Virus record (IMG/VR): IMGVR_UViG_3300033064_004648
Location: 1 to 64,000 of that record
DNA: 64,000 bases
DNA from: an uncultured virus (IMG/VR IMGVR_UViG_3300033064_004648)
Taxonomy: Duplodnaviria; Heunggongvirae; Uroviricota; Caudoviricetes
Direction: 5' to 3' (one strand)
In this document: piece by piece, positions 1 through 64,000 of the stretch
Layout: each line of letters starts with the position of its first letter
How positions within the stretch are numbered: the first letter of the stretch is position 1
Made by a program: the position numbers and the translations under genes
The notes under the pieces: model-generated
The model's database searches: none
What the model was told of the DNA's origin: nothing
What the model saw: the letters and a program-made list of their open reading frames with translations, nothing else

Positions 1-376
1 AATTAATTTAAATTATAAAACTTATAGGACGCACAGATTATCCTATATGATAAAACACAATTTAAGTTATATTTCTGGCGGAATGTGTGTTTTACATAAA
101 TGCGATAATCCCGTCTGTGTTAATCCCGACCACTTATGGCTTGGCACCAATTTTGATAATGTTCAAGATCGCCATGCAAAAGGAAGAAGTAGTGCTTCTA
201 AAGGTGAATCTAGCCATTTTCATAAACTCAATGAGAAAACGGTAAGAAAAATTAGGCAAGATTATAAAACCGGTAATTTTACAACAAGAAAGCTTGCTGT
301 CAAATATAATACTTCGAAATCAAATATAGGCCACATTGTTCACAATAAAACATGGAGGGACATATCAATTGAGTAA
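1..376 (+). CDS. HNH homing endonuclease, 5'-partial
   Basis: Frame open from window start (..RTHRLSY..); VLHKCDNPVCVNPDHLWLGT HNH motif plus C-terminal HTH-like tail. Confidence 0.85.
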   Translation, partial: INLNYKTYRTHRLSYMIKHNLSYISGGMCVLHKCDNPVCVNPDHLWLGTNFDNVQDRHAKGRSSASKGESSHFHKLNEKTVRKIRQDYKTGNFTTRKLAVKYNTSKSNIGHIVHNKTWRDISIE

Positions 377-1202
377 AAGAAAACGTACAAAGTATATAAA
401 TCTTGCAGAACCATTGGTAAGTGTAATAGTTCCGATTTATAATAGATTTAATTTTTTAGTCTTAACATTACAGTCTTTAAAAAATCAATCATATGATAAT
501 ATTCAAGTTGTATGTGTGAATGATGGTGGCAAAAGTGCTGAGAAATATATTAAGGATTTAAATGATCCAAGATTTGAATACTATGAACACGAGGTCAACG
601 GTGGATTGCCGAAGGCCCGTAATACAGCCTTAAAACACGCAAAGGGTTCTTATATTTCATTATTAGATTCAGATGATATTTATATGAAATATGCAATAGA
701 ATTTAGGATGTATATGATGAAGAAGTTAAATGCCGAAATAGTTTTTACAAGATCTTTGCAAAACATTATGGATAAAGTAAAATTGCCGAATGGACAGGAA
801 GTGTATAAAACTATTCACTCCCAATTGTACTGGAATTCTGGGTTTTCTCGTGATCTTCTCTTAATCCAAAATGTTTCGCCGTGTTGCAATGTTTGTTTTT
901 CTAGAAAATCCTGGGAAGATTCGGGTTATTGGTTCGATGAAACTATGACTAGTTCAGAGGATCATGATTTTTGGTGTGCTCTGAGTAGAAAGCATGACTT
1001 TGAGCCATTAGAATTGCTTGATACAGAATGTTCGCTTCGCCGAGACGGCAGTAATATGACGGGGACAATTAACTTTGTTCCAAACTGGATTAAAATTTTT
1101 AAAAAATGGAGACATACCGCAGAAGATTTAGACTATGTTACGGATGCCCAAAATCGTATTTTGCAATCTGTCAACATTGACCCAAAAGAATATGGACTTT
1201 AA
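369..1202 (+). CDS. Glycosyltransferase family 2
   Basis: VSVIVPIYN, VNDGG, ARNTAL, LDSDD motifs; TTG start after GGAGG. Confidence 0.9.
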   Translation: MSKRKRTKYINLAEPLVSVIVPIYNRFNFLVLTLQSLKNQSYDNIQVVCVNDGGKSAEKYIKDLNDPRFEYYEHEVNGGLPKARNTALKHAKGSYISLLDSDDIYMKYAIEFRMYMMKKLNAEIVFTRSLQNIMDKVKLPNGQEVYKTIHSQLYWNSGFSRDLLLIQNVSPCCNVCFSRKSWEDSGYWFDETMTSSEDHDFWCALSRKHDFEPLELLDTECSLRRDGSNMTGTINFVPNWIKIFKKWRHTAEDLDYVTDAQNRILQSVNIDPKEYGL

Positions 1203-1218
1203 GGACTTATAGAGAAAT

Positions 1219-2148
1219 ATGACACCTATGAATGACTTAAAGGGAATGAAATATGGACTATTGACGGTCTTGCATAAAGTTAGTCGTCCAAGTTGGGCAA
1301 AAAATAAAAGTATTTATTGGTTTTGTAGATGTGATTGTGGAAAAGAATTAATTATTTCTGCGTCTCGACTGAGGAGTAAGGGAAAACGGTCGTGTGGATG
1401 TGCACGATACAATGATTTAAGTGGAAAGATATTTGGGATTTTAACAGTTCTTATGGAGTATGGAAAAGATAAGAACGGGAAAAGGCTATGGATATGCAAG
1501 TGTGAGTGCGGAAATGAAAAAGAAGTAAAAGGAAGTTCCTTAAAATCCGGGAATACAAAATCTTGCGGGTGTTTAAGTAAAAATATGTTCCTGTCTAGCG
1601 CCGAGGATTTAGTTGAACGAAGATTTGAGAGATTGGTTGTTCTAGAGATTGTTAAGGCTAATAAAACAGGATCTCATTGGTTATGTCAATGCGATTGCGG
1701 GAATAAAAAGGTTATTGCCGCAAAAAATTTAAAGCAGGGGTATACAAAGTCTTGCGGGTGTTTAAAAAAAGAAAGAGTAAGCGCTGCCCACAGATTAGAG
1801 GTATCGGAGGCGGCATTTAATGCAGTATTTTATGAATATAAAAGCAGCGCAAAAGCAAGGGGTTTTGAATTTCTTTTAAGTAAGAATAAATTTCGTATAC
1901 TGACAGAACAAAATTGTTATTATTGTGGCTGTTCGCCAAGCAATGTCAGAAAAGCACAAAACAATAATGGAAACTATATTTATAGCGGAATAGACAGGGT
2001 TGATAATTTCAAAGGATACACAATAAAAAATACTGTGCCTTGTTGTAAAGATTGCAATTGGGCAAAAAAAGACAAGTCTTTGGGAGAATTTAAAAATTGG
2101 GTTAAATTAATTTATAAAAATTTTATTAAAAACAAGGAGCAAGAATGA
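1219..2148 (+). CDS. HNH endonuclease with repeated Cys-rich N-terminal modules
   Basis: Three DL.G..FG.L.V / WxCxCDCG / SCGC repeats; C-terminal CYYC..GIDRVDN.KGY..N.VPCC..CN. Confidence 0.85.
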   Translation: MTPMNDLKGMKYGLLTVLHKVSRPSWAKNKSIYWFCRCDCGKELIISASRLRSKGKRSCGCARYNDLSGKIFGILTVLMEYGKDKNGKRLWICKCECGNEKEVKGSSLKSGNTKSCGCLSKNMFLSSAEDLVERRFERLVVLEIVKANKTGSHWLCQCDCGNKKVIAAKNLKQGYTKSCGCLKKERVSAAHRLEVSEAAFNAVFYEYKSSAKARGFEFLLSKNKFRILTEQNCYYCGCSPSNVRKAQNNNGNYIYSGIDRVDNFKGYTIKNTVPCCKDCNWAKKDKSLGEFKNWVKLIYKNFIKNKEQE

Positions 2149-3371
2149 ATCTCGTTTACGTGTACGCGGACCAGCCACAAACTGAAAATTGTTCAAAATG
2201 GAATTGTTATTATCCAGCGGAAGCGGTCAATAGAACTAAAGATCATCGTGCTAGTATTATGCACGTTAATCAATTCTCACAAAATACTTCAGAAGTAAAT
2301 AAAATGTGTGCAAAGGCCGATATTCTTATCATTGAAAGAAATTTATTTGGCGACGTGCTTACTTTTATGACTTATTGGCGCATTAGAAATAAAACTGTAT
2401 TGGCAATTTTTGATGATGGTTATGATTGTATGACGGAAGACAATCCTGCATATGCATTTTGGCATCGAAATGAAATAAAAGTTATAGCGAACAATATTGC
2501 CAACAGTACTCTTAACCAAATGAATTCTCAAAAACAAAACAATGTTTTATGGAATAATATCCCTATGGAAGATAGAGACAAAATGATTGCGTTAGCTACA
2601 TCAATGTTTGAAGGGAAGATGCCCATAGGACCAGAAACTAAAGTTTCAGATATTCCCTTTATGTCACAATTCAAATGGGGTTTAAAAATAGCAAAAGGAA
2701 TACAAGTTCCGTCTAAGCGATTAGCTAATGACTGGAAAAAATATAACAAAACTTATTTTGTACATAATTATCTTGATATCAAACAATATATGAATGTTGA
2801 ACCATTAATAAAACACGATGATATATTTATTGGTTGGTGCGGAAGCCTGACTCACCTGCCCAGTTTTGTTGAAAGTGGCGCTATAGAAGCAATTAAAAAC
2901 ATTGTCGCTAAATACAATAATGTAAAACTATTAATAGGTGGAGACAAAAAAGTATTTGATGCAATAGACATTCCAGAGGATAAGAAAATATTTCAAAAAT
3001 ATGTTCCTCATGAGCAATGGACTAGCCTGTTAAAATCTATCGATATAGGATTGGCGCCATTGGCAACTGTTTATGATCGCAGACGCAGTTGGATTAAGGC
3101 ACTTGAATATATGGCTCTTAAGACACCATGGATTGCATCAGACTTTCCTCCATATAAAGAATTACAAGGTTACGGAAAAATAGTTCAAAATTCAGTTGCT
3201 TCATGGGAAAATGCATTAGCGGACATGATTGACAATTTGCAAGACCATAGAGATAAAGCAGCAGCCGAACCATATGACTTTGCATTAACTCAAACCACCG
3301 ACAAGAATATCTTGAAAACTATTGCCTTATACCAAAAAATTATTGATGCGCCTTATCGCTGGCCAGCTTGA
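2145..3371 (+). CDS. GT-B fold glycosyltransferase (GT4-like)
   Basis: IGWCGS.TH, DIGLAPL, K.LEYMAL..P.IASD..PY motifs. Confidence 0.8.
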   Translation: MNLVYVYADQPQTENCSKWNCYYPAEAVNRTKDHRASIMHVNQFSQNTSEVNKMCAKADILIIERNLFGDVLTFMTYWRIRNKTVLAIFDDGYDCMTEDNPAYAFWHRNEIKVIANNIANSTLNQMNSQKQNNVLWNNIPMEDRDKMIALATSMFEGKMPIGPETKVSDIPFMSQFKWGLKIAKGIQVPSKRLANDWKKYNKTYFVHNYLDIKQYMNVEPLIKHDDIFIGWCGSLTHLPSFVESGAIEAIKNIVAKYNNVKLLIGGDKKVFDAIDIPEDKKIFQKYVPHEQWTSLLKSIDIGLAPLATVYDRRRSWIKALEYMALKTPWIASDFPPYKELQGYGKIVQNSVASWENALADMIDNLQDHRDKAAAEPYDFALTQTTDKNILKTIALYQKIIDAPYRWPA

Positions 3372-3396
3372 CAAAATAATAATTATGTGATAGAAT
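3368..3396 (+). promoter_or_regulatory. sigma70-type promoter
   Basis: TTGACA-17bp-TAGAAT with TG at extended -10. Confidence 0.75.
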
Positions 3397-3401
3397 AAAT
3401 T

Positions 3402-3974
3402 ATGAAAAAAAATATAATAGAATCAGACAACAAAACATATGATACAGTTGGTGAAATGTTTGATGACATGAAAAAAGAATTCAAAAATAATCATCCGTTT
3501 CAATATTGGATTGACCATTCTTTGTTTTCGGCGAAAGGATTTTTTGGTTATGCACCACACGTCTTTTTTATACGACCATGGATAGCCATAGAATTTGTTT
3601 GGGGGCATGTAGTATGGGCTTGGCAAAGAGTGTTTAATGGCTATGATGATCGTGTTATATGGGGTATAGATTTTTATTTATCTCGAATGATGCCGCTTTG
3701 GTTACAACAACTGAAGGAGAAAAAACATGGGGTTCCTGGAATAATGTTTGAAGAAGAAGATCATGATAAAAACGGGAATGTTTTAGACGATTCATTAGAA
3801 AAAAGATTAAAAGAATACAATGCTATTCTTGACAAAATTATTTTGGGTTTTAAATCTTATACTGAATTAGACAACCGGTGTGATATTAGGAGCAAAGAAT
3901 ATAAAGTTTTACGGAAAAATTTTGATCAGGGATTTGATTTGCTAAAAAAATATTATGGTACTTTATGGGATTGA
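3402..3974 (+). CDS. Hypothetical phage protein
   Basis: 190-aa ORF directly after a promoter. Confidence 0.7.
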   Translation: MKKNIIESDNKTYDTVGEMFDDMKKEFKNNHPFQYWIDHSLFSAKGFFGYAPHVFFIRPWIAIEFVWGHVVWAWQRVFNGYDDRVIWGIDFYLSRMMPLWLQQLKEKKHGVPGIMFEEEDHDKNGNVLDDSLEKRLKEYNAILDKIILGFKSYTELDNRCDIRSKEYKVLRKNFDQGFDLLKKYYGTLWD

Positions 3975-4027
3975 ATGAAAGAAAAAACACAATAAAATAC
4001 AGGTTTTATGTGGTTTAGAAAGGAAAA

Positions 4028-4186
4028 ATGACTATTGAAAGTCAGTTTGATAATGAATATGATTGTATAGAACAAGAATTTGAAGAAGGTTTGATTGATG
4101 AAGATGAATATATTCGGCGCATGAAAAATCTTGAAGAAGAAGGAAGGCAAGCGAATATATTCGCAGACAACGATTTGCCTTTTTAG
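4028..4186 (+). CDS. Small acidic protein (52 aa) ending DNDLPF
   Basis: Below the ORF-track cutoff; AAGGA RBS; lies exactly between two palindromic sites. Confidence 0.65.
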   Translation: MTIESQFDNEYDCIEQEFEEGLIDEDEYIRRMKNLEEEGRQANIFADNDLPF

Positions 4187-4233
4187 CAATAAAACTAAAT
4201 AAAATTCAGATTTTATTGTATAAGGAGTAATAA

Positions 4234-4476
4234 ATGAACAAAGTGGTAGGCGAATATTCAACAGTAATTGAATTTGAAAATGAAGAGCCAAAAGAAATTT
4301 GCAAATTAGGTCTTGGCCAAGAATGTTGTGCCTTTCTGGTTTGTGGATTTACCGGATTTGAATGTTGGAGAATGAATTACCCCGACAATACAACAATTTT
4401 TAGTAGATTGGAAGCGGGAACAATGAACGCAAAAGGAATAGGAGAATGGGCAGGATGTCCTTGGAAAGATGAATAA
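4234..4476 (+). CDS. Cys-rich hypothetical protein
   Basis: AAGGAG RBS. Confidence 0.65.
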   Translation: MNKVVGEYSTVIEFENEEPKEICKLGLGQECCAFLVCGFTGFECWRMNYPDNTTIFSRLEAGTMNAKGIGEWAGCPWKDE

Positions 4477-4690
4477 ATTTCAAAAACTGTGGTATAATAC
4501 AATAGGGAAAATAGCTAATGCAAGAATCAGATTCTTCGTCAGGATGGCAGGATTTTGCAATGTAGATATGATGAAGATTGTTTGTACAAATAAACATGAT
4601 CAAACAACTGTCACTATGGATAGGGATGGAGCCATTCATAGAATTATTAGTATGAAAATCAATATAGATGTTGATAAAATTTTAAATTAA
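4469..4690 (+). CDS. Hypothetical protein
   Basis: Overlaps the previous stop, operon-like. Confidence 0.55.
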   Translation: MNKFQKLWYNTIGKIANARIRFFVRMAGFCNVDMMKIVCTNKHDQTTVTMDRDGAIHRIISMKINIDVDKILN

Positions 4691-4701
4691 TATGAGGTAA
4701 T

Positions 4702-5103
4702 ATGTCTGCTGATAATGGAATTTATATTCTTGAAATGAAAGATCAATCAAGAGTTATTCATACTCAAAATATTGAAAACCTATGGTAGTCTAATTTAGCC
4801 AATAGGATGTGCAAAAATATGGTTCCTACACGTATCATAGATTATTATGGTGACGCAAAATCAATGACTACTTCAGAAGCAAATGCTAAGGCAAGAGATA
4901 TTTATGATGAAATTATGGATGATGATTTTTGTCCCATAGTAGAATATGGAATTTGTTATTTTAAAATAAATAAAACTTGGAAACAAATTTTCAAAGAGGC
5001 TAAGAAATTGGCGACTAAAGAACTAAAAATCTTGCAAAAAAATAATGAAGATAATTTCTATGAACATGAAATTAGGGTGTTGCAAAATATAATAAAAGAG
5101 TAA
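4702..5103 (+). pseudogene. Phage protein (MSADNGIYIL...VEYGI) interrupted by in-frame TAG at 4786-4788
   Basis: GAGG RBS and ATG at 4702 in frame with ORF 4807..5103; single TAG. Confidence 0.65.
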
Positions 5104-5130
5104 TTTTATTTGGTTTAAAAAGAAAATGAA

Positions 5131-5403
5131 ATGAAAAAAATAACTAAACACTTTATTTGGGCAAATATATTCGATGCTATTAGCACAGGTTTTGCCTTAA
5201 GCCAAGGCTGTGTCGAGATGAATATTCTTGTGAATAGGTATGGATGGATTGTTGGCTGCGTAGCTAAAATCTTGGCGACAATACTTGTGGCCTATGTTTT
5301 AGAAAGAGTCAAAGAGTGGTGGTTTTTTTGGGTTCTTCCTATACTTATATGGTTGATTGTTGTATGGAATATTTTCAATGGTATTATGGTGGCAACACAA
5401 TAA
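5131..5403 (+). CDS. Small membrane protein
   Basis: Hydrophobic segments; bounded by two palindromic sites. Confidence 0.65.
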   Translation: MKKITKHFIWANIFDAISTGFALSQGCVEMNILVNRYGWIVGCVAKILATILVAYVLERVKEWWFFWVLPILIWLIVVWNIFNGIMVATQ

Positions 5404-5437
5404 AATAACTATTTTATGTGGTTTAAGAAGAGGAAAG

Positions 5438-5656
5438 ATGAAAATAAAAAACACTTATAGAAAATTAAACAAAGTAGAATATAGTTTTTCTAAACAAGAT
5501 ATTTTAAAAGCATTATCGAATCATTTTAAAATAAAAGTTGTGAATGAAAAATATGATTTTAGTATCTTTGAAGAACTTGATGATGCCAAAGGTTTTGGTT
5601 CAGGAACGTGTGCATCATTGGTAGTATCTTATGAAGAACCAAGAGAGGAAAAATGA
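5438..5656 (+). CDS. Hypothetical protein
   Basis: GAGGA RBS after a site. Confidence 0.6.
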   Translation: MKIKNTYRKLNKVEYSFSKQDILKALSNHFKIKVVNEKYDFSIFEELDDAKGFGSGTCASLVVSYEEPREEK

Positions 5657-5904
5657 AATTTAGAAAGAAACCAATAGTCGTTGAGGCCGAACAGTTTACA
5701 ATGGATTCAAAAGATCAAGTGTTTAATTGGGTAAACTGCAATAGATATGCCGACTTTGTTGACGGCAAACCTGTATTGATAATACAAACACTTGAAGGCG
5801 ATATGACTGTAAGCATTGGCGATTGGGTTATCGAAGGTATCAATGGAGAATTTTATCCTTGCAAACCAGATATTTTTGAAAAGACTTATGAAAAGGTAGA
5901 ATAG
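5653..5904 (+). CDS. Conserved phage protein (KFRKKP..VEA..IQTLEG..GDW..GEFYPCKPDIF family)
   Basis: Recognisable widespread phage family motif. Confidence 0.8.
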   Translation: MKFRKKPIVVEAEQFTMDSKDQVFNWVNCNRYADFVDGKPVLIIQTLEGDMTVSIGDWVIEGINGEFYPCKPDIFEKTYEKVE

Positions 5905-5930
5905 CAGAATGACTTTATGAGGAAAAAATA

Positions 5931-7196
5931 ATGAAAGAATTTTTTGAAAATTTCTTAAAAATATTACAAGAAAACCAGGTTCTTTTGACCACATTAGGTA
6001 TCGGTGGTGCTGGAACAATTATAATGTGGTTGAAGGGTGTGCCCCAAACATTTTTCAATTTATTAAAAAGAGAATTTACAACCGAGATGACTATCACTAG
6101 TCAAAATATTTCATTTTTTAATGTTATAAAATTGTTAGAAAAAACCTACGCAGATAAAAAATGGAGAAAATTAAAAGTTATGAACGGAAGATGGGGGGCT
6201 GAAGAAACTGTTCTTGGGATTGGATATGGACATCATACTTTGATATACAAAAAAAACCTTCTTTTTATAACCTTGGTAAAAGAATCTGCAAATCAAACCA
6301 ATTATGACAAAGATTCACTAACTTTTTTAAAGTTGGGCAGAGACTATGGACTTTTTAAACAAATTATAAGTGATGCTGATGAAATAGCAGAAGATAAAAG
6401 TTCTAACAAAATATACAAAATGGAGGACGGATGGCGCTATGTAAAAGACCAGAAAAAAAGGGCTTTAAGTAGTGTGTTTTTAGAAAAAACTAAGAAGAAA
6501 TATTTATTAGAAACCATAGATAAATTTATATCTAGCGAAGAATGGTATCTTTCACATGGTATTCCTTATCAATTAGGAATATTGTTATATGGTTCGCCTG
6601 GAACAGGTAAGACTAGCTTAATTAAGGCAATAGCGGCATATTTAAACTACTCAATTTATTATTTACCTAGTTCAAGATTATACAAAATTGAAAAAGCAGT
6701 GTCTTTATTGCCAGACAATTCTATTTTGGTGATTGAAGATATTGATACTAATGATATTACTAATAGAAGAGACAATGGATGGGATCAACCAGACGTACCC
6801 GAAGGTGCAAGTGGGACTGCTCCAACAACATCCAATAACAAATCTTCTGATGATAGAGACTTTGAAACTTTTTTGAAGATGGGATTGTCCGAGATACTAA
6901 ATTCTTTAGATGGCATTTTTGCTACTCACGGAAGAATTTTAATTGCTACCACAAACTACCTAGAATCATTGGATTCTGCATTAATTCGTCCTGGCAGAAT
7001 AGATATAAAAATAGAAGTAGGATATGTAAACAACGAAGTATTGAAAGAGTTTTGCAATAGTTTCTTTCCCGAAAACAAAATTAATTTTGATGAAATAAAG
7101 ATTAAGAAAAATAAACTTACCGTAGCATTATTGCAAAATATGATACTTGAAGGTAAAACATTACAAAATATTTTAGACTTTGTAGAAACCCAATAA
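5931..7196 (+). CDS. BCS1-like AAA+ ATPase with N-terminal TM segment
   Basis: WY..HGIPY.LGILLYGSPGTGKTS, IEDID, LSEILNSLDG, TTN..E.LD.ALIRPGRID. Confidence 0.85.
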   Translation: MKEFFENFLKILQENQVLLTTLGIGGAGTIIMWLKGVPQTFFNLLKREFTTEMTITSQNISFFNVIKLLEKTYADKKWRKLKVMNGRWGAEETVLGIGYGHHTLIYKKNLLFITLVKESANQTNYDKDSLTFLKLGRDYGLFKQIISDADEIAEDKSSNKIYKMEDGWRYVKDQKKRALSSVFLEKTKKKYLLETIDKFISSEEWYLSHGIPYQLGILLYGSPGTGKTSLIKAIAAYLNYSIYYLPSSRLYKIEKAVSLLPDNSILVIEDIDTNDITNRRDNGWDQPDVPEGASGTAPTTSNNKSSDDRDFETFLKMGLSEILNSLDGIFATHGRILIATTNYLESLDSALIRPGRIDIKIEVGYVNNEVLKEFCNSFFPENKINFDEIKIKKNKLTVALLQNMILEGKTLQNILDFVETQ

Positions 7197-7221
7197 AAGA
7201 ATGATTTTATGAGATAAGATA

Positions 7222-7407
7222 ATGTATAAATATAAACATACCATCACAAAAGAAATTATTGAGATAGAAGATATTATTGTTGATAGCAATATAAATTATT
7301 TCGATTCTCAGTTTGTTGAATGGTGGTGCCACATAAATGACATAACTAAAGAAATAGATAAATGGTCTGCAACTTATACGATTAGTGATAACGGTATGTT
7401 TAAGTAA
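7222..7407 (+). CDS. Hypothetical protein
   Basis: Short ORF after a site. Confidence 0.5.
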   Translation: MYKYKHTITKEIIEIEDIIVDSNINYFDSQFVEWWCHINDITKEIDKWSATYTISDNGMFK

Positions 7408-7408
7408 A

Positions 7409-7983
7409 ATGAAGTATCAAACAACGAAAGAGATCGAATTTGCTTGTATTAAACATGTTTGGAACGGCGGATCTTATCTTATAATCCCGAATGTAAAAGA
7501 TGGGTTCTTTGGGAAAAGAGAAGCTGACTTATTGGTTATTACTCCATCAAATTATCTGTTTGAAATTGAAATCAAGATAAGTATGGCTGACCTAAAAAAG
7601 ATGGTCAAAAAAATTTATTGCTACAAGATATATACTCTAATGATCTTAGAATCAAGAAAAAAATTTTTGCAATACCTGAAGAAATGTTTAATAAATATGA
7701 AGATAAAATAATTAAGTTATTGCCTAATTATGCAGGTTTATGGGTGGTTAAGAAATCAGGTGGTTATGTGGTTGAGAAATTAAAGGCTAAAAATAAAATA
7801 GGTGCCCGTAAATTGTCCGACAAAGAAAAAAATACTTTAATGAGACTAGGTTGTTTGAGGCTTTGGGGAATAAAGGGAAAATCTGTAGAGATTGACAGTA
7901 TTAAAAAAGATATAAGAAAGGTATTAAAAGGCGAAGATGTCAAAATATTGAAACAATATGTTGAAAAAAAGAAATATTGGTAG
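7409..7983 (+). CDS. PD-(D/E)XK / MmcB-like nuclease split by a -1 frameshift at 7594-7600
   Basis: READLL..EIEIKIS.ADLKK in frame 0 continues as DGQK...KIFAIPE..LP.YAGL in the -1 frame. Confidence 0.7.
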
Positions 7984-8008
7984 TATTTACCCTTGAAGAA
8001 AAATAGAC

Positions 8009-8728
8009 ATGATAATATATTTAACGACCAATAATATAAAAGGTAAAGTATACGTCGGCAAGCTGGTTGACGAAAGTAAGTCAACTTATCTCGGTTCTGG
8101 AACATGTGTTGGACGAGCGATCAAGCAATACGGTAAAGAAAATTTTAGCAGAATAACCTTAGAAGGCGGAATTACTGACCATGATTATTTGTGCAAAAGA
8201 GAAATTTATTGGATAGAATTCTATGATTCTACTAATCCAGAGATAGGATATAACCTTAGCGAAGGCGGACGCGGAGGTTATTCTGGATGTAAACATACGC
8301 CAGAAACACTTGAAAAAATGTCCGAAGCACAAAAGGGCGAAAACCACCCCATGTATGGGAAAAGAGGAAAAGAAACAGGTATGTTTGGAAAACACCATAC
8401 GGAAGAGGCGCGTAAAAAAATGTCTGAAGCAAACAAAGGCAAAAATCATCCAATGTACGGAAAACATCACACAGAAGAAGCATGTAAAAACATGTCTAAG
8501 TCGGCCAGAAATAGACCTCCTGCGTCTGAAGAAACATGCAAGAAAATATCGGAATCGAAAAGGGGAATAAATAATCCCAATGTCCTTGAAAAGGGAATGG
8601 TGTTGAATGTTTTAAAACTATTGAAAGATAATGTTTCTATGAAAAATATAACTAAAGAATTAAAAGTTTGCAATAGAACTATCCACAAAGTTAAAAACGG
8701 TGGCTATGATGATATTTATGATTTGTGA
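8009..8728 (+). CDS. GIY-YIG homing endonuclease with NUMOD3 repeats
   Basis: IIYLTTN..GKVYVG, YLGSG, GYNL; HPMYGK/HTEE repeats. Confidence 0.9.
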   Translation: MIIYLTTNNIKGKVYVGKLVDESKSTYLGSGTCVGRAIKQYGKENFSRITLEGGITDHDYLCKREIYWIEFYDSTNPEIGYNLSEGGRGGYSGCKHTPETLEKMSEAQKGENHPMYGKRGKETGMFGKHHTEEARKKMSEANKGKNHPMYGKHHTEEACKNMSKSARNRPPASEETCKKISESKRGINNPNVLEKGMVLNVLKLLKDNVSMKNITKELKVCNRTIHKVKNGGYDDIYDL

Positions 8729-8735
8729 AAGTGTC

Positions 8736-8764
8736 TTGACAAAACGCAAATAGTATGATATGAT
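8736..8764 (+). promoter_or_regulatory. sigma70-type promoter of the recombinase gene
   Basis: TTGACA-17-TATGAT. Confidence 0.75.
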
Positions 8765-8790
8765 ACTATCATTAACTATGGAGGTTTTCG

Positions 8791-9708
8791 GTGAATAAAT
8801 CTTTTATTGAATTAGAAAAATATTATGAATTAAAATCCATTGATTGTACTAAGGCGACCCTTTTTTATTATAAAAATACACTTGATAAATTTGTTTTATA
8901 TTTTGATATAAAAAACATTAGTGATTTATCAAATATAAAATCCGAGGATATACAACAGTACATGTATTTCTTAGCCAATAATAAAAATGCTAAAAATTCT
9001 AATACTGCAAAAAATTCCGCCAATGCTCATTTTCGGGTTATTAAAGCTTTCTGTAACTGGTTAATAGAACAAGATTATCTTGCAAAATCACCATGTGAAG
9101 GTATTAAACAATTTAAGATAGCTAAAGAAATAAAATTTTATTTAAAGAAAGATGAAATAAAATCTATTTTGTTGAATTGTAGAAGCGCAAAAGATAAACT
9201 TATAATTGCTCTATTATTATATACCGGTATTCGTGTTGGGGAAATATCCAAGATAAAAATTTCTGATATTGACGATAACCATCTTTTGATTCACGGCAAG
9301 GGACGTAAGGAGAGAAATGTAATTCTGATTCCTTATATTATAGATTTATTAGGAAAATACTTAGAAACAAGATCAGATGAAAACGAATTTTTACTTGTTT
9401 CTAGAAAGAATTTTGGAAAAAGGTCAAGGGAATTACACAGTGTTACACCCCAAGCTGTCAGAGATGTTATTAAAAAAATAGCCAAAAGATCTGACATTGA
9501 TACAAATAGAATAAATAACATTACGCCCCATACATTTAGACGAACGTTTGCTGTCAATCTTGCCAAAAATGGACACGCTTCTTCTTTTCAAATTCAAAAA
9601 GCATTGGGGCATTCAAATATTCAAACTACCCAAATTTATCTTGAGGCGGCCGGAGCCGAGATTTCAGATTCGGCATTATTAGGTCAGGTTGTGCCTATTG
9701 GAATATAA
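8791..9708 (+). CDS. Tyrosine recombinase (XerC/D-like)
   Basis: LYTGIRVGE (R), HGKGRKER (K), TPHTFRR (HxxR), LGHS, TTQIY (Y); N-terminal core-binding domain. Confidence 0.95.
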   Translation: MNKSFIELEKYYELKSIDCTKATLFYYKNTLDKFVLYFDIKNISDLSNIKSEDIQQYMYFLANNKNAKNSNTAKNSANAHFRVIKAFCNWLIEQDYLAKSPCEGIKQFKIAKEIKFYLKKDEIKSILLNCRSAKDKLIIALLLYTGIRVGEISKIKISDIDDNHLLIHGKGRKERNVILIPYIIDLLGKYLETRSDENEFLLVSRKNFGKRSRELHSVTPQAVRDVIKKIAKRSDIDTNRINNITPHTFRRTFAVNLAKNGHASSFQIQKALGHSNIQTTQIYLEAAGAEISDSALLGQVVPIGI

Positions 9709-9893
9709 TAAAAGGAGAACTTATTATGGTTGGTATTTTAAGATTTATCAGCAACATGTTCGTGACACTTATAGTTGTTCAGGAATTGTTTTTTCCAGAA
9801 TTACTTAAACCTTGGGCATGGTATAAATGGGTGTTCTTGGCAATTGGTGTTATTATTGTTAATTATCAAGAATAGTAATAAAAGGAGGATTTT

Positions 9894-10169
9894 ATGCAAG
9901 AATATAAAGGAACAGTCAGACGAGAAGAGAGTGAAGATTTAGAGGTTTTGAATCTTGTTCCGTCTTTTCACGAGAGTAATATCAAACGTCAGTCAGTTTG
10001 TATAGCTCCATTAACGAGACATGAAACTTCAATTATAATGTCAAAGACAAATGAAAAAGGAGGGTCTTCATTCTGTCATTTCATATTTACCGAAAGAGAA
10101 ACAGACATGTTGATTGAGGCTCTGCAAGAAGTAAAAACTAGATGGAAAGAGAATAAGGTAATAGAATGA
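9894..10169 (+). CDS. Hypothetical protein
   Basis: AAGGAGG RBS. Confidence 0.65.
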   Translation: MQEYKGTVRREESEDLEVLNLVPSFHESNIKRQSVCIAPLTRHETSIIMSKTNEKGGSSFCHFIFTERETDMLIEALQEVKTRWKENKVIE

Positions 10170-10175
10170 AGAAAG

Positions 10176-10370
10176 ATGGTTTTTATGCATACTAATATAA
10201 AAAAGTTAAAAAAGATGATAGGGTATTTTCAGGGATTTTCCGACGAAGAAGTTGTAGAAGTTGAAGTTGGAGATGTTAAAAAAGCATTATTAGACCTTTT
10301 AGAGTTAAAAGAAATGGTTGATGTTATTGCTCGCCAGGTTGAGAAATATTACGGAATACCAATAGGATAA
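10176..10370 (+). CDS. Hypothetical protein
   Basis: Stop codon inside a palindromic site. Confidence 0.55.
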   Translation: MVFMHTNIKKLKKMIGYFQGFSDEEVVEVEVGDVKKALLDLLELKEMVDVIARQVEKYYGIPIG

Positions 10371-10393
10371 AAGAAACATTTTATGAGGTTTAA

Positions 10394-10597
10394 ATGGAAG
10401 AAAAAGTAATTAATGGAGTTTTATGTTTCTCTAAAGATAGCGATTTGAAAGGTGGCGAAACAGAATGGGTTCCTTATACGCTTGAATCATTGACAACTGC
10501 TTTTAGGGCAATGAGATCAATGTATGAATCTGCTGATCGAAGAGCAAATAAATTAAATTGCATTGTTGAAAATGTTAGAAAAGATGTTAGATGGTAA
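10394..10597 (+). CDS. Hypothetical protein
   Basis: GAGG RBS supplied by the right arm of a site. Confidence 0.6.
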   Translation: MEEKVINGVLCFSKDSDLKGGETEWVPYTLESLTTAFRAMRSMYESADRRANKLNCIVENVRKDVRW

Positions 10598-10818
10598 CAT
10601 CCTATTCAAGAGGCCATAAAACATATTACAATGGGAGTGAGTGGCTATATTGTGATAACAATAAGCCAGAAGACGAAATGAGACCATGCGCAAGGTGCGG
10701 GAAGTCTCCCACGCCAGAAGGATATGATGCTTGCTTAGGTTATATTGAGGGAGTTAAAAGTGCTTGTTGTGGGCATGGAGTGTCTGTTGTAATAGAAATG
10801 AAAGATGAAACACAATAA
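10591..10818 (+). CDS. Cys-rich conserved phage protein
   Basis: RPC.RCG..PT.EG.DACLG...SACCGHG. Confidence 0.7.
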   Translation: MVTSYSRGHKTYYNGSEWLYCDNNKPEDEMRPCARCGKSPTPEGYDACLGYIEGVKSACCGHGVSVVIEMKDETQ

Positions 10819-10850
10819 AATTACAATTTTATGTGGTTTTAGGAAAACTT

Positions 10851-11339
10851 ATGGAAATAAAAAAAGTTAAAGCCCCAGTTTACAAAAATATTATAGATGG
10901 ATATAAGGAAGTAAACGTTTATATAACTTCCGATGGACAAAAATTTTCGGAACGCGATAAAGATGACGCTAACCGACACGAACATAGACTAAATTACGAA
11001 AAAAGATTATCTGATATAGAACAAGTAACTATCGAAAACATGTTTGATATGGTCCCTGAAAAATGGTTTTATGCTTCTACCAAAGAAGATTTGGATTTTT
11101 TGACAAACCTAAAAGAAGACAAATATAGAAAAGTAGAAATAAACGGAGACTTAAAAGTTGGCGAATGGATAGGGTGTTATGTTTTTGATTGTGGAGACTC
11201 AGGAGAAACTGCAATGTATTATACTCTTTCTTATATAAGGAGCAAAACTATTGAGTTTTTGGAAGATGTTATGAGTAAAACAAATTTAACTATATCTGAT
11301 AATCGCGAAGAACTTAATCGGAAAGATACTTCCGACTAG
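10851..11339 (+). CDS. Hypothetical protein
   Basis: AGGA RBS after a site. Confidence 0.65.
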   Translation: MEIKKVKAPVYKNIIDGYKEVNVYITSDGQKFSERDKDDANRHEHRLNYEKRLSDIEQVTIENMFDMVPEKWFYASTKEDLDFLTNLKEDKYRKVEINGDLKVGEWIGCYVFDCGDSGETAMYYTLSYIRSKTIEFLEDVMSKTNLTISDNREELNRKDTSD

Positions 11340-11393
11340 AAGCATAAAACGTACTTAATCGGCAATATGTTGCCGATTAAAAAAGGAGAAATA

Positions 11394-11609
11394 ATGACAT
11401 TAACAAACGAAGATTTAAATAATAGATTTACATATCATAAGCCAAATGAAAAAACTATAATGACCCATCAACTAATTCGTAATTTTGGTTTAGAATTAGC
11501 CAATGAATTAAACAATCTTTTGCCCGATGGACGAGAAAAGTCTTTGGCAATTACAAAATTAGAAGAAGTAGTTATGTGGGCAAACGCTTCTTTAGCGAGG
11601 AATAGCTAA
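11394..11609 (+). CDS. Acb2/Tad1-like helical hairpin protein, copy 1
   Basis: NRFTYH.P...REKSLAITKLEEVVMWAN resembles the Tad1 C-terminal helix. Confidence 0.65.
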   Translation: MTLTNEDLNNRFTYHKPNEKTIMTHQLIRNFGLELANELNNLLPDGREKSLAITKLEEVVMWANASLARNS

Positions 11610-11657
11610 AACCACATAAAAGATTGATTTTATATGATTTAGAAAAGGAAAAATAAA

Positions 11658-11873
11658 ATGACATTAGACGAAAAAGATTTATTAAATAGATTTACTTATC
11701 ATGCACCAAACGAAAGAGATGTATTAAACCATGAAGCAATTCGAAATTTTGGATTAGATTTAGCGAGAATATTGAATGACTTATTACCAGACTCAAGAGA
11801 AAAGTCATTAGCTATGACAAAACTTGAAGAAGCTATAATGTGGGCAAATGCTGCAATAGCGAGGAATAAGTAA
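11658..11873 (+). CDS. Acb2/Tad1-like helical hairpin protein, copy 2
   Basis: Close paralogue of the previous ORF (REKSLAMTKLEEAIMWAN). Confidence 0.65.
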   Translation: MTLDEKDLLNRFTYHAPNERDVLNHEAIRNFGLDLARILNDLLPDSREKSLAMTKLEEAIMWANAAIARNK

Positions 11874-11926
11874 AACCACATAAAAATATAATTTTATCAT
11901 ATTTTAAAGAGGCTACGAACATATAA

Positions 11927-12460
11927 ATGAATAGAAAAAAATACATTAATAGATACGATATTCAGAAACGTGTCGAAGAATTGGCGATTGAAATAGATTG
12001 TGATTATAGCGGTTTGGATGATCGTATTTGTATTGTCGGCATTTTGCGTGGCGCTTTTATTTTCTTGGCGGATATGTCAAGATTATTAGATACGAGACAC
12101 ACTATTGATTTTATTTCAATTGGTAGTTATGATAAAGATAATTCAGGAAATGTTAGGTTATTGATGGATACAAGAACCGATGTTTCAGGAAAACATGTTC
12201 TTATTGTAGAAGACATTATTGATAGCGGCAAAACAATTAATTATCTTGTTGACTTATTTTTAAATCGAAATGTAGCAAGTGTAAAAACATGTACCTTATT
12301 TAGAAAAAATGGATCAAAAGAAACCTCTAACATAGATTATATTGGATTTGATGTCCCTAAAGAACATTGGCTCGTTGGTTATGGCTTAGATTTTGATAAT
12401 AAATATAGAACATTACCAGATGTCGAAATATTAAAACAATCAGATGAGGAGCTAAATTAA
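11927..12460 (+). CDS. hpt: Hypoxanthine phosphoribosyltransferase
   Basis: VGILRGAFIFLAD, VLIVEDIIDSGKT, VGYGLD...YRTLP. Confidence 0.9.
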   Translation: MNRKKYINRYDIQKRVEELAIEIDCDYSGLDDRICIVGILRGAFIFLADMSRLLDTRHTIDFISIGSYDKDNSGNVRLLMDTRTDVSGKHVLIVEDIIDSGKTINYLVDLFLNRNVASVKTCTLFRKNGSKETSNIDYIGFDVPKEHWLVGYGLDFDNKYRTLPDVEILKQSDEELN

Positions 12461-13527
12461 TGCATAGAGGCGCATATATTATTGTCGGTGCACAATGGGG
12501 CGATGAGGCAAAAGGAATGGTGAGTGCTTATTTGTCCATAAGAGAAAATGCTAAAATTGTTTGTAGGGCTGGAACTGGACCAAACGCAGAACATGGTGTT
12601 TTTCTAAAAGATGAAAAAACATATATAAAAACAAATCAGTTGCCTTTAGGTTGGATATTCAATCCTGATATTCAAATTCGTATTGGGTCTGGTGTAGCCG
12701 TTGATCCAGTCAAACTAATGTATGAAATAAATAAATATAAATTACATAATCGTGTAAAAATAGATTATCGTTGTCCTATTATTACATCAGAACACATTAA
12801 AGCAGAGAAAAACAGCAAGGGAATGGCCTCTATTGGCTCAACATTTAGTGGAACCGGTTATTGTCGAGCAGACTTTATTTTACGAAAAGCAAAGCAGGCA
12901 CGAGACATAGAAGCATTAAAAGACTATATAACGGATTGTAGCACTGAGATAAATAATGAGGCTAGAACTGAAATTGTAATTATAGAGTCTTCACAAGGAA
13001 CATTTCTTTCATTAGCTTTAAGCGAAGATTATCCAAACACAACCTCCGATAATGTTACTGCAATGGCTGCCGCCGATGACGTATTGTTAAATTGGAAAAA
13101 CTTAAAAGAAGTAATTTTAGTTGTAAAAGCATTACCTACTCGCGAAGGTAGCGGAGATATAGGAGCAAGAGAATTATCGTCTGAAGAAATTATTTCTAAA
13201 GGGTTGGTTGAACCAAGTTCAATTGGCGGGAAAACAAGAAGAAAAGCCGAGGGAATTAATTTCGACATGCTAAAATATGCAGTAGAAGTAAATGGGGCAA
13301 CACAAATCGCACTTACATTTTGTGATCATTATGACCCTCAAATTAAAAATGCTAAAGCAATAAGTAAAATTACTCCAAGAATATGGGAATTGATTTATGA
13401 AATCGAAACTTCTACTGGTGTACCGGTTACTATTCTAAATACAGGTAAACCGTATAATTGTATTATTGATCGAACTGAAAATTCTGTTGATTGGGAGAGT
13501 ATAGATAACAATATTCTGAAATTATGA
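12460..13527 (+). CDS. purA: Adenylosuccinate synthetase family protein, short archaeal-type, divergent
   Basis: VGAQWGDEAKG, GPNAEH, ESSQG, YPNTTS, PTREG, NGATQIALTFCD. Confidence 0.85.
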   Translation: MHRGAYIIVGAQWGDEAKGMVSAYLSIRENAKIVCRAGTGPNAEHGVFLKDEKTYIKTNQLPLGWIFNPDIQIRIGSGVAVDPVKLMYEINKYKLHNRVKIDYRCPIITSEHIKAEKNSKGMASIGSTFSGTGYCRADFILRKAKQARDIEALKDYITDCSTEINNEARTEIVIIESSQGTFLSLALSEDYPNTTSDNVTAMAAADDVLLNWKNLKEVILVVKALPTREGSGDIGARELSSEEIISKGLVEPSSIGGKTRRKAEGINFDMLKYAVEVNGATQIALTFCDHYDPQIKNAKAISKITPRIWELIYEIETSTGVPVTILNTGKPYNCIIDRTENSVDWESIDNNILKL

Positions 13528-13844
13528 CAAAATTTATAAGAAAATTTATGGGAATATTTAAAAAACCCGAAGCTAAAAAACCTGATGACAAATATACCAA
13601 AGTTTTTAGGCAATTGGTGCAAGCTCCTAAGATAGACAAAGACATTGCAAATCTTCGTCGGTTTGGTAAGGGATATGTGCTTTCCAATCCAGAGGAGGGT
13701 CTATTCTGGGGGAATGATGAGAAAACAGCCATCAGGATTTACATGGATGAGGAAGCAGCTACTTTTGACCGAGACCGCTTGCCATCTTCCGATGGTTGGC
13801 GTGTTTTTTCGGTTGCAGTATTTTATACAGGCAAGAATAGTTAA
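13524..13844 (+). CDS. Hypothetical protein
   Basis: ATGA overlap with purA. Confidence 0.6.
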   Translation: MTKFIRKFMGIFKKPEAKKPDDKYTKVFRQLVQAPKIDKDIANLRRFGKGYVLSNPEEGLFWGNDEKTAIRIYMDEEAATFDRDRLPSSDGWRVFSVAVFYTGKNS

Positions 13845-13850
13845 GATAAA

Positions 13851-14180
13851 ATGATTAAAATTTCAAAAAACAACAGGTGGCCTAGACCTAATAGTACTAG
13901 ATTGCGTATGATGCATGAAAATAATCCTTGTTGTATTTGGTGTGGGGAAAAAACAGTTTTATATGAAAAATATATCGCGTATTTATCAGACGATGCGGCA
14001 ACAGTAGACCATCTGTTTGTCAGAAAAGATCCTCGAAGAATATATTGCAAAAAACATGGAATTCCATCTTTACTTATTTTAGCTTGCCATAAGTGTAACC
14101 AAAGAAGAGACGATATGCTTTGGGAAAGATTTTGCAGAATAAAGAAAGTTGATATAAATTTTGATTTTGTTTATTGTTAG
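13851..14180 (+). CDS. Small HNH nuclease
   Basis: CIWCG..ATVDH..LACHKCN. Confidence 0.75.
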   Translation: MIKISKNNRWPRPNSTRLRMMHENNPCCIWCGEKTVLYEKYIAYLSDDAATVDHLFVRKDPRRIYCKKHGIPSLLILACHKCNQRRDDMLWERFCRIKKVDINFDFVYC

Positions 14181-14525
14181 GAGTAATCATGAAAAGAGAT
14201 AAGGACAAATTGACGATGAATTTTATAGAAGAGTGGTGCTATAAAGAAGCGGTTCTTGATGCCTATGACGACTTTGGTTTGGAACTTACCGAAGATGAGG
14301 TAATGGAATATTATCATCATCTTTTAAAACGAATCGATAAAAGGAGTAGAGATGAAACAATATGTTGAATTTACTGTGTGGAATTATAAAGAGGAAAGAC
14401 CCGCCACCGAAGAAGAAATAAAAGAACACATTTATATTATATATCATAATGGAAAATGTGTTGTCGAGTGCGATAATGATTATAGCCTGTTGATGGAATA
14501 AAATTGAGATTTTATGTGGTTTAAT

Positions 14526-14711
14526 ATGAAACATTTGCGAAACGACACTTGGACAAAACGATTGAAGGGTATTAGAAGAAAAGGAATTAGATGGGACTAT
14601 AATTTAGACGGAAGATCTGATCATGAAGAGATGTCTTCTTATTGGAAAAAGTATTGGCGTAGGTGGCGAAGAAGAAAATCGCGCAAGGAGATTGATTTTG
14701 AAAACAATTGA
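14526..14711 (+). CDS. Basic hypothetical protein
   Basis: ORF after site 14498. Confidence 0.5.
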   Translation: MKHLRNDTWTKRLKGIRRKGIRWDYNLDGRSDHEEMSSYWKKYWRRWRRRKSRKEIDFENN

Positions 14712-14970
14712 TAAAAAATATTTTAAAAATCCAGAAAAATATATCCCAAAGGGAATATACTGCTATAAAACAACTTCTATTACTTATGACGATAGTGGAT
14801 ATCCACAAATTCATACTGATATTTGTCCTTTTTTTGAGTGGCTAATAAATAAAGAAGGGGCATATTGTCACTACGAAGAGTCTAGCGACGATATATTTTT
14901 ATCGGATCAAGTAAAAATATGTAATATCAATCATTATACCGATGAAGAAATGACGGAGATGAATGAATGA
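14698..14970 (+). CDS. Conserved phage protein (IPKG.YCY...CPF...DQVKIC.IN)
   Basis: AAGGAG RBS before TTG. Confidence 0.65.
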   Translation: MKTIDKKYFKNPEKYIPKGIYCYKTTSITYDDSGYPQIHTDICPFFEWLINKEGAYCHYEESSDDIFLSDQVKICNINHYTDEEMTEMNE

Positions 14971-15170
14971 TAAAAATATTGACAATAGGAAAACATAGTT
15001 TGATATTTCAAAATAAAAGATTTTATATTGTTTTAAATAGACAATTATGGTTTTGGTCTGATAAATGGCAAGAAAGCGAAAAACAAGTTGATCAAGATAT
15101 AAAAGACGGCAATATTCAAACATTCAATAGTGTTGATGAATTTTTTGATGGTTTAAAAGAAGAGGAATAA
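14967..15170 (+). CDS. Hypothetical protein
   Basis: ATGA overlap. Confidence 0.55.
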   Translation: MIKILTIGKHSLIFQNKRFYIVLNRQLWFWSDKWQESEKQVDQDIKDGNIQTFNSVDEFFDGLKEEE

Positions 15171-15171
15171 A

Positions 15172-15765
15172 ATGAATGATAAAGAAAGAATACTTACTAC
15201 AATTTTAGATCAATTTTATTATACTCAAACTTTATGTTTTCATTCCCCCAAAGAAAATGATTTTATTAAAAGTGGTGGTGATACATATGTTCATTTTGGC
15301 GCATATGATGATCGTAAAATTAAAGTGGGCGATTTAGTTATGGGGAAAACTGGTAAGGTTCATGATTTCAAAATAGGATTTGTTCATGAAATTTTGTCTA
15401 AATTTGAGATGGTTATCAGGGAGATAGGTAGCAACAAATTGTGTAATTATTCTAATGAATCGTTCACAAGAATTGTTGGACTTAAACCAAGTGACTTATA
15501 TGAAAAAGGCCAATATGGTTTCTATCAAAAAGTATTAAAAGCTTTTACAAGAGGGAATGAATATTCTTATAGATATGGTGGACTAGAATTTTTAGGAGAT
15601 AATATTGCAAAAATTTGGATTAGAGAGGCGTTCGGTGGTTTTGGGGAGTGTAAATCAAGTCCTTTTTCTTTTAAAATAGAATGGAATAAAAGAACAACAA
15701 TAAAAGAAATACTCAACCTAATGATTGAAAATGGATATGGAACAAAAAAATTTGAAAGGGAATAA
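15172..15765 (+). CDS. Hypothetical protein
   Basis: 197-aa ORF, GAGG RBS. Confidence 0.7.
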   Translation: MNDKERILTTILDQFYYTQTLCFHSPKENDFIKSGGDTYVHFGAYDDRKIKVGDLVMGKTGKVHDFKIGFVHEILSKFEMVIREIGSNKLCNYSNESFTRIVGLKPSDLYEKGQYGFYQKVLKAFTRGNEYSYRYGGLEFLGDNIAKIWIREAFGGFGECKSSPFSFKIEWNKRTTIKEILNLMIENGYGTKKFERE

Positions 15766-15769
15766 AACA

Positions 15770-16453
15770 TTGGAACTAAATAAAATTTATTTTGGTGATA
15801 ATTTAGAGTATGATATCGATGTTGTTCCAGATCTTGTTTTTGCTGATATGATTTATGAAAACCTTGATTTTAGATGGGTCGAAAAGTATTGGTGTATTTT
15901 GAGACATGACGGAATATTTATTGTTATGACAGACTATCATACCGTTGCCCAATTAAAAATATTTATGGATCAATTAGAAAAATCTACCTTTGTAAATTGG
16001 TGTATCTATAAGCAAGAGTGGGGCGGGGTGCCAAAGAAGTCTTTTCCACATAAGCATGACGATATTCTTATATATTGCAAGGGCAAAGATTATAAGTGGT
16101 ATGGGGACAGAATCCAAATTCCAAAAGTTACCGCAGGTACAAAATTAGATAAAAAGGGAACTGGATTAAAAACTCCGTGCTCAGTGTTTGATGATCTTGG
16201 AAATTTCAGTACTATTAGTCGAGAGAGAGTGAAAAAAGACGATGGCCACAATATTCAATGGCAGAAACCCCTAAAACTAATGGACAGATTATTGTTGCCC
16301 TTTACCGACGAAGGAGATTTGATTATAGATCCGTTTTTCGGTTCTGGAACAACTGGCGAATGGTGTATAAAAAATAACCGTAATTTTATTGGGATTGAAA
16401 ATTGTCAAGAACCTTATGAGATAGCCCTGAAAAGAATGAAGTTAAACAAATGA
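15770..16453 (+). CDS. DNA N6-adenine/N4-cytosine methyltransferase, beta class
   Basis: QKP.KL..RL, GDLIIDPFFGSGTT, R.FIGIE; catalytic motif reads DMIY. Confidence 0.8.
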   Translation: MELNKIYFGDNLEYDIDVVPDLVFADMIYENLDFRWVEKYWCILRHDGIFIVMTDYHTVAQLKIFMDQLEKSTFVNWCIYKQEWGGVPKKSFPHKHDDILIYCKGKDYKWYGDRIQIPKVTAGTKLDKKGTGLKTPCSVFDDLGNFSTISRERVKKDDGHNIQWQKPLKLMDRLLLPFTDEGDLIIDPFFGSGTTGEWCIKNNRNFIGIENCQEPYEIALKRMKLNK

Positions 16454-16728
16454 AAATATTAAAATCAATCATGGTAGAAAAAGCAGAAACGGTCGCAATT
16501 GTATGTAATAAATGCGGTACACAATTTGATTGTGAAAAAGATCTTGCCGCCAATCTAATTCATGGATTTCACATACAGTTTTGTTACGGAAGTAAACATG
16601 ATTTAGAAGAATGGTATTTTGATTTATGTGAAAAATGTATAGATAAATTGACGGGTTCTTTTAAAATTAAGCCCACAAAACTTGAAATAGGTCCATTCGG
16701 CGAACAATACGGAAGAGAGTTAAAATGA
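16450..16728 (+). CDS. Zn-ribbon phage protein
   Basis: CNKCG ... YGS.HD ... DLCEKC. Confidence 0.7.
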   Translation: MKILKSIMVEKAETVAIVCNKCGTQFDCEKDLAANLIHGFHIQFCYGSKHDLEEWYFDLCEKCIDKLTGSFKIKPTKLEIGPFGEQYGRELK

Positions 16729-16988
16729 CTACACAAATAGAACATATAGAATGGCATAGTGCAGAGAATCCGCCCAAAACGGACGGTGTCCACAGCGTAC
16801 CGATATTGGCTCAGTCAGCAGATAGACAATATAAAAGTACGTCTTATATGAGTGTATTAAAACATGGAGAACCAACCAGAGAATGGTTTTATGCTTGGTC
16901 TGAATACGATGCAGATAATTATTGTTATAAACAAAAGGAAGTTATCGCATGGGCAGAGAGACCTAAAGGTTGGCAGGAGACAAAATGA
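16725..16988 (+). CDS. DUF551-like phage protein
   Basis: EWH.AE.PP ... VIAWAE.P. Confidence 0.5.
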   Translation: MTTQIEHIEWHSAENPPKTDGVHSVPILAQSADRQYKSTSYMSVLKHGEPTREWFYAWSEYDADNYCYKQKEVIAWAERPKGWQETK

Positions 16989-17200
16989 GTATGTACTTGA
17001 TTGGAGAAATGTCGTTTGATCCATATTATATGAGTCGTGGTGGGCCACTAATTGAACTTTGGAATGGTGAAATCTATCACACTAAATCTAGAGCCGGAAA
17101 AGAACTAAAGAAATTAAAAAAACGATTAGCCGACGAAGGAAATCCTTATCCTCAGCTTTGTCTTATTGACGACGATAAATATAATGTAATTAAAGAATAA
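16985..17200 (+). CDS. Hypothetical protein
   Basis: AGGAG RBS; ends just before a site. Confidence 0.6.
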   Translation: MSMYLIGEMSFDPYYMSRGGPLIELWNGEIYHTKSRAGKELKKLKKRLADEGNPYPQLCLIDDDKYNVIKE

Positions 17201-17228
17201 AACACAATAAAATCACAGTTTTATGTGT

Positions 17229-17257
17229 TTGACAAAAATGGCAATCTATGTTACACT
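17229..17257 (+). promoter_or_regulatory. sigma70-type promoter overlapping the right arm of a site
   Basis: TTGACA-17-TACACT with TG. Confidence 0.65.
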
Positions 17258-17281
17258 GAATAGTGTATAAGTTGGAATAAA

Positions 17282-17611
17282 ATGAAAAAACGAAAATGGA
17301 TTTATATACAGAAACCACAGAGTTATGGAGTTTCTTGTAATTTGTGCAAAGGAATAAATATTGAGTGGTCTGAATATGAGCATATGATATGGTGCTTTGA
17401 TTGTGAGAAAGACGTATCGGGTACAGATGGAATATTTAATGGGCCAATGTTAATGCATACATCTAATTTGTTGGGCATGAATTTTGATAGAATAGAACTA
17501 AAAACCGGACAACGATTATATATGACGCGAAGAGGCGATAAGTTTATTTGGTGTCATAAAAAACCTAATCCAAAATATGATCCACAATACATAAAAAGAA
17601 AAGGTAAATAA
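17282..17611 (+). CDS. Zn-finger hypothetical protein
   Basis: CNLC..WSEY..IWC..C. Confidence 0.65.
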   Translation: MKKRKWIYIQKPQSYGVSCNLCKGINIEWSEYEHMIWCFDCEKDVSGTDGIFNGPMLMHTSNLLGMNFDRIELKTGQRLYMTRRGDKFIWCHKKPNPKYDPQYIKRKGK

Positions 17612-17614
17612 ATT

Positions 17615-17845
17615 ATGAATAATCAAATAGTTAAAAATTGGGAAGAGATTTTCTTAGAATATGCCGATCATATGGCAAAAGAATACGGAGAGAAGGCACG
17701 TACCGATACTGATATGCGTGGAGCATGGTTTTCGCGTGGAGTTGCTAGCGCATACGAAGCACTAAAAGTGGAATTTTATTGTGCAAAGCATGGAATTGAG
17801 CTTGTTCAACCTGAAACGATCGCATCAGAAAAAGCATTGGAGTAG
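17615..17845 (+). CDS. Hypothetical protein
   Basis: AAAGG RBS. Confidence 0.6.
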   Translation: MNNQIVKNWEEIFLEYADHMAKEYGEKARTDTDMRGAWFSRGVASAYEALKVEFYCAKHGIELVQPETIASEKALE

Positions 17846-18110
17846 TGATGAAGAAACCATTTAAGATGAGGTTTTTAATCCACCAGAAACATTCGGCTGT
17901 AATCAATGGGAGACGAAAGATGACTAAAGAAATTGAAATAAACAATGTCGAGGTGCTAAAAGAAATACGCAGAAAACAGTGTATTAATATTGCAAGGCTA
18001 ACCGCAGAAAACAGCAAACTTAAAGACCTTATCCGTAGTCTTTACAGCGATTATTGCGAAGATATGCTTGATAAAATAAGCCTAAGTGTTTTGAGCGAGG
18101 AAAACAACAG

Positions 18111-18395
18111 ATGATTGAATTTGTAAGGTATAGTTTACCAAACGGAAGAAGGACAACCGAAACGATATCCATTGACCCAGAAACAGATCGGCTTGGAAAT
18201 AAATTGATTGAATCCGGCATTGTTTTTTCGACTGAAATTCTAACAACTGGAATGGTTGCACTGTACGCAATAAATAAAAATCTTCCAGATGCCGAAGAAC
18301 AGGAACTTTGTTACATTTCACAAAACGGGCCAGAAATAATTGGCAAGGTGAGAGATATGATAAATGAAGCATCTAAAATGTGGAATAAACAATAA
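18111..18395 (+). CDS. Hypothetical protein
   Basis: GAGGA RBS, ATGA overlap. Confidence 0.6.
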   Translation: MIEFVRYSLPNGRRTTETISIDPETDRLGNKLIESGIVFSTEILTTGMVALYAINKNLPDAEEQELCYISQNGPEIIGKVRDMINEASKMWNKQ

Positions 18396-18589
18396 TGAAA
18401 AAATTATTTATATTGTTTATATTATTTTTATTCAAAAAAACCATAAAGATTTCAATGTATGACAATATTGGAGGGTATTTTGTTGACGAGATAGAAGTAT
18501 CTCAACATGCCCACGGAGAAGAAAAAATTAGAATTACATTAAGGTCAAGGCAAAACACAATAAAACCACAATTTTATAAGGTTTAAAAA

Positions 18590-18925
18590 ATGAATCAAAT
18601 AACTTTAGAACTAGTAAACGCCGAACAAATCTTGCCCCGTCAAGAAATTATAGAAGATAACCCAGAAATTATAAACTATATAAAAGATCAGTTATTTTCT
18701 ACAATTATTCGAACCATAATACGCAAGTATACAAATGAGAATATAATGTGGAAGTTTACATGCAGGCAACATAAAGTATATTCTTCATATGTTATAAGAG
18801 CAACAGCAAAACCTATTATGATTGAAGAACCATTTCTCTCAGCATATAGAGAATTTACTTTGAAAGAAAGAATACAAAGAGCATGGTGTTGTTTTAAACA
18901 AAAATCTAATTATAAAAATTTGTAA
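18590..18925 (+). CDS. Hypothetical protein
   Basis: Follows site 18560. Confidence 0.6.
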   Translation: MNQITLELVNAEQILPRQEIIEDNPEIINYIKDQLFSTIIRTIIRKYTNENIMWKFTCRQHKVYSSYVIRATAKPIMIEEPFLSAYREFTLKERIQRAWCCFKQKSNYKNL

Positions 18926-18987
18926 ATTAAAAAATATAATAAAAAAATTTTATTATGAGTAGATTATGAATAAAAAGGAGACGTTAA

Positions 18988-19188
18988 ATGAATGAGTGGC
19001 ATTTATACGCAAAAAAGAAACCAATTGAGGCTGGCAGACATCTAATAAAATATAAACAATATTGCAATCAGCCACATATATTTACTGTTTTGATAGATAA
19101 AAATGGAGCAAGGTATAGGATCAAGAAGAGCGGATATTGTATGTCAAAGTACGATAAAATGGGTATAGAAAAATGGTTGGCATATTGA
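18988..19188 (+). CDS. Hypothetical protein
   Basis: AAGGAG RBS. Confidence 0.55.
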   Translation: MNEWHLYAKKKPIEAGRHLIKYKQYCNQPHIFTVLIDKNGARYRIKKSGYCMSKYDKMGIEKWLAY

Positions 19189-19216
19189 CATATGCTCTCT
19201 GGATTGGAACAGATTT

Positions 19217-19564
19217 ATGAAGATTGAAAATACCTTTATAGCAAATATATATGTTGGACTTCAAGAAAGATACGGAGATATTCTTCATACAATATATGAA
19301 GTAGAAATTATATGTCAAGAATATTGTAATAGCAAAGGATATTGTGTGACAGTAACGCCAACCCAATTTGTTTACACGGGAGGCCAAGAAGAAGGGTGTA
19401 TTGTAGGACTAATTCAATATCCAAGATTTCCAAAAGAAGAAAATGAAATAAGGGATATAGCAATTCATCTTGCAAAAATATTTATAAAACGTTTAGGTCA
19501 ACTTAGGGTGTCTGTTGTTTGTAGTGATAAAACGTATTTGGTAGAGGCAGATGAAAGAAAATAA
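19217..19564 (+). CDS. Conserved hypothetical phage protein
   Basis: CVTVTPT.F.Y.GG.E.G..VGLI.YPRFP. Confidence 0.7.
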   Translation: MKIENTFIANIYVGLQERYGDILHTIYEVEIICQEYCNSKGYCVTVTPTQFVYTGGQEEGCIVGLIQYPRFPKEENEIRDIAIHLAKIFIKRLGQLRVSVVCSDKTYLVEADERK

Positions 19565-19620
19565 TTTATTAAATGATCTTGAATATAGATTTAATAAAGA
19601 AAATAAGATAAAGGAGAAAA

Positions 19621-19878
19621 ATGATAGTTCAAACCAGTAAAAATCAAGCGGTTGAGATTGATCTCAATCTATCTGTTGCAGATTTAACTTTAGCAAATTC
19701 TGAGTCTCAGCAAATAATTAAATTGGCATTAAGTGAAGCGGTACAAACTTTGTATTCTGATGATAGCGCGGATTGTGGAACTACGCTTTGGCAGATTGTC
19801 AACATTTTAGGAGGAGAAGAAGCCGTCAATATGCTAGAAAAGAATTGCGAAAAAGCATATGAAAAATATTGTACATAA
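19621..19878 (+). CDS. Hypothetical protein
   Basis: AAGGAG RBS. Confidence 0.6.
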   Translation: MIVQTSKNQAVEIDLNLSVADLTLANSESQQIIKLALSEAVQTLYSDDSADCGTTLWQIVNILGGEEAVNMLEKNCEKAYEKYCT

Positions 19879-20080
19879 AAATAAGATAAAATAGAAATTT
19901 TATTAGGAAATAGAAAATGAATCAAGCCGAGATAGTATTAAAGGTTGTCGCTCTTGTCAAAGATTATGAAGACAAGAAAATAGACGAACAAAAATTACTT
20001 GCCGAAATTTGGAGATATATGAGTTATCAAGGCTACCATGATGTTGATGAATTTTATAAATAGGATGAAATAAGATTTAT

Positions 20081-20485
20081 ATGCAAACAGTCCGTATCAT
20101 AATAGCAGGCGGTCGCAAGTTTAGTGATTACGCAATGTTAAAAAGAACTATGGTAAAGTTCATTAAAAAATTACATGATCATATTAATTTTAATGATGTA
20201 GAAATTGTTTCGGGAGGTGCAAGAGGCACCGATCGATTAGGCGAAAGATTTGCAAAAGAACTTGGCCATAGGCTGAAAATTTTTCAAGCTGATTGGGATT
20301 TTTATGGGAAAAGTGCAGGTTATATTAGAAATGATGTTATGCTTAAGTATGCAGAAGAATCAGATCATTCTGTGTTAGTTGCTTTTTGGGATAGTAGATC
20401 CAAGGGTACTAAAAATATGATTGATATTGCTAAAAAAAGTTTGGATAGTGTTGAAGTTATTTCATATAAAGACTTGACAAAATAA
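20081..20485 (+). CDS. SLOG/YspA-like (DUF2493) protein
   Basis: IIIAGGR.F.DY, IVSGGARG.D, ADW..YGKSAG.IRN, AFWD..S.GT..MI. Confidence 0.85.
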   Translation: MQTVRIIIAGGRKFSDYAMLKRTMVKFIKKLHDHINFNDVEIVSGGARGTDRLGERFAKELGHRLKIFQADWDFYGKSAGYIRNDVMLKYAEESDHSVLVAFWDSRSKGTKNMIDIAKKSLDSVEVISYKDLTK

Positions 20486-20502
20486 AAATATTATGTTATA
20501 AT
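20474..20502 (+). promoter_or_regulatory. sigma70-type promoter
   Basis: TTGACA-17-TATAAT with TG. Confidence 0.85.
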
Positions 20503-20530
20503 AAACCGATATTAAGGAGCAAATAAATCA

Positions 20531-20845
20531 ATGAAGAAGATCAAAGAGTACGATGAGGTTGGTCGTGTCAATATCAATTGTGATTGTGGATGCAGTTCTC
20601 TTACAATTGAACAATGGCAGGGAGAAAATGGTCCAGAAGAAATCTTTATTGCGCATAAGATAAGTTCTTTTTATGCGCTACAGCAACCAGGTTGGACAAA
20701 ATTTAAAGAGGCAATAAAAATTATATGGTGTATTCTGCGAGGGAAAGAATATTATTTTTATGAAATTGTTTTGACTACAAAAGATCAAATTTCCAAGTTT
20801 AAAAAGGCAGTCGCTTTATTAGATGAAAATATTTTTGAGTATTAA
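20531..20845 (+). CDS. Hypothetical protein
   Basis: AAGGAG RBS. Confidence 0.65.
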   Translation: MKKIKEYDEVGRVNINCDCGCSSLTIEQWQGENGPEEIFIAHKISSFYALQQPGWTKFKEAIKIIWCILRGKEYYFYEIVLTTKDQISKFKKAVALLDENIFEY

Positions 20846-21448
20846 ATGTCAAAATTAAATTGTGGTATTTATAAAATAGAGAATTTGATTGATGGAAAAA
20901 TGTATATTGGAGGAAGCGCCAATTTGTATCAAAGAAAACATTCTCATTTTAGCAAACTAAAATATGGTTGTCATGAAAATTCTGTCTTACAAAAAACATA
21001 TGTTTCAGACGGAAAAGAAAATTTTAAATTTATTATTTTATTATATTGTGAATGTTTTGAGTTAAAAAGATACGAACAGGCGTTGGTAAACAAACAAAGA
21101 AAATCTAAAATGCTATACAATGTTCATCTAGACGATGTCAACAGTCCTTCGGGCGTCAAAAAATCAAGAGAAGAAATATTGGGAATGAGCGCAAGAAACA
21201 AGGGAAAAAACAATCCTTTCTATGGGAAAACACACATGGCAAAGACACGAAGAAAAATGTGTAAAAATCATGCAGATGTAAGTGGGAAAAATAATCCAAG
21301 AATTACATCAAAAGAAATGGTCTTAAAAATTTTAAAACTATTTGACAAAAATATGCCTGTGAAAAATATTGCAGAACAATTGGATATTGGTCAGACCATT
21401 GTATATAGAGTAAAAAATGGATTTTATGACGATATTTACGATTTATAG
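20846..21448 (+). CDS. GIY-YIG homing endonuclease (NUMOD3)
   Basis: CGIYKIEN..GKMYIG; NPFYGKTH; ends KNGFYDDIYDL. Confidence 0.9.
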   Translation: MSKLNCGIYKIENLIDGKMYIGGSANLYQRKHSHFSKLKYGCHENSVLQKTYVSDGKENFKFIILLYCECFELKRYEQALVNKQRKSKMLYNVHLDDVNSPSGVKKSREEILGMSARNKGKNNPFYGKTHMAKTRRKMCKNHADVSGKNNPRITSKEMVLKILKLFDKNMPVKNIAEQLDIGQTIVYRVKNGFYDDIYDL

Positions 21449-21463
21449 CACATAAAAGGAATA

Positions 21464-21703
21464 ATGATAAATAAAAATAATGTATTTGCTTTAGTGCACT
21501 TAAATTGGGAAGGGCTTCAAATTCTTGAGCTTGGCGATAAAAAATTTATTTTAGAGAAATACTTTTGGTGGAAAGAACAACTTGCGCAATATCAAAAAGA
21601 AGATTGTGATGATTTATGCATTATGAGTTACGGGGATGAAAACACAGTAGAATGTGTTTGTAATAGATTTGATACGTCTGTATCAAAAGTAAAAGGATTG
21701 TAA
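21464..21703 (+). CDS. Hypothetical protein
   Basis: AAGGA RBS. Confidence 0.55.
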   Translation: MINKNNVFALVHLNWEGLQILELGDKKFILEKYFWWKEQLAQYQKEDCDDLCIMSYGDENTVECVCNRFDTSVSKVKGL

Positions 21704-21704
21704 A

Positions 21705-21965
21705 ATGAAAACATTTATTCTTATCGAAAAAGTTATGAACGGAACAGTTACAATGGACGTAATAACAATTCTTTTTCAAACAAAAAGTTTTGAAAAAGTT
21801 GTTAGCCACATTAAAAATAGGCTAGAAAAATTAGAAGAAGTCGAAAACGTAAGTGTTATTTATGAAAATGATAACGACAAAATATTCTCGTATAATATTT
21901 GCGACCAAACTTTTCCGATAGCTGGACACATAGAAAATAAAGAATCAAAGATTATCAATGTATAG
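21705..21965 (+). CDS. Hypothetical protein
   Basis: AAGGA RBS; ends at a site. Confidence 0.55.
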   Translation: MKTFILIEKVMNGTVTMDVITILFQTKSFEKVVSHIKNRLEKLEEVENVSVIYENDNDKIFSYNICDQTFPIAGHIENKESKIINV

Positions 21966-22012
21966 CACAATAAAATGAATCTTTTATTTGATTATAAAAA
22001 AGGAGAAAGAAA

Positions 22013-22498
22013 ATGAAAATTGTTTTTGGTTTATTGGTTGTGGCAATGGTTATGTTTGCTGGATGTGAAAGCCAACAGACGACTGACCAAGGAGTAGTTG
22101 TTGACTCAAAATATGACTCTAATTTGTACACGGTTACATTAGAAGCCGATGATTTAACAAGTCATGAGAATTTTAATTTATCGGGAAGTATGTCTATGGT
22201 AAATGGTTTTGGCACAGGAAGTGTGAGTGCATGGACTGATGGCAAAGGAATTCTAAGGGGAAGGCTTTTAGATATTTCTCCCGAATTAGTTGGTTTTAGC
22301 GTTAGCGATACCATTATTGTGAAGACAACCGATTTAAAAGTAAAAATGATAAAAGATGGAGACGTTATAATTTTGAAATGTGTTTCAGATTATGAGCCAG
22401 TTATCAGTCAAAATCAAGACACAACCGTTGCGCAACAATATGAATTGTGGGAATTAGATTATTGCCGACTTGTGAAGATCAAAAAAGCTGCAGAATGA
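22013..22498 (+). CDS. Putative lipoprotein
   Basis: Signal peptide with lipobox FAGC; between two sites. Confidence 0.7.
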   Translation: MKIVFGLLVVAMVMFAGCESQQTTDQGVVVDSKYDSNLYTVTLEADDLTSHENFNLSGSMSMVNGFGTGSVSAWTDGKGILRGRLLDISPELVGFSVSDTIIVKTTDLKVKMIKDGDVIILKCVSDYEPVISQNQDTTVAQQYELWELDYCRLVKIKKAAE

Positions 22499-22507
22499 AA
22501 AATAAAA

Positions 22508-22537
22508 TTTTGGGTGGCGCATAAGCGCCATCCAAAA
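22508..22537. terminator. GC-rich hairpin, probable intrinsic terminator
   Basis: TTTTGGGTGGCGC-ATAA-GCGCCATCCAAAA. Confidence 0.6.
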
Positions 22538-22580
22538 CCACATAAAATGAAGGTTTTATGAGGTTTAAAAAAGGAGAAAT

Positions 22581-22766
22581 ATGAAAAAATCTAAGTTCAA
22601 TTTGACAGAAAAAGAAGTTGATGAATTGCTAACAAGTAGACCTAGCATGTTTAATGCAGGAATGCTTTTAGACCTAAAAAGAATGTACGATTTATTTCAT
22701 TATGTTTTAAATACGCTTGAAAAAGAACATGGAATAAAATTAGAGGTTGACGGAATAAATAATTAG
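22581..22766 (+). CDS. Hypothetical protein
   Basis: AAGGAG RBS. Confidence 0.55.
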   Translation: MKKSKFNLTEKEVDELLTSRPSMFNAGMLLDLKRMYDLFHYVLNTLEKEHGIKLEVDGINN

Positions 22767-22771
22767 CACCC

Positions 22772-22800
22772 TTGACAAAATAACAATTATATGGTATTAT
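22772..22800 (+). promoter_or_regulatory. sigma70-type promoter; predicted start ~22807 at the first RNA hairpin
   Basis: TTGACA-17-TATTAT with TG. Confidence 0.8.
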
Positions 22801-22806
22801 TATGTT

Positions 22807-22863
22807 GGGCAAAAGAAGTTCCTTTACAAAATTTTCTATTAAAAAATAATTTACTTCTCGCCC
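22807..22863 (+). ncRNA. Bulged-helix RNA module 1 (Y-RNA-like candidate)
   Basis: GGGC[AAA]AGAAGT-TCCTTTA...ACTTCT[C]GCCC. Confidence 0.65.
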
Positions 22864-22867
22864 TCGT

Positions 22868-22979
22868 GGGAAAGTAGCTCAGTGGGAGAGCGTCGGCATT
22901 ATTACTGTTCGCCGAAAAGCACAAACAGTTCCTTTACAATTGGAGCCGAGAGTCGTTGGTTCGAATCCAACCTTTCCTA
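22868..22979 (+). ncRNA. tRNA-like RNA whose anticodon loop is replaced by the bulged-helix motif
   Basis: Acceptor GGGAAAG/CTTTCCT, D arm GCTC/GAGC, T arm GTTGG-TTCGAAT-CCAAC, stem TCGGC/GCCGA enclosing a 47-nt insert. Confidence 0.8.
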
Positions 22980-22981
22980 AT

Positions 22982-23038
22982 AAATGGCAAAAGACGTTCC
23001 TTTAAAATACAATGCTAATGTTTTACGTCTCGCCATTT
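22982..23038 (+). ncRNA. Bulged-helix RNA module 3 (Y-RNA-like candidate)
   Basis: TGGC[AAA]AGACGT-TCCTTTA...ACGTCT[C]GCCA. Confidence 0.65.
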
Positions 23039-23060
23039 TTTATAAAAAACAGGAGATAAA

Positions 23061-24914
23061 ATGAATAAAGCAACTTTAAGATTGTTCAATGCTATTCAAG
23101 TAGAACGAAAAACCCAAGGTTACGGAAACGCCCACAAGAAGAGGTGTATATCTAATGGCTATATTCTCAGTCATTCTATTGATCCAAAGGAAAATACTCT
23201 AGAAGAAATTGAAAACATTATCGGTATTTCTGGCGAGAAAGCGAATGCTTCTTTCCATAAGTCATGGAAGATTGTCCGTGATTCTGACATGGAAGTTTTG
23301 GTTATCCAACAAATTCTTCATTATTTTACTACTTATGGATTTGAATCTCTTGGTATTTATAATGAGAATACTGTTTATGTTCCCAATGAAGTTTTAAAAA
23401 TTCCAAAAATCAAAGACGGTATTTCTTTAGTGTTCATTAAGGCAATGACTTCTCAAGAAATCTTAGATGCAATATTGGTCTTGGGCGCAGGCATTGCTTT
23501 GGCAAAAACTACATTGAACGATATAATGACTGTCGTAGAATCAAATAAATATAACAGTGATTTTGTCGAAAAAATAAACAACCGTGAATTAAAAACACGC
23601 CTTTATGAATTTTATGATATTGTACCTGCTGAACCTGTAGAATATCTACGATATGTTATTCAGCAAATTACCAACGAGTCTTTGTTGATCAAGAATGATT
23701 ATCTTATCAGTATGATTAAAGCATCGGAAGGAAAATTTCTAGATCATCTTCTAAAGAAAGCGCCAAAGGATTTAGCAAGTATTTTCTTTAGATATAAGCC
23801 TTTGTTTCTTGCAATGAAATCGATTAGTAAAAACAAGAATTTCTTTAATCGTTTACGAAAAGACGCGAATAAAATGCATATTCCTATGCCAACCGATTAT
23901 CTCAACAATATTACTTCACAAATTAAAGAAGGCAAACTAGATATAGAGAGGCTAGAACATCGATTGGTAGATGCAAGTATATTTAGGAAGATAAGACTTG
24001 CCTATGCTTTGAGCCATCGAATTAATAGCGGAAATAGTATTGTGTATAAAGTTCGTAATGGGCGAGGATGGGTTACAGATTTTGAATGGCACAAGAATTT
24101 TGGGATGGCGACTGAATCTGCGTTTAGTGTTGTTTTGAAATCTATTGCTGAAAATATACGAAAAAACGTAGGCGGAAAAACTTTTTATATTCCTGACAAT
24201 ATTCATTACGCTTTACCCTCAACGGAAAAACAATTCATTGGAAATTTGCCCTCTAACACCTATGCTACTGTTCCTAATGATATGATTATTGGAGTTCATT
24301 GGACAAATACGAATAGAAGAATCGATTTAGATTTCTCTATGATACAACAATCTGGTAAATTTGGATGGGATGCAGGATATCGTCAGGGAAACGATGTTTT
24401 ATTTTCTGGTGATTTAGTAGATGCTCCTAAACCAAATGGCGCATCGGAATTGTTCTATATGTCTGAAGCACAAGAAGAAGCAAAAATTTTGATGTTAAAT
24501 TATTTCAATTTTAATGCAGATGATAAAGTAGTATTTAAATTTTTTGTTGCAAATGAGAAGACAAAAAAGTTAGACAAAAATTATATGGTTAGTCCAAATA
24601 ACATAATTTTATCATGTAATGTAGAAACAGATCAGAAACAAATGATTTTAGGATTAGTTGTTTCTGTAGACGGGGAAAACCGACTATATTTTTCAAATAC
24701 CAGTATTGGAAATTCAATTACGTCTGGAGCAAATGAAATATCTACAAAAGCTAGAAATTTTATGGTCGCTAGCTGTGTGGGTGCTATAAACTTAGAAATT
24801 ATTTTGGCTATGGCAGGTGCAGATATTGTTTCTGAAAAACCAGAAGAAGAGTACATTGACTTATCACCCGAAGCATTGGATAAAACAACTATTATTGATT
24901 TGTTCCAAGGATAA
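23061..24914 (+). CDS. Large helical protein with C-terminal TerD-like domain (putative ROT/TROVE-TerD family)
   Basis: C-terminal GVHW..RIDLD.S..GWD..FSGD..DAP.PNGASE.FY; alpha-helical N-terminal ~370 aa. Confidence 0.6.
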   Translation: MNKATLRLFNAIQVERKTQGYGNAHKKRCISNGYILSHSIDPKENTLEEIENIIGISGEKANASFHKSWKIVRDSDMEVLVIQQILHYFTTYGFESLGIYNENTVYVPNEVLKIPKIKDGISLVFIKAMTSQEILDAILVLGAGIALAKTTLNDIMTVVESNKYNSDFVEKINNRELKTRLYEFYDIVPAEPVEYLRYVIQQITNESLLIKNDYLISMIKASEGKFLDHLLKKAPKDLASIFFRYKPLFLAMKSISKNKNFFNRLRKDANKMHIPMPTDYLNNITSQIKEGKLDIERLEHRLVDASIFRKIRLAYALSHRINSGNSIVYKVRNGRGWVTDFEWHKNFGMATESAFSVVLKSIAENIRKNVGGKTFYIPDNIHYALPSTEKQFIGNLPSNTYATVPNDMIIGVHWTNTNRRIDLDFSMIQQSGKFGWDAGYRQGNDVLFSGDLVDAPKPNGASELFYMSEAQEEAKILMLNYFNFNADDKVVFKFFVANEKTKKLDKNYMVSPNNIILSCNVETDQKQMILGLVVSVDGENRLYFSNTSIGNSITSGANEISTKARNFMVASCVGAINLEIILAMAGADIVSEKPEEEYIDLSPEALDKTTIIDLFQG

Positions 24915-24918
24915 TAAA

Positions 24919-25164
24919 ATGTCTTGGAACTATAGAATAATTAAACAGGACGGTTGCTTTGGCATTCGAGATGTATATTATGACAAACAAGGAAGAATGC
25001 AATTAGTGGCTGTAGAAGATCAACCTCCTCATGGAACAACATTAGAGGCACTTAAAACCGATATGGGATATTTCAAAGAAGCATTTAATAAACCAGTTGT
25101 TAATTATGAAGACATTCCCGAAGATGATGCTGACATGTCTATGTATAATAGGAAGGTGGAATAA
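24919..25164 (+). CDS. Conserved phage protein (MSWNYRII family)
   Basis: WNYR..I.DVYYD..AF.KPV. Confidence 0.65.
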   Translation: MSWNYRIIKQDGCFGIRDVYYDKQGRMQLVAVEDQPPHGTTLEALKTDMGYFKEAFNKPVVNYEDIPEDDADMSMYNRKVE

Positions 25165-25279
25165 AATTTTGGATTATACTCAATGTTTATTAATTAAATA
25201 TGGCAATGTCATAACTATTGGTAGACATATTAATCCATCTATTTATTTAGATTAGATAGAGTAATTAAAGGAGCTTAAC

Positions 25280-25489
25280 ATGAAAGATAGAATACAGAAT
25301 GAACTTGAGAGTGCAAATAAACAAGCCAATCTTTATAGAACCAAATGGCTTATAGCCCACAATACTTTGCACGCTCTTGTTCACGAAGAAAATCAAGAGA
25401 TACAAAATAAGGATGGAGCAAAGAAATATTTTACGGAGTATCTGTGTGAATTGGAAAATGCGCCTAAGATTGCATTATTACCAGCTTAG
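25280..25489 (+). CDS. Hypothetical protein
   Basis: AAGGAG RBS. Confidence 0.55.
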   Translation: MKDRIQNELESANKQANLYRTKWLIAHNTLHALVHEENQEIQNKDGAKKYFTEYLCELENAPKIALLPA

Positions 25490-25883
25490 AACATGTAAAC
25501 AGATACATCGCATTTATCTGCTTGTTCAAAGGCAGTACTATTACCACATGAGGAGATAAAAATGAAACCCAAAATCTCAATCGCACAGCAAATACTTTTA
25601 CAAGCAGTCTTAATCGCAGTTGGAATATTCTTGGTAGTTAATAGTAGTCTTACAGGGGGTATAATAGGATTTGGCATGATTGGTATAGCGGCATTAGTTC
25701 CCATTATTATGCCAATGAATAAATCCAATTAATGCTCATACAATCTTGATAGAATACCAATACTACCTTTGATGGTCATTGGAATGATGGATGGATAGTT
25801 CAAGAAGTCTATAGTTCTGAAAGCGAGCAATATATTTTAAAGCACGAAAGAGATTGGGCAAAACAAAGAGAGGCAAGCGATAT

Positions 25884-26096
25884 ATGAAAAAATTTCCTGA
25901 TTGGGAAGGCAAAGAGTATGGCGGAGATTTTGCATGCGAAGATCCTACCTGTGAAGTTACTTGCGAATGTGGCCATGGATTAAACGAAAAAGGCATATTA
26001 TGGGTTAGTGACTATGAGATAGTTCGTTGTCCTGAATGTGGACGTGGATATAAAACGGAGTTTGTTGTTTGGCAATTTGAGAAGGGTGAAACATAA
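25884..26096 (+). CDS. Zn-ribbon protein
   Basis: CECG ... CPECG. Confidence 0.55.
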   Translation: MKKFPDWEGKEYGGDFACEDPTCEVTCECGHGLNEKGILWVSDYEIVRCPECGRGYKTEFVVWQFEKGET

Positions 26097-26319
26097 TATA
26101 ATAAAACTATATGTAGTAACTATGTATCGATATGGAGATAGGCAAAAACATTCTTATATTTTGGGCGTTTGGGATACCGAAGAAGAAGCAAATTTATTTG
26201 CAAAAACAGAAGAATCCTACAGGGGATATCCTAAATATATAGCAGAAATATTACCTGTTGAATTAAATAAAGAACTTTATGGTAATGAAAAAATACAAAC
26301 CTAATAAAATGAGGATATT

Positions 26320-26595
26320 ATGAATATCGCGGAAGTGAATACGATAAGAAAACTAAGTAGACAAGTATCTGAAAGTTCTGATGTGCGTACAATTGTCGCT
26401 GCAAGCGAACAATTAATTGAGGCTTCGCGCAAAATTAGGGAAAGATACCAAGAAAAAGAAAATAAAAAAAATCTAAATGCACACAAAGCAATTCAAAAAA
26501 TTAATGAAGTCATTGATAATCGGTATATTCTTGGTGACTCAAAGAAATTAGATAAGATTATAGATATAGTTGGAAAATTAAATAAAGAAGAATAA
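26320..26595 (+). CDS. Hypothetical protein
   Basis: Bracketed by sites with spacers TGAGGA/CGAGGA. Confidence 0.6.
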   Translation: MNIAEVNTIRKLSRQVSESSDVRTIVAASEQLIEASRKIRERYQEKENKKNLNAHKAIQKINEVIDNRYILGDSKKLDKIIDIVGKLNKEE

Positions 26596-27000
26596 ATATA
26601 TACAATAAAACGAGGATTTTATGGGGTATATTTTATATACATATATTAACTCGTATGCGTTAATAACCAGATATTAAAAACACCATAATTGGAGTAAATA
26701 AAAATGAATTTAAATAAAAGCTTCGCCGAAGAATTTGACAAGATTTGTCAAGAAGAAGCAACAATGATGAAAAATATAAAGAGCATAAGGAAATATATCG
26801 GAGAACTTCCTCCATTGACTAATTTGAACGTATGCAAAAAACTTGAGGACGAACATCTGCGTATGTATGAATACACAACACTATTGGCAAATACTTATAT
26901 GAAATTATCTCAACTTTATCATTATACTAGATTAATAAATGAACAAATTTTAGACGATCAAAACATAATAAAATATTTTATCACCAAAGGAGAAAGTAAT

Positions 27001-27948
27001 TTGAATAAAAAAATAATAGTATTTCTTGTTGCATTTATGTTGATTGGTTGTGTTCCTACCACAAAGGTTGAAATAGCGCCAACAGAAATTATTGCAGCCC
27101 CGACAATGAAACCAACGATAAAACCAACACCGACAATAGAACCAACCTCAATTGTAGACGACAATTATTATGGACAATTGACACCAGAACCTATAACATT
27201 AAACATATATGATCATCCATATTACTGTGATAAATTAGGTGACCCACATAAAGTAAATGGGTATTATTATAATGATCCTGATTGGATACAGTTTTGTAGA
27301 CGAGAAGAATACTTTTGGATTCCAGGACTTTTAACATACGAATCTCAATTTATGAGAATGCCTGATTTAGTTATAGGAAAAGTTTATGGATATGAAGCAA
27401 ATTTGATGGAACATACTGCTATGTTTCATGAATTGAACATAGACAATGTAAGAGATGGTATAACTCTTCCATTCTGTTCTGAGATTGGAGGTTACGCTTG
27501 GGTAAAGCGCCCATATAATCCTGACATAGCTGGCACAGGAGAGTGGGAAGGGCCATTCAGAGTAGTTGATTGTGCTGGCGTATTAGACCTATATAATGTT
27601 GTTGTCAGGCGCAAAGAAGTGGCGGAGGTAGGATTTCAAACCGCTGTAGATTGGGGTATGGTGAAAGATCTAAATCAAACGGGTGAATTGACTTGGAATA
27701 AATTTTGGGATATGCGAAGCTGGTATACAGACATAATGGTATCAAAAATTGACCCAAAGTATCTACCCGATGATTTAGAACCGATTGTATTAGCGGATTG
27801 GTTTGCGGAAAGAGCAACTTTTTATGAGACACAAGAGGAATGGGATAATGCCTATAAACCGCTACCTAAAACATTTGATCAAGTACAAAAGTGGCGATTT
27901 GAACCCAACGGTGAATGGGTGATGTTTGACTTAAACGAGATAGAATAA
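27001..27948 (+). CDS. Lipoprotein with Pro/Thr linker (in frame with upstream ORF from 26704)
   Basis: Internal AAAGGAG RBS plus TTG; MNKKIIVFLVAFMLIGC lipobox; PT-rich linker; WEGPFRVVDCA. Confidence 0.7.
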   Translation: MNKKIIVFLVAFMLIGCVPTTKVEIAPTEIIAAPTMKPTIKPTPTIEPTSIVDDNYYGQLTPEPITLNIYDHPYYCDKLGDPHKVNGYYYNDPDWIQFCRREEYFWIPGLLTYESQFMRMPDLVIGKVYGYEANLMEHTAMFHELNIDNVRDGITLPFCSEIGGYAWVKRPYNPDIAGTGEWEGPFRVVDCAGVLDLYNVVVRRKEVAEVGFQTAVDWGMVKDLNQTGELTWNKFWDMRSWYTDIMVSKIDPKYLPDDLEPIVLADWFAERATFYETQEEWDNAYKPLPKTFDQVQKWRFEPNGEWVMFDLNEIE

Positions 27949-27962
27949 AAAAGGAGATAAGA

Positions 27963-28520
27963 GTGAAGAAACTATTGGTTTTTATATTGATGTTATGCAT
28001 ATTAATTGGATGTACCCCGAATACAGATATTGAAGTTGAAAATACGGCGTCAGAAACAGAATTATCTACGGCAGAATTGCCACGGTTTAAAGGTTTTGAA
28101 TACCTTGAGGATGGTGGTTTGGCTATTTATACGCCGCCTTCGGCTGAAATCTTTTTTGTTATTGATGCCAATACGATATGGTTAGAGTCAGATCTTAGTG
28201 AACAAACACTTCTTGTGCACCGAGGAGAAGAAACGATAGATATGTTTTCTATTTCGTCTGGATTGCCGGCAACTCCAACTCCAACAGGATCATATAGGGT
28301 TTACAAAATGCAAACAGAGCATACTATGTGGTTAGATAACGTAGCGTATGATACGCCATGGATGATGTTTTTTCATCATGATTATGCAATTCATTCTGCT
28401 AATTGGCACGATAGTTTTGGCGAACCAATGAGTCTTGGTTGTATCAATATGTTTGTAGACGAAGCACGAGAAATTTATTATCAAGTTGAAATAGGAACAC
28501 ATATATATATTCATGAATAA
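27963..28520 (+). CDS. L,D-transpeptidase (YkuD) lipoprotein
   Basis: LIGC lipobox; TPTG.Y; AIH..WH..FG.PMS.GCIN. Confidence 0.85.
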   Translation: MKKLLVFILMLCILIGCTPNTDIEVENTASETELSTAELPRFKGFEYLEDGGLAIYTPPSAEIFFVIDANTIWLESDLSEQTLLVHRGEETIDMFSISSGLPATPTPTGSYRVYKMQTEHTMWLDNVAYDTPWMMFFHHDYAIHSANWHDSFGEPMSLGCINMFVDEAREIYYQVEIGTHIYIHE

Positions 28521-28883
28521 AACCAAATAAATGTATTATTTTATGTGGTTTTAAAAGGATTGCTAAATGGAAAACAAAGTTGTAAAGCTGGAGTTTGAAG
28601 AAACAAATCCATCAGATATTCTCGTAGCCCTGATTATTGAAAATGAAGCAGGAGAAGAAAAAGTTATAGGACATGCCACAATTCCTATTGAAAATATCGA
28701 TATATCTAATAGTGGGTTTATCAATTTTGAATAAGGAAAAAGGATTGAATTTCACCGGTATACTGTTTTTCACCGAGCGGTGAAAATTTTATTTAGAGTG
28801 AAAATAACATAAAAGGATAATTTATTATATATACATTACTCGAAAGCGATTACGTAAAAACACCAGAATGGTGTGCTAAAGAT

Positions 28884-29315
28884 ATGATCTCTTGGTTTAA
28901 GCCATCGGGTCTAGTTCTTGATCCATGCAGGGGAGAGAATAAAGTTTTTTATAATAATTTATCTAATGCCGATTGGTGCGAAATAGGAGAAGGGAAAGAT
29001 TTTTTTGAATATGATAAAAAAGTAGATTGGATTATAGGCAATCCACCATATTCTATATTTAGTCATTGGATTAAATACTCTTATACTATTGCAGAAAATA
29101 TTGTATATTTATTACCGACATTTAAGATATTTAATGCCTTATCATTAATGCGACTATATAGAGATAAAGGTGGCATAAAACATATTAGATTTTATGATAC
29201 AGGAAAAGCAATCGAATGGAGTAGAAGTAGACCTATTGTTGCCTGTTGGTTTCAAAAAAAATATAAAGGCGACACCTCCTACTCCTACTATGGGGAAAAT
29301 AACATAAAAGGATAA
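28884..29315 (+). CDS. Small DNA adenine methyltransferase (frame open from ~28824)
   Basis: VLDPC.G, GKDFF, DWIIGNPPYS. Confidence 0.8.
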   Translation: MISWFKPSGLVLDPCRGENKVFYNNLSNADWCEIGEGKDFFEYDKKVDWIIGNPPYSIFSHWIKYSYTIAENIVYLLPTFKIFNALSLMRLYRDKGGIKHIRFYDTGKAIEWSRSRPIVACWFQKKYKGDTSYSYYGENNIKG

Positions 29316-29338
29316 TTTTATGTGGTTTTGGAGAAAAT

Positions 29339-30082
29339 TTGGGTAAATTTATAGATTTAACTGGACGAAGGTTTGGCAGATTAATTGTTATTAAGGTAGC
29401 AGATAGCAATAAATATGGAAAATACAAGTGGCTTTGCAAATGTAATTGCGGAAATGAGAAAGTTGTTAGAGGCGGCGATTTGCGTAGCGGAGATACACAA
29501 TCTTGCGGATGTTTGCAAAAAGAAGTTCCTCCCTATAATTTTATCGACTTAGCTGGACAAAGTTTTGGAAAACTTGTTGTTATCGAAAGAGCAGAGAATA
29601 AAGGTAAAACTGTCCGATGGTTGTGTAAATGTGATTGTGGCAATGAAACGATTGTTGCTAGAGGTTCTTTGCGCGGGGGGGATACAAAATCTTGTGGATG
29701 TTTACGGCACGAAGGTCTTCCAGAAGGGGAGGCATCCTTCAATAAACTTTATGGAAGCTATAAACGAAAAGCAGAAGATAGAGGTTATGACTTTAAAATA
29801 GATAAAAAATTATTTTCAAAACTAACTAAGGAAAATTGTTTCTATTGCAACACAAAGCCAGCAACTATTTTAAAAAATAAACACAATAAAGGAAACTATA
29901 TTTATAACGGAATAGATAGAGTCGATAATAAAATAGGATATGAAATAGGAAATATTGTTACTTGTTGTGAAACTTGTAATCGTGCTAAATTAGTGATGTC
30001 TAAACAAGAGTTTTTATCTTGGGTTGAAAAAGTTTATAATCATTCTATAAAGAATAAAAAGGAGACAAATGATAGAAAATAA
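29339..30082 (+). CDS. HNH endonuclease
   Basis: Cys-rich repeats; NGIDRVDN..GY...N.V.CC..CN. Confidence 0.85.
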   Translation: MGKFIDLTGRRFGRLIVIKVADSNKYGKYKWLCKCNCGNEKVVRGGDLRSGDTQSCGCLQKEVPPYNFIDLAGQSFGKLVVIERAENKGKTVRWLCKCDCGNETIVARGSLRGGDTKSCGCLRHEGLPEGEASFNKLYGSYKRKAEDRGYDFKIDKKLFSKLTKENCFYCNTKPATILKNKHNKGNYIYNGIDRVDNKIGYEIGNIVTCCETCNRAKLVMSKQEFLSWVEKVYNHSIKNKKETNDRK

Positions 30083-30452
30083 AGAGCAGTTAGACAAGGC
30101 ATATAAAAAGGCATTAATAGAATCGTTGGGTACAGATAAAGATAGGGTTATGATTGATTTGCGTTTAGATGAGGATATGCACTGCTATGGCGTATTTATT
30201 ACTACGTGGAATACCGATATAAACATTCTTTTTAATACAGCAAATTTTAAAAGAGATTTTAATAATGCACTTAGAGAAGCAACAAAATTAATGGACAATG
30301 GAGATTATGAAAAAAAGGGACATCCAATGTCTTATAATTCTTTTAGTTATGGAATATTTTTAAGTTCTAATTTTGATGATTATATGTCTAAAGAGGATAA
30401 CCCTCTTGCTATAATCAGAGACGCTGGCGGAGAAATAGCAGGAGTAGAGTAA
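30069..30452 (+). CDS. Hypothetical protein
   Basis: AAGGAG RBS. Confidence 0.65.
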   Translation: MIENKEQLDKAYKKALIESLGTDKDRVMIDLRLDEDMHCYGVFITTWNTDINILFNTANFKRDFNNALREATKLMDNGDYEKKGHPMSYNSFSYGIFLSSNFDDYMSKEDNPLAIIRDAGGEIAGVE

Positions 30453-30491
30453 TACAATAAAAGGATAGTTTTATGTGGTTTAGGAGAAAAT

Positions 30492-31241
30492 TTGGGTAAA
30501 TTTATTGATATAGCTGGACAACGGTTTGGAAGATTAACTGTTATTAAAAGAGCAGAAAGACCTGAACATATAAAAAATGGCACTTATTGGTTGTGTAAGT
30601 GTGATTGTGGAAATGAGAAAGTAGTTAGAGGGTCGCACTTGAAAGATGGAACTACACAATCTTGTAGATGTATGTTAGGAGAAAATTGGAGAAACAGAAT
30701 CATAGATTTAACTGGGAAAAAGTTTAATAAATTGACAGTTGTTTCTCTTCACGAAAAGAGAAAACAGAAACGAAGTAGTTCAACAAAACTTTATTGGCTT
30801 TGTAAATGTGACTGTGGAAATACAACTATATTATGTGGAGATGAAATTAAAAGCATGAATACAAAATCATGCGGGTGTTCTAGATATATTGGGAAAGGAA
30901 GAGCAACCTTAGAAAACACAATCATTGCTGCAACAAAACATGGCGCCAAAGCAAGAAATTTAGACTATGCACTAGAGGATAGTTTAGCTCGATTTATTAT
31001 AAACCAGTCTTGTTTTTATTGCGGGGGTTTAGACTTAAGAATAAACAGAAGTAAAAAATCTAAACCAAAATATCGTATAAACGGTATAGACCGAATAGAT
31101 TCATCTAAAGGATATGAGATAGATAATGTTGTTCCTTGTTGCAAAATTTGCAACTATATAAAAATGGATATGGGACTAAAGGAATTTTTAGAACAAATAG
31201 AAAAAATTTATAATCATTCAATAAAAAATAAGGAGAAATAA
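30492..31241 (+). CDS. HNH endonuclease (paralogue of 29339)
   Basis: Same architecture; near-identical 5' and 3' DNA. Confidence 0.85.
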   Translation: MGKFIDIAGQRFGRLTVIKRAERPEHIKNGTYWLCKCDCGNEKVVRGSHLKDGTTQSCRCMLGENWRNRIIDLTGKKFNKLTVVSLHEKRKQKRSSSTKLYWLCKCDCGNTTILCGDEIKSMNTKSCGCSRYIGKGRATLENTIIAATKHGAKARNLDYALEDSLARFIINQSCFYCGGLDLRINRSKKSKPKYRINGIDRIDSSKGYEIDNVVPCCKICNYIKMDMGLKEFLEQIEKIYNHSIKNKEK

Positions 31242-31426
31242 TGGGATGGGACGATGATGTAAGCATGGAAGGACAGTATTATGTAGATACAATAATACAA
31301 CTTTTTATGGATGGTGGACTAAGAAGGTTGCCAACTAGAGAGGAAATAATAGAATCTATTGCCAGTGTTGTTCCAGAAGACATTGAGGAATATGTGCTAA
31401 ATGGTGGGTATGCAAAAACGAAATGA
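31241..31426 (+). CDS. Hypothetical protein
   Basis: AAGGAG RBS. Confidence 0.55.
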   Translation: MGWDDDVSMEGQYYVDTIIQLFMDGGLRRLPTREEIIESIASVVPEDIEEYVLNGGYAKTK

Positions 31427-31493
31427 TAGTTAAAAAGTTTTATAATCATTCAATAAAAACCATATAAAAAGATAATTTTATATGGTTTTCTAC

Positions 31494-31522
31494 TTGACAA
31501 AAATGATTAAGTATGATATAAA
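31494..31522 (+). promoter_or_regulatory. sigma70-type promoter
   Basis: TTGACA-17-TATAAA with TG. Confidence 0.7.
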
Positions 31523-31553
31523 TATATCAACCCTAAAAGAAAGGATGCCAGTT

Positions 31554-31649
31554 ATGTTGAAAGATATATGGTTCTATATCTATGAAACCGACACTGATAA
31601 TGTAGATGCAGGTTTTGATATGGATCCTCCTTGTGAAGATGGAACATAA
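31554..31649 (+). CDS. 31-aa acidic peptide A
   Basis: AAAGGA RBS; MLKDIWFYIYETDTDNVDAGFDMDPPCEDGT. Confidence 0.5.
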   Translation: MLKDIWFYIYETDTDNVDAGFDMDPPCEDGT

Positions 31650-31697
31650 AATAAAATAGATTAAGAATAAAAAATATAAAAAGAAAGGAGACTAGAT

Positions 31698-31793
31698 ATG
31701 TTGTTAGAAGTACAATTCGGCCAATATGACGACAAAGCAGATCCTGATGATGACGAATCATCAACATGTTCGGAAGATTTTGACCCTAAATAA
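31698..31793 (+). CDS. 31-aa acidic peptide B
   Basis: AAAGGAG RBS; MLLEVQFGQYDDKADPDDDESSTCSEDFDPK. Confidence 0.55.
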   Translation: MLLEVQFGQYDDKADPDDDESSTCSEDFDPK

Positions 31794-31805
31794 TTAGTTT
31801 TGACA

Positions 31806-31844
31806 CCTATAGAGATCACAATAATCATTAGTGATCTCTATAGG
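31806..31844. terminator. Perfect 14-bp hairpin (terminator or processing site)
   Basis: CCTATAGAGATCAC-11nt-GTGATCTCTATAGG; no clear U-tract. Confidence 0.45.
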
Positions 31845-31861
31845 GTGTATAAGGAAAAATA

Positions 31862-32605
31862 ATGAGAGCAGAAAGTTCTTTTGGAAGACAAAAATATAAT
31901 CTATTCAGAAATTTAGATACTGCAACAATAATGGTAATGAGGGAATCCAATGCTATAATTGCAGGTGGTGCAGTAAGATCTGTTTTTGCTGGCGAACATA
32001 TATCTGACTATGATCTTTATTTTGATAGTGAAAAAGACTTGCGAATTATGCAGGAATATTTAGATGAAAATTTTAAAAAAGTTTTTACTTCTCCAAACGC
32101 TATATCATATAAAAAAGATAAAATATGTATTCAATTAATAATTATGCCAGAACTTATAGGATTAGGTTGTGATAAACTATTAGAAGGATTTGATTTCACA
32201 ATTTGTATGGGCGCATTTAGTATGAAGGAAGACAGATTTTATCATAATGAAGATTTCTTAATAGACTTAAGCGAAAAAAGACTTGTGTTTAACATTAAGG
32301 CAAAATATCCTATGGCATCCATGTATCGTGTTTTAAAATATATAAAGAAGGGCTATAAGATATCTGGTTTAGAGATAGTGAAAATTAGTCTATCAATACA
32401 TAATTTAAAAATGAACAGCTATAAAGATCTTCGAAAACAATTAATGGGAATCGATACTCTTTTTCTAAAAGAACTTACAGACAGTCTATTATCAAAAGAC
32501 AAAGATGATTTAGAGTATGATTTTGATGATTTTATGGATATTTTTAATGGTTATTGTTATGATCAAATAAATGTGGCTTGGGGTACACATGACGAAATCA
32601 TTTAA
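31862..32605 (+). CDS. Nucleotidyltransferase (poly(A) polymerase/CCA head-like)
   Basis: IAGGAVRS..D.D.YF; FDFT.C; R..KY..KGY. Confidence 0.75.
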   Translation: MRAESSFGRQKYNLFRNLDTATIMVMRESNAIIAGGAVRSVFAGEHISDYDLYFDSEKDLRIMQEYLDENFKKVFTSPNAISYKKDKICIQLIIMPELIGLGCDKLLEGFDFTICMGAFSMKEDRFYHNEDFLIDLSEKRLVFNIKAKYPMASMYRVLKYIKKGYKISGLEIVKISLSIHNLKMNSYKDLRKQLMGIDTLFLKELTDSLLSKDKDDLEYDFDDFMDIFNGYCYDQINVAWGTHDEII

Positions 32606-33512
32606 TCCAGAAAACTATAGAATCTTTGAATGTTTGACGGGGAGTATTCTATATGGTACAAACACGCCAGAGTCAGACGAAGATTTTCGCGGAATTTGTC
32701 TTCCGCCCATGGAAGTACTTTTAGATCCTTTCGTGAATTTCGAACAGAAAAATTCTGGTTTTAAAGAAGAAGATAGAACCATTTATGATCTTGGTAAATT
32801 TATGAAATTATGCGCAGGTGGAAATCCAAATATTTTGGAGCTTTTGTTTTGTCCAGAATCAAATATAGTTTATAAAACTTCCGCATGGGATAGAATAGTC
32901 GAAAATAAAAACTTATTTTTAAGTAAAAAAGTTAAATATACGTTCAGCGGTTATTCATTTTCACAATTGCAAAAAATAAAAAATCATAGGAAATGGTTCA
33001 TAGATCCACCAAAAGATAAACCTCATAGAAAAGATTTTGGTCTTACAGATAAACCAATTGTGTCTGGAATGAATTTAGAAAATTCTTTAAATATGCCAAT
33101 GGAATTATTTAAGGAAAAATATGTTGATGAACTAAAAAGAGAAAGAGAATATAGGAACGAAAAAAAGAAATGGGATAATTATGTTTCATGGCGCGACAAT
33201 AGAAATCCTCAACGAAAAGAATTAGAAGATAAATATTCCTATGACGCAAAACATGCATCACATCTTGTTCGATTGATGACAGAAGGTAAAGAGTTACTTT
33301 TAGATCAGACAATAACATTTCCACTTAAAAATGCTGAAGAGATTCGTGCTATAAAAAATGGAAAATATACTTACGAAGAAATTATTGAAATGGCAGAAAC
33401 ATTTGACAAAGAATTCGAAGTGTGGTATGATTTATCAACGTTGCCAAATAGTCCTGATAAGAAGGGATTGAAAAAATTATATTTGGAAATAGTAGAAGAA
33501 TATGCAAAATAA
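32589..33512 (+). CDS. Pol-beta superfamily nucleotidyltransferase (RlaP-like, RNA-repair associated)
   Basis: GS.LYGTNTPESD.DFRGI, NPN.LELL, YD.KHA.HLVRL. Confidence 0.8.
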   Translation: MTKSFNPENYRIFECLTGSILYGTNTPESDEDFRGICLPPMEVLLDPFVNFEQKNSGFKEEDRTIYDLGKFMKLCAGGNPNILELLFCPESNIVYKTSAWDRIVENKNLFLSKKVKYTFSGYSFSQLQKIKNHRKWFIDPPKDKPHRKDFGLTDKPIVSGMNLENSLNMPMELFKEKYVDELKREREYRNEKKKWDNYVSWRDNRNPQRKELEDKYSYDAKHASHLVRLMTEGKELLLDQTITFPLKNAEEIRAIKNGKYTYEEIIEMAETFDKEFEVWYDLSTLPNSPDKKGLKKLYLEIVEEYAK

Positions 33513-34104
33513 AAAAGAATTAACTGGACAAAGATTTGGCAAATTAATGGTTGTTGGCCCGTCTGAATTACGCAGTAAGAGCGGATCAATTCAATGGGAA
33601 TGCCAATGTGATTGCGGGACAAAAAAATTGTATTCGTCTTACCAATTATTAAGACGAAGTGTTGTTTCATGTGGTTGCTGGCGAAAAGAAAGATTAACAA
33701 CACATGGTAAAAAACACACGAGAATTTACGGTATTTGGGGGAATATGAAAAATCGTTGTTGTAATAAAAATAATCCGCAGTATAAAGATTATGGTGGAAG
33801 AAAAATTTATGTATGCGGAGAATGGCAAAACAGTTTTGAAACTTTTTATGATTGGAGTATGGAAAATGGTTATGCCGATAATTTATGTATTGATAGAATT
33901 GATAATAATGATAGCTATAGCCCCGATAATTGCAGATGGACAAATAATTATGTGCAGGCAAATAATAAAAGAAATACAGTTTTTGTCACAATAAATGGAG
34001 AAACGCATTCATTACACGAATGGTGTATAATAAAAAATAAGAATTATGGCACAGTATATAGCAGGCATTGGCGAGGGTGGAGTGATGATAAATTATTTAA
34101 TTAA
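33502..34104 (+). CDS. HNH endonuclease
   Basis: MK.RC..Y.DYGGR.I.VC.EW; IDRIDN...YSP.NCRW. Confidence 0.85.
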   Translation: MQNKKELTGQRFGKLMVVGPSELRSKSGSIQWECQCDCGTKKLYSSYQLLRRSVVSCGCWRKERLTTHGKKHTRIYGIWGNMKNRCCNKNNPQYKDYGGRKIYVCGEWQNSFETFYDWSMENGYADNLCIDRIDNNDSYSPDNCRWTNNYVQANNKRNTVFVTINGETHSLHEWCIIKNKNYGTVYSRHWRGWSDDKLFN

Positions 34105-35428
34105 ATTGCATCCAAATGTAAAAAAAATATTAAATATTTTATATAAAAATAATTTTAAAGGATATATAGTTGGAGGCGCGATCCGCGACGGCCTATTAAG
34201 AAGACGTCCTGCCGATTATGATATCTGCACCAATGCCCTTCCTGAAGATGTTATAAGGATGTTCTCTAAATATACTGTTGTACCAACTGGGTTGAAACAC
34301 GGAACTGTTTCTATAATAATTGAAGGATGTACATATGAAGTTAGCACATTTAGATCAGACGGTGATTATTCGGATAATCGTCATCCAGATAGCGTAAACT
34401 TTATTGAAGACATAGAGGAAGATTTGTCACGCAGAGATTTTACCATCAATGCTATGGCGTACAATGAAAAAGAAGGGTTGATAGATCCTTATGGCGGACA
34501 GATTGACTTAAAAAATAAAATAATAAACTGCGTCGGCGATCCAAATCTAAGAATTCAAGAAGACGCTCTTAGAATGTTAAGGGCGATTAGGTTTGCTTCA
34601 CAACTTGGATTTAAGATTGGTGATGTTTGGTTTTCAATAAAAGAAAATAAGAATCTTATTTCTAATGTATCTGCAGAAAGAATTAGAGATGAATTAAATA
34701 AAATTTTGTTATCCGATAATTCAGAAATGATTGCGAAGTTATATCTTGTAGGACTATTAGATATTATTCTTCCTGAATTATCTGCGTGTTTTGGCGTTGA
34801 TCAAAAAAATAAAAATCATATTTATGATGTGGGTGAACATATAATTAATACAATTAAATATACACCCAACAATTTAATTTTAAGATTGTCTGCAATGTTG
34901 CACGATATAGGAAAGCCCAGAACAATGACTGTTGGACCAGATGGCGTTGGGCATTTTTATAGACATGAAGATGTGTCATGCGATATGGCTAGAGAAATTT
35001 TACAAAGACTAAAGTATGATAATCATACAATTGAAGAAGTTTGTTTGTTGGTAAGAACTCACATGAATTCTATTCCTGCCACTAAAAGAACCGTCAGAAG
35101 ATTGCTAAGTCAGATTGGCAAAGAAAGAATGATGACTTGGTGTGCATTAAAAGATGCAGATGCGAAAGCACGAAAAGAATCTAAGTATCTTTCTATGAAA
35201 AGCAAAATAGATCGAGCCATTGAATTATATAATCAAGTTATAGCCGAAGACGAATGTTTTAGTTTAAAAGATCTTGCCATAAATGGCGATGACTTAAAAA
35301 ATATTGGCTATGAAGAAGGCAAAGAAATTGGGAAAGTTTTAAAATCTTGTTTAAAAATGGTTATAGAAGATGCCGAGAAAAATAATAAAGAATATTTATT
35401 AGAGTATGTAAACCAGATAAAACGCTGA
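34085..35428 (+). CDS. cca: CCA-adding tRNA nucleotidyltransferase with HD domain
   Basis: VGGAIRD..DYD, DLSRRDFTINA, EDALRMLRA.RF, ERI..E, LHDIGK. Confidence 0.9.
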   Translation: MINYLIKLHPNVKKILNILYKNNFKGYIVGGAIRDGLLRRRPADYDICTNALPEDVIRMFSKYTVVPTGLKHGTVSIIIEGCTYEVSTFRSDGDYSDNRHPDSVNFIEDIEEDLSRRDFTINAMAYNEKEGLIDPYGGQIDLKNKIINCVGDPNLRIQEDALRMLRAIRFASQLGFKIGDVWFSIKENKNLISNVSAERIRDELNKILLSDNSEMIAKLYLVGLLDIILPELSACFGVDQKNKNHIYDVGEHIINTIKYTPNNLILRLSAMLHDIGKPRTMTVGPDGVGHFYRHEDVSCDMAREILQRLKYDNHTIEEVCLLVRTHMNSIPATKRTVRRLLSQIGKERMMTWCALKDADAKARKESKYLSMKSKIDRAIELYNQVIAEDECFSLKDLAINGDDLKNIGYEEGKEIGKVLKSCLKMVIEDAEKNNKEYLLEYVNQIKR

Positions 35429-35445
35429 TTTTATGTGGTTTTTGC

Positions 35446-35474
35446 TTGACAAATAAGGAATAATGTGATACTAT
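35446..35474 (+). promoter_or_regulatory. sigma70-type promoter of the MTase/nuclease pair
   Basis: TTGACA-17-TACTAT with TG. Confidence 0.7.
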
Positions 35475-35497
35475 TTATTAACTTAAAAGGAAAATAA

Positions 35498-36439
35498 ATG
35501 ACAAATAAATCTAAAAATAAAAATCTAGGAAAAGCAAGAAACTCTAAAAATAACGAGTTCTATACCCAACTAACCGATATAGAAAAAGAATTAGGCCACT
35601 ATAAAAAATATTTCAAAGGCAAAACTGTATTTTGCAATTGTGATGACCCACAAGAAAGCGATTTTTGGAAATATTTTTCACTAAATTTTGAATTTCTTGG
35701 ATTAAAGAAATTAATTTCTACTCATTTTGAAAAGGCGCAGCCTTCATATAAATTAGAAATCGTAAGAGACATTAATGATGATGGAAAAATCAATAATCTT
35801 GATACAATCAAAACTCCTCTAAAACAAAACGGAGATTTTAGAAGCCCTGAATGTATTGAAATTTTGAAAGAAGCTGATATTGTAGTTACCAATCCGCCAT
35901 TCAGTTTATTTAGGGAATATGTTGCTCAATTAGTGGAATACGATAAAAATTTTATAATTATAGGGAATCAAAATGCCATAACCTATAAGGAGATTTTCAA
36001 ACTTATAAAAGAAAATAAAATATGGCTGGGACATACTTCTCCAAAAAAATTTTTACAGCCCGATGGATCAATTAAAACTTTTGGCAATATTTCATGGTAT
36101 ACAAATCTTGAAACTCAGAAAAGACATGAAGATTTAATTCTCTATAAAAAATATTATGGTTTTGAAGATGAATATCCCAAGTACGATAATTATGATGCCA
36201 TCAATTTAGATAAAGTAAAAAATATACCTATGGATTATGATGGTGCCATGGGTGTTCCAATTACATTTTTGTGTAAATACAATCCTGAGCAGTTTGAAAT
36301 AATGAGTTCCAACAATATAAGGGTGAATGACAAACTACCTTTTAAAGAACATGGGCTTATCAAAGACAAAGACGGCACAATTAATGGTAAGGCTACTTAT
36401 GTCCGAATCGTAATTAAAAACCGAAAGGTATCAAAATAA
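35498..36439 (+). CDS. Adenine-specific DNA methyltransferase, EcoRI-like family
   Basis: EFYT..DIE.EL, CNCDDP, GDFRS.EC, TNPPFSLFREY, MGVPITF. Confidence 0.9.
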   Translation: MTNKSKNKNLGKARNSKNNEFYTQLTDIEKELGHYKKYFKGKTVFCNCDDPQESDFWKYFSLNFEFLGLKKLISTHFEKAQPSYKLEIVRDINDDGKINNLDTIKTPLKQNGDFRSPECIEILKEADIVVTNPPFSLFREYVAQLVEYDKNFIIIGNQNAITYKEIFKLIKENKIWLGHTSPKKFLQPDGSIKTFGNISWYTNLETQKRHEDLILYKKYYGFEDEYPKYDNYDAINLDKVKNIPMDYDGAMGVPITFLCKYNPEQFEIMSSNNIRVNDKLPFKEHGLIKDKDGTINGKATYVRIVIKNRKVSK

Positions 36440-37521
36440 TGGAAATAAACTTAAAAGAAATACCAATCAGAGAAGTTGCTAAAGGTTATTCAAACAATCA
36501 AATTGAAGGCGTTTTTGGCTATGGTGGCAAGCTCAATATTCGACCAAAATATCAACGAGAGTTTGTTTATAAAGATAAACAAAGAGATGCTGTTGTTGAA
36601 ACAATAAGAGAAGATTTCCCTTTAAATGTAATGTATTGGGCTAAAAATGAAGACGGAACATTTGGAGTAATGGATGGACAACAACGAACTATAAGCGTTT
36701 GTGAATATATAGATGGTAAATTCGCTCTCAACTATCAATATTTTCATAATCTTGAAAAGAAAGAGCAAGAACAAATTCTTGACTATAAACTTATGGTTTA
36801 TTTCTGCGAAGGAGAACCAAAAGAGAAATTAGAATGGTTCAAAATCATAAATATCGCTGGAGAGAAATTGTTTGATCAAGAATTAAGAAATGCAGTCTAT
36901 ACAGGAACATGGCTATCTAGCGCGAAACGACATTTTAGTAAACCTAACTGTGCTGCAAAAGATATAGGGAAAGATTATTTAATTGGTTCGGCAATTCGCC
37001 AAAGTTATTTAGAAACAGCGATTGATTGGATAAGCGACGGCAATATTAAAGAATATATGGCAACCAACCAGCATAAACCAAATGCTAACGAATTGTGGCT
37101 CTATTTTCAAAGCGTAATTAATTGGATAAAGATGGTATTCCCTGAATATCGTAAAGAAATGAAGGGTGTGCCTTATGGCTTCTTATATAATGAATTCAAA
37201 GACAATGAATTTGATTCAAATAAAATAGAAGAAGAAATAAGCAAATTAATGCGAGATGAAGATGTAACAAAAAAGAGTGGTATTTACTCGTATGTTTTAA
37301 CTCAAAAAGAGAAATACCTAAATATTCGTGCTTTTAGTGATAGTCAAAAACGAGAAACATACGAAAGACAAAAAGGAACTTGTATTAAGTGCGGCAAACA
37401 TTTTGAATTAGATGAAATGGAAGCTGATCATATTGATCCTTGGAATAAAGGCGGAAAAACAATTGCAAAAAATTGCCAAATGTTATGTAAAGAAGACAAT
37501 CGAAGAAAATCTGGAAAATAA
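36439..37521 (+). CDS. DUF262 + C-terminal HNH nuclease (putative cognate restriction endonuclease)
   Basis: RP.YQREFVY, DGQQRT, IN..G; C..C..MEADH..PW..GG.T...N.QMLC. Confidence 0.85.
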   Translation: MEINLKEIPIREVAKGYSNNQIEGVFGYGGKLNIRPKYQREFVYKDKQRDAVVETIREDFPLNVMYWAKNEDGTFGVMDGQQRTISVCEYIDGKFALNYQYFHNLEKKEQEQILDYKLMVYFCEGEPKEKLEWFKIINIAGEKLFDQELRNAVYTGTWLSSAKRHFSKPNCAAKDIGKDYLIGSAIRQSYLETAIDWISDGNIKEYMATNQHKPNANELWLYFQSVINWIKMVFPEYRKEMKGVPYGFLYNEFKDNEFDSNKIEEEISKLMRDEDVTKKSGIYSYVLTQKEKYLNIRAFSDSQKRETYERQKGTCIKCGKHFELDEMEADHIDPWNKGGKTIAKNCQMLCKEDNRRKSGK

Positions 37522-37557
37522 AAACCACATAAAATGTTGATTTTATAGGAGATTATA

Positions 37558-37761
37558 ATGGATGAATTATTTGTAGTGCGACTTTATGATGGGTTTGATA
37601 ACTTGTGGATGGATGTTTCAGAGCCAGTCAATAAAGTTGAAGCAGAAAAAATTTTGAATGAAAAAACGAAGGATGGAACAAAAAATACTAAATATGCAGA
37701 CATTGATTATTATTGTATTTTTCCCGCCGATACAAAGATGATGTTTTCGGTACCAAGATAA
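37558..37761 (+). CDS. Hypothetical protein
   Basis: AGGAG RBS after a site. Confidence 0.6.
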   Translation: MDELFVVRLYDGFDNLWMDVSEPVNKVEAEKILNEKTKDGTKNTKYADIDYYCIFPADTKMMFSVPR

Positions 37762-37834
37762 TATATAATAAAGTATATATTATGGCATATCTTTGGGCTT
37801 AATATAACAAAAGGTATATATTATCGAGAGACAA

Positions 37835-37917
37835 GGATGCGATGCCCGACTGGAAGGGCGTCGGACTGTAACTCCGGTATTCGATTGAGTATGTGAGTTC
37901 GAACCTCACCGCATCCA
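37835..37917 (+). tRNA. tRNA-Tyr(GTA), no encoded CCA
   Basis: Acceptor GGATGCG/CGCATCC, anticodon loop CTGTAAC, long variable arm, TTCGAAC T-loop. Confidence 0.9.
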
Positions 37918-37918
37918 C

Positions 37919-37947
37919 TTGACAAAAATTAGATTGTGTGGTATAAA
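37919..37947 (+). promoter_or_regulatory. sigma70-type promoter upstream of non-coding RNAs
   Basis: TTGACA-17-TATAAA with TG. Confidence 0.7.
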
Positions 37948-38041
37948 TATACAGAACATTAACAAAGCGAATACTGGTCAAATTTCTTGGTAATTGGCAA
38001 ATGGGTGAAATAATACATCCACAGTCAACCAGTTTAGCAAA

Positions 38042-38140
38042 TGATTGAGGTGTGACCTATTGTAATTGCAAGAATATCGGTTGGGCTTAGAGCGATAAAG
38101 GCTTGTCTGGTCTGAAAACTACTGAACCGAACCTCAATCA
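38042..38140 (+). ncRNA. Putative structured ncRNA
   Basis: 10-bp closing stem TGATTGAGGT/ACCTCAATCA, inner TCGGTT/AACCGA; GC-richer non-coding stretch. Confidence 0.45.
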
Positions 38141-38145
38141 AACAT

Positions 38146-38252
38146 GGGCAGGCGGTGTGGCAGGGAACACACAAATAAAGTACTTCTGTTACTCGGCAAA
38201 CAATTTGCTCGGTCTCAATACAGACGATCAGGTTCGAATCCTGACCTACCCA
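38146..38252 (+). ncRNA. tRNA-like RNA with elongated anticodon arm and long variable arm
   Basis: Acceptor GGGCAGG/CCTACCC (1 mismatch), D stem GTGT/ACAC, T arm TCAGG-TTCGAAT-CCTGA, CAAAT/ATTTG enclosing 26 nt. Confidence 0.65.
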
Positions 38253-38272
38253 ATAATAAAAGGAGAAACAGA

Positions 38273-38551
38273 ATGAGTGAAATTGAAACGAGATACGAAA
38301 TAAATAATAAGTATGGAACCATCTGTTTGGATACTGAAGATGATTCTTTTATTAATTATACAGGATGGGCTAAATATGATGCATTTTTAGAAGAATTATT
38401 ATTGACCGATGAAGTCCTAGCACTAAAGCTTAAGAATAAATATATAGAAGAACAGAGAGAAATAAATCCATATATGCGAGGATATATTCCAGAAATTGAT
38501 GAAGAAAATGGAATACGGGCAAGCTATAAAAGATGGTTGGCTGAACAATAA
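38273..38551 (+). CDS. Hypothetical protein
   Basis: AAGGAG RBS; the track's upstream extension overlaps the tRNA-like RNA. Confidence 0.65.
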   Translation: MSEIETRYEINNKYGTICLDTEDDSFINYTGWAKYDAFLEELLLTDEVLALKLKNKYIEEQREINPYMRGYIPEIDEENGIRASYKRWLAEQ

Positions 38552-38770
38552 GCAAAAACCACATAAAACAATTATTTTATTGTATTTGAGAGATTGCTTA
38601 AAAGGAGATGAGATGAGCACACTACTATGTTTATTAGGAATTCATAAATGGGAATATTATTATACCGATCTGTTTATGCCAACCGATAAGTATTGTGTGA
38701 GGTGTTTAAAAACACAACACATAAGAGATTCTACAAATTTAGAAAGACAGATTTGTAAGGATCGTATATC

Positions 38771-38962
38771 ATGATTGACAAATCAAAACAAATATATTCA
38801 TGGCATTGTTTCGATGATATAGATGTAAATTGTTCTTGTGGAAAGGCTACGCACGCCGGTGATTATGATGATGAATCGGATTCATATCAATTTCAATGTG
38901 AAAATTGTGGTCAGCGTTGGGTTGTAATTGTTCAAGTTATTCCAGTCAAAGAAAATGATTAA
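38771..38962 (+). CDS. Zn-ribbon protein
   Basis: CSCG ... CENCG. Confidence 0.55.
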   Translation: MIDKSKQIYSWHCFDDIDVNCSCGKATHAGDYDDESDSYQFQCENCGQRWVVIVQVIPVKEND

Positions 38963-38964
38963 TT

Positions 38965-39345
38965 ATGCTTCCTGATCTTACAACATTATTACCAAAAACA
39001 ATTTCGGATCAAGAACTTTTAAAGTTATTTTTTACTTATCCTAGTACGATAGTTCCTAATTCAGGATCTATTATTTTTATACATGTTGCCGAAGGATATG
39101 ATATTAATAAGGAAGTTCAAAAGACAGAAAAAGAATTGGCAAGCATTGAGAAAAGATTGTTTAAATTATCAAATACGCTTAGCCAAAATAGTTTTTATAG
39201 CAATGCACCTGACGATGTTATAAATAAATTATGTTGGAAATTAATGGAATTAGAAAATGGTTATGATACAACAAATAGGAAATTGAATTATTTAAATTTA
39301 GCAATAATGAAATTTGGGAACAAAGTAAAATATGAAAACAATTAA
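38965..39345 (+). CDS. Protein with ValRS C-terminal coiled-coil-like (tRNA-binding arm) domain
   Basis: D..KE....EKEL......L....F...AP.DVI pattern. Confidence 0.6.
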   Translation: MLPDLTTLLPKTISDQELLKLFFTYPSTIVPNSGSIIFIHVAEGYDINKEVQKTEKELASIEKRLFKLSNTLSQNSFYSNAPDDVINKLCWKLMELENGYDTTNRKLNYLNLAIMKFGNKVKYENN

Positions 39346-39544
39346 GTTTATATATGATCTCAAACAAGAGGTACAAATAAAAAATCTTAATATAAAAGGT
39401 ATTGTTGTTGGATATTATTGTGGAGATACTGGCGTTCAATATCAGGTTGCATACTTTTTAAATGGAGATAGAACCGTAACTTATTTATATCCAGAAGAAA
39501 TATGTAAACTTAATGGGGAAGAAAAAGCAGGATTTTTGAAATGA
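39332..39544 (+). CDS. Hypothetical protein
   Basis: Operon-like overlap. Confidence 0.55.
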   Translation: MKTIKFIYDLKQEVQIKNLNIKGIVVGYYCGDTGVQYQVAYFLNGDRTVTYLYPEEICKLNGEEKAGFLK

Positions 39545-39768
39545 AAGATATTATGATAAGAAAGATGAATAAAGAAGAAGATTTAAGACCTATCGGGACT
39601 ATATTTGATATTGACATACCTCCCAATATTTGTTCGACAAGAATGAACAACGGGACTGTTATAACATATAAAGTTGTCGATCATATTGTCGTTTATCCTT
39701 ACGGCGAATATGGCCCAGCGAAATGGGTTGAAGAAATAAAAACAATAGAGATTGTTGAAACACAATAA
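39541..39768 (+). CDS. Hypothetical protein
   Basis: Ends ETQ* inside a site. Confidence 0.55.
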   Translation: MKDIMIRKMNKEEDLRPIGTIFDIDIPPNICSTRMNNGTVITYKVVDHIVVYPYGEYGPAKWVEEIKTIEIVETQ

Positions 39769-39795
39769 AATTGCTATTTTATGAGGCTTTAAAAA

Positions 39796-40512
39796 ATGAA
39801 AAATAATTTAGAAGGAAAGATTTTTGGTAGTTTGTTGGTAATTAGAAAGACTGATATACCGCCAAATTATAAAGCTAAAAGAAATTCATTTTGGTTGTGC
39901 AAATGTCAAAAGTGTGGAGAAGAAAAAATTAGGACAGGTAATAAATTAAGAAATATAAAAACATGTTCTTGTGAATATAAAGGTCTAAATTCAAAATATA
40001 AAAAATTTAATAAATACGATTTGTCAGGAAAATATGGAGTTGGATATACTCATGACAATCTTCGGTTTTACTTCGATTTAGAAGACTATGATAAAATAAA
40101 AAATTACTCTTGGACTTTATCTGGCAACGGCTATCATCTCTTTACAAATGACTATATTACTCGTAAAAGAATAATGTTGCATCGTTTAGTTTATGGTTTA
40201 ACAAACGGCCAGATAGGATTTATAAATAAAAATTGTTTAGATGTAAGAAAGGCAAATCTAAGAATCGGAAAACATAAGGAACATCTTAGAAATAGCAAAA
40301 TATATAAAAACAATAAAAGCGGAATTATCGGTGTTCATTGGTGCAATAGAGACGAGAAATGGATTGCCCAAATTATGGTCGATTATAAATCTATATATCT
40401 TGGTGGCTATGAAAATTTTGAAGAAGCGGTAAAAATCAGGCTTGAGGGAGAAAAAAAATATTTTGGCAAATTTGCACCTCAGCGACATCTATATAAAAAA
40501 TATGGAATATAA
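39796..40512 (+). CDS. HNH/AP2 endonuclease (HNH possibly degenerate)
   Basis: FDLEDY, LHRL, LD.RK.NLR, N.SG..GV.W AP2 tail; bracketed by sites. Confidence 0.8.
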   Translation: MKNNLEGKIFGSLLVIRKTDIPPNYKAKRNSFWLCKCQKCGEEKIRTGNKLRNIKTCSCEYKGLNSKYKKFNKYDLSGKYGVGYTHDNLRFYFDLEDYDKIKNYSWTLSGNGYHLFTNDYITRKRIMLHRLVYGLTNGQIGFINKNCLDVRKANLRIGKHKEHLRNSKIYKNNKSGIIGVHWCNRDEKWIAQIMVDYKSIYLGGYENFEEAVKIRLEGEKKYFGKFAPQRHLYKKYGI

Positions 40513-40543
40513 TAAAATCCGCCTTTTATTATAGGAGAAAATA

Positions 40544-40891
40544 ATGAAAATGTCAAAAGAAGAAATTTTAAAAATGCCTGCAGGCAGAGAGATGGATGCA
40601 TTGGTGGCTGAACATATATTTAAAACACCATTTCAAAAACCTGGTCATGGCCCATGTTGTACTTGTCAAACTTGTGGTTGGAGTTTTGACGACTGTCAAT
40701 GTGGTTATAGTGAAAGTCGCGATATGGCATGGGAAATACTAGAAAAATTTGCATATTATGAACTTAAAAAACTATTTTTAAGATATAATGTTTATATTGA
40801 AAATAATGATAATATTAGAAGTGGACATTCGCAAGAAAATACGGCACCTCTTGCTATCTGCAAAGCGGCGCTACTTGCACAAATACAATAA
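40544..40891 (+). CDS. Phage ABA-sandwich domain protein
   Basis: M.AGRE.DALVAE..YS....AW...EK..TAPLAICKAAL. Confidence 0.7.
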   Translation: MKMSKEEILKMPAGREMDALVAEHIFKTPFQKPGHGPCCTCQTCGWSFDDCQCGYSESRDMAWEILEKFAYYELKKLFLRYNVYIENNDNIRSGHSQENTAPLAICKAALLAQIQ

Positions 40892-40922
40892 AATCCACAT
40901 TTTATCGTAAAGGGAGAAGCAA

Positions 40923-41606
40923 ATGAAGTCTCACAAATATGGGGTTTACAAAATATTAAACTTATCTGACCGAAAAAGATATTACGGTGGCGGAATTTTA
41001 AAGGCACGAAAGCTATATCATTTTAATCTATTGAGAATTAATAAACATGATAACTCTAATCTTCAAAAAGCATATAATTTAAGCGAAGAAGAAAACTTTA
41101 AATTTATTGTTCTATTATATTGTGAGCCTTTTGAATTAACTCGCTATGAGCAATTTTTCGTAGATAAATATAAAAAATCTAAATTACTATATAATATTTG
41201 TATAGATAATGTTGAAAATAAATCTGGTGTTAAAACATCCCAAAAAACAAAAGAAAAAATATCTAAAACATCGAAGGGCAGAATCTTTTCTCCTGAGACT
41301 AGAAAAAAGATTTCAGAAGCGGTAAAAGGTAAAAACAGTCCTATGTATGGAAGGTTTGGAAAGAATCATCCTAGGTATGGAAAACCTCATACTTTAGAGA
41401 CGATTAAAAAATTATCGGGCATAAATCATTATAATATCACAAAGAAGAATGTCATATTGGATATAGCCAAAATGTTAAAAGAAGGCTGTTCCGTAAAAAA
41501 TATTACAACCACATTAAATGTTGGCAGAAAGGTTGTCTATGGCGTTAAGAATGGATTTTATAATAATATATATGATTTAAAAAATACCGACTATTTAAAA
41601 AAATAA
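40923..41606 (+). CDS. GIY-YIG homing endonuclease (NUMOD3)
   Basis: GVYKI.N...K.YYG; H.NS.LQKAY; PMYG; KNGFY..IYDL. Confidence 0.85.
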   Translation: MKSHKYGVYKILNLSDRKRYYGGGILKARKLYHFNLLRINKHDNSNLQKAYNLSEEENFKFIVLLYCEPFELTRYEQFFVDKYKKSKLLYNICIDNVENKSGVKTSQKTKEKISKTSKGRIFSPETRKKISEAVKGKNSPMYGRFGKNHPRYGKPHTLETIKKLSGINHYNITKKNVILDIAKMLKEGCSVKNITTTLNVGRKVVYGVKNGFYNNIYDLKNTDYLKK

Positions 41607-41668
41607 AAATAATATTGTAATGACAGAAAAATCAAGAGCATTGTTAGAAAAAATATTAAAGGAGTTAA

Positions 41669-42031
41669 ATGAAAAAAGTATTTGAGGTTTCAATAAGTTT
41701 TACAATTGATCTTATAAAAAATAAGTTATTTCACACAAAAACATTTAGTTGGGATTTTGATATTCCTCTCAAACATTATTTATATACCAATGATGAAAAA
41801 TCTGCTAAACGAATCTTAGAACTTAATGAACTATGGAGAGACGATCATCTAGTTCGTTTACTACAAACCGAATATGATTTTGAAGGAATGGAGTATACAA
41901 TTTTGAACAAAAAATCTAGCGCTGACGAAATAAAAGGAGCAAGTTTATTACATCTAATGGGGCAAATGCGAGCAGAAGATTTCTTTGAATATTGTTCTAA
42001 TTTTATGCCCTTGACAAATACGGAAAAGTAA
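41669..42031 (+). CDS. Hypothetical protein
   Basis: AAGGAG RBS. Confidence 0.6.
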   Translation: MKKVFEVSISFTIDLIKNKLFHTKTFSWDFDIPLKHYLYTNDEKSAKRILELNELWRDDHLVRLLQTEYDFEGMEYTILNKKSSADEIKGASLLHLMGQMRAEDFFEYCSNFMPLTNTEK

Positions 42032-42039
42032 GGTATGAT
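42011..42039 (+). promoter_or_regulatory. sigma70-type promoter of the rtcB operon
   Basis: TTGACA-17-TATGAT. Confidence 0.65.
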
Positions 42040-42066
42040 ATATAGAGAAGATTTTATGGAGAAATA

Positions 42067-44133
42067 ATGAAAGTAATATCGTCAGAAAGAATGCCAATTA
42101 AAATGTGGCTTGAAAATATTGAGGATGGCGCATTGTCACAAGCAAAAGACATTGCCAATTTGCCATTTGTTTTTAAGCACATTGCTATCATGCCCGATAG
42201 TCATCAGGGCTATGGAATGCCTATTGGTGGCGTAATGGCTACAAAAGGCGTAATCGTACCTAATGCCGTTGGGGTTGATATTGGCTGTCTTGATAAAAAT
42301 ACAGAGTTTCTTACGCAAAGTGGCTGGCAAAAAATTAGTGATTATCAAAAGGGCGACAATATTTTACAATACAATAAAGAGACAAATATAGCTTCTTACG
42401 TAAGTCCTATCGCATATATTGTAAAACCTTGTGATACGTTTTTTCATTTTAAGAATAGCAAGGGTTTAGATCAGATGGTAAGCGAAGAACACAAAATGTT
42501 GATTTGGAAGGGATATAAGACAAGAGGTTATAATTTAGAAGATATTGGTCCAATAGAATTATCTAGTAAAGGAAAATCTCTTTCCAAAGGATTTTATGGT
42601 TTTAAAGCGTCTTTTAATTTGGCTAATGGATTTGGTGTTGATATGACGAACGATGAAATAAGACTAGATATAATGATAACCGCAGATGGATGTATAAAAC
42701 ATTCAAAAGAAAATACCCATCAGATTTATTTGCACTTTAAAAAAGTTCGAAAAATAAAAAGAGCAAAAGAATTATTGACAAGAAACAATATTTTTTATAA
42801 AGAAACCGCAGGCAAAGATGGATCAACACACATGTATTTTTTTGTTGATAAAAAATATTCAAAAAATTTGTCAAAATATTGGTTGGCAAATAGAAGCCAA
42901 CTAAAAGTCATATCTGAAGAATGTCTGTTGTGGGACGGACATGTTGGATATCGTCCTTATTTTTCATCCACCGACAAAGAAAGTGCTGATTTAATTCAGT
43001 TTGCATTTTCTTCTGTTGATATAAGAGCAGGTATATGTACGGTAAATTCAAAAAATCCTGCTCATAAAACTATATATTTTGTTACTCCGACAAGAAACAA
43101 TATAGTTGGAATAAATGTTGCTCCAACCATAGTAAAGTCTAAAGATAAAAAAAAGTATTGCTTTACTGTTCCAAGCGGTTATTTTGTTGCAAGACGGAAT
43201 GGAAAGATTTTTATAACAGGAAATTGTGGTATGATGGCAGTAAGAACAAGTCTAACCGATATTTCGACCGATCGAATAAAACAAATTATGGGCGAAATAC
43301 GCAAAGTTATTCCAGTTGGTTTTAAACATAATAAAACCGCTCAGTCTTGGGAAGGATTTAGTCGTGCGCCCGATATTTCCATAATTCAAAACCAATTAAC
43401 CTCCGCAAGAAAGCAATTAGGCACACTCGGCTCGGGCAACCATTTTGTAGAAATACAAAAAGGTGATGACGGACACATATGGATAATGCTTCACTCCGGT
43501 AGCCGAAATTTTGGTCTAAAGGTAGCCTCTGAATATCATAAAAAAGCTAAGTTTCTATGTGAAAAATGGTATTCTAGTGTTCCAAAGGATCTTGCCTTTC
43601 TTCCAATAGAAAGCCCTGAAGGAAAAGAATATTACGAAGCCATGAACTATGCTTTAGAATTTGCACAAGCAAGCAGAGATTTGATCATGGAAAAAATTCT
43701 TGACAATATTGAAACAAATGTATTGGAGACAGTCAATATCCATCATAATTTTGCAGCGTTCGAACACCATTTTGGTAAAGATGTTTTGGTCCACCGGAAA
43801 GGCGCAACAAGAGCCTATAAAGGCGAGATAGGCATTATTCCTGGCTCAATGGGAACAAGTAGTTACATTGTTGAAGGACTAGGAAATCCCGACAGTTTTA
43901 TGTCCTGTTCTCATGGTGCAGGTAGGCGTATGGGGCGCGGTCAAGCAAAAAGAACATTGTCCCTAGTAGAAGAACAAGAGAAAATGGAAGGCGTTGTTCA
44001 CGGCTTGCGGACGTCCGATGATTTAGATGAAGCACCAGGCGCATACAAAGATATTGATGTAGTCATGGAAGATCAAAAAGACCTTGTAAAAATATTGGTA
44101 AAACTAACTCCATTAGCAAGTATAAAAGGATAA
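42067..44133 (+). CDS. rtcB: RtcB RNA ligase containing an intein
   Basis: MPD.H.GYG.PIG, GVDIG|CG, GTLGSGNHF.E, HSGSR, HHN, HRKGA, SHGAGR, EAP.AYK. Confidence 0.95.
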   Translation: MKVISSERMPIKMWLENIEDGALSQAKDIANLPFVFKHIAIMPDSHQGYGMPIGGVMATKGVIVPNAVGVDIGCLDKNTEFLTQSGWQKISDYQKGDNILQYNKETNIASYVSPIAYIVKPCDTFFHFKNSKGLDQMVSEEHKMLIWKGYKTRGYNLEDIGPIELSSKGKSLSKGFYGFKASFNLANGFGVDMTNDEIRLDIMITADGCIKHSKENTHQIYLHFKKVRKIKRAKELLTRNNIFYKETAGKDGSTHMYFFVDKKYSKNLSKYWLANRSQLKVISEECLLWDGHVGYRPYFSSTDKESADLIQFAFSSVDIRAGICTVNSKNPAHKTIYFVTPTRNNIVGINVAPTIVKSKDKKKYCFTVPSGYFVARRNGKIFITGNCGMMAVRTSLTDISTDRIKQIMGEIRKVIPVGFKHNKTAQSWEGFSRAPDISIIQNQLTSARKQLGTLGSGNHFVEIQKGDDGHIWIMLHSGSRNFGLKVASEYHKKAKFLCEKWYSSVPKDLAFLPIESPEGKEYYEAMNYALEFAQASRDLIMEKILDNIETNVLETVNIHHNFAAFEHHFGKDVLVHRKGATRAYKGEIGIIPGSMGTSSYIVEGLGNPDSFMSCSHGAGRRMGRGQAKRTLSLVEEQEKMEGVVHGLRTSDDLDEAPGAYKDIDVVMEDQKDLVKILVKLTPLASIKG
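42286..43224 (+). mobile_element. Intein (313 aa) with LAGLIDADG-like endonuclease region
   Basis: Starts CLDKNTEFLT..GW; ends YCFTVPSG.FVARRNG.IFITGN followed by extein Cys. Confidence 0.9.
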
Positions 44134-44134
44134 A

Positions 44135-44602
44135 ATGAATAATACTTGGTTTACATCAGATCAACATTTTGGACACAAGAATATTATCAAGCTCTGTGGA
44201 CGTCCATTTTCTTCTGTTGAAGAAATGGATTCCTTCATTATATCTTATTGGAATGATTGCATATCCAACAAAGATACAATCTATGTGCTCGGTGATTTTG
44301 CATGGAAGAATCCAAAACCTTATATTGAACGATTGAGAGGAAATAAAATATTTATTATTGGTGGACATGATAAGAAACTAAAAGGCGATAATTTGGTGGA
44401 AGTTAAAATAAATGATGTATGGTTTGTCCTATGTCATTACCCTTTATATAGCTGGAATAAGGAACACTATGGCTCAATTCATCTACACGGACATATACAT
44501 AATAATCATATAGAGCCAAAACGTAATAGAATAAATGTTAGCGTTGATGTCTGGGGTTTCGCACCAGTACCTTTTGAACAAATAATGGCAATTAAAGGAT
44601 AA
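44135..44602 (+). CDS. Calcineurin-like metallophosphoesterase
   Basis: FTSD.HFGH, LGDF, G.HD, CHYP, HGH.H, NV.VD. Confidence 0.9.
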   Translation: MNNTWFTSDQHFGHKNIIKLCGRPFSSVEEMDSFIISYWNDCISNKDTIYVLGDFAWKNPKPYIERLRGNKIFIIGGHDKKLKGDNLVEVKINDVWFVLCHYPLYSWNKEHYGSIHLHGHIHNNHIEPKRNRINVSVDVWGFAPVPFEQIMAIKG

Positions 44603-44608
44603 TTAAAA

Positions 44609-44968
44609 ATGTCAAATCTCATAGTTGAAATATGCAAAATTGAATCTATCGAAAAGCATCCCAATGCCGATAGGCTCTCTATAATAAAAGTAAAAGACTG
44701 GCATTGTATTGTCGGATTAGATAACAGGGAAATAAATATTAGAGAAGCATCAAATGAAGAAAATATAAAGAATAGAAAATCTAAAAATTCAAATAACACA
44801 TCTGGTTATCGCAATGTTAGTCTAATCGATGGGTTCTATCGAATTCAGATTCAAATTGATGGGAAAAATCATAGATTTTCAGAAAAATTTGATGACGTGG
44901 ATAAAGCGGGATTATTCGCAAAGAAAATGAGAGAAAAATATTATGGCGAATTCTCTGGTGAAAATTAA
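44609..44968 (+). pseudogene. Chimera: N-terminus of a DRB0094-type RNA ligase fused to an HNH/AP2 C-terminus
   Basis: HPNADRL..W.CIVG joined to LDNR.N.R..NN.SGYRNV..RE.YYGEF. Confidence 0.7.
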
Positions 44969-45162
44969 TATAATAATACCGTTTTTATGCGGAGGAATAT
45001 AAAAATGAAAGATGAATATAGAAAAAAAGATAAATATAGAAAACTTAGTAATTATCTACAAAAAAGATTTGATAAAATATCTAATGGAAAAGTAAATAGG
45101 TTCAAGTTTTATCAATTAGTATTCTTAGATATGATTCTTGATAAAATTGAAGGGAATAAATA

Positions 45163-45375
45163 GTGAAAGAATATACAGAAACAACTGAATATTGGACAGT
45201 AGAAAGTAAATATATCGATCCCGTAGAGCCTTTTTATTGGGGCACAACTGGCGACATTTATAATAAAGAAATCGCCAATTCCACTTATAATGAATTAAAA
45301 AGTAAATATGCAATTACTCGACTGATTCATCATATAACAAACAGCAAAATTATAAGAGAACATATTAATGAATAA
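45163..45375 (+). CDS. Hypothetical protein
   Basis: AAGGGA RBS, GTG start. Confidence 0.5.
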   Translation: MKEYTETTEYWTVESKYIDPVEPFYWGTTGDIYNKEIANSTYNELKSKYAITRLIHHITNSKIIREHINE

Positions 45376-45534
45376 ATATTACTATCACATGATTATTGAA
45401 TTAATATTATATTATGGAATTGGATTACAACCACATGATGTAATAGATAAATACATTGAAGAATACATGAAGGAAATGAATTTAGATGGCAAATCCCTTG
45501 TAAAAGAAAAGAATAGATTGCAGAAGGAAATAAA

Positions 45535-45732
45535 ATGAAACAAAATATGAAAAAAGACAGAGAGTTAGACAGAATAGATAAATCAATCTTAATGGTGTTA
45601 TATAAGAATGACCCTATAGGAATGACGAAAGAGGAAATTACAGAATCAATTGATGCAGAAGGCTTATTGTTTATGTCAGATGAAGCGTTTGAGAAATATC
45701 GTACAGATTTAATTGCTTGGAAAAAAGCATAG
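45535..45732 (+). CDS. Hypothetical protein
   Basis: AAGGA RBS. Confidence 0.55.
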   Translation: MKQNMKKDRELDRIDKSILMVLYKNDPIGMTKEEITESIDAEGLLFMSDEAFEKYRTDLIAWKKA

Positions 45733-45786
45733 ACATAACTATACCAAATAAAACTGTTAGTTTATGTGGTTTAGAAAAGAGAGAAT

Positions 45787-45990
45787 ATGAAGCAAATTGA
45801 TCCAGTTTTAAATTTAGGATGTAATATATGGAAGACAGAGAAATGTTTTTGTTGCGGTGGAGAGTATGAAAACCCATGTTGGTATATTTTTGAAGATATA
45901 GGAAACAAAACATTCCAAGTTCCTATTTGCAATAAATGCTCTAATGAAAGAGATAAAAACTTTTCTGGATTAAAAGAAACAGCCATATAA
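45787..45990 (+). CDS. Zn-finger hypothetical protein
   Basis: CFCCG ... ICNKC; between two sites. Confidence 0.55.
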   Translation: MKQIDPVLNLGCNIWKTEKCFCCGGEYENPCWYIFEDIGNKTFQVPICNKCSNERDKNFSGLKETAI

Positions 45991-46020
45991 TAAAAACACT
46001 ATTTTGTCATAAGGAGAAAG

Positions 46021-46290
46021 ATGGGAACTTTTGATAGTTATGGAGATAAAGGAATACAAATAAAAGCAGGAGAATGCATGATGTGCCATTATGAAGTAGG
46101 TGATGTTTGCGATTTAAAAGACGGCATTTATTTAGGCTACAATGGGGCAATAGTTGTTCTTGATGGAAAATTTATCGCTGAATTTCCTCATATTTTTACA
46201 AAATATGGAAGCATAATAGATAACCATGACATTATAGATCAATATAATCCAGTTGTTCAGGTTATGAATGATTTAAATAAAAAAGAATAA
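46021..46290 (+). CDS. Hypothetical protein
   Basis: AAGGAG RBS; between two similar sites. Confidence 0.65.
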   Translation: MGTFDSYGDKGIQIKAGECMMCHYEVGDVCDLKDGIYLGYNGAIVVLDGKFIAEFPHIFTKYGSIIDNHDIIDQYNPVVQVMNDLNKKE

Positions 46291-46305
46291 AAGTACTATT
46301 TTGCC

Positions 46306-46851
46306 ATGAAAAATAAATATATAATCAAAAATAATATTGTAAAAATATTCTTGCCTCGTCGAAATAATAAGGCAAGTATAGAAACATTAATTGACACAGA
46401 AGATTTTGATAAAGTCAACAAGTACACCGGAACTTTTGTTTCTGGATATAACAGGCAAAAGGAAGAGGTCTATGCCCAGATATGTCTATATTTAGGAATG
46501 ATTGATGGAAGTCCTAAATATAAAGTTTTAAGGCTACATAGAATTATAATGGATTGTAATAATCGTAGTCTTCATGTAGATCATAAGAATAGAGATTCTT
46601 TAGACAATAGAAAATCAAATTTACGTATTGTTAGCAATGCAGACAATTTAAAAAACAGAGAATCAAAAAATTCAAACAATAAAACGGGTTATCGCAATGT
46701 TTGTTTTTATAAGGGGTTATATCTTGTTCAACTACAAGTTGGCGGAAAAAATAAGTTGCTTGGAAGATTTAAGAATGTGAATAAAGCAAATATATTTGCT
46801 AAAGAAATGCGTAAAAAATATTACAAAGAATTTAAAGGAAAAACAACATAG
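46306..46851 (+). CDS. HNH/AP2 endonuclease
   Basis: LHR.IM, VDH.NR..LDNRKSNLR, NN.TGYRNV. Confidence 0.85.
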   Translation: MKNKYIIKNNIVKIFLPRRNNKASIETLIDTEDFDKVNKYTGTFVSGYNRQKEEVYAQICLYLGMIDGSPKYKVLRLHRIIMDCNNRSLHVDHKNRDSLDNRKSNLRIVSNADNLKNRESKNSNNKTGYRNVCFYKGLYLVQLQVGGKNKLLGRFKNVNKANIFAKEMRKKYYKEFKGKTT

Positions 46852-47072
46852 AATCATCACTTTATTATAAAAGGAGCGATATGATAAAACAAGCGACGGT
46901 ATATTTTAAAAATGGGCTTAAAGATTGGGTTGATCCTTATGAAAATTATTATATAGAAAAAAATAAAATATTTATAGAATCTTTTTATACATACGATGTT
47001 GAAGTCAATGAAATACAAGAATCGGGCGATGGAGAAATTATATGGGAGAATAAAAAATAATAAATTTTATCC

Positions 47073-47101
47073 TTGACAAAAATAAAATTGTGTGATATGA
47101 T
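47073..47101 (+). promoter_or_regulatory. sigma70-type promoter
   Basis: TTGACA-17-TATGAT with TG. Confidence 0.75.
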
Positions 47102-47127
47102 ATATAGTTGATAGAACGAGGAGACAA

Positions 47128-47487
47128 ATGAATAAATCAGAGTTAGCTACAAAAATGATAGAGTGGGAATCAAAGAAAAAAGAAGTTGACCAACTAGAAG
47201 CGGAGATTAAACAAGCGGTTATGCTGTTAGAAGAGTCTTTTAATGTTGGAGATATTAGCGCAGGGTTTAGGGCAGGAAATAGAAAGTTTGACTATGAATC
47301 GGCTGGATCACAAGCTACACCCGAAATTATAAAATCGAATACGGTACAAACAACTAGCACTAATTGGAAAAAGGTTTGTTCTGATGCCAATATTGAAAAT
47401 ATTCCTTTTACGACAGGAAACCCTTCTATAACATTGAAAATCAAAAAATCTAAAAAAACAGCTAACGAAGAATCGTTGCCATTCTAA
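47128..47487 (+). CDS. Hypothetical protein ending EESLPF
   Basis: GAGGAG RBS; coiled N-terminus. Confidence 0.7.
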   Translation: MNKSELATKMIEWESKKKEVDQLEAEIKQAVMLLEESFNVGDISAGFRAGNRKFDYESAGSQATPEIIKSNTVQTTSTNWKKVCSDANIENIPFTTGNPSITLKIKKSKKTANEESLPF

Positions 47488-47499
47488 AAGGAGAACAAA

Positions 47500-47697
47500 T
47501 TGAAATTTACTAGTAATTGGATTAAGAGTGCTTATTGGAAAATGATTGACGATAAGAAAATATATTTTGTCGGTCGAGATAAAATAGGGGTTGAATATGA
47601 ACTTGTAAGTGCATTGGTTATGAGCGGATTAACAAGTAGCAGTAATGCGCGTAAACTTATAGCAAAAATAAAAGAGGGGGAAGACGAAAATAATTAA
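47500..47697 (+). CDS. Hypothetical protein
   Basis: AAGGAG RBS. Confidence 0.55.
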   Translation: MKFTSNWIKSAYWKMIDDKKIYFVGRDKIGVEYELVSALVMSGLTSSSNARKLIAKIKEGEDENN

Positions 47698-47703
47698 TTA
47701 GTC

Positions 47704-47732
47704 TTGACAAAAATAAAATTGTATGGTATAAT
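47704..47732 (+). promoter_or_regulatory. sigma70-type promoter
   Basis: TTGACA-17-TATAAT with TG. Confidence 0.85.
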
Positions 47733-47768
47733 CTAAATTAGAATTCAGAAGGAAAAGGAAAAGGAAAA

Positions 47769-48533
47769 ATGGAAAAAGGCTTTGTACATTATAAACGTCC
47801 TACTCTTATACCAGAACTATACAACTATGTTTGGTATAACGCAATGATAGGAAAATCAAATGTTTTAAATGAAAGTGACTATAATTCACTTCCGGTTTGG
47901 AAGCGTGGATTAATTCATACCCCGTCTTTAAAAGAAGGGGCAACAATTCAAGAAAATGGTTCATTCTTTAAAGAACTGCTTGATCAACTTACCGTCTCAG
48001 CAGTAAATCAAGGAGCACCTGTTTTAATTGATATGTTTGCAGGCGATGTTGCTTATAGGATTAACGGACAACTAGGACTGGTTTTTGAATATGTGGGGTA
48101 TATAAAAGATCATTGGGTTGGACTAACAAAAAAACCGCTATTGCGTCTAAACCAAGGACAATGGGATGCTTATTGCAACGACAACCTAAAGTTAACACAA
48201 GGGTTATTAGATGTAGTGGATGTCCTTGTTGTAGCTCCAAACTCACCCCGTCCTCCTGTTTGGCTACATCTTTCAAATGTGACGTGGCTTGAGTATTATT
48301 TAGGAATAGTCGCTCACGACGAAAGTGGTCTGTGGAATGAGTCTCCATTAAACCCAGATGTCCCACCTGACGACCCACCAACGAACGACGACCCACCAAC
48401 GAACGACGACCCACCAACGAACGACGACTCACCAACAGTCGTTAGTATGGTTTTTCCAACAAGAACAACTATCAAAGGAAAAGTAGGTTGGAAAAATGTG
48501 AACCTTGAAGTAGAAAATTTCTTCGATGAATAG
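47769..48533 (+). CDS. Hypothetical protein with Pro/Asp linker repeat
   Basis: 254-aa ORF; DDPPTN repeats. Confidence 0.7.
   Translation: MEKGFVHYKRPTLIPELYNYVWYNAMIGKSNVLNESDYNSLPVWKRGLIHTPSLKEGATIQENGSFFKELLDQLTVSAVNQGAPVLIDMFAGDVAYRINGQLGLVFEYVGYIKDHWVGLTKKPLLRLNQGQWDAYCNDNLKLTQGLLDVVDVLVVAPNSPRPPVWLHLSNVTWLEYYLGIVAHDESGLWNESPLNPDVPPDDPPTNDDPPTNDDPPTNDDSPTVVSMVFPTRTTIKGKVGWKNVNLEVENFFDE
48369..48436 (+). repeat. 18-bp coding tandem repeat (GACGACCCACCAACGAAC x3 plus partial)
   Basis: Read directly. Confidence 0.9.
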
Positions 48534-48678
48534 AAAACATTAAAATCGATTATTGACTGTTCGTTATTCTCCTCCTTATTGTCGTGTCCGTAAAAGTCGG
48601 ATGATTACACCACAAAATGTGCAAATCAGATCACGACAAATAGAAAGAAATAAAAATCAAATAAAATGCAGATTTTAT

Positions 48679-48750
48679 TGGCGGTTCTTCTAAATGGAAA
48701 GAAATCGGGCTTTGATCCCGACAATAGTGGTTCAAATCCACTACTGCCAT
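48679..48750 (+). tRNA. tRNA-Gln(TTG), no encoded CCA
   Basis: Acceptor TGGCGGT/ACTGCCA; TCGGG-CTTTGAT-CCCGA; T arm AGTGG-TTCAAAT-CCACT. Confidence 0.85.
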
Positions 48751-48751
48751 T

Positions 48752-48823
48752 ACAGATATGGTGCCAACAGTAACATAGGTGTTTACCAAACATCGGGTAT
48801 GGATTCAAATTCCATTATCCGCT
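48752..48823 (+). pseudogene. Degenerate tRNA-Gly-like gene (anticodon reads ACC)
   Basis: GGTGT-TTACCAA-ACATC arm; T arm ATGGA-TTCAAAT-TCCAT; acceptor ACAGATA/TATCCGC has two mismatches. Confidence 0.6.
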
Positions 48824-48842
48824 TTAGAATAAACTTTTACAT

Positions 48843-48915
48843 TGGAGTGTCGCATAACTGGCAATGCACGAAGCTGTTAACTTCGAAGATGATGGTTCAA
48901 ATCCGTCCGCTCCAG
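48843..48915 (+). tRNA. tRNA-Asn(GTT), no encoded CCA
   Basis: Acceptor TGGAGTG/CGCTCCA; CGAAG-CTGTTAA-CTTCG. Confidence 0.85.
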
Positions 48916-49001
48916 CTAAGTCTAGGTATGGCGCAACCGCAATTTGCTTCCGACTAGATTATCTCAAAATAAACATACAAAATATGAGATAAAATTAGGT
49001 A

Positions 49002-49030
49002 TTGACAAATATAAAATAGTATGATATAAT
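49002..49030 (+). promoter_or_regulatory. sigma70-type promoter of the replication operon
   Basis: TTGACA-17-TATAAT with TG. Confidence 0.85.
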
Positions 49031-49081
49031 AGTGAAACACAATAAAATCGTTATTTTATTATAATATGAAAGGAAAAATAT

Positions 49082-49666
49082 ATGAAAAAAATAGAACATT
49101 TCAAAAAAGAACTTGAATATATAAAAGATCCAAAAATTAAAGAGTTTGCTGAAAAAGCCATTGAAAGTCTGCCAAATTATTTTTTTGAAATACCCTCTTC
49201 GAGTTCTGGGCGTTATCACCCCCAATATGCACTCAATAAAAGTGGGCTGATTCGCCATACGCGTGCATGTGTCATGTTTGCTATAGAATGTTTTAGGCTT
49301 GAATGGTACAATATGTTTACAGAAGATGATAAAGATTTAATTATTACAAGTTTATTGTTGCATGATGGATTTAAAAATGGAACCAATGGCTCAATATATA
49401 CCGTAAAAAAACATCCAGTTATTGCATCTCAAAACATAAAACAAAATAATACTTTAAATGGAATTATATCGGAAGAGTATCGCAATACGATTTGTGACAA
49501 TATATTAATTCATATGGGTGGATGGCGTTTTAGCAAAGGCGGTAAAGAAATAATGCCAATGCCCAAAACAAGAATGCAAAGACTAGTTCATTTTATTGAT
49601 TATGTATGCAGTAGAAAAATGTTTGAGGTAAATTTTGATGTAAAAATAGAAAGAGAGGAGAAATAA
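49082..49666 (+). CDS. HD-domain phosphohydrolase
   Basis: PSSSSGRYHP..GL.RH, LLHD, HP, HMG, D. Confidence 0.85.
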   Translation: MKKIEHFKKELEYIKDPKIKEFAEKAIESLPNYFFEIPSSSSGRYHPQYALNKSGLIRHTRACVMFAIECFRLEWYNMFTEDDKDLIITSLLLHDGFKNGTNGSIYTVKKHPVIASQNIKQNNTLNGIISEEYRNTICDNILIHMGGWRFSKGGKEIMPMPKTRMQRLVHFIDYVCSRKMFEVNFDVKIEREEK

Positions 49667-49746
49667 TGTTATGCAAAGAAACGGGTGATTATTCTGATGG
49701 TTTGACTAAAAAGAAATAAATATAATAAATAAAGGAGATACGCAAA

Positions 49747-50727
49747 ATGGTTATGGAACTAAAACGAGCGCAACGTAAAAGCGCAAAACTAAAACTGGGG
49801 ATAAGTAGCCCCTCCGGTGGCGGGAAAACTCTGGGCTCATTATTAATTGCTTATGGATTAATGAAAGAATCTCATCCAAAACTGTCTGACGAAGAAATAT
49901 GGGCCAAAATTGCCATTATAGATAGCGAAAATGGTTCCGGTGAACTATATGTTGGGGCAGAAGTCAAAAATCTTGTTATCGGTGAATATGCTGCCATTAC
50001 GCTAACATCCCCGTTTACTGCCGAAAAATATGTTCAAGCTATGGAAGTTTGCGAAGAAAACAACATGGAAGTCGCTATTATTGATAGCACAACACATCTT
50101 TGGAGTGGAACGGGTGGCTTGCTAGAGCAACAAGGAAATATTACGAAACGAACAGGAAATAGTTGGTCTGCATGGCGAGATATAACCCCTATGCACAACA
50201 AATTTATTGAGAAAATGCTTCAATGCAATATGCATGTTATTGCCACAATGAGATCTAAGACAAAATTCGTTCAGGAAAAAGGTTCTGACGGACGAACAAT
50301 TGTTCGCAAAATTGGATTAAATCCAATTCAGAAAGACGGGATGGAATTTGAGTTCACCACCTTCTTCGAAATAGACGCAGAACATAATGCATTTGGTTCA
50401 AAAGATAGAACAAATACGTTTGATCAAGAATATTTTGTGATCACGCCCGATACTGGTAAGAAACTAATGAAATGGTTAAAGGGCGGAACAAGCAAAAAAA
50501 CTAAAGTAATTGGTGTTGCTAAAGCAGATCCAAAAGAAGCATTAGCCGATATGCAAGGAGATGTCGTAGCTCTTTGTCAAGAATTAGGTGGAAGTAAAAA
50601 TGAAGACCTAATGACTGTATTGAAGAAATACGAAAAGAATGGAAATCCAAACAAAATTAAAGATATTAAAAAGTTGAAAGAACTTCAAACAAAATTAAAC
50701 GATATGAAAGAGGCCAAGAATGCTTAA
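49747..50727 (+). CDS. Phage AAA-family ATPase (Sak4-like recombination protein)
   Basis: PSGGGKT, IDSE, IIDS.TH.W, TMRSK, EFEF. Confidence 0.75.
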   Translation: MVMELKRAQRKSAKLKLGISSPSGGGKTLGSLLIAYGLMKESHPKLSDEEIWAKIAIIDSENGSGELYVGAEVKNLVIGEYAAITLTSPFTAEKYVQAMEVCEENNMEVAIIDSTTHLWSGTGGLLEQQGNITKRTGNSWSAWRDITPMHNKFIEKMLQCNMHVIATMRSKTKFVQEKGSDGRTIVRKIGLNPIQKDGMEFEFTTFFEIDAEHNAFGSKDRTNTFDQEYFVITPDTGKKLMKWLKGGTSKKTKVIGVAKADPKEALADMQGDVVALCQELGGSKNEDLMTVLKKYEKNGNPNKIKDIKKLKELQTKLNDMKEAKNA

Positions 50728-51103
50728 CTTTAGTAATACACAAAGAGTAAAAATTTGGAAGATTGACAAAAAAAATAATTATGCAGAAGTACGTATGGGT
50801 AGCTCCCGAAAAGAAAAAGATTCAAAAGAATATAAAAACTCTACGTGGTCTTTCACAAGATTCGTTGGAACCGCATTTAAAAAGATCGATGAACTATCGG
50901 TAGATGACACCATTGTTTTAAAAGGTGCGGGCATTAAGTTAGAACCTTATACAGACAATGAAGGTAATGTAAAATATCCAAAATTTCCACAACTTGTAGT
51001 ATTCAACTGGGAACCGTTTGCATATGAAGATAGTGGACAAACTTCGAGTGGAACCAAACCTCCTACCGTAGTAAGTTCTGACGATGAAGAACTTCCCTTC
51101 TAG
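50720..51103 (+). CDS. ssb: Single-stranded DNA-binding protein
   Basis: OB-fold size, acidic tail DDEELPF, replication context. Confidence 0.7.
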   Translation: MLNFSNTQRVKIWKIDKKNNYAEVRMGSSRKEKDSKEYKNSTWSFTRFVGTAFKKIDELSVDDTIVLKGAGIKLEPYTDNEGNVKYPKFPQLVVFNWEPFAYEDSGQTSSGTKPPTVVSSDDEELPF

Positions 51104-51127
51104 GTAGAATATTTGCAAGACAACAAG

Positions 51128-51163
51128 ATAAAGGGTTGGGCATAATCTCAACCCTTTTATTTT
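51128..51163 (+). terminator. Intrinsic terminator
   Basis: AAAGGGTTGGG-loop-CTCAACCCTTTT followed by T-rich tract. Confidence 0.75.
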
Positions 51164-51184
51164 ATAAAACTGAATGGAGAATAA

Positions 51185-53104
51185 ATGCTTGTAGATAAGC
51201 AATTGATTATTGATGCAAAAGAGAAAATAGGAGCAAAAGTGGCTCTTACCATAGCTAAAGATTTAGAATTAAAAGAATTCGATGAAATAAACTTAAAGTC
51301 ATTATGCCCTTTTCATGATGAAGATACTCCATCCTTTATTTGGAATCAACATTTAAATAATTTTCATTGTTTTGGTTGTCAAAAGAATTATGATATTATT
51401 GAACACTACATGTCTTTTTATAAAATAACATTTCTAGATGCCGCACAAAAACTTTTTGAAGAAACAGATACAGAATATGCTTTCGGCGAAAAAGGTGTTC
51501 AGAAATATAAAAATTACAAGTATCCATTCTATGATAAAAATGATAATCGGAAAGACGTTGAAGATTATTTAAAAATAAGAAGAATATCAAAAGAAACATT
51601 AGATTATTGTGATGTTCAGCAAGATAATAATCACAATATTGTTTTTAATTTTTGTGATAGTAATGATGTACTTACATTAGTTAAATATCGTCCCGCAAAA
51701 AAAATTGAGCATGGCGAAACAAAGTCATGGTGTCAACCAGAATCTAGCACCAAACCAATATTGTTCAATATGAATAGAATAGATGTAACTAAACCGCTCT
51801 TAATTAACGAAGGGGAAATTGATTGTCTTGCATCAATAGAATCGGGTTATACAAACTCCGTATCTATTCCCCTAGGGGCAGGAAATACAGGATGGATTGA
51901 AGAAAATTTTGAGTGGCTTGAACAGTTTGACAAAATAATTATATGGTCAGATAATGATGTCTCTGGAATGAAGATGCGCAAAGAAGTTTGTTCAAGATTA
52001 GGAATGTGGAGAACTTTTTATGTAGATTTACCACAGACACTTAAGAATGAAGACGGGAAAGATATTAGGGTAAAAGACACTAATGAAGTTTTATTCTTTT
52101 TTGGAAAAGGAAAAGTTATAGATCTTATTGAAAATGCCCAAGATTTTCCGATCGATGGGGTTATCAACTTAGCAAGAGTGGAGCCTTTTGATTTAGAGGC
52201 TGCCCCTGGTCTTTACACGGGATTAAAAAATGTCGATAATATTATATATAAATTTCTTTTCGGCAGTGTTTTAATGGTAACTGGAAGAACAGGGTCGGGC
52301 AAAAGTGCTCTTATTAGTCAACTATTTATTTGCGAACCATTGAATCAAGGACATGATGTTTTTATATATTCAGGTGAATTGGGTAAAGATCTTGTTCAGT
52401 CGTGGTTAGAACTTTCAATGGCTGGTCCAGAAAAAATTAAGATGAGAGATAGAGATATTCACGTTGTTGACGGTCGGGCAATAGAAGAGATGCATAATTG
52501 GTACGACGAAAGAGTTTGGCTATATGAAAAAAATAGCAATAGTTCTGAAGACATTCTTGAAAGAGCCGTTGCATCTATTCGCAAGTACGGTGTAAAAGTA
52601 ATACTGTTAGACAACTTGATGTCTATTGATATTGATGCAGATAGTCAAAGCTTAAACCAAAAGCAAAAAGAATTTCTCAACAAATTGAACCAATTGGCTC
52701 TATTATATAACGTGTTGGTAGTTTTAGTTGCTCATCCAAAAAAATTTCAAAGTGGAACTGATTTGTCAATTGACGATATATCTGGCGCAAGCGAAATGCC
52801 AAATACTGCACAATATGTGATGGCAGTAAAACGTTATTGGAAAAAAGATAAGGATGGCATAAAAAAACAAAACGGAAGAGGATATGTTGTCCAGCCCACC
52901 GAGTATGACGGAGAAATTACGATTAAGAAAAATAGATACACCGGACGAGTTGGAAAGGTTGACCTATTTTTTGACTATCCTAGTTACAGGTTTTATAATA
53001 CTCCAAAAGAACTTTGGAAACGATATAAATGGAATAAGGATAAAAGTCCTTTGCCCACACATGACCCAAATAAACATTCAATAATGCCTGAAGAAATGGA
53101 GTAA
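51185..53104 (+). CDS. Primase-helicase (CHC2 Zn finger, TOPRIM, SF4 helicase)
   Basis: CPFH..PSF..CFGC; EGEID; DND; GRTGSGKS; LDNL; VAHP; KNR. Confidence 0.9.
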   Translation: MLVDKQLIIDAKEKIGAKVALTIAKDLELKEFDEINLKSLCPFHDEDTPSFIWNQHLNNFHCFGCQKNYDIIEHYMSFYKITFLDAAQKLFEETDTEYAFGEKGVQKYKNYKYPFYDKNDNRKDVEDYLKIRRISKETLDYCDVQQDNNHNIVFNFCDSNDVLTLVKYRPAKKIEHGETKSWCQPESSTKPILFNMNRIDVTKPLLINEGEIDCLASIESGYTNSVSIPLGAGNTGWIEENFEWLEQFDKIIIWSDNDVSGMKMRKEVCSRLGMWRTFYVDLPQTLKNEDGKDIRVKDTNEVLFFFGKGKVIDLIENAQDFPIDGVINLARVEPFDLEAAPGLYTGLKNVDNIIYKFLFGSVLMVTGRTGSGKSALISQLFICEPLNQGHDVFIYSGELGKDLVQSWLELSMAGPEKIKMRDRDIHVVDGRAIEEMHNWYDERVWLYEKNSNSSEDILERAVASIRKYGVKVILLDNLMSIDIDADSQSLNQKQKEFLNKLNQLALLYNVLVVLVAHPKKFQSGTDLSIDDISGASEMPNTAQYVMAVKRYWKKDKDGIKKQNGRGYVVQPTEYDGEITIKKNRYTGRVGKVDLFFDYPSYRFYNTPKELWKRYKWNKDKSPLPTHDPNKHSIMPEEME

Positions 53105-53105
53105 A

Positions 53106-54077
53106 ATGAAAAAATATAATAGTGGTATTTACAAAATACAAAACCTTCTTGACAGAAAAATATATTTTGGCGGCGGAATTTTAAAAGCAAGAGAATATTA
53201 TAATTTTTATGGATTAAAAAGAAATATTCATCATAATTCCAACCTTCAAAAAGCATATAATAAAGATGGAAAAGAAAACTTTGAATTTATTACGCTTTTA
53301 TATTGTGAACCAGATGAACTTATTAGGTATGAACAATTTTTTGTTGATAAATATAGACGTTCTGGATTATTATACAATATTTATTTAGACGATGTTAGCC
53401 GTGGTTTAGGAACTAAAAGACCTTATAAAGTAAGACAGCGAATGTCAATAGCAAAAAATGGAAAATACAACGGAGTAAAAAATCCATTTTATGGCATGAA
53501 ACATACGGATGAAACTAAAGCACGAATATCCGAAGCAACCAGAGGGATAAACAGCGGCAACATCATTAAGAAAAAAGTCATATTAAAAATACGCAAAATG
53601 CTTATTGAAGGTCTTCTTCAGAAAGATATTATGATAAAACTCAATATTAGTAGAGGAACAATTTATCGAACAAAAATAGGGTTTTATGATAAGATATATA
53701 ATTTACCCAAGAAACAATATACGCCAAAAGCACCTGTTGTTGAAAAAAACGATATATTAAAAGTCCGCGATATGCTTGCCTCAGGAATGTTCCAAAAAGA
53801 CGTTGCGCAAAAAATCAACAGAAGCGAGTCTACAATACGTAAAATTAAAAATGGTGATTATGATAAAAAGTATGGTTTGACGAAAATAAAGTGGATCAAC
53901 ACAACCCGTTTTATAAAAAAAGAGATTGTGTTATGTATAATAAAAAAACTTAATCTTGGAATAACCCAAAAAAATATCGCAAAGCAACTAAATATTAGTC
54001 AATCCACCATAAGCAAAGTTAAAAGGGGATTTTATAATAATACTTATAATTTAGAGGACATTAATGACAAACAATAA
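53106..54077 (+). CDS. GIY-YIG homing endonuclease with repeated HTH tails
   Basis: SGIYKI.N; NPFYG.KH; three HTH..GFY repeats. Confidence 0.85.
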   Translation: MKKYNSGIYKIQNLLDRKIYFGGGILKAREYYNFYGLKRNIHHNSNLQKAYNKDGKENFEFITLLYCEPDELIRYEQFFVDKYRRSGLLYNIYLDDVSRGLGTKRPYKVRQRMSIAKNGKYNGVKNPFYGMKHTDETKARISEATRGINSGNIIKKKVILKIRKMLIEGLLQKDIMIKLNISRGTIYRTKIGFYDKIYNLPKKQYTPKAPVVEKNDILKVRDMLASGMFQKDVAQKINRSESTIRKIKNGDYDKKYGLTKIKWINTTRFIKKEIVLCIIKKLNLGITQKNIAKQLNISQSTISKVKRGFYNNTYNLEDINDKQ

Positions 54078-54846
54078 TTATGATTTTATATTAAAAAATA
54101 GGCGATGGTCATTTTCAAGTGTCAACAGCTTTAAAACATGTCCGATGGGTTTCAAACTCACTTACATTAACGATGAAGAAAGAGAGGGGAATATTTTCGC
54201 GGATTTCGGTTTACTTATTCACTTTGTTCTCGAATCATTTTTTCTAAATGAATTAGAAGTATGGGATCTTCTTCAATATTATGTTGATAATTTTGATGAA
54301 TTCTTAAAGTCAATCCCGCCCGCATTTCCTAAAAATATGTTAGATATTTATTATCAAGCAGGATTAAAATATTTTGAAAATTTTGGTTTTGATAAATCTT
54401 TGTACGAAGTTATTTCTGTAGAAGAAACAATTGACTCAAGTTACCACGATTTCGAACTAGTCACAAAACCTGATCTTATACTCAAAGAATTATCTACTAG
54501 CGAATATCACTTGATTGATTTTAAAACCGCAAGACTTAAAAAAAGTTCTAAGGATAAAGAAAAACAATTAAGCACATATATGAATCAATTTAATCTATAT
54601 AGCTACTTTTTTGAGCAAGAAAAAGGAATTCATATTGATAAAATAATTATTTGGTTTATTAGAGATGGGATTGAAGTTGTCAAAGAAGTAATTTCTTCCG
54701 ATGTTCAAGAAACACTATTATGGTTTGAAAATACTGTTAATCAGGCTATCAAAGAAGAAGAGTGGATAGCGAAAGATAATGGCTACTTTTGTAAGGAAAT
54801 TTGTTCGATGCGAAATTTCTGTCCTGCAAGGGCTAATTTTGCATAA
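54064..54846 (+). CDS. PD-(D/E)XK exonuclease (RecB/Cas4-like)
   Basis: WSFS....CP; PDLI; IDFKT; Q..LY; C..C..R..C. Confidence 0.85.
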   Translation: MTNNNYDFILKNRRWSFSSVNSFKTCPMGFKLTYINDEEREGNIFADFGLLIHFVLESFFLNELEVWDLLQYYVDNFDEFLKSIPPAFPKNMLDIYYQAGLKYFENFGFDKSLYEVISVEETIDSSYHDFELVTKPDLILKELSTSEYHLIDFKTARLKKSSKDKEKQLSTYMNQFNLYSYFFEQEKGIHIDKIIIWFIRDGIEVVKEVISSDVQETLLWFENTVNQAIKEEEWIAKDNGYFCKEICSMRNFCPARANFA

Positions 54847-54924
54847 CACAAGCAAAAATGACCTCTTAGAATCATCTCTAAGAGGTTTAAATAAATATAG
54901 GCATATATTCATATCAATAAAACC

Positions 54925-54953
54925 TTGACAGAATATTGATATTATGGTATATT
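54925..54953 (+). promoter_or_regulatory. sigma70-type promoter
   Basis: TTGACA-17-TATATT with TG. Confidence 0.7.
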
Positions 54954-54976
54954 TATAAAATAGGAAGAATATAAAA

Positions 54977-57900
54977 ATGAATTATGTAAATTACCATCGA
55001 CATTCCTATTATAGCAATATAATCATATCGGATTCGACTGTCTCGCCAGAAGACTATGCAAAACGCGCAATAGAACTTAATCAAACAGTCCTATCTTCAT
55101 GTGAACATGGCTCACCAGGAAGATACATTGAGTCATATGAATTGGCTAAACAACATAATCTCAAATTCTTATTTGCTACAGAAGCATATTTCGTCAAAGA
55201 TAGAACTGAAAAAGATAGAACAAATGCACACATAGTTCTTTTGGCTAAAAATGAATTCGGTAGAAAGGCAATCAATCGAGTTCTTTCAGAGTCTAACTTG
55301 ACTGGATTTTATTATAGACCAAGAATAGACATGGAATTACTTTTATCTTTACCTTCGGATGATGTATGGATCACCACAGCTTGTTTGGCGGGACTCTGGC
55401 AATACGAAGATTATGAAGAATTGATTTTGAAAATATCAAAACATTTTGGAAAAAATTTCTTTTTAGAAGTTCAATACCATCATACTGAAAGTCAAGTAGA
55501 ATTAAATAAAAAAATTATTAATTTATCTAATAAACATAATATAAGTATCATATTCGGAACAGACTCTCATTATATTTATCCTGATCAAGCACAAGAAAGA
55601 GATGATTATCTTTTATCAAAACATATTGAATATGAGGATGAAGATGGATGGTTCTTAGATTATCCACCTTGTGATACGGCAATAAAAAGATTTCAAAAAC
55701 AGGGAGTGCTTAATAAGTACCAAATTGAAGAAGCAATTAATAATACAAATATATTTAATGAAGTTGAAGTTTATGATTCCATAATTTTTAACACTGATAT
55801 GAAGCTTCCTTCGCTCTATCCTCATTTAATCCAAGAAGATAAAAATAAGATGTTGTCCGATTTAGTTTGGCTTAAGTGGGATGAAGAAAAAGATAAAATA
55901 GTTCAAAGCGATTGGATGATGTATAAATCCGAAATTGAAAAAGAATTGTCCATTATTCTTGAAACAGGTATGGCGGACTATTTCTTATTAGATTATGAAA
56001 TAATAAAAAAAGGTAAAGAAATGGGTGGGCATTTAACTCTTACGGGAAGAGGGAGTGGACCAAGTTTTTATATATCTAAACTCCTTGACTTTACAACAAT
56101 CGATCGCATATCTTCAAAAGTAAAATTATTCCCTGAAAGATTTATTACCAAAGAACGTATTTTAGAAACAGGGAGTTTACCTGATATTGATTTCAATATC
56201 GGCAATCCCGAAATTTTTATACAGGCTCAAACCGAAATCATGGGTGAAGATCATTCATATCCTATGTTAGTCTATGGGACAATTCGCCCCAAATCAGCAT
56301 GGAAATTATATGCCAGAGCAGTAAATATTGATTTTGAAACCGCCAATCAAGTGTCTGAAAAAATTGGCGAATATGAAAAAGCGCTTATTTATTCAGAAGA
56401 AGATGAAAAAGAAGATGTAGATATTTTTGATTATATAGATCGTCAATATAGAAACTCATATCAAGAAAGTACAAAATATTTAGGTGTTGTCGCGCAAGCA
56501 GGTGTTCATCCTTGTGCTCATCTCATATTTAATCAGAACATAAAAGAAGAAATAGGTTTAATTAGAATCAAAAATAATATATGTTGTTTGATGGATGGCG
56601 ACTGGTCTGAAAGATATAGTTTTCTTAAAAATGATTTACTCAAAGTAAATGTTGTAGAATTAATTCACCGAGTTTATAAACGCATTAAGGTAGAACCCCA
56701 CCCATTGCCCGAACTTATAGAAATATGTAAAGACAATAAAAAGGTATGGAATGTTTATGCAAGTGCTTGGACGATGGGGATCAATCAAGTGGAACCAACA
56801 ACAACAGCCGGACGAGTAGCAAAGTACAAGCCAACAAATATCTCAGAAGTTTCGGCTTTTGTCGCTGCAATTAGACCTGGATTTAAAAGTAATTATAAAC
56901 AATTCGAGTCAAGAGAACAATTTTCATATGGCATTCCTTCGCTAGACTCTATAATTCAAACAAAAGAATTTCCTCAAAGTTATTTGCTTTATCAAGAAAA
57001 CGCTATGCAAGTACTTGGTTATGCAGGAATTCCAATGCATGAAACATACGACATTATAAAAAATATTGCTAAAAAGCGTTATGAAAAAATTCGTAAATAT
57101 AAAGATATTTTCTTATCTGGAATGACTGAAAAAATTATTGTTTTAGAAAATAAGACAAGAAAAGAAGCAGACAAAATTGCCCATATGACTTGGCAAATTG
57201 TTGACGATAGTTCGCGGTATAGTTTTAATAGTTCTCATGCGTATAGTGTTGCGGGAGATTCTTTATATGGGGCATATTTAAAGTCACATTATCCTGTTGA
57301 ATTCTATGAAGTATTATTGAATATACTTGAAGAGTCTGGAGATAAAAACAGGTTGTCAAAAACTATTGCCGAGGCAGAAAGAGCATACGGAATAAAATTT
57401 CCTCGTCTTAAGTTTGGACAGGATAATAGACATATCAAAGGTGATTCCAAAACAAAAGAAATTACACCTAGTTTAAAAACCATTAAAGGATTTGGAAGTA
57501 AAATTGGTGAAAACTTATATTTGTTAGGACAAAGTAATTATAATTCATTTTTAGATTTTCTTATAGATGCAGAAGAAAAAGGTTATAAGAGCAAGAAATA
57601 TGAATCTCTAATAAAAATTAATTATTTTGATATGTTTGGTGGAAACCTAAAACTTTTAAAAATATTTGATGAATTTACTTCCGGTAAAAGCAGGTATTCT
57701 CGAAAACATACAGATAAAACAAAAGAAAAAAGAATTATTGGTTTACGGGAATTTAGTGATAAAGCAAAAGATGAAAAACTTCCTATTATAGAGCAAATAA
57801 TATCTGATCAAGAAATATTGGGATATGTTAATACAATATATCCTAATATTGATAAAAGATATATAATTGTACAATCTCTTAGTCTGAAATTCGCCCCGCG

Positions 57901-58156
57901 TGCTTCTGTGTACTGCCTATCCAACGGACGAGTAGTAAGCTTAAAAATATATAGAAAAACATATGATAATAATATATTTTTGGGCGGTGACATCCTATAC
58001 TGTCGAAACTTTGAGAAAAAAAATCCCGTCAAATTTGTCAATGGAGAATATGTTGATGACATGAATGGCAAAATGCAGTATTGGTTAACTGACTATGATG
58101 TTATTCAGCCAGAAGCCTTTGATAAATTGAAAAGGAACTATGATAAAAAGAATTGA
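54977..58156 (+). CDS. dnaE: DNA polymerase III alpha subunit (family C)
   Basis: PHP domain (H.H, DSH), GRGS, PDID, H, K.D.L, YQE, Y.FN.SH..Y. Confidence 0.95.
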   Translation: MNYVNYHRHSYYSNIIISDSTVSPEDYAKRAIELNQTVLSSCEHGSPGRYIESYELAKQHNLKFLFATEAYFVKDRTEKDRTNAHIVLLAKNEFGRKAINRVLSESNLTGFYYRPRIDMELLLSLPSDDVWITTACLAGLWQYEDYEELILKISKHFGKNFFLEVQYHHTESQVELNKKIINLSNKHNISIIFGTDSHYIYPDQAQERDDYLLSKHIEYEDEDGWFLDYPPCDTAIKRFQKQGVLNKYQIEEAINNTNIFNEVEVYDSIIFNTDMKLPSLYPHLIQEDKNKMLSDLVWLKWDEEKDKIVQSDWMMYKSEIEKELSIILETGMADYFLLDYEIIKKGKEMGGHLTLTGRGSGPSFYISKLLDFTTIDRISSKVKLFPERFITKERILETGSLPDIDFNIGNPEIFIQAQTEIMGEDHSYPMLVYGTIRPKSAWKLYARAVNIDFETANQVSEKIGEYEKALIYSEEDEKEDVDIFDYIDRQYRNSYQESTKYLGVVAQAGVHPCAHLIFNQNIKEEIGLIRIKNNICCLMDGDWSERYSFLKNDLLKVNVVELIHRVYKRIKVEPHPLPELIEICKDNKKVWNVYASAWTMGINQVEPTTTAGRVAKYKPTNISEVSAFVAAIRPGFKSNYKQFESREQFSYGIPSLDSIIQTKEFPQSYLLYQENAMQVLGYAGIPMHETYDIIKNIAKKRYEKIRKYKDIFLSGMTEKIIVLENKTRKEADKIAHMTWQIVDDSSRYSFNSSHAYSVAGDSLYGAYLKSHYPVEFYEVLLNILEESGDKNRLSKTIAEAERAYGIKFPRLKFGQDNRHIKGDSKTKEITPSLKTIKGFGSKIGENLYLLGQSNYNSFLDFLIDAEEKGYKSKKYESLIKINYFDMFGGNLKLLKIFDEFTSGKSRYSRKHTDKTKEKRIIGLREFSDKAKDEKLPIIEQIISDQEILGYVNTIYPNIDKRYIIVQSLSLKFAPRASVYCLSNGRVVSLKIYRKTYDNNIFLGGDILYCRNFEKKNPVKFVNGEYVDDMNGKMQYWLTDYDVIQPEAFDKLKRNYDKKN

Positions 58157-59222
58157 TTTGGGTGGAAGAAGGTTTGGAAAATTATTGGTAATTGACTATA
58201 GTGGAAATCGTTATTGGAATTGTTTGTGCGACTGCGGGAATTATAAAACTATAAGACATGACCATCTGTTGAACGGAGATACAAGAAGTTGTGGATGCTT
58301 GAGACATAAAGATTTGGCGAGAACCAAATTCAATAAGCTTTTAGTTATTTCGCGATCAGACAAACCTAAAAATGTAACAAATAGAAGTTTTTATTGGCGA
58401 TGTTTATGTGATTGTGGAAACTATACTATAGCATCCACTAATGCATTGAAACGCGGACGAGTAAAATCTTGCGGTTGTTTAAAACATAAAGACAGATATA
58501 TTGACATAACAGGACAAAGATTCTCGAGATTATTAGTAATAAAAAAGTTTGACAAAACTGATGGCAATGTAATTCGGTGGTTGTGTCAATGTGATTGTGG
58601 AAAAACAAAAATAATATCGGGGCAAAGTTTAAAAAGTGGATTGACAAAAAGTTGTGGATGCTTATCTATAGAAAAAACCACTAAAAGAAATCAATTACGA
58701 AAAGGACATAATAAATACGACCTTGCCGGGACATATGGTATTGGTTATGACAGTAAAGGCAAAATATTTTATTTTGATTTAGACGATTATGATAAAATTA
58801 AGAATTATCGATGGTATGTTACAAAAAAAGGATATGTTGCAAGCAGTTATCTTCCGTCTGGTAGTAAAAAAGACGGAAAGATATCAATTGCTATGCATAG
58901 AATAATTACAAACTGTATTGACAAAAAATTAGTTCCAGATCATATAAATCACATTAATTATGACAATCGAAAAAGTAATTTAAGAGTTGTTACTTATTCT
59001 CAAAACAATCAAAATAAAATTATTTATAAAAAAAATACTTCTTCTGGACGTATGGGAGTTTGTTGGCAAAAAAGTATAAACAAATGGTATTCATACATTA
59101 ATATCAATAAAAGAAGGATCAATTTAGGGTATTATGAAAAATTAGACGACGCTATAAAAGCAAGAGAATTAGGCGAGATTGAGTACTTCAAAAAATATAG
59201 GTGTGGACAACCTAACCCTTGA
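58140..59222 (+). CDS. HNH/AP2 endonuclease
   Basis: Cys repeats; MHR, DHIN...DNRKSNLR; AP2 tail. Confidence 0.85.
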   Translation: MIKRIDLGGRRFGKLLVIDYSGNRYWNCLCDCGNYKTIRHDHLLNGDTRSCGCLRHKDLARTKFNKLLVISRSDKPKNVTNRSFYWRCLCDCGNYTIASTNALKRGRVKSCGCLKHKDRYIDITGQRFSRLLVIKKFDKTDGNVIRWLCQCDCGKTKIISGQSLKSGLTKSCGCLSIEKTTKRNQLRKGHNKYDLAGTYGIGYDSKGKIFYFDLDDYDKIKNYRWYVTKKGYVASSYLPSGSKKDGKISIAMHRIITNCIDKKLVPDHINHINYDNRKSNLRVVTYSQNNQNKIIYKKNTSSGRMGVCWQKSINKWYSYININKRRINLGYYEKLDDAIKARELGEIEYFKKYRCGQPNP

Positions 59223-59247
59223 CAAAATGTAAGATGTATGGTATTAT
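59219..59247 (+). promoter_or_regulatory. sigma70-type promoter
   Basis: TTGACA-17-TATTAT with TG. Confidence 0.75.
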
Positions 59248-59302
59248 AATAGAAACAAAACAACATAAAACAGTAATTTTATCATGTTTAAGGAGAAAAT
59301 AA

Positions 59303-59614
59303 ATGACTAAACTATTAGCGTGTAGGTGTGGTGGAGAACCATTTTATTCGTTGCGTCATGTAGATGGTTATGGAGATTCAGAACAGGTTACTTGTAGTAT
59401 GTGTGGCATTACGACTGGTGGCATGTATGCGGAGGGTGTAGCTGTAAAAGTATGGAACGAGCGCGCACCAGACCCACGACTTCTAAAGGCGATTGAGGAG
59501 ATAGAAGAAGCAACGGAGAAACAAATAGAATTATATGGGCAAGAATATTTTACTGGGAAAGCAGATTCAGTAACGATTTTAAATAAGCATATTCCGAAGG
59601 TGAAAGATGAATAG
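59303..59614 (+). CDS. Lar-family (restriction alleviation-like) Zn-ribbon protein
   Basis: L..C.CGGE ... V.C..CG ... A...WN.R. Confidence 0.65.
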   Translation: MTKLLACRCGGEPFYSLRHVDGYGDSEQVTCSMCGITTGGMYAEGVAVKVWNERAPDPRLLKAIEEIEEATEKQIELYGQEYFTGKADSVTILNKHIPKVKDE

Positions 59615-59694
59615 AACTGCTATAATTGGTGCTAACGTAATTATGGAAGTCCAATCGGGGCATTTAGCAAAACAGGAAGGTATTGGGTATAGAA

Positions 59695-59871
59695 ATGAAA
59701 ATTAGTGAATTACTTAAAATTTTAAGGGCAAAGAAAAAAGCGTATGGAGATCTTGAAATCAGAGTTTATGATCCTGATTGGCGGGCATATTATAATATTG
59801 ATGTAAAATATATTGAAAAAACAAATGATGAAGGCGATGATTTTCTTTGTTTAAATACCCCTTCAAATTAA
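59695..59871 (+). CDS. Hypothetical protein
   Basis: MKISEL..L...YGDLE pattern. Confidence 0.55.
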   Translation: MKISELLKILRAKKKAYGDLEIRVYDPDWRAYYNIDVKYIEKTNDEGDDFLCLNTPSN

Positions 59872-60015
59872 TATAATAAAAGGCAAAACAAATGATTGCA
59901 GATAAGCGATTGAATAAAATTAGAAAACTAGTTAACATTATCTATACGGCAAGAAGTGTAATAGAAATAACTGTTGCCGCAAATGAACTTGTTAAACTAT
60001 CCAAGGAGATAAGGC

Positions 60016-60348
60016 ATGAAAAACGCATTAGATTATATTCTGGCGGATAATGTTAATATGGCTTTTCTTTGGAATGAAAAACAGATGGTTGTTATAAATG
60101 CAGCAAGAAAAGAATTAAAAACCCTTCGCCGACAGAATAAAGATTTTATTGATGATGCAAAGGCGTTGACAAATTCTATTGCGTCCTTAAAGGATTTTGT
60201 AAATCTAAGTGGGCTTACATTCAAGAAAAAAGATGGTTCAGGTATTGGTAGTGGAGAAGCGTTGGTGTTCGGACAGTTTATAACTAATATAGATGAGGCA
60301 ATAGAACAACACAACGCCCTCATGCAGAAATATAATAAAACCACATAA
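60016..60348 (+). CDS. Hypothetical protein
   Basis: AAGGAG RBS; ends KTT* inside a site. Confidence 0.65.
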   Translation: MKNALDYILADNVNMAFLWNEKQMVVINAARKELKTLRRQNKDFIDDAKALTNSIASLKDFVNLSGLTFKKKDGSGIGSGEALVFGQFITNIDEAIEQHNALMQKYNKTT

Positions 60349-60384
60349 AATAGTTCTTTTATGTGGTTTAATAAAAAAGGAAAA

Positions 60385-60645
60385 ATGAAACAATTAATGT
60401 TATTAGAAGTTCGTGGAAGAACCAAGCCGTGGGATTTTATTGTCGAAGGCGATAGTGACTATCTGGAAGAATGGAGAGAAGACGGTCTTGATATCAATCC
60501 GCTAGTCAATGTAATTCCTGAATGGGTAGTAGACATAGGACTTTTACGACCATGGTGTTTTTTTCAAGATCTATTAAATAGTAAATGGGCTGGAAGAATT
60601 TTGATAGGTTGCATTATTGTTGGAATTATAATATCGGTTGTATAA
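60385..60645 (+). CDS. Hypothetical membrane-anchored protein
   Basis: AAGGA RBS; between two sites. Confidence 0.6.
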   Translation: MKQLMLLEVRGRTKPWDFIVEGDSDYLEEWREDGLDINPLVNVIPEWVVDIGLLRPWCFFQDLLNSKWAGRILIGCIIVGIIISVV

Positions 60646-60706
60646 TAAAATCGGTATGATAAAATGATTCTTTTATGCGGTTCAAGAAAACATAAGGAAA
60701 AGTAAA

Positions 60707-60907
60707 ATGAAAATTAAAAATAGACAAGGCGTGTGGATCAATACTAGAACTGATTGGGGATATGAAACCAATGCAGATTTTGTGCTTGCATTATTGGAGC
60801 ATGGGGAAATGACAAGGGATGTTTTATCTGAAATTTTGAATCTAGATAGTTTACCAGACGACTTGAATAAAAAAATTCGAAAAGTTTTGGACAGAAATAA
60901 TTTTTAG
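60707..60907 (+). CDS. Hypothetical protein
   Basis: AAGGA RBS. Confidence 0.55.
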   Translation: MKIKNRQGVWINTRTDWGYETNADFVLALLEHGEMTRDVLSEILNLDSLPDDLNKKIRKVLDRNNF

Positions 60908-60931
60908 AGATCTCACAATAAAAGGAGAAAA

Positions 60932-61249
60932 ATGAGCAAAATTGAAGAACTGCGTAAGATTACAGAAGAAGTAAGGGAGAAAAAAAATGCAGATTGGGAA
61001 TCTATTCGTGTAAAGTTTTTTAATGGAAAGTTGTTCGAAAGAATACTGTCTGATTTTGAAGAAGAGGCATTACTGGTGGCTCAAAAGGGTGAGCATATTG
61101 CTTTTATCAGGATGGATACATATTTTCCTCGTGGCGTTATTCCGGACAATGGTGAAAGTCTGCTTGACTATGCTATGACAAGGACTGGCTATTTTTATTC
61201 GTCCGATAAAACAAACGATGGTGGGCGTACATTGGGATTTTCGTGGTAA
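60932..61249 (+). CDS. Hypothetical protein
   Basis: AAGGAG RBS. Confidence 0.65.
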   Translation: MSKIEELRKITEEVREKKNADWESIRVKFFNGKLFERILSDFEEEALLVAQKGEHIAFIRMDTYFPRGVIPDNGESLLDYAMTRTGYFYSSDKTNDGGRTLGFSW

Positions 61250-61295
61250 TATTGAAACAACATAAAATGATGTTTTTATGTGGTTTAGAGGAAAA

Positions 61296-61556
61296 ATGAG
61301 AAAACAAGAGCTGTTAGACGAAGCATATAAGAAAGAAACAAGAGAGACATTTTCTACGAAAAAAGATAGACGAAATCTTTGGCTAAAACATGGTGTCGTA
61401 CATGGCGATCTTCTTGTTGTACAGAGGATTTACTATTGGTTACGTTGGAAACTTACAGGACAGAAACTAAATTTATGGAAAATGACACCACACTATGTTG
61501 TGTTGAATAAAGATTTTTTAAAGGATATGTGGTTTGAAGATATAAAGGAGATTTAA
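61296..61556 (+). CDS. Hypothetical protein
   Basis: GAGGA RBS after a site. Confidence 0.6.
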   Translation: MRKQELLDEAYKKETRETFSTKKDRRNLWLKHGVVHGDLLVVQRIYYWLRWKLTGQKLNLWKMTPHYVVLNKDFLKDMWFEDIKEI

Positions 61557-61557
61557 A

Positions 61558-61761
61558 ATGAAATGGATTTCAAAGCGCCCTATTTATGATGACAGTAGAT
61601 ATATAAAAAAATTTTTACTCTTCCCCATAAAAGTAAAAAGAGAAGTATGTTGGTTAGAAACAGCATATATTTTCCAAGTATGGAATCATGGATGGAAAAA
61701 TAAATTTTTTATTACAGAGGAATATTACAATGATTTTGACCAAAAAAGGAAAGACAAATAA
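61558..61761 (+). CDS. Hypothetical protein
   Basis: AAGGAG RBS. Confidence 0.6.
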   Translation: MKWISKRPIYDDSRYIKKFLLFPIKVKREVCWLETAYIFQVWNHGWKNKFFITEEYYNDFDQKRKDK

Positions 61762-61796
61762 AATGCATCTTTTATGTGGAAAAAGGAAAAAAATAA

Positions 61797-62264
61797 ATGA
61801 AAACAATTGACATGAATTGGAGAGGGTATTCATTCTCTGCCAACGACGACAAGGATAGATCAACGCATGACAAAATACTTATTAGAGTAGATAAATATAC
61901 TTATGCTGAATTTACAAGAGATGCTATATTAGAGTTGATAAGGGAACTGGCTGAATACATTGAAGATGACGATGCCGCTGAAAATGACATATTACAAACT
62001 CAACGGACTAAATTAGAATTAGGGGCAACGGCGGCAGAATTTGTGGTAGGACCAATCGCAGAAGAATTGGCGTTGTGTATGAGATATTTCGAGAAGAATA
62101 TCCCGACAGAAGAAACAGAATTCCCTCCAATTAAAAACTTCTTTCTACATCCATTAATAGAGGACATAGAAAATGATATAATGGCTCATGCGATTGAATA
62201 TCCTGACCACGGTTTTAAAATAAAAGTTGAATGGATTCCTTCAGCTAAGAAGAAAACAAAATGA
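61797..62264 (+). CDS. Hypothetical protein
   Basis: AAGGA RBS after a site. Confidence 0.65.
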   Translation: MKTIDMNWRGYSFSANDDKDRSTHDKILIRVDKYTYAEFTRDAILELIRELAEYIEDDDAAENDILQTQRTKLELGATAAEFVVGPIAEELALCMRYFEKNIPTEETEFPPIKNFFLHPLIEDIENDIMAHAIEYPDHGFKIKVEWIPSAKKKTK

Positions 62265-62581
62265 TAAAAATATATTCAGGAGCATTATCAAGATACTTTG
62301 AAAAATTTACATTAAATAAAGACGACCCATTTTACATATTTTTTCCTTGTAAAAAAACATGGCGTGGAATAGAGGTAATTCCAACAGAATGTAGCAAATG
62401 GGCAAATGAGATTGGTTCTTATAGAATGATATTTGATGAAAACAATCTCAAATATAATTCTTTTGCGATTACGAAGGAAGGTATTGAAATACAAATTTCT
62501 AAAAACAGATTAATAGAAAGCCAAGAACAATTAGTCAACGAAATAAGCCAAGGATTTTTGGTGCCTTTAAAAACCAAATAA
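62261..62581 (+). CDS. Hypothetical protein
   Basis: Ends KTK* inside a site. Confidence 0.6.
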   Translation: MIKIYSGALSRYFEKFTLNKDDPFYIFFPCKKTWRGIEVIPTECSKWANEIGSYRMIFDENNLKYNSFAITKEGIEIQISKNRLIESQEQLVNEISQGFLVPLKTK

Positions 62582-62613
62582 AATACATATTTTATGTGAA
62601 AAGGAATATAAAA

Positions 62614-62811
62614 ATGGAATATGAAATAGTAATGGAAGAACGGATGACTTTAAACAGTGCAGAAATCGATGCATTTATGTCGCTTGTAGGCGAAACGACT
62701 AGAAAGCAAAAAATGGGTTTTAGAGTCTCTGAATCAGACTCTAATTTATTGGATGAAGTTTATTTTGAGGTGTGTGATTTGCGCAGACAGAATAACATAG
62801 AAACCACATAG
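62614..62811 (+). CDS. Hypothetical protein
   Basis: Ends ETT* in a half-site. Confidence 0.55.
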   Translation: MEYEIVMEERMTLNSAEIDAFMSLVGETTRKQKMGFRVSESDSNLLDEVYFEVCDLRRQNNIETT

Positions 62812-62812
62812 A

Positions 62813-63016
62813 ATGATAAGAAAAATATATCTAAGATTGCTTTTATGGGGTTTTAGAATCGGCGCATTTTTTCATTGGGAGTTTGCAGAAGACCAGTGCG
62901 AGGATTTAGAACTTGCTCTTAACGATGAGTTTATTGCTGGTATGAGAAAAATAATTAAAGCTGTAGAATCTACGGATTTTGATATTGGTAAGGTAAAAAA
63001 GGTTGATAAGTTATAG
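62813..63016 (+). CDS. Hypothetical protein
   Basis: Operon-like spacing. Confidence 0.5.
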   Translation: MIRKIYLRLLLWGFRIGAFFHWEFAEDQCEDLELALNDEFIAGMRKIIKAVESTDFDIGKVKKVDKL

Positions 63017-63061
63017 TAAAAAACCACATAAAATGAGGGTTTTATCATAAAAGGAAAAAAT

Positions 63062-63697
63062 ATGGCGGCAATAGCATACGATAATAATGGAAATATAAGG
63101 ATACCAAAAAAAGAAAATAAAAAGGAGAAAATAATGAGTGCACTAAGTGATTATGTGAACGTAAAAAATTACAAAATAGAAATAGATGGCAATACTATGG
63201 GAGATTCAATTTTGAGCGGAGAAGTAAGTATTGGATTTGATTGGGCAGAAGAAAATAAAAAAGTTTTTACCAAGGAGATATTAAAAAGCATGAAAAACAA
63301 TAATGAATTTACTTTTATGAACAGGATAGGAGAGTTTGCAACATATATTCAAAATGAAACAAATTACGAAAATCTAGTACCAAAAAGAGTTATCTATAAT
63401 GGGCGCACCACTATTTGCAAATGGAAAGATGGTACAAAAACAGTTGTCAAAGCAACTAAAGATGATAATCCAACACATGAGCACGGCGTAGCCATGGCAG
63501 TTATTCGAAAACTATTTCCAAGCCGACAAGAATTTCTTAGGTTGGTGGATAGTGGATATGATGTGATTGAAGAGACAAAGAAAAGAGAGATAGAAAAAGC
63601 AGAACGAAAAGAAATTGCGAGACTTGAAAAAATAAGAATAAAAGATGAAAAAGAACGTGCAAAAGCAAAACTTGGCGAGTTTATCGTAAAGGAATAA
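63062..63697 (+). CDS. Conserved phage protein (alternative start 63134)
   Basis: VI.N...TI..W.DGTKTVVK...E.G.AMA. Confidence 0.7.
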   Translation: MAAIAYDNNGNIRIPKKENKKEKIMSALSDYVNVKNYKIEIDGNTMGDSILSGEVSIGFDWAEENKKVFTKEILKSMKNNNEFTFMNRIGEFATYIQNETNYENLVPKRVIYNGRTTICKWKDGTKTVVKATKDDNPTHEHGVAMAVIRKLFPSRQEFLRLVDSGYDVIEETKKREIEKAERKEIARLEKIRIKDEKERAKAKLGEFIVKE

Positions 63698-63870
63698 GTA
63701 ATGGACAAAATCAATGTACTTGCAAAAAACATTATAGCTATGCTCATGGATTACGATGAGTCGCTTGCTGATTTTTTTATTGAATTAGATGAAATCGATA
63801 AAAAAGAACTCATGAGTGATTTAGAAGATATAATTTATATTGCCACAGAAAAATATTGGGCATAGATAGA

Positions 63871-64000
63871 ATGAAACATGGAGTTTACAAAATTGAAAAT
63901 ATTTGTGATAAATCATTATATATTGGATCGGGGAATCTAAAGGAAAGATTTTATCATAACTTCAATGATCTAAAAAGAAATGCCCACTATAATTCCAATT
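63871..64000 (+). CDS. GIY-YIG endonuclease, 3'-partial
   Basis: MKHGVYKIEN..KSLYIGS. Confidence 0.8.
   Translation, partial: MKHGVYKIENICDKSLYIGSGNLKERFYHNFNDLKRNAHYNSN

Follow-up and report, generated by a model that had tools for sequence, protein, structure and literature searches.

The sequence ATAAAA-N6-TTTTAT recurs at gene junctions of the phage DNA analyzed here and, in related phages, at the borders of replaced genes; our tentative reading is that the repeats may be Xer-type sites bounding exchangeable gene modules. In the window (the whole 64,000-nucleotide stretch that was analyzed), the exact core was found 35 times, one more than in the original prediction, while shuffled sequences gave 0.26 expected copies and a maximum of 3. 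The window covers just a portion of a longer element: the full contig is 168,212 bp long (the assembly corresponds to its bases 45384-168212) and contains 55 exact cores, compared to 0 for the pattern read backwards. The core is near-invariant, with 55 exact copies against ca. 10 real one-mismatch copies. One-mismatch cores numbered 25 in the 168-kb contig, compared to 5-12 in shuffles and 17 in the reversed-sequence control, and the degenerate copies claimed earlier thus exist (e.g., 46848-46865). The source of the repeat is a large freshwater phage, and the sites lie between its small genes. The sites in the window are listed below without strand; each has an exact core unless another basis is given.

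3985..4016, spacer tacagg
4192..4223, spacer ttcaga
5085..5116, spacer gagtaa
5393..5424, spacer taacta
5894..5925, degenerate counterpart of the 7193 site, ATAGCA gaatga CTTTAT, 3 mismatches (same spacer gaatga and GAG flank)
7186..7217, spacer gaatga, 3′ of ATPase gene 5931-7196
9871..9902, spacer ggagga; SD in spacer, ATG in right core
10360..10391, spacer gaaaca
10808..10839, spacer ttacaa
11609..11640, spacer gattga
11873..11904, spacer atataa
14491..14522, spacer ttgaga; consensus in right outer arm only
17200..17231, spacer tcacag, immediately 5′ of TTGACA-17-TACACT
18553..18584, spacer ccacaa
19879..19910, spacer tagaaa
21963..21994, spacer tgaatc
22535..22566, spacer tgaagg
26297..26328, one-mismatch site, ATAAAA tgagga TATTAT (one-mismatch core scan)
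26598..26629, spacer cgagga
28520..28551, one-mismatch site, ATAAAT gtatta TTTTAT GTGGTTT (one-mismatch core scan)
28802..28833, degenerate counterpart of the 29304 site (spacer ggataa, left core, and left arm AAATAAC in common)
29297..29328, spacer ggataa, 5′ of HNH gene 29339-30082
30450..30481, spacer ggatag, 5′ of paralogous HNH gene 30492-31241
31457..31488, spacer agataa, then TTGACA
35410..35441, spacer cgctga, then TTGACA-17-TACTAT
37522..37553, spacer tgttga; RBS in place of right outer arm
38556..38587, spacer caatta
39758..39789, spacer ttgcta, 5′ of HNH gene 39796-40512
40505..40536, spacer tccgcc
40881..40912, spacer tccaca, 5′ of homing endonuclease gene 40923-41606
45741..45772, one-mismatch site, ATAAAA ctgtta GTTTAT GTGGTTT (one-mismatch core scan)
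45983..46014, one-mismatch site, ATAAAA acacta TTTTGT (one-mismatch core scan)
46841..46872, two-mismatch site, AAACAAC ATAGAA tcatca CTTTAT (sequence reading)
48654..48685, spacer tgcaga, adjoins tRNA-Gln
49035..49066, spacer tcgtta, head of replication module
59258..59289, spacer cagtaa, end of replication module
60338..60369, spacer tagttc; the window's only perfect 13-6-13 copy
60652..60683, spacer tgattc
61255..61286, spacer tgatgt
61751..61782, spacer tgcatc
62571..62602, spacer tacata
63021..63052, spacer tgaggg; consensus in left outer arm only

Nearly all copies of the core occupy stop/RBS junctions. The core midpoint lies outside ORF interiors in 45 of 55 copies, while such space makes up ca. 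12% of the genome. On the + strand part of the full contig, the upstream stop was located −12 to +17 nt from the core in 39 of 49 copies (in 13 of the 49, a TAA within the left core serves as the stop), and 42 of the 49 are followed by a called start codon that has an RBS; in 29 of these 42, the start codon lay 9-25 nt past the core. Junction placement, stop codons supplied by the left arm, and an RBS of the next gene after the site had all been predicted. So had the gap over the replication module; a scan of the window found no exact copy between 49042 and 59265. Sigma-A-like promoters adjoin some sites, which stand just 5′ of a −35 element (17207, 31464, and 35417) or 11-17 nt 3′ of a −10 element (49042 and 59265), while most sites have no promoter nearby; the 49035..49066 site lies 11 nt past a perfect TTGACA-17-TATAAT. 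Genes adjoining sites were not less conserved after length control. The degenerate 5894..5925 site stands 5′ of the gene of a 421-aa ATPase, and the gene 5′ of the 11873..11904 site is a paralog of the one 5′ of the 11616 site.

The 13-6-13 inverted repeat that the original prediction took as the rule is an exception: while 60338-60369 is indeed a perfect palindrome of this kind, only the 6-6-6 core is invariant, at least 13 contiguous pairs occur in just 2 of 55 copies, with a median of 6 pairs, those of the core. No covariation was observed in the outer arms (142 of 343 cells form Watson-Crick pairs, compared to ca. 151 under independent conservation of the arms), nor any strand bias (23 G-U versus 28 A-C). 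The left arm AAAC is kept in 84-90% of copies, the right TTT in 55-63%, and copies retaining just one outer arm exist. The two longest copies make 13-14-bp stems (−13.2 kcal/mol for the perfect one), the predicted hairpin of the core alone has −0.4 kcal/mol, and in relatives G006 and G007, 38-mers have the same mean fold energy as random ones of that length. Arms that do not covary and a fold like random sequence indicate that the repeat is not a hairpin and probably acts as duplex DNA, bound by a protein. The spacer is 6 bp throughout and variable in sequence, as claimed. Identical spacers within a genome numbered 0, compared to 4.4 expected from column shuffles (P about 0.012) and ca. 2.1 expected from the between-genome rate (P about 0.12); avoidance of identical spacers inside one genome is weak.

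The putative binder of the sites is most likely the phage's own recombinase:

8791..9708, + strand, gene for a 305-aa Xer-family tyrosine recombinase, candidate site binder (PHROG, PDB, profile, and Pfam matches)

Its product matched a PHROG integrase (1e-53) and XerA in the PDB (2e-23), and a profile of four orthologs matched an XerC-like protein (1e-46), XerD (8e-40), and also XerA. The residues R, K, HxxR, H, and Y are invariant across the four aligned orthologs (from this phage, G001, and from G002, G006, and G007), and all four have Pfam Phage_integrase and SAM-like N domains. A promoter-like TTGACA-17-TATGAT is located near the gene, at 8736-8764. A second tyrosine recombinase is encoded in the late region, adjoining a RuvC-like gene.

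Five distant relatives are rich in the core, with 25 copies in G002, 32 in G006, 17 in G007, 7 in G011, and 14 in G012 (backwards controls 1, 1, 0, 0, and 2, respectively); it is absent from G003 (0 in 84 kb) and occurs at chance level in G008 (1 in 81 kb). Recombinase orthologs are encoded by G002, G006, and G007 (29-34% amino acid identity); the G011 ortholog was found with the profile (E 3e-78), and G012 gave just a weak tyrosine-recombinase match (7e-14). Ortholog and profile searches found no recombinase in G003 or G008, the same two relatives that have no motif above chance, in line with the recombinase link proposed earlier. Among 62 metagenome loci encoding relatives of the recombinase, cores were found in 8 of the 11 closest (L081-L091, 29-75% identity; 7 cores in 3.4 kb of L082 and 15 in 20.8 kb of L087) and in none of the remaining 51. 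Besides the recombinase, a MazG-like protein and three structural-region proteins match the motif's presence pattern. The link between recombinase and motif comes from few genomes, mostly fragments, and common descent could account for it. The conserved arm in G002, G006, and G007 is only 6 bp, which is short for a recombinase arm. The G002 sites (proteins ca. 35-47% identical) stand at the same orthologous junctions beside replication and structural genes, being kept at both ends of the replication module and at three late-strand junctions, and the ATPase ortholog likewise has a site after it.

In closer relatives, whose recombinase is 72% identical in amino acids, site order and spacers are kept while all intervening genes are replaced. 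Sites 10367 (gaaaca), 10815 (ttacaa), and 11616 (gattga) of this phage (G1) correspond, in conserved order, to sites 2057 (gaaaca), 2295 (ttacag), and 2580 (gattga) of L082; the genes between and around them showed no similarity (best blastp E 0.07), and a gene of L082 matches, at 76% identity, a gene located 15 kb away in G1. Identical spacers numbered 3 in this comparison, with 0.16 expected. The gaaaca spacer and right arm GAGGTTT of the 10360 site recur in L081 and L082 next to different genes, the 10808 site is 94.9% identical over 39 nt to the ttacag site of L082 between unrelated genes, and the two gattga sites have only core and spacer (18 nt) in common, both outer arms and the genes being different.

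In relatives with ca. 75% DNA identity, gene replacements and one 1.29-kb indel border at sites. The site orthologous to 7186..7217 is present in contigs of five relatives with the spacer g[c/t]atga; this site, 5′ of the 7222 gene, has four different upstream neighbors among six sequences, and BLAST homology begins with the first core base. The 1.29-kb module is the ATPase gene 5931-7196, which lies between same-spacer gaatga copies, the upstream one degenerate; L085 lacks this gene and carries a single site. Two more same-spacer pairs each surround one gene. Some other indels have no site borders; for example, one spans 7364-8808 of the window and includes the gene of a homing endonuclease, and L084/L085 have an extra gene bordered by a 12-nt repeat. 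Overall, the original observation is partly confirmed, and its cassette interpretation is partly supported, by the replacements and the 1.29-kb indel but not by these other indels. Borders at sites are also partly expected, because a gene swap is viable only if it breaks in intergenic space, which the sites fill. No indel was seen in 3900-23899 among Logan contigs (four runs, two studies), and the excised circles and empty-site junctions proposed earlier were not seen in the four runs, whose contigs cannot show rare forms. The only joints in these contigs had short sides (20-34 nt), some within genes; we read those at or beside sites as cross-matches between similar copies.

In our reading, each site consists of two inverted half-sites (inner ATAAAA/TTTTAT invariant, outer 7 bp looser) around a 6-bp center, different at each site, and has the architecture of a single-recombinase Xer core site, with the 8791-9708 recombinase, which keeps the full catalytic set, as putative binder. 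Sites at gene junctions would delimit modules of one to few genes, which related phages may swap, gain, or lose. The likeliest mechanism would be strand exchange in the 6-bp center between same-center sites, usually orthologous sites of two co-infecting relatives and less often a circular module with a site in the genome. As the centers of a single genome are all different, its own DNA would not be deleted by the sites. That sites are kept while genes are swapped hints at a built-in system of gene exchange.

The main alternative, less likely in our estimate, is that the sites are operators or roadblocks through which a phage protein, either the recombinase-family protein acting as a DNA binder like MrpR (see below) or another dimeric regulator, governs the transcription of numerous early and middle genes. 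Dimers of helix-turn-helix proteins, too, usually have operators with a geometry such as this 6-6-6 palindrome. A regulatory role fits the conserved junction sites and nearby RBSs and promoters: several sites adjoin sigma-A-like promoters, the core stands 0-3 nt ahead of the RBS in G002, G006, and G007, and orthologous-junction sites are kept in G002 beside essential genes. However, most sites have no promoter nearby, and the core is identical across phages with proteins 30-60% identical, while immunity-type operators usually diverge. Mosaic borders would here be a by-product of homologous recombination, which would use conserved 30-45-nt islands as the last stretches of homology that diverged relatives have in common; such shuffling is already in print for PeSLs of T4-type phages. 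Yet the gattga site offers 18 nt common to relatives, little for homologous exchange, and the sites of one genome in G002, G006, and G007 are alike over just 6+6 nt. The ortholog profile had no MrpR match in the PDB, even at E 10.

Binding by a host protein (a nucleoid protein, host Xer recombinase, or global regulator) or by a phage protein unrelated to the recombinase is quite unlikely; the recombinase would then serve elsewhere, in genome dimer resolution or single-site integration. A conserved host factor would explain an invariant core in very diverged phages, co-occurrence of motif and recombinase comes from 8 genomes or fragments, and the second tyrosine recombinase beside the RuvC-like gene also speaks for this option. 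Against it, G008 is as far from G001 as G006 (PolIII alpha identity 56% and 57%, respectively), yet lacks both motif and recombinase, and no other DNA-binding protein shows the motif's presence pattern. Least probable by far is an RNA element, i.e., a hairpin that terminates, stabilizes, or is cut in polycistronic mRNA, or a translational-repressor operator by the RBS. All copies are transcribed in the same direction as their genes and stand between a stop codon and an RBS, and two copies form long stems, but the hairpin reading is disfavored by the absent covariation, a weak median stem of 6 A-U pairs, the random-like fold, the lack of G-U excess over A-C, and the one-armed copies. No Rfam family matched, and a scan for terminator-like sequences gave 7 hits versus 7.5 expected, 0 of them at sites.

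Our preferred reading, Xer-type sites, agrees with the design of known sites. As described in a review, single-recombinase Xer sites have inverted arms, a fixed 6-bp center, and A-tracts beside it, a match to the tyrosine-recombinase site design originally proposed; difH and difSL, like the phage site, have A4/T4 adjoining the center. The original statement that such a system is not described in phage was too strong, since modular shuffling is mediated by PeSL cassettes in T4-type phages, and SPbeta has SPBRE, a repeated element bound by MrpR, a repressor with a tyrosine-recombinase fold. SPBRE is a precedent for operators, and SPbeta and this phage both encode a YonO-type RNA polymerase. However, MrpR has lost its catalytic residues, while all four orthologs of the phage recombinase, at 29-34% identity, keep every one.

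The core ATAAAA-N6-TTTTAT was found 35 times in the window, compared with a mean of 0.26 and a maximum of 3 copies in dinucleotide-preserving shuffles. The count was 41 in the 122,829-bp assembly that begins with the window (G000), and 55 in the phage contig G001 (168,212 bp in IMG/VR, rated 100% complete), of which G000 forms bases 45384-168212; the same pattern read backwards occurred 0 times in G001. When the spacing was scanned, N6 gave the 55 copies, followed by TAAAAT at N4 with 18 (nested in the same sites) and AATAAA at N8 with 6; enrichment was confined to N6. All 55 copies are perfect, and copies with one mismatch exceeded controls by only ~10. Outside the invariant core, the outer 7 bp on each side are semi-conserved: AAAC of the left arm is kept at 84-90% and TTT of the right arm at 55-63%, some copies retain one outer arm only, and left and right follow a single consensus in complementary form (AAACCAC.../...GTGGTTT), with no two distinct arm types. 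The element thus has the inverted arms and fixed 6-8 bp centre of Xer/dif-type sites. The copy at 60338-60369, given as an example in the original prediction, is indeed a perfect 13-6-13 palindrome; as a general form, that description fits 2 of the 55 copies and has to be given up, the median contiguous stem being the six A-T pairs of the core.

In G001, genes lie on the + strand for ~115 kb, and late genes follow on the - strand. The + strand part holds 49 of the 55 core copies; it is rich in small ORFs and in homing endonuclease genes of the HNH and GIY-YIG types, and it also contains tRNA-repair genes and a replication module with PolIII alpha. No exact copy lies between those at 49042 and 59265, in agreement with the original prediction. 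The following features of the same genome were recorded during the analysis.

Other features of the phage genome
G001 28,842-48,754 (from upstream of the window into its start): 20-kb sugar-modifying block with 0 sites inside; aminotransferase, epimerase, radical SAM and many glycosyl- and methyltransferase genes, partly common to relatives G006 and G007
G001 27,598-28,362 (locus L011:7598-8362): 255-aa protein with an ATLF family domain (PF07737, E 8e-18), metalloprotease-type fold
Window 22868-22979 and 48752-48823: tRNA-like genes by Rfam, not listed by ARAGORN; the former is 112 nt long and may contain an intron or insert
G000 66460-69408: ribonucleotide reductase gene split by an intein with a LAGLIDADG domain
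G000 115752-118475, - strand (locus L019:11752-14472): 906-aa protein, PF05183 (RdRP, E 3e-18), in the same two-barrel family as SPbeta YonO; close to the start of the late - strand block, with orthologs in relatives G003, G006 and G007
G000 ~122,660-122,829: tandem 28-nt unit (GAGAAGGAACCTTCCRGCAGGCAAGCTT-like) running into the contig end
Window 12460-13527: adenylosuccinate-synthetase-like gene, PHROG label phrog_1211 ("2-aminooxy adenylosuccinate synthetase"), 65% identical in relative G002
Window 5653-5904 and G000 69437-69787: MazG-type pyrophosphohydrolase genes

The last two entries resemble the gene set of phages that replace adenine with 2-aminoadenine; if such a replacement takes place here, the chemistry of the A-T-rich sites would be altered in virion DNA.

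The core is placed at gene junctions. For 45 of 55 copies, its midpoint is outside the interior of any ORF, a location that makes up ~12% of the genome; genes were called with a simple longest-ORF script, and a few of the copies that appear to be inside ORFs are artefacts of it. Among the 49 + strand copies, 39 have the stop codon of the preceding gene between -12 and +17 nt relative to the core, and in 13 copies the TAA within ATAAAA serves as the stop. After 42 of the 49 copies, a start codon with an RBS was called (9-25 nt past the core in 29 of the 42), and in some copies a Shine-Dalgarno sequence lies inside the spacer. The candidate sites flank units of one to few genes. One exact core, at G000 77261-77278, lies where a GIY-YIG homing endonuclease gene encodes the protein's C-terminal part (it reads IKNGFYNDIYDL followed by the stop), and one-mismatch cores occupy the matching place in paralogs at window 21410 and 53475 and at G000 64474; this core probably arose by coincidence from the coding sequence and is not a true site.

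The window encodes one tyrosine recombinase, and a second is found in the late region of the assembly.

Recombination genes
Window 8791-9708, + strand: tyrosine recombinase of 305 aa, PHROG integrase
G000 86142-87161, - strand: second, more divergent tyrosine recombinase (Pfam Phage_integrase, 3e-15), late region
G000 87176-87634, - strand: RuvC-like resolvase gene directly adjoining the second recombinase, with a site at its 5' end in both G001 and G002

Structures aligning with the 305-aa protein were those of XerA, XerC-like, and XerD proteins. Four aligned orthologs share a SAM-like N domain followed by a catalytic domain, and none of them departs from the catalytic set R, K, HxxR, H, and Y. 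A profile of these orthologs matched XerC-like (1e-46), XerA (3e-45), XerD (8e-40), and XerH (2e-25) proteins; in the PDB, MrpR was not matched at E values up to 10. NCBIfam scores were under the Xer equivalog cut-offs (180 vs 220 for XerA), and the integron-integrase model scored 86.5 against a cut-off of 265. With its complete catalytic set and its Xer profile matches, the protein is a candidate for a cognate, catalytically competent tyrosine recombinase available to the sites.

Distant relatives of G001 were found by protein-anchored searches of IMG/VR, and exact 6-6-6 cores were counted in each.

Exact cores in relatives of G001 (backwards-read control in brackets)
G002, 61-kb fragment: 25 copies (1)
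G006, 122 kb: 32 copies (1)
G007, 133 kb, with terminal repeats: 17 copies (0)
G011, 59 kb: 7 copies (0)
G012, 119 kb: 14 copies (2)

The core was missing or at chance level in two further relatives, G003 (0 in 84 kb) and G008 (1 in 81 kb). Recombinase orthologs were identified in G002, G006, and G007 at 29-34% identity and in G011 by profile (E 3e-78); the match in G012 was weak (7e-14), and the profile search found no ortholog in G003 or G008. These two absences are soft, because the genomes are 76% and 58% complete. In PolIII alpha, G008 and G006 are equally distant from G001 (56% and 57% identity). When metagenome contigs were scanned with the recombinase profile, 62 loci were obtained, and exact cores were present in 8 of the 11 closest (L081-L091, 29-75% identity to the window's recombinase) and in 0 of the other 51. 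Locus L082 contains 7 cores within 3.4 kb, whereas L087, which belongs to the G002 phage, contains 15 within 20.8 kb; the close pair L091/G006 covers a site-poor region. Proteins of G001 and G002 are ~35-47% identical, the polymerase excepted, and the two phages have sites in common positions behind the ATPase gene, at either end of the replication module, and at three late-strand junctions, with different spacers at the shared orthologous junctions. G002, G006, and G007 do not conserve the outer arms seen in G001; in these three, GGAG and a start codon follow 0-3 nt after the core. The near-full-length pattern ACCACATAAAA-N6-TTTTATGTGGT was found among viral contigs in the G001 phage and one unrelated contig only, and both the exact site-plus-arm pattern and a single-protein search with the PurZ-like protein recovered nothing beyond the G001 phage. 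INPHARED contained no DNA match and no close relative (best recombinase match 32%), and a scan of genome contigs for a host gave 3 MAG contigs (labeled Clostridiaceae, Marinamargulisbacteria, and Clostridiales), all without the motif.

The possibility that the element acts in RNA was evaluated as well. At the seven outer positions, Watson-Crick pairs occurred in 142 of 343 cells, compared with ~151 after partner shuffling; the outer arms thus lack covariation. G-U cells (23) were not above A-C cells (28), and therefore neither strand is favoured. The core-only hairpin is worth -0.4 kcal/mol, and predicted RNA energies of the element with its flanks were close overall to those of random 38-mers from the same genome.

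Predicted RNA energy of the element with flanks and of random 38-mers
G001: element -4.5, random 38-mers -2.9
G006: element -2.4, random 38-mers -2.75
G007: element -3.0, random 38-mers -2.96

An Rfam scan of the window matched only tRNAs, with no family at the sites, and a scan for terminator-like structures gave 7 matches, 0 of them at sites, where 7.5 were expected. On covariation, fold energy, and the two scans, an RNA hairpin, terminator, or processing site was rejected; the elements have neither a stable stem kept by compensatory changes nor membership in a known RNA family, by which an intrinsic terminator or RNA hairpin family would be recognized. A σA promoter was rejected as well, there being no conserved -35 element upstream of the sites and promoters being located on either side of them or not at all. 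Strong TTGACA-N17-TATAAT-like promoters lie just after the sites at 17207, 31464, and 35417 and just before those at 49042 and 59265; most sites have none, and in total ~8 of the 49 + strand copies adjoin strong σA-like promoters, while the remainder do not. Nor is the motif a promoter of the YonO-type RNA polymerase, because G003 carries the PF05183 polymerase and yet is motif-less. What remains is a predicted sequence-specific double-stranded DNA site for a dimeric protein.

Closer relatives allowed sites to be compared with the borders of gene content. The recombinases of loci L081-L085 are 72-75% identical to that of the window, and DNA identity is ~75%. The G001 sites 3' of the recombinase gene have spacers gaaaca (10367), ttacaa (10815), and gattga (11616), and L082 has gaaaca, ttacag, and gattga in matching order, while the genes between and around these sites are unrelated (best blastp E 0.07). 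Identical spacers between L082 and G001 number 3, with 0.16 expected from unrelated genome pairs. At the gattga site, only core and spacer are common to the two, and the outer arms are different on either side. Between gaaaca and ttacag, L082 has a gene with 76% identity to the G001 gene at 25884-26093, which lacks an upstream site and has just a left half-site remnant downstream. The site 5' of the homolog of gene 7222-7407 has the spacer g[a/c/t]atga in six sequences with four different upstream neighbours, and BLAST homology begins at the first base of its core. The ATPase gene (5931-7196, 421-aa product) is bordered by the degenerate ATAGCA gaatga CTTTAT GAG and by the site at 7193, ATAAAA gaatga TTTTAT GAG; L085 has a single site and no ATPase gene, and the gene looks like a site-bounded insertion or deletion. 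Two further same-spacer pairs, each with one gene inside, are 28809/29304 and, in G001 coordinates, 11958/12173. Genome-wide, same-spacer degenerate twins were about as frequent as in the control, and only 3-4 located near their exact twin stand out.

Other borders did not coincide with sites. They do not bound a 1.4-kb difference at 7364-8808 with a homing endonuclease gene in it, and the extra gene of L084 and L085 is bordered by a 12-nt repeat and no site. The original prediction of cassettes gained and lost at the palindromes is supported in part, by the kept site order, the site with four neighbours, and the ATPase indel; these last two cases count against it. Site borders also count less in favor of cassettes because viable swaps must break between genes, the space that sites occupy. 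Once length was controlled for, conservation of site-adjacent genes was not significantly lower.

Spacers were compared among the 129 exact sites of G001, G002, G006, and G007. None is self-palindromic, and no two within a genome are identical in either orientation, where column shuffles lead one to expect 4.4 identical pairs (Poisson P ~0.012); at the rate observed between unrelated genomes (5 identical in 11,678 pair-orientations), only ~2.1 are expected (P ~0.12). Avoidance of identical spacers within a genome is a hint and not a result. At window 29304-31241, a unit consisting of a site and an HNH endonuclease gene is tandemly duplicated; the duplicates share the right arm and first codons and have spacers one base apart (ggataa vs ggatag).

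The stretch is present in eight public runs, which come from two studies of freshwater and viral metagenomes and are all available as Logan contigs. Four runs were mapped to 3900-23899 and had the reference form, with 0 differences in long pieces. Joints in these runs were short-sided (20-34 nt), some at or beside site copies and others within genes; those at or beside sites are read as cross-matches, because one loose end agrees with sequence flanking a different site copy in this phage. No joint marking recombination within the centre was present in the contigs of the four runs. Contigs cannot show rare forms, and therefore the mapping says nothing on excision.

The reading that we favor, tentatively and at a little less than an even chance, is that the elements are Xer-type sites bounding exchangeable modules, with exchange between sites of the same centre; binding and catalysis by the phage enzyme are what we infer from the sequences. 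It is favored because of the site design, the intact co-occurring enzyme, the conservation of site order but not of gene order, the same-spacer pair at the ATPase indel, and arms that change around a constant centre. A bolder proposal, which we regard as doubtful, is that large phages of a freshwater clade run a natural recombinase-mediated cassette exchange. The phage Xer-like enzyme would then act on dozens of sites through a common binding core, each site having its individual 6-bp centre, and because of these centres the sites of one genome would be barred from recombining with one another. Same-address sites of co-infecting relatives would recombine, producing a precise module swap at gene borders, even where the genomes are too diverged for homologous recombination. 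About as doubtful is the explanation that the sites are regulatory, with any exchange at them possibly being homologous, as for PeSLs. The promoters flanking some sites and the conserved site positions beside essential genes would fit regulation. The SPBRE elements of SPbeta are bound by MrpR, a repressor with a recombinase fold, and homologous exchange at repeats has been published for PeSLs. Against it stand the kept catalytic residues of the recombinase, the ortholog profile without an MrpR match, and a core that has not diverged across the clade. Binding of the sites by a host protein or some other factor appears improbable; a role of the element in RNA is given hardly any weight after the covariation, fold-energy, and scan results.

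Phage genomes are mosaics, and the mechanisms that make their junctions are mostly inferred. If the Xer-type reading is true, a phage-encoded Xer-type enzyme with addressed sites, driving exchange at gene borders, would be a dedicated, sequence-programmed mechanism of viral mosaicism, akin to plasmid dif modules and engineered cassette exchange, and would supply a naturally heterospecific site set for one recombinase. If the sites are operators, the Xer-like protein or another factor would control ~55 junctions, and the MrpR/SPBRE and stoperator themes would extend to an uncultured phage clade. Under either reading, the sites are a strong, testable clade marker. Term searches of a limited literature found no phage with both a dif-like site array and its own Xer-type enzyme, which does not prove that none has been described.

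Several known systems resemble the array in part. An integron-type reading of phage genomes is already in print, and the arrays of one-gene units, each with a candidate recombination site, are integron-like. Unlike in integrons, an attC-like folded single strand is absent (most copies pair no further than 6 A-T pairs), as is a single attI site with its common promoter, and the recombinase scores far below the integron-integrase cut-off. The stoperators of cluster A mycobacteriophages are dozens of near-identical protein-binding sites in short intergenic gaps, a genome-wide distribution shared by the sites studied here. Stoperators are asymmetric and bound by a monomeric immunity repressor, while our sites are palindromic with a variable 6-bp centre. 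PeSLs of T4-type phages are repeated intergenic motifs in regions of small non-essential genes, which serve as exchange points between unrelated sequences and consist of a σ70-like promoter and a terminator stem-loop acting through homologous recombination. Our sites likewise occur at borders of insertions, deletions, and replacements between relatives, but they form no hairpin, usually have no promoter, and so lack the promoter and stem-loop pair of a PeSL; instead, their invariant 18-nt core is designed like a recombinase site, and a recombinase co-occurs with it.

The SPBRE of Bacillus phage SPbeta is a 15-bp motif with ~10 bound copies at promoters, recognized by MrpR, which has a tyrosine-recombinase fold without the catalytic residues. 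The likeness lies in a repeated intergenic element, a large phage with a YonO-type RNA polymerase, and the fold of the protein; the differences are the 55 copies here, most of them promoterless, and a recombinase that keeps its catalytic set and whose profile has no similarity to MrpR. A review describes for difH and difSL inverted arms, A4/T4 beside a 6-bp centre, and one stronger arm, and XerH/difH, XerS/difSL, and XerA/dif are similar to our system in protein family, site design, and unequal arm strength. There, each chromosome carries a single site, used in dimer resolution; the sites here number dozens, have different centres, and lie at gene junctions. Acinetobacter plasmids carry many dif-like sites (inverted arms and a 6-bp centre) in their accessory part, flanking variable small modules. 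Such dif modules (pdif) use host XerC plus XerD and two arm types, neither of which was found here, the replicon being a phage with a phage-encoded, single Xer-like protein and near-symmetric arms. The ~55 candidate recombination sites also differ from pdif in overlapping stop codons and adjoining RBSs. As in dif modules, the sites flank accessory modules whose content differs between relatives.

Follow-up and report, generated by a model that had tools for sequence, protein, structure and literature searches.

Palindromic 6-bp-spacer sites at gene junctions of an SPbeta-like phage, predicted to be recombinase-type addresses for module exchange

Sites with a 6-bp centre, known as pdif or xrs, flank accessory genes in large number in Acinetobacter, and in the cointegration-resolution model two intermolecular events at closely matching centres exchange genes (PMC11705084, in excerpt). 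Their core is ATAA-N6-TTAT with distinct arms for XerC and XerD, and the host XerCD is used. In the variable regions of T4-type phages, repeated intergenic elements named PeSLs, cassettes of promoter plus stem-loop, mediate modular shuffling (PMC2839356, in excerpt). Integrons, including phage-borne attC arrays, combine compact, co-oriented modules with a tyrosine recombinase (PMC9892861, in excerpt). SPbeta itself carries SPBRE, an intergenic, A-rich and non-palindromic motif at about 10 promoters that is bound by a catalytically dead monomer of recombinase fold, MrpR (SroF) (PMC10516654; bioRxiv 2025.11.27.690993). XerH/difH and Cre/loxP have inverted arms and serve dimer resolution with one site per replicon; in the case of XerH, the centre measures 6 bp and the innermost 5 bp of either arm are recognized specifically (PMC5241119, in excerpt).

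Here, we describe an array of palindromic sites in a stretch of 64,000 nucleotides from an uncultured virus of the Caudoviricetes (the window; Table 1). Perfect ATAAAA-N6-TTTTAT cores lie at gene junctions, and their geometry is fixed: 35 have a spacer of 6 bp, as compared to 0-2 for every other spacer length between 2 and 12, and SPbeta has 13 cores at 6 bp versus 0-1 at other spacings. Inverted arms around a fixed spacer of 6-8 bp are a feature of tyrosine-recombinase core sites. The outer arms tend toward AAAACCAC on the left and GTGGTTTT on the right, and the median distance between sites is 810 bp. The left arm often contains or adjoins the upstream stop codon (that of the BCS1-like ATPase sits inside the left arm of site 7193), a ribosome-binding site (RBS) follows the right arm, and the modules in between are compact and co-oriented.

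Table 1 Features of the site array and of the genes discussed.
Feature	Position	Strand	Remarks
Co-oriented site array, ~43 sites	3992..63045	+	35 perfect cores + 8 near-perfect/decayed
Decayed site, spacer GAATGA	5901..5918	+	3 arm mismatches
BCS1-like AAA ATPase	5931..7196	+	PF08740 + AAA; module between two GAATGA sites
Intact site, spacer GAATGA	7193..7210	+	
XerC/XerA-like tyrosine recombinase	8791..9708	+	candidate enzyme no. 2; R148 K173 H247 R250 H274 Y283 intact
Site, spacer TGAATC	21970..21987	+	
Site, spacer TGAAGG	22542..22559	+	
Near-perfect site, spacer TGAGGA	26304..26321	+	
Site, spacer CGAGGA	26605..26622	+	
24-bp direct repeat, copy 1	28800..28826	+	core 28809, spacer GGATAA, right arm decayed
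Partial DNA methyltransferase ORF	28884..29315	+	module between two GGATAA sites
24-bp direct repeat, copy 2	29295..29321	+	intact core 29304, spacer GGATAA
Site, spacer GGATAG	30457..30474	+	upstream of HNH gene, paralogue of HNH after 29304
Full 14-6-14 palindromic site, spacer AGATAA	31456..31489	+	
Site, spacer TCCGCC	40512..40529	+	
Site, spacer TCCACA	40888..40905	+	
Weak site, spacer ACACTA	45990..46007	+	
Weak site, spacer GTACTA	46287..46304	+	
AAA_24 ATPase	49747..50727	+	before primase-helicase; enzyme of main rival explanation
Site, spacer TAGTTC	60345..60362	+	
Site, spacer TGATTC	60659..60676	+	
YomM-type recombinase	G000 86142..87161	-	leading candidate enzyme; outside window

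The likeness to pdif lies in the 6-bp centres, in the flanking of accessory genes and in the exchange of genes by two events at matching centres. In contrast to pdif, the sites are found in a phage genome, 25-90 of them co-oriented with the genes and each with a unique spacer; the core is a symmetric AAAA-N6-TTTT instead of ATAA-N6-TTAT with distinct arms, and probably a single phage-encoded recombinase acts in place of XerCD. With PeSLs they share the repeated intergenic position and modular shuffling, but they are 18-bp cores with position-specific spacers and lack the promoter and terminator stem-loop per repeat: a sigma-70-like promoter is near only 4 of the 35 window sites and the arms do not covary. 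Unlike integrons, whose compact modules and tyrosine recombinase are matched here, the array has no attC-type hairpin with covarying arms and no single insertion point; replacement takes place at many fixed addresses. The sites belong with SPBRE to one family of phages, but are a different, palindromic motif that is not the one at the MrpR ChAP-seq promoters. From XerH/difH and Cre/loxP, which have the fold of the candidate enzyme and inverted arms, they differ in that dozens of differently coded sites are present.

The window phage is SPbeta-like in a broad sense: ten proteins match SPbeta at 23-36% identity, and terminase, Pol III, tail and YomM are common to both. From these sequences it is a distant relative of SPbeta, not one at the genus level. 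SPbeta carries the same sites (about 34), the 6-6-6 palindrome is kept across phages from 26% to 41% GC, and ATGAAA/TTTCAT occurs as a genome-wide variant of the core arms. That related phages cross over at these sites is, from the comparison of natural genomes, very highly probable. In a four-gamete test with 13 Bacillus phages, all four flank combinations were found at 10 of 41 site loci versus 1 of 236 controls, which were site-less junctions (RBS windows, 1/133; stop-codon windows, 0/103); Fisher's p was 2e-8, or 1e-4 with switching loci only. Switches on both sides were seen at 21/41 site loci and 14/236 controls. Among 292 pairs of joins with one flank in common the spacer was kept in 233 and differed by one base in 24 more. 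The left arm travelled with the left flank in 139/143 pairs and the right arm with the right flank in 142/149, the cross figures for an arm and the opposite flank being 116/149 and 101/143. Natural genomes display crossover inside the 18-bp core, between the arms and with identity of the spacer, as well as intermolecular exchange at matching centres as in pdif; a small number of joins link unlike spacers. Homology boundaries fell at sites in 221 of 1413 cases (18.7 expected if uniform), with peaks at both core edges, and 84% were located away from sites; in SPbeta, a boundary was present at 10/10 site junctions versus 20/88 site-less gene starts. The spacer is fixed per genomic position across strains and unique within the genome; duplicate intact spacers were found within none of the genomes tested. 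The original prediction preferred recombination over an operator or terminator role, which is now well supported, mainly by this comparison of SPbeta-like phages. The effect was weak in the G052 group (four-gamete at 0/22 site loci versus 2/122 controls), and in four laboratory hybrids of phi3T and SPbeta 0/11 narrowly mapped parent switches were at a site. The authors of the hybrids assigned 15/16 junctions to homologous regions (bioRxiv 2020.05.06.055103). The lone non-homologous junction, given as 'following yosA' in the same report, appears to lie near SPbeta site 116414, the spacer of which, TATTCC, is also present at phi3T 107931 with flanks that are unrelated.

It had been proposed from the window alone that neighbouring sites share their spacer. 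All spacers quoted in support were found in place; the 24-bp repeat is exact (28800-28823 = 29295-29318) and not extendable, and the site at 31456-31489 carries the same variant in both of its perfect 14-bp arms. The BCS1-like ATPase was borne out by its domains, and the small methyltransferase did match a methyltransferase profile (phrog_799), but only over profile positions 232-370 of 458. A permutation check on the 35 perfect cores, picked blind to the spacer, gave 3.21 mismatches between adjacent spacers versus 3.90 ± 0.18 for shuffled ones (p = 2e-4), and 12 of 34 adjacent pairs had two mismatches or fewer (3.8 expected). The result was robust to the addition of near-perfect sites or the omission of the HNH-paralogue site 30457 (p ≤ 3.5e-4); at lags 2-5 spacer similarity among these cores was non-significant, and the outer arms gave p = 0.51 (left) and p = 0.035 (right). 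Neighbours are similar beyond shuffling, but 'share' is too strong a word: the 11 quoted pairs comprise 1 identical, 2 with one difference and 8 with two, and among perfect-core pairs 0/34 are identical and 1/34 differ by one base. Identical neighbours occur only with a decayed partner, 5901 (3 arm mismatches) or 28809 (2). Neighbour similarity was seen again in 4 of 11 held-out sets, and was not found in SPbeta or SPbeta-like Bacillus phages; an initial replication restricted to strict cores was negative (79 pairs, p = 0.28). A lag-2 signal in that replication (p = 0.013) was one among several tests.

That integration duplicates the spacer fits three pairs of this phage, each with one arm-decayed partner, and nothing else. 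Identical-spacer pairs with a decayed partner numbered 4 versus 0.78 expected in this phage (p = 0.005, partly post hoc); as a general rule such neighbours were rejected, being non-significant in 14 other genomes. The use of spacer divergence as a measure of cassette age is doubtful. Within genomes, spacers of intact sites were identical in 0 cases (6.1 expected) and one mismatch apart in 56 (92 expected), and because of this depletion divergence looks selected rather than clock-like. Apart from G001, which is the same phage and shows no difference in the 19.7 kb that were compared, no close relative of the window phage was found in IMG/VR; the best other primase-helicase had 60% identity. Contigs from 4 runs of 2 studies, one run being possibly the source of the window phage itself, showed neither an empty site whose spacer is duplicated nor an excision joint at a site over 21600-41500; none of the 13 contig joints in this region was site-to-site.

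A tyrosine recombinase is the likely cause of the crossovers, and for the enzyme responsible we would give even odds to the YomM-type recombinase of the phage. It has a Xer/Cre-type fold, the gene is present in 12/12 SPbeta relatives and the catalytic residues are kept in 40-43 of 43 homologues, Lys replacing the second catalytic Arg in YomM of SPbeta, Goe13 and G024. Nine primase-selected relatives without the gene have 0-2 sites per strand, against 10-47 in six held-out records that carry it, a correlation confounded by kinship and drawn with held-out records first chosen by site match. Two short records, rated complete, have YomM and 0 sites (G096, G097), and two genomes that are 54-63% complete have many sites and no YomM match (G030, G033). 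The literature searched yielded no function for yomM and no paper linking yomM with SPbeta. The XerC-like recombinase of the window was rejected as the sole enzyme, since it is absent from site-bearing relatives: it was matched in 0/17 G052-group records and neither in G016 nor in SPbeta; it may assist in the exchange. Its best solved-structure matches are XerA/XerC/XerD, ahead of IntI4.

We predict, with a probability of roughly 0.65, that the palindromes are tyrosine-recombinase-type core sites that divide the accessory arm into modules, with the spacers as exchange addresses. Each site would consist of two inverted arms and a 6-bp overlap, and a module of one or few genes. Each spacer would act as an address because strand exchange presumably needs matching overlaps. 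In co-resident phages, a crossover at each of two common addresses would replace the intervening module. Deletion would be blocked because the spacers of any one genome are unlike. A neighbouring site would give rise to each new one, its spacer being copied by insertion or duplication; the identical pair would be unstable until one spacer mutates, as in the two-mismatch neighbours, or an arm decays, as at 5901 and 28809. The similarity of neighbours is proposed to result from this descent followed by divergence or decay. As judged from the genomes compared, the dominant pattern is module replacement between phages at matching spacers.

Alternatively, the sites could be linkers for homology-driven recombination through their 18-bp identity, by RecA or by an annealing protein, the palindrome being kept for another reason. 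The ATPase before the primase-helicase is, from position and family, probably such a Sak4-like protein, as SPbeta yorG is annotated. Laboratory hybrids do cross in ordinary homology, most G052-group indels among the events listed use short RBS microhomologies, phage annealing proteins accept short, diverged homology (PMC3945230, in excerpt), and retention and uniqueness of the spacer are predicted here as well. We nevertheless consider homology linkers unlikely: they explain neither the palindrome conserved across the range of GC contents nor its genome-wide variant, RBS junctions were four-gamete at only the one locus, and the sites track the YomM-type gene. Moreover, the identity common to four-gamete parents is as short as 17-20 bp, which is less than the 30 bp given for Red-beta (PMC3945230, in excerpt). 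The original prediction, an array resembling an integron, where cassettes integrate as circles and divergence of the duplicated spacer serves as a clock, draws on neighbour similarity in the window and four held-out phages, on the identical pairs with decayed partners and on the compact modules, but is highly unlikely in view of the held-out adjacent pairs (0/355 identical, 1 with one mismatch) and the missing empty alleles. Furthermore, among the events listed, the two site-to-site indels both join unlike spacers (3/6 and 5/6 bases differ), and the differences among strains consist of replacements between addresses that they have in common.

Since the master repressor of SPbeta is a catalytically dead tyrosine recombinase (PMC10516654), the sites might instead be locally duplicated operators or architectural binding sites of an MrpR/SroF-like protein, with crossovers resulting from gene boundaries; SroF reads A-tracts containing ATAAAA, and boxes of this kind adjoin some sites. 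This is very improbable, as binding alone predicts neither unique spacers nor crossover between the arms, few sites are near promoters, and both recombinases of this phage retain their catalytic residues. Identity with SPBRE was rejected: a different motif, derived here from 10 MrpR ChAP-seq target promoters, is common to all 10 regions, and a site is present in only 4/10. An RNA hairpin, terminator or processing signal would agree with an inverted repeat that is co-oriented with the genes and immediately 5' of many RBSs, and with the matching variants in both arms at 31456-31489, but is scarcely to be expected, and a hairpin identity was rejected: arm complementarity within sites was no better than with shuffled arms (p 0.52-0.78), A-C mismatch combinations are common, covariation of the arms is negative (odds ratios 0.14-0.69) and tRNA is the only Rfam family in the window.

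These sites are not described in the literature searched; the repeat may be mentioned in the SPbeta genome paper of 1999, which lay outside the search. Phage mosaicism has been debated in terms of homology versus illegitimate recombination (PMC3945230, in excerpt). It has long been asked whether mosaic boundaries originate from linkers, from relaxed homology or from joining at random. Dedicated linkers are one proposed origin of such boundaries. In the model phage SPbeta a share of the boundaries coincides with an 18-bp core of recombinase geometry, and site-based trading of modules could explain mosaic genomes. We tentatively predict, at somewhat less than even odds, that SPbeta-like phages encode a dedicated genome-wide exchange system of a single recombinase, YomM, and 25-90 unique-spacer sites, an ordered, population-wide address map; SroF/MrpR may be an inactive paralogue that was co-opted for repression. 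SPbeta and phi3T offer a direct test of this prediction in B. subtilis. If true, a recombinase that distinguishes dozens of 6-bp addresses, a natural multi-address cassette-exchange system, would be useful for genome engineering, and co-resident phages would trade their accessory, defence and regulatory modules in register and be spared deletions within their own genomes.

The phage record whose first 64 kb form the window comprises 122.8 kb, and the 168-kb record G001 is from the same phage. In the window, the palindrome ATAAAA-N6-TTTTAT is present in 35 copies with a 6-bp spacer, compared to 0-2 copies for any other spacing; the outer arms tend towards AAAACCAC and GTGGTTTT, best seen in the 14-6-14 site at 31456-31489. 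The sites are located at gene junctions in the orientation of transcription, with the stop codon of the preceding gene often inside or near the left arm and the RBS beyond the right arm, and only 4 of the 35 have promoter-like sequence nearby. The accessory arm of G001 carries 48 of its 55 perfect cores and the structural arm 6; the glycosyltransferase and replication blocks have none. A strong sigma-70-like promoter of the TTGACA...TATAAT type (family D17) recurs at 3364, 20470, 22768, 47700, 54921 and 59215 of the window. The phage is a distant relative of SPbeta (10 proteins at 23-36%). SPbeta itself contains 13 strict cores, its commonest spaced hexamer palindrome, and 34 sites of the form TAAAA-N6-TTTTA.

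Comparison of 13 Bacillus SPbeta-like phages, over 100 kb of each, shows that crossover happens inside the core and that a spacer is constant for a genomic position and unique within a genome. The order of spacers is conserved across strains and the 40-bp flanks assort freely round a fixed spacer; GATGCA joins three left contexts to six right contexts. Among loci present in at least three genomes, all four flank combinations were found at 10/41 sites versus 1/133 RBS windows and 0/103 stop windows, both without sites (p = 2e-8; since the genomes are related, p-values overstate independence), and windows shifted by 60-120 bp gave 0-1 of about 50. The stretch common to the parents at these four-gamete loci was mostly 16-34 bp, at GATGCA only 18-20 bp, and joins with one common flank retained the spacer in 233/292 pairs. 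Arm variants were linked more to their own flank (139/143 and 142/149) than to the opposite flank (116/149 and 101/143), which locates the crossover between the arms. Of 1413 homology boundaries mapped in 10 of these phages, 221 were at sites versus 18.7 under a uniform null, which disregards the bias towards intergenic DNA; in a junction-level control, a boundary was present at 10/10 site junctions versus 20/88 gene starts without a site in SPbeta. In BUCT083 (L410), the spacer near 74481 is TGGGTA, nearly an inverted version of the TTCCCA or TTCACA carried by relatives with the same flanks.

It had been proposed that neighbouring sites share their spacer as a footprint of integration. The spacers and the 24-bp repeat quoted in this original prediction were all correct, and a permutation test with the 35 perfect cores bore out the similarity of adjacent spacers (mean mismatch 3.21 versus 3.90, p = 2e-4; 12 of 34 pairs differ at two bases or fewer, 3.8 expected), but not their identity: 0 of 34 perfect-core pairs are identical and both quoted identical pairs contain a decayed site. 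In the same cores there was no signal at lags 2-5 or in the left arm and a slight one in the right arm (p = 0.035). Replication limited to strict cores gave p = 0.28 (79 independent pairs). With fuller site sets per phage, four of 11 held-out sets were significant (G050, 0.004; G006, 0.024; G024, 2e-4; part of G016, 1e-4), G012 gave p = 0.07 and six, including SPbeta and the remainder of G001, had no neighbour similarity; all 11 combined gave p = 5e-6. A mean effect was seen in none of the 13 Bacillus phages, and it is in site-dense phages that neighbouring spacers appear alike. Among 355 adjacent held-out pairs, none was identical, one had one mismatch and 50 had two; over all within-genome pairs, identical spacers numbered 0 versus 6.1 expected and near-identical ones 56 versus 92. 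Neighbouring spacers are alike, yet held apart. In the window phage, an identical spacer lies beside a decayed site four times (0.78 expected, p = 0.005), three of which look real, one of these beyond the window; this enrichment was absent in 14 other genomes. The observation is confirmed; its interpretation as integration footprints is supported only in part, and address-coded exchange is the more probable reading.

The window phage has two tyrosine recombinases, both with full catalytic sets. Several site-rich relatives have an orthologue of the one at 8791-9708, but SPbeta, G016 and the 17 records of the G052 group do not. The other, of the YomM type, is present in 12/12 SPbeta relatives. 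Sites are abundant in six held-out records with this gene and scarce in nine primase-selected relatives that lack it; G069 falls in between, and two incomplete records, G030 and G033, are site-rich with no YomM match. Of 14 records chosen by the gene alone, three over 100 kb carry 69, 16 and 23 sites and the 11 shorter ones 0-9, with 0 in two rated complete. Near 38 YomM loci, including redundant ones and one from the window phage, the 6-bp spacing accounts for 68 copies of the core, and other spacings for 5-13. Genome titles assign most of the loci to Paenibacillus and Clostridia and some to other taxa. The catalytic columns of 43 homologues contain R (43), K (40), H (43), R (40), W/H (43) and Y (42); the second arginine is replaced by lysine in three, among them SPbeta. 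The end of the YomM-type gene is often followed by a site at a distance of no more than about 80 bp (locus:position L483:2211, L488:11011, L489:3074, L494:11017, L495:11020, L502:11029, L508:11081, L511:11091, L519:10936). The accessible part of a preprint on SPbeta relatives does not mention yomM (bioRxiv 2021.11.22.469490).

Ordinary recombination is clearly also operating, and 84% of homology boundaries are away from sites. In 10 records of the G052 group (L313-L361), flanks switched at 14/22 site loci versus 45/122 controls and no four-gamete loci were found at sites; most single-gene indels there are bounded by 5-40 bp of microhomology at RBS and start codons, clearly exemplifying relaxed homologous shuffling. 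Four laboratory phi3T-SPbeta hybrids gave 21 switch intervals: the 11 narrow ones contain no sites, several being back-to-back and possibly artefacts of the parent record, and the 10 wide ones contain sites and are too wide to place the switch. The authors of the hybrids assign 15/16 junctions to homologous regions (bioRxiv 2020.05.06.055103). Dragos et al. reported a single non-homologous junction, which may be the site immediately downstream of yosA (NC_001884 116414-116431), whose spacer also occurs in phi3T. Just two site-to-site indels were found, each joining unlike spacers, and contigs from four runs had no joints at sites. A hairpin would demand covarying arms; no covariation was detected within single window sites, and the left-right association was negative (odds ratios 0.14, 0.29, 0.69, 0.55) in those relatives that carry an ATGAAA/TTTCAT variant. 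The arms therefore work as independent double-stranded half-sites and not as a hairpin. The half-site moved genome-wide to this variant in G050 (L303-L310; 44/90 sites), G006 and G099.

The sites are neither an integron array nor PeSL (PMC2839356). They are not SPBRE either: another motif is common to the 10 MrpR target promoters that PMC10516654 names, and the phi3T SroF box likewise differs (bioRxiv 2025.11.27.690993). The literature searched, excluding the 1999 SPbeta genome paper, subscription journals and supplements, holds no description of them. Closest in working is the Acinetobacter pdif exchange, although the phage sites fail the Xer core test. Xer-type exchange requires matching centres, and plasmids have been proposed to trade genes by two such events (PMC11705084); in each arm of its site, XerH reads the innermost 5 bp (PMC5241119).

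Genes and modules of the window phage (window coordinates except for the YomM-type gene, which is numbered on the phage record G000)
Feature	Position	Remarks
BCS1_N + AAA protein	5931-7196	PHROG 7485; unusual in phage
Acb2/Tad1-type anti-defence gene	11367-11609	site follows
Tandem copy of Acb2/Tad1 region	11658-11873	73% identical; site follows
Phosphoribosyltransferase + adenylosuccinate-synthetase-like gene	11927-13527	
tRNA genes	22868-22979, 37835-37918, 48679-48916	
RNA repair set (RlaP-like nucleotidyltransferase, CCA-adding-like enzyme, RtcB)	32571-35428, 42067-44133	
EcoRI-type methyltransferase + GmrSD-HNH nuclease	35498-37521	flanking sites 35417, 37529
YomM-type recombinase	86142-87161	beyond window; predicted fold like Xer/Cre, pLDDT 86

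The methyltransferase/nuclease pair between two sites is a defence module. Proteins with BCS1_N plus AAA are mostly eukaryotic. RtcB has a LAGLIDADG-like insert, possibly an intein, and the tRNA at 22868, a 112-nt Rfam match undetected by ARAGORN, may be intron-bearing.

In our model, spacers would be addresses guiding in-register exchange among co-resident phages, with YomM as the candidate catalyst; new sites would arise from neighbours and selection against self-deletion would drive neighbouring spacers apart. Double A-tract boxes resembling the phi3T SroF operator adjoin sites in SPbeta-like Bacillus phages (L377-L436) 0-6 times per genome versus 0.1-0.4 expected, so the modules being swapped may include operator or promoter units. 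The shift to ATGAAA/TTTCAT provides a handle for locating specificity residues.
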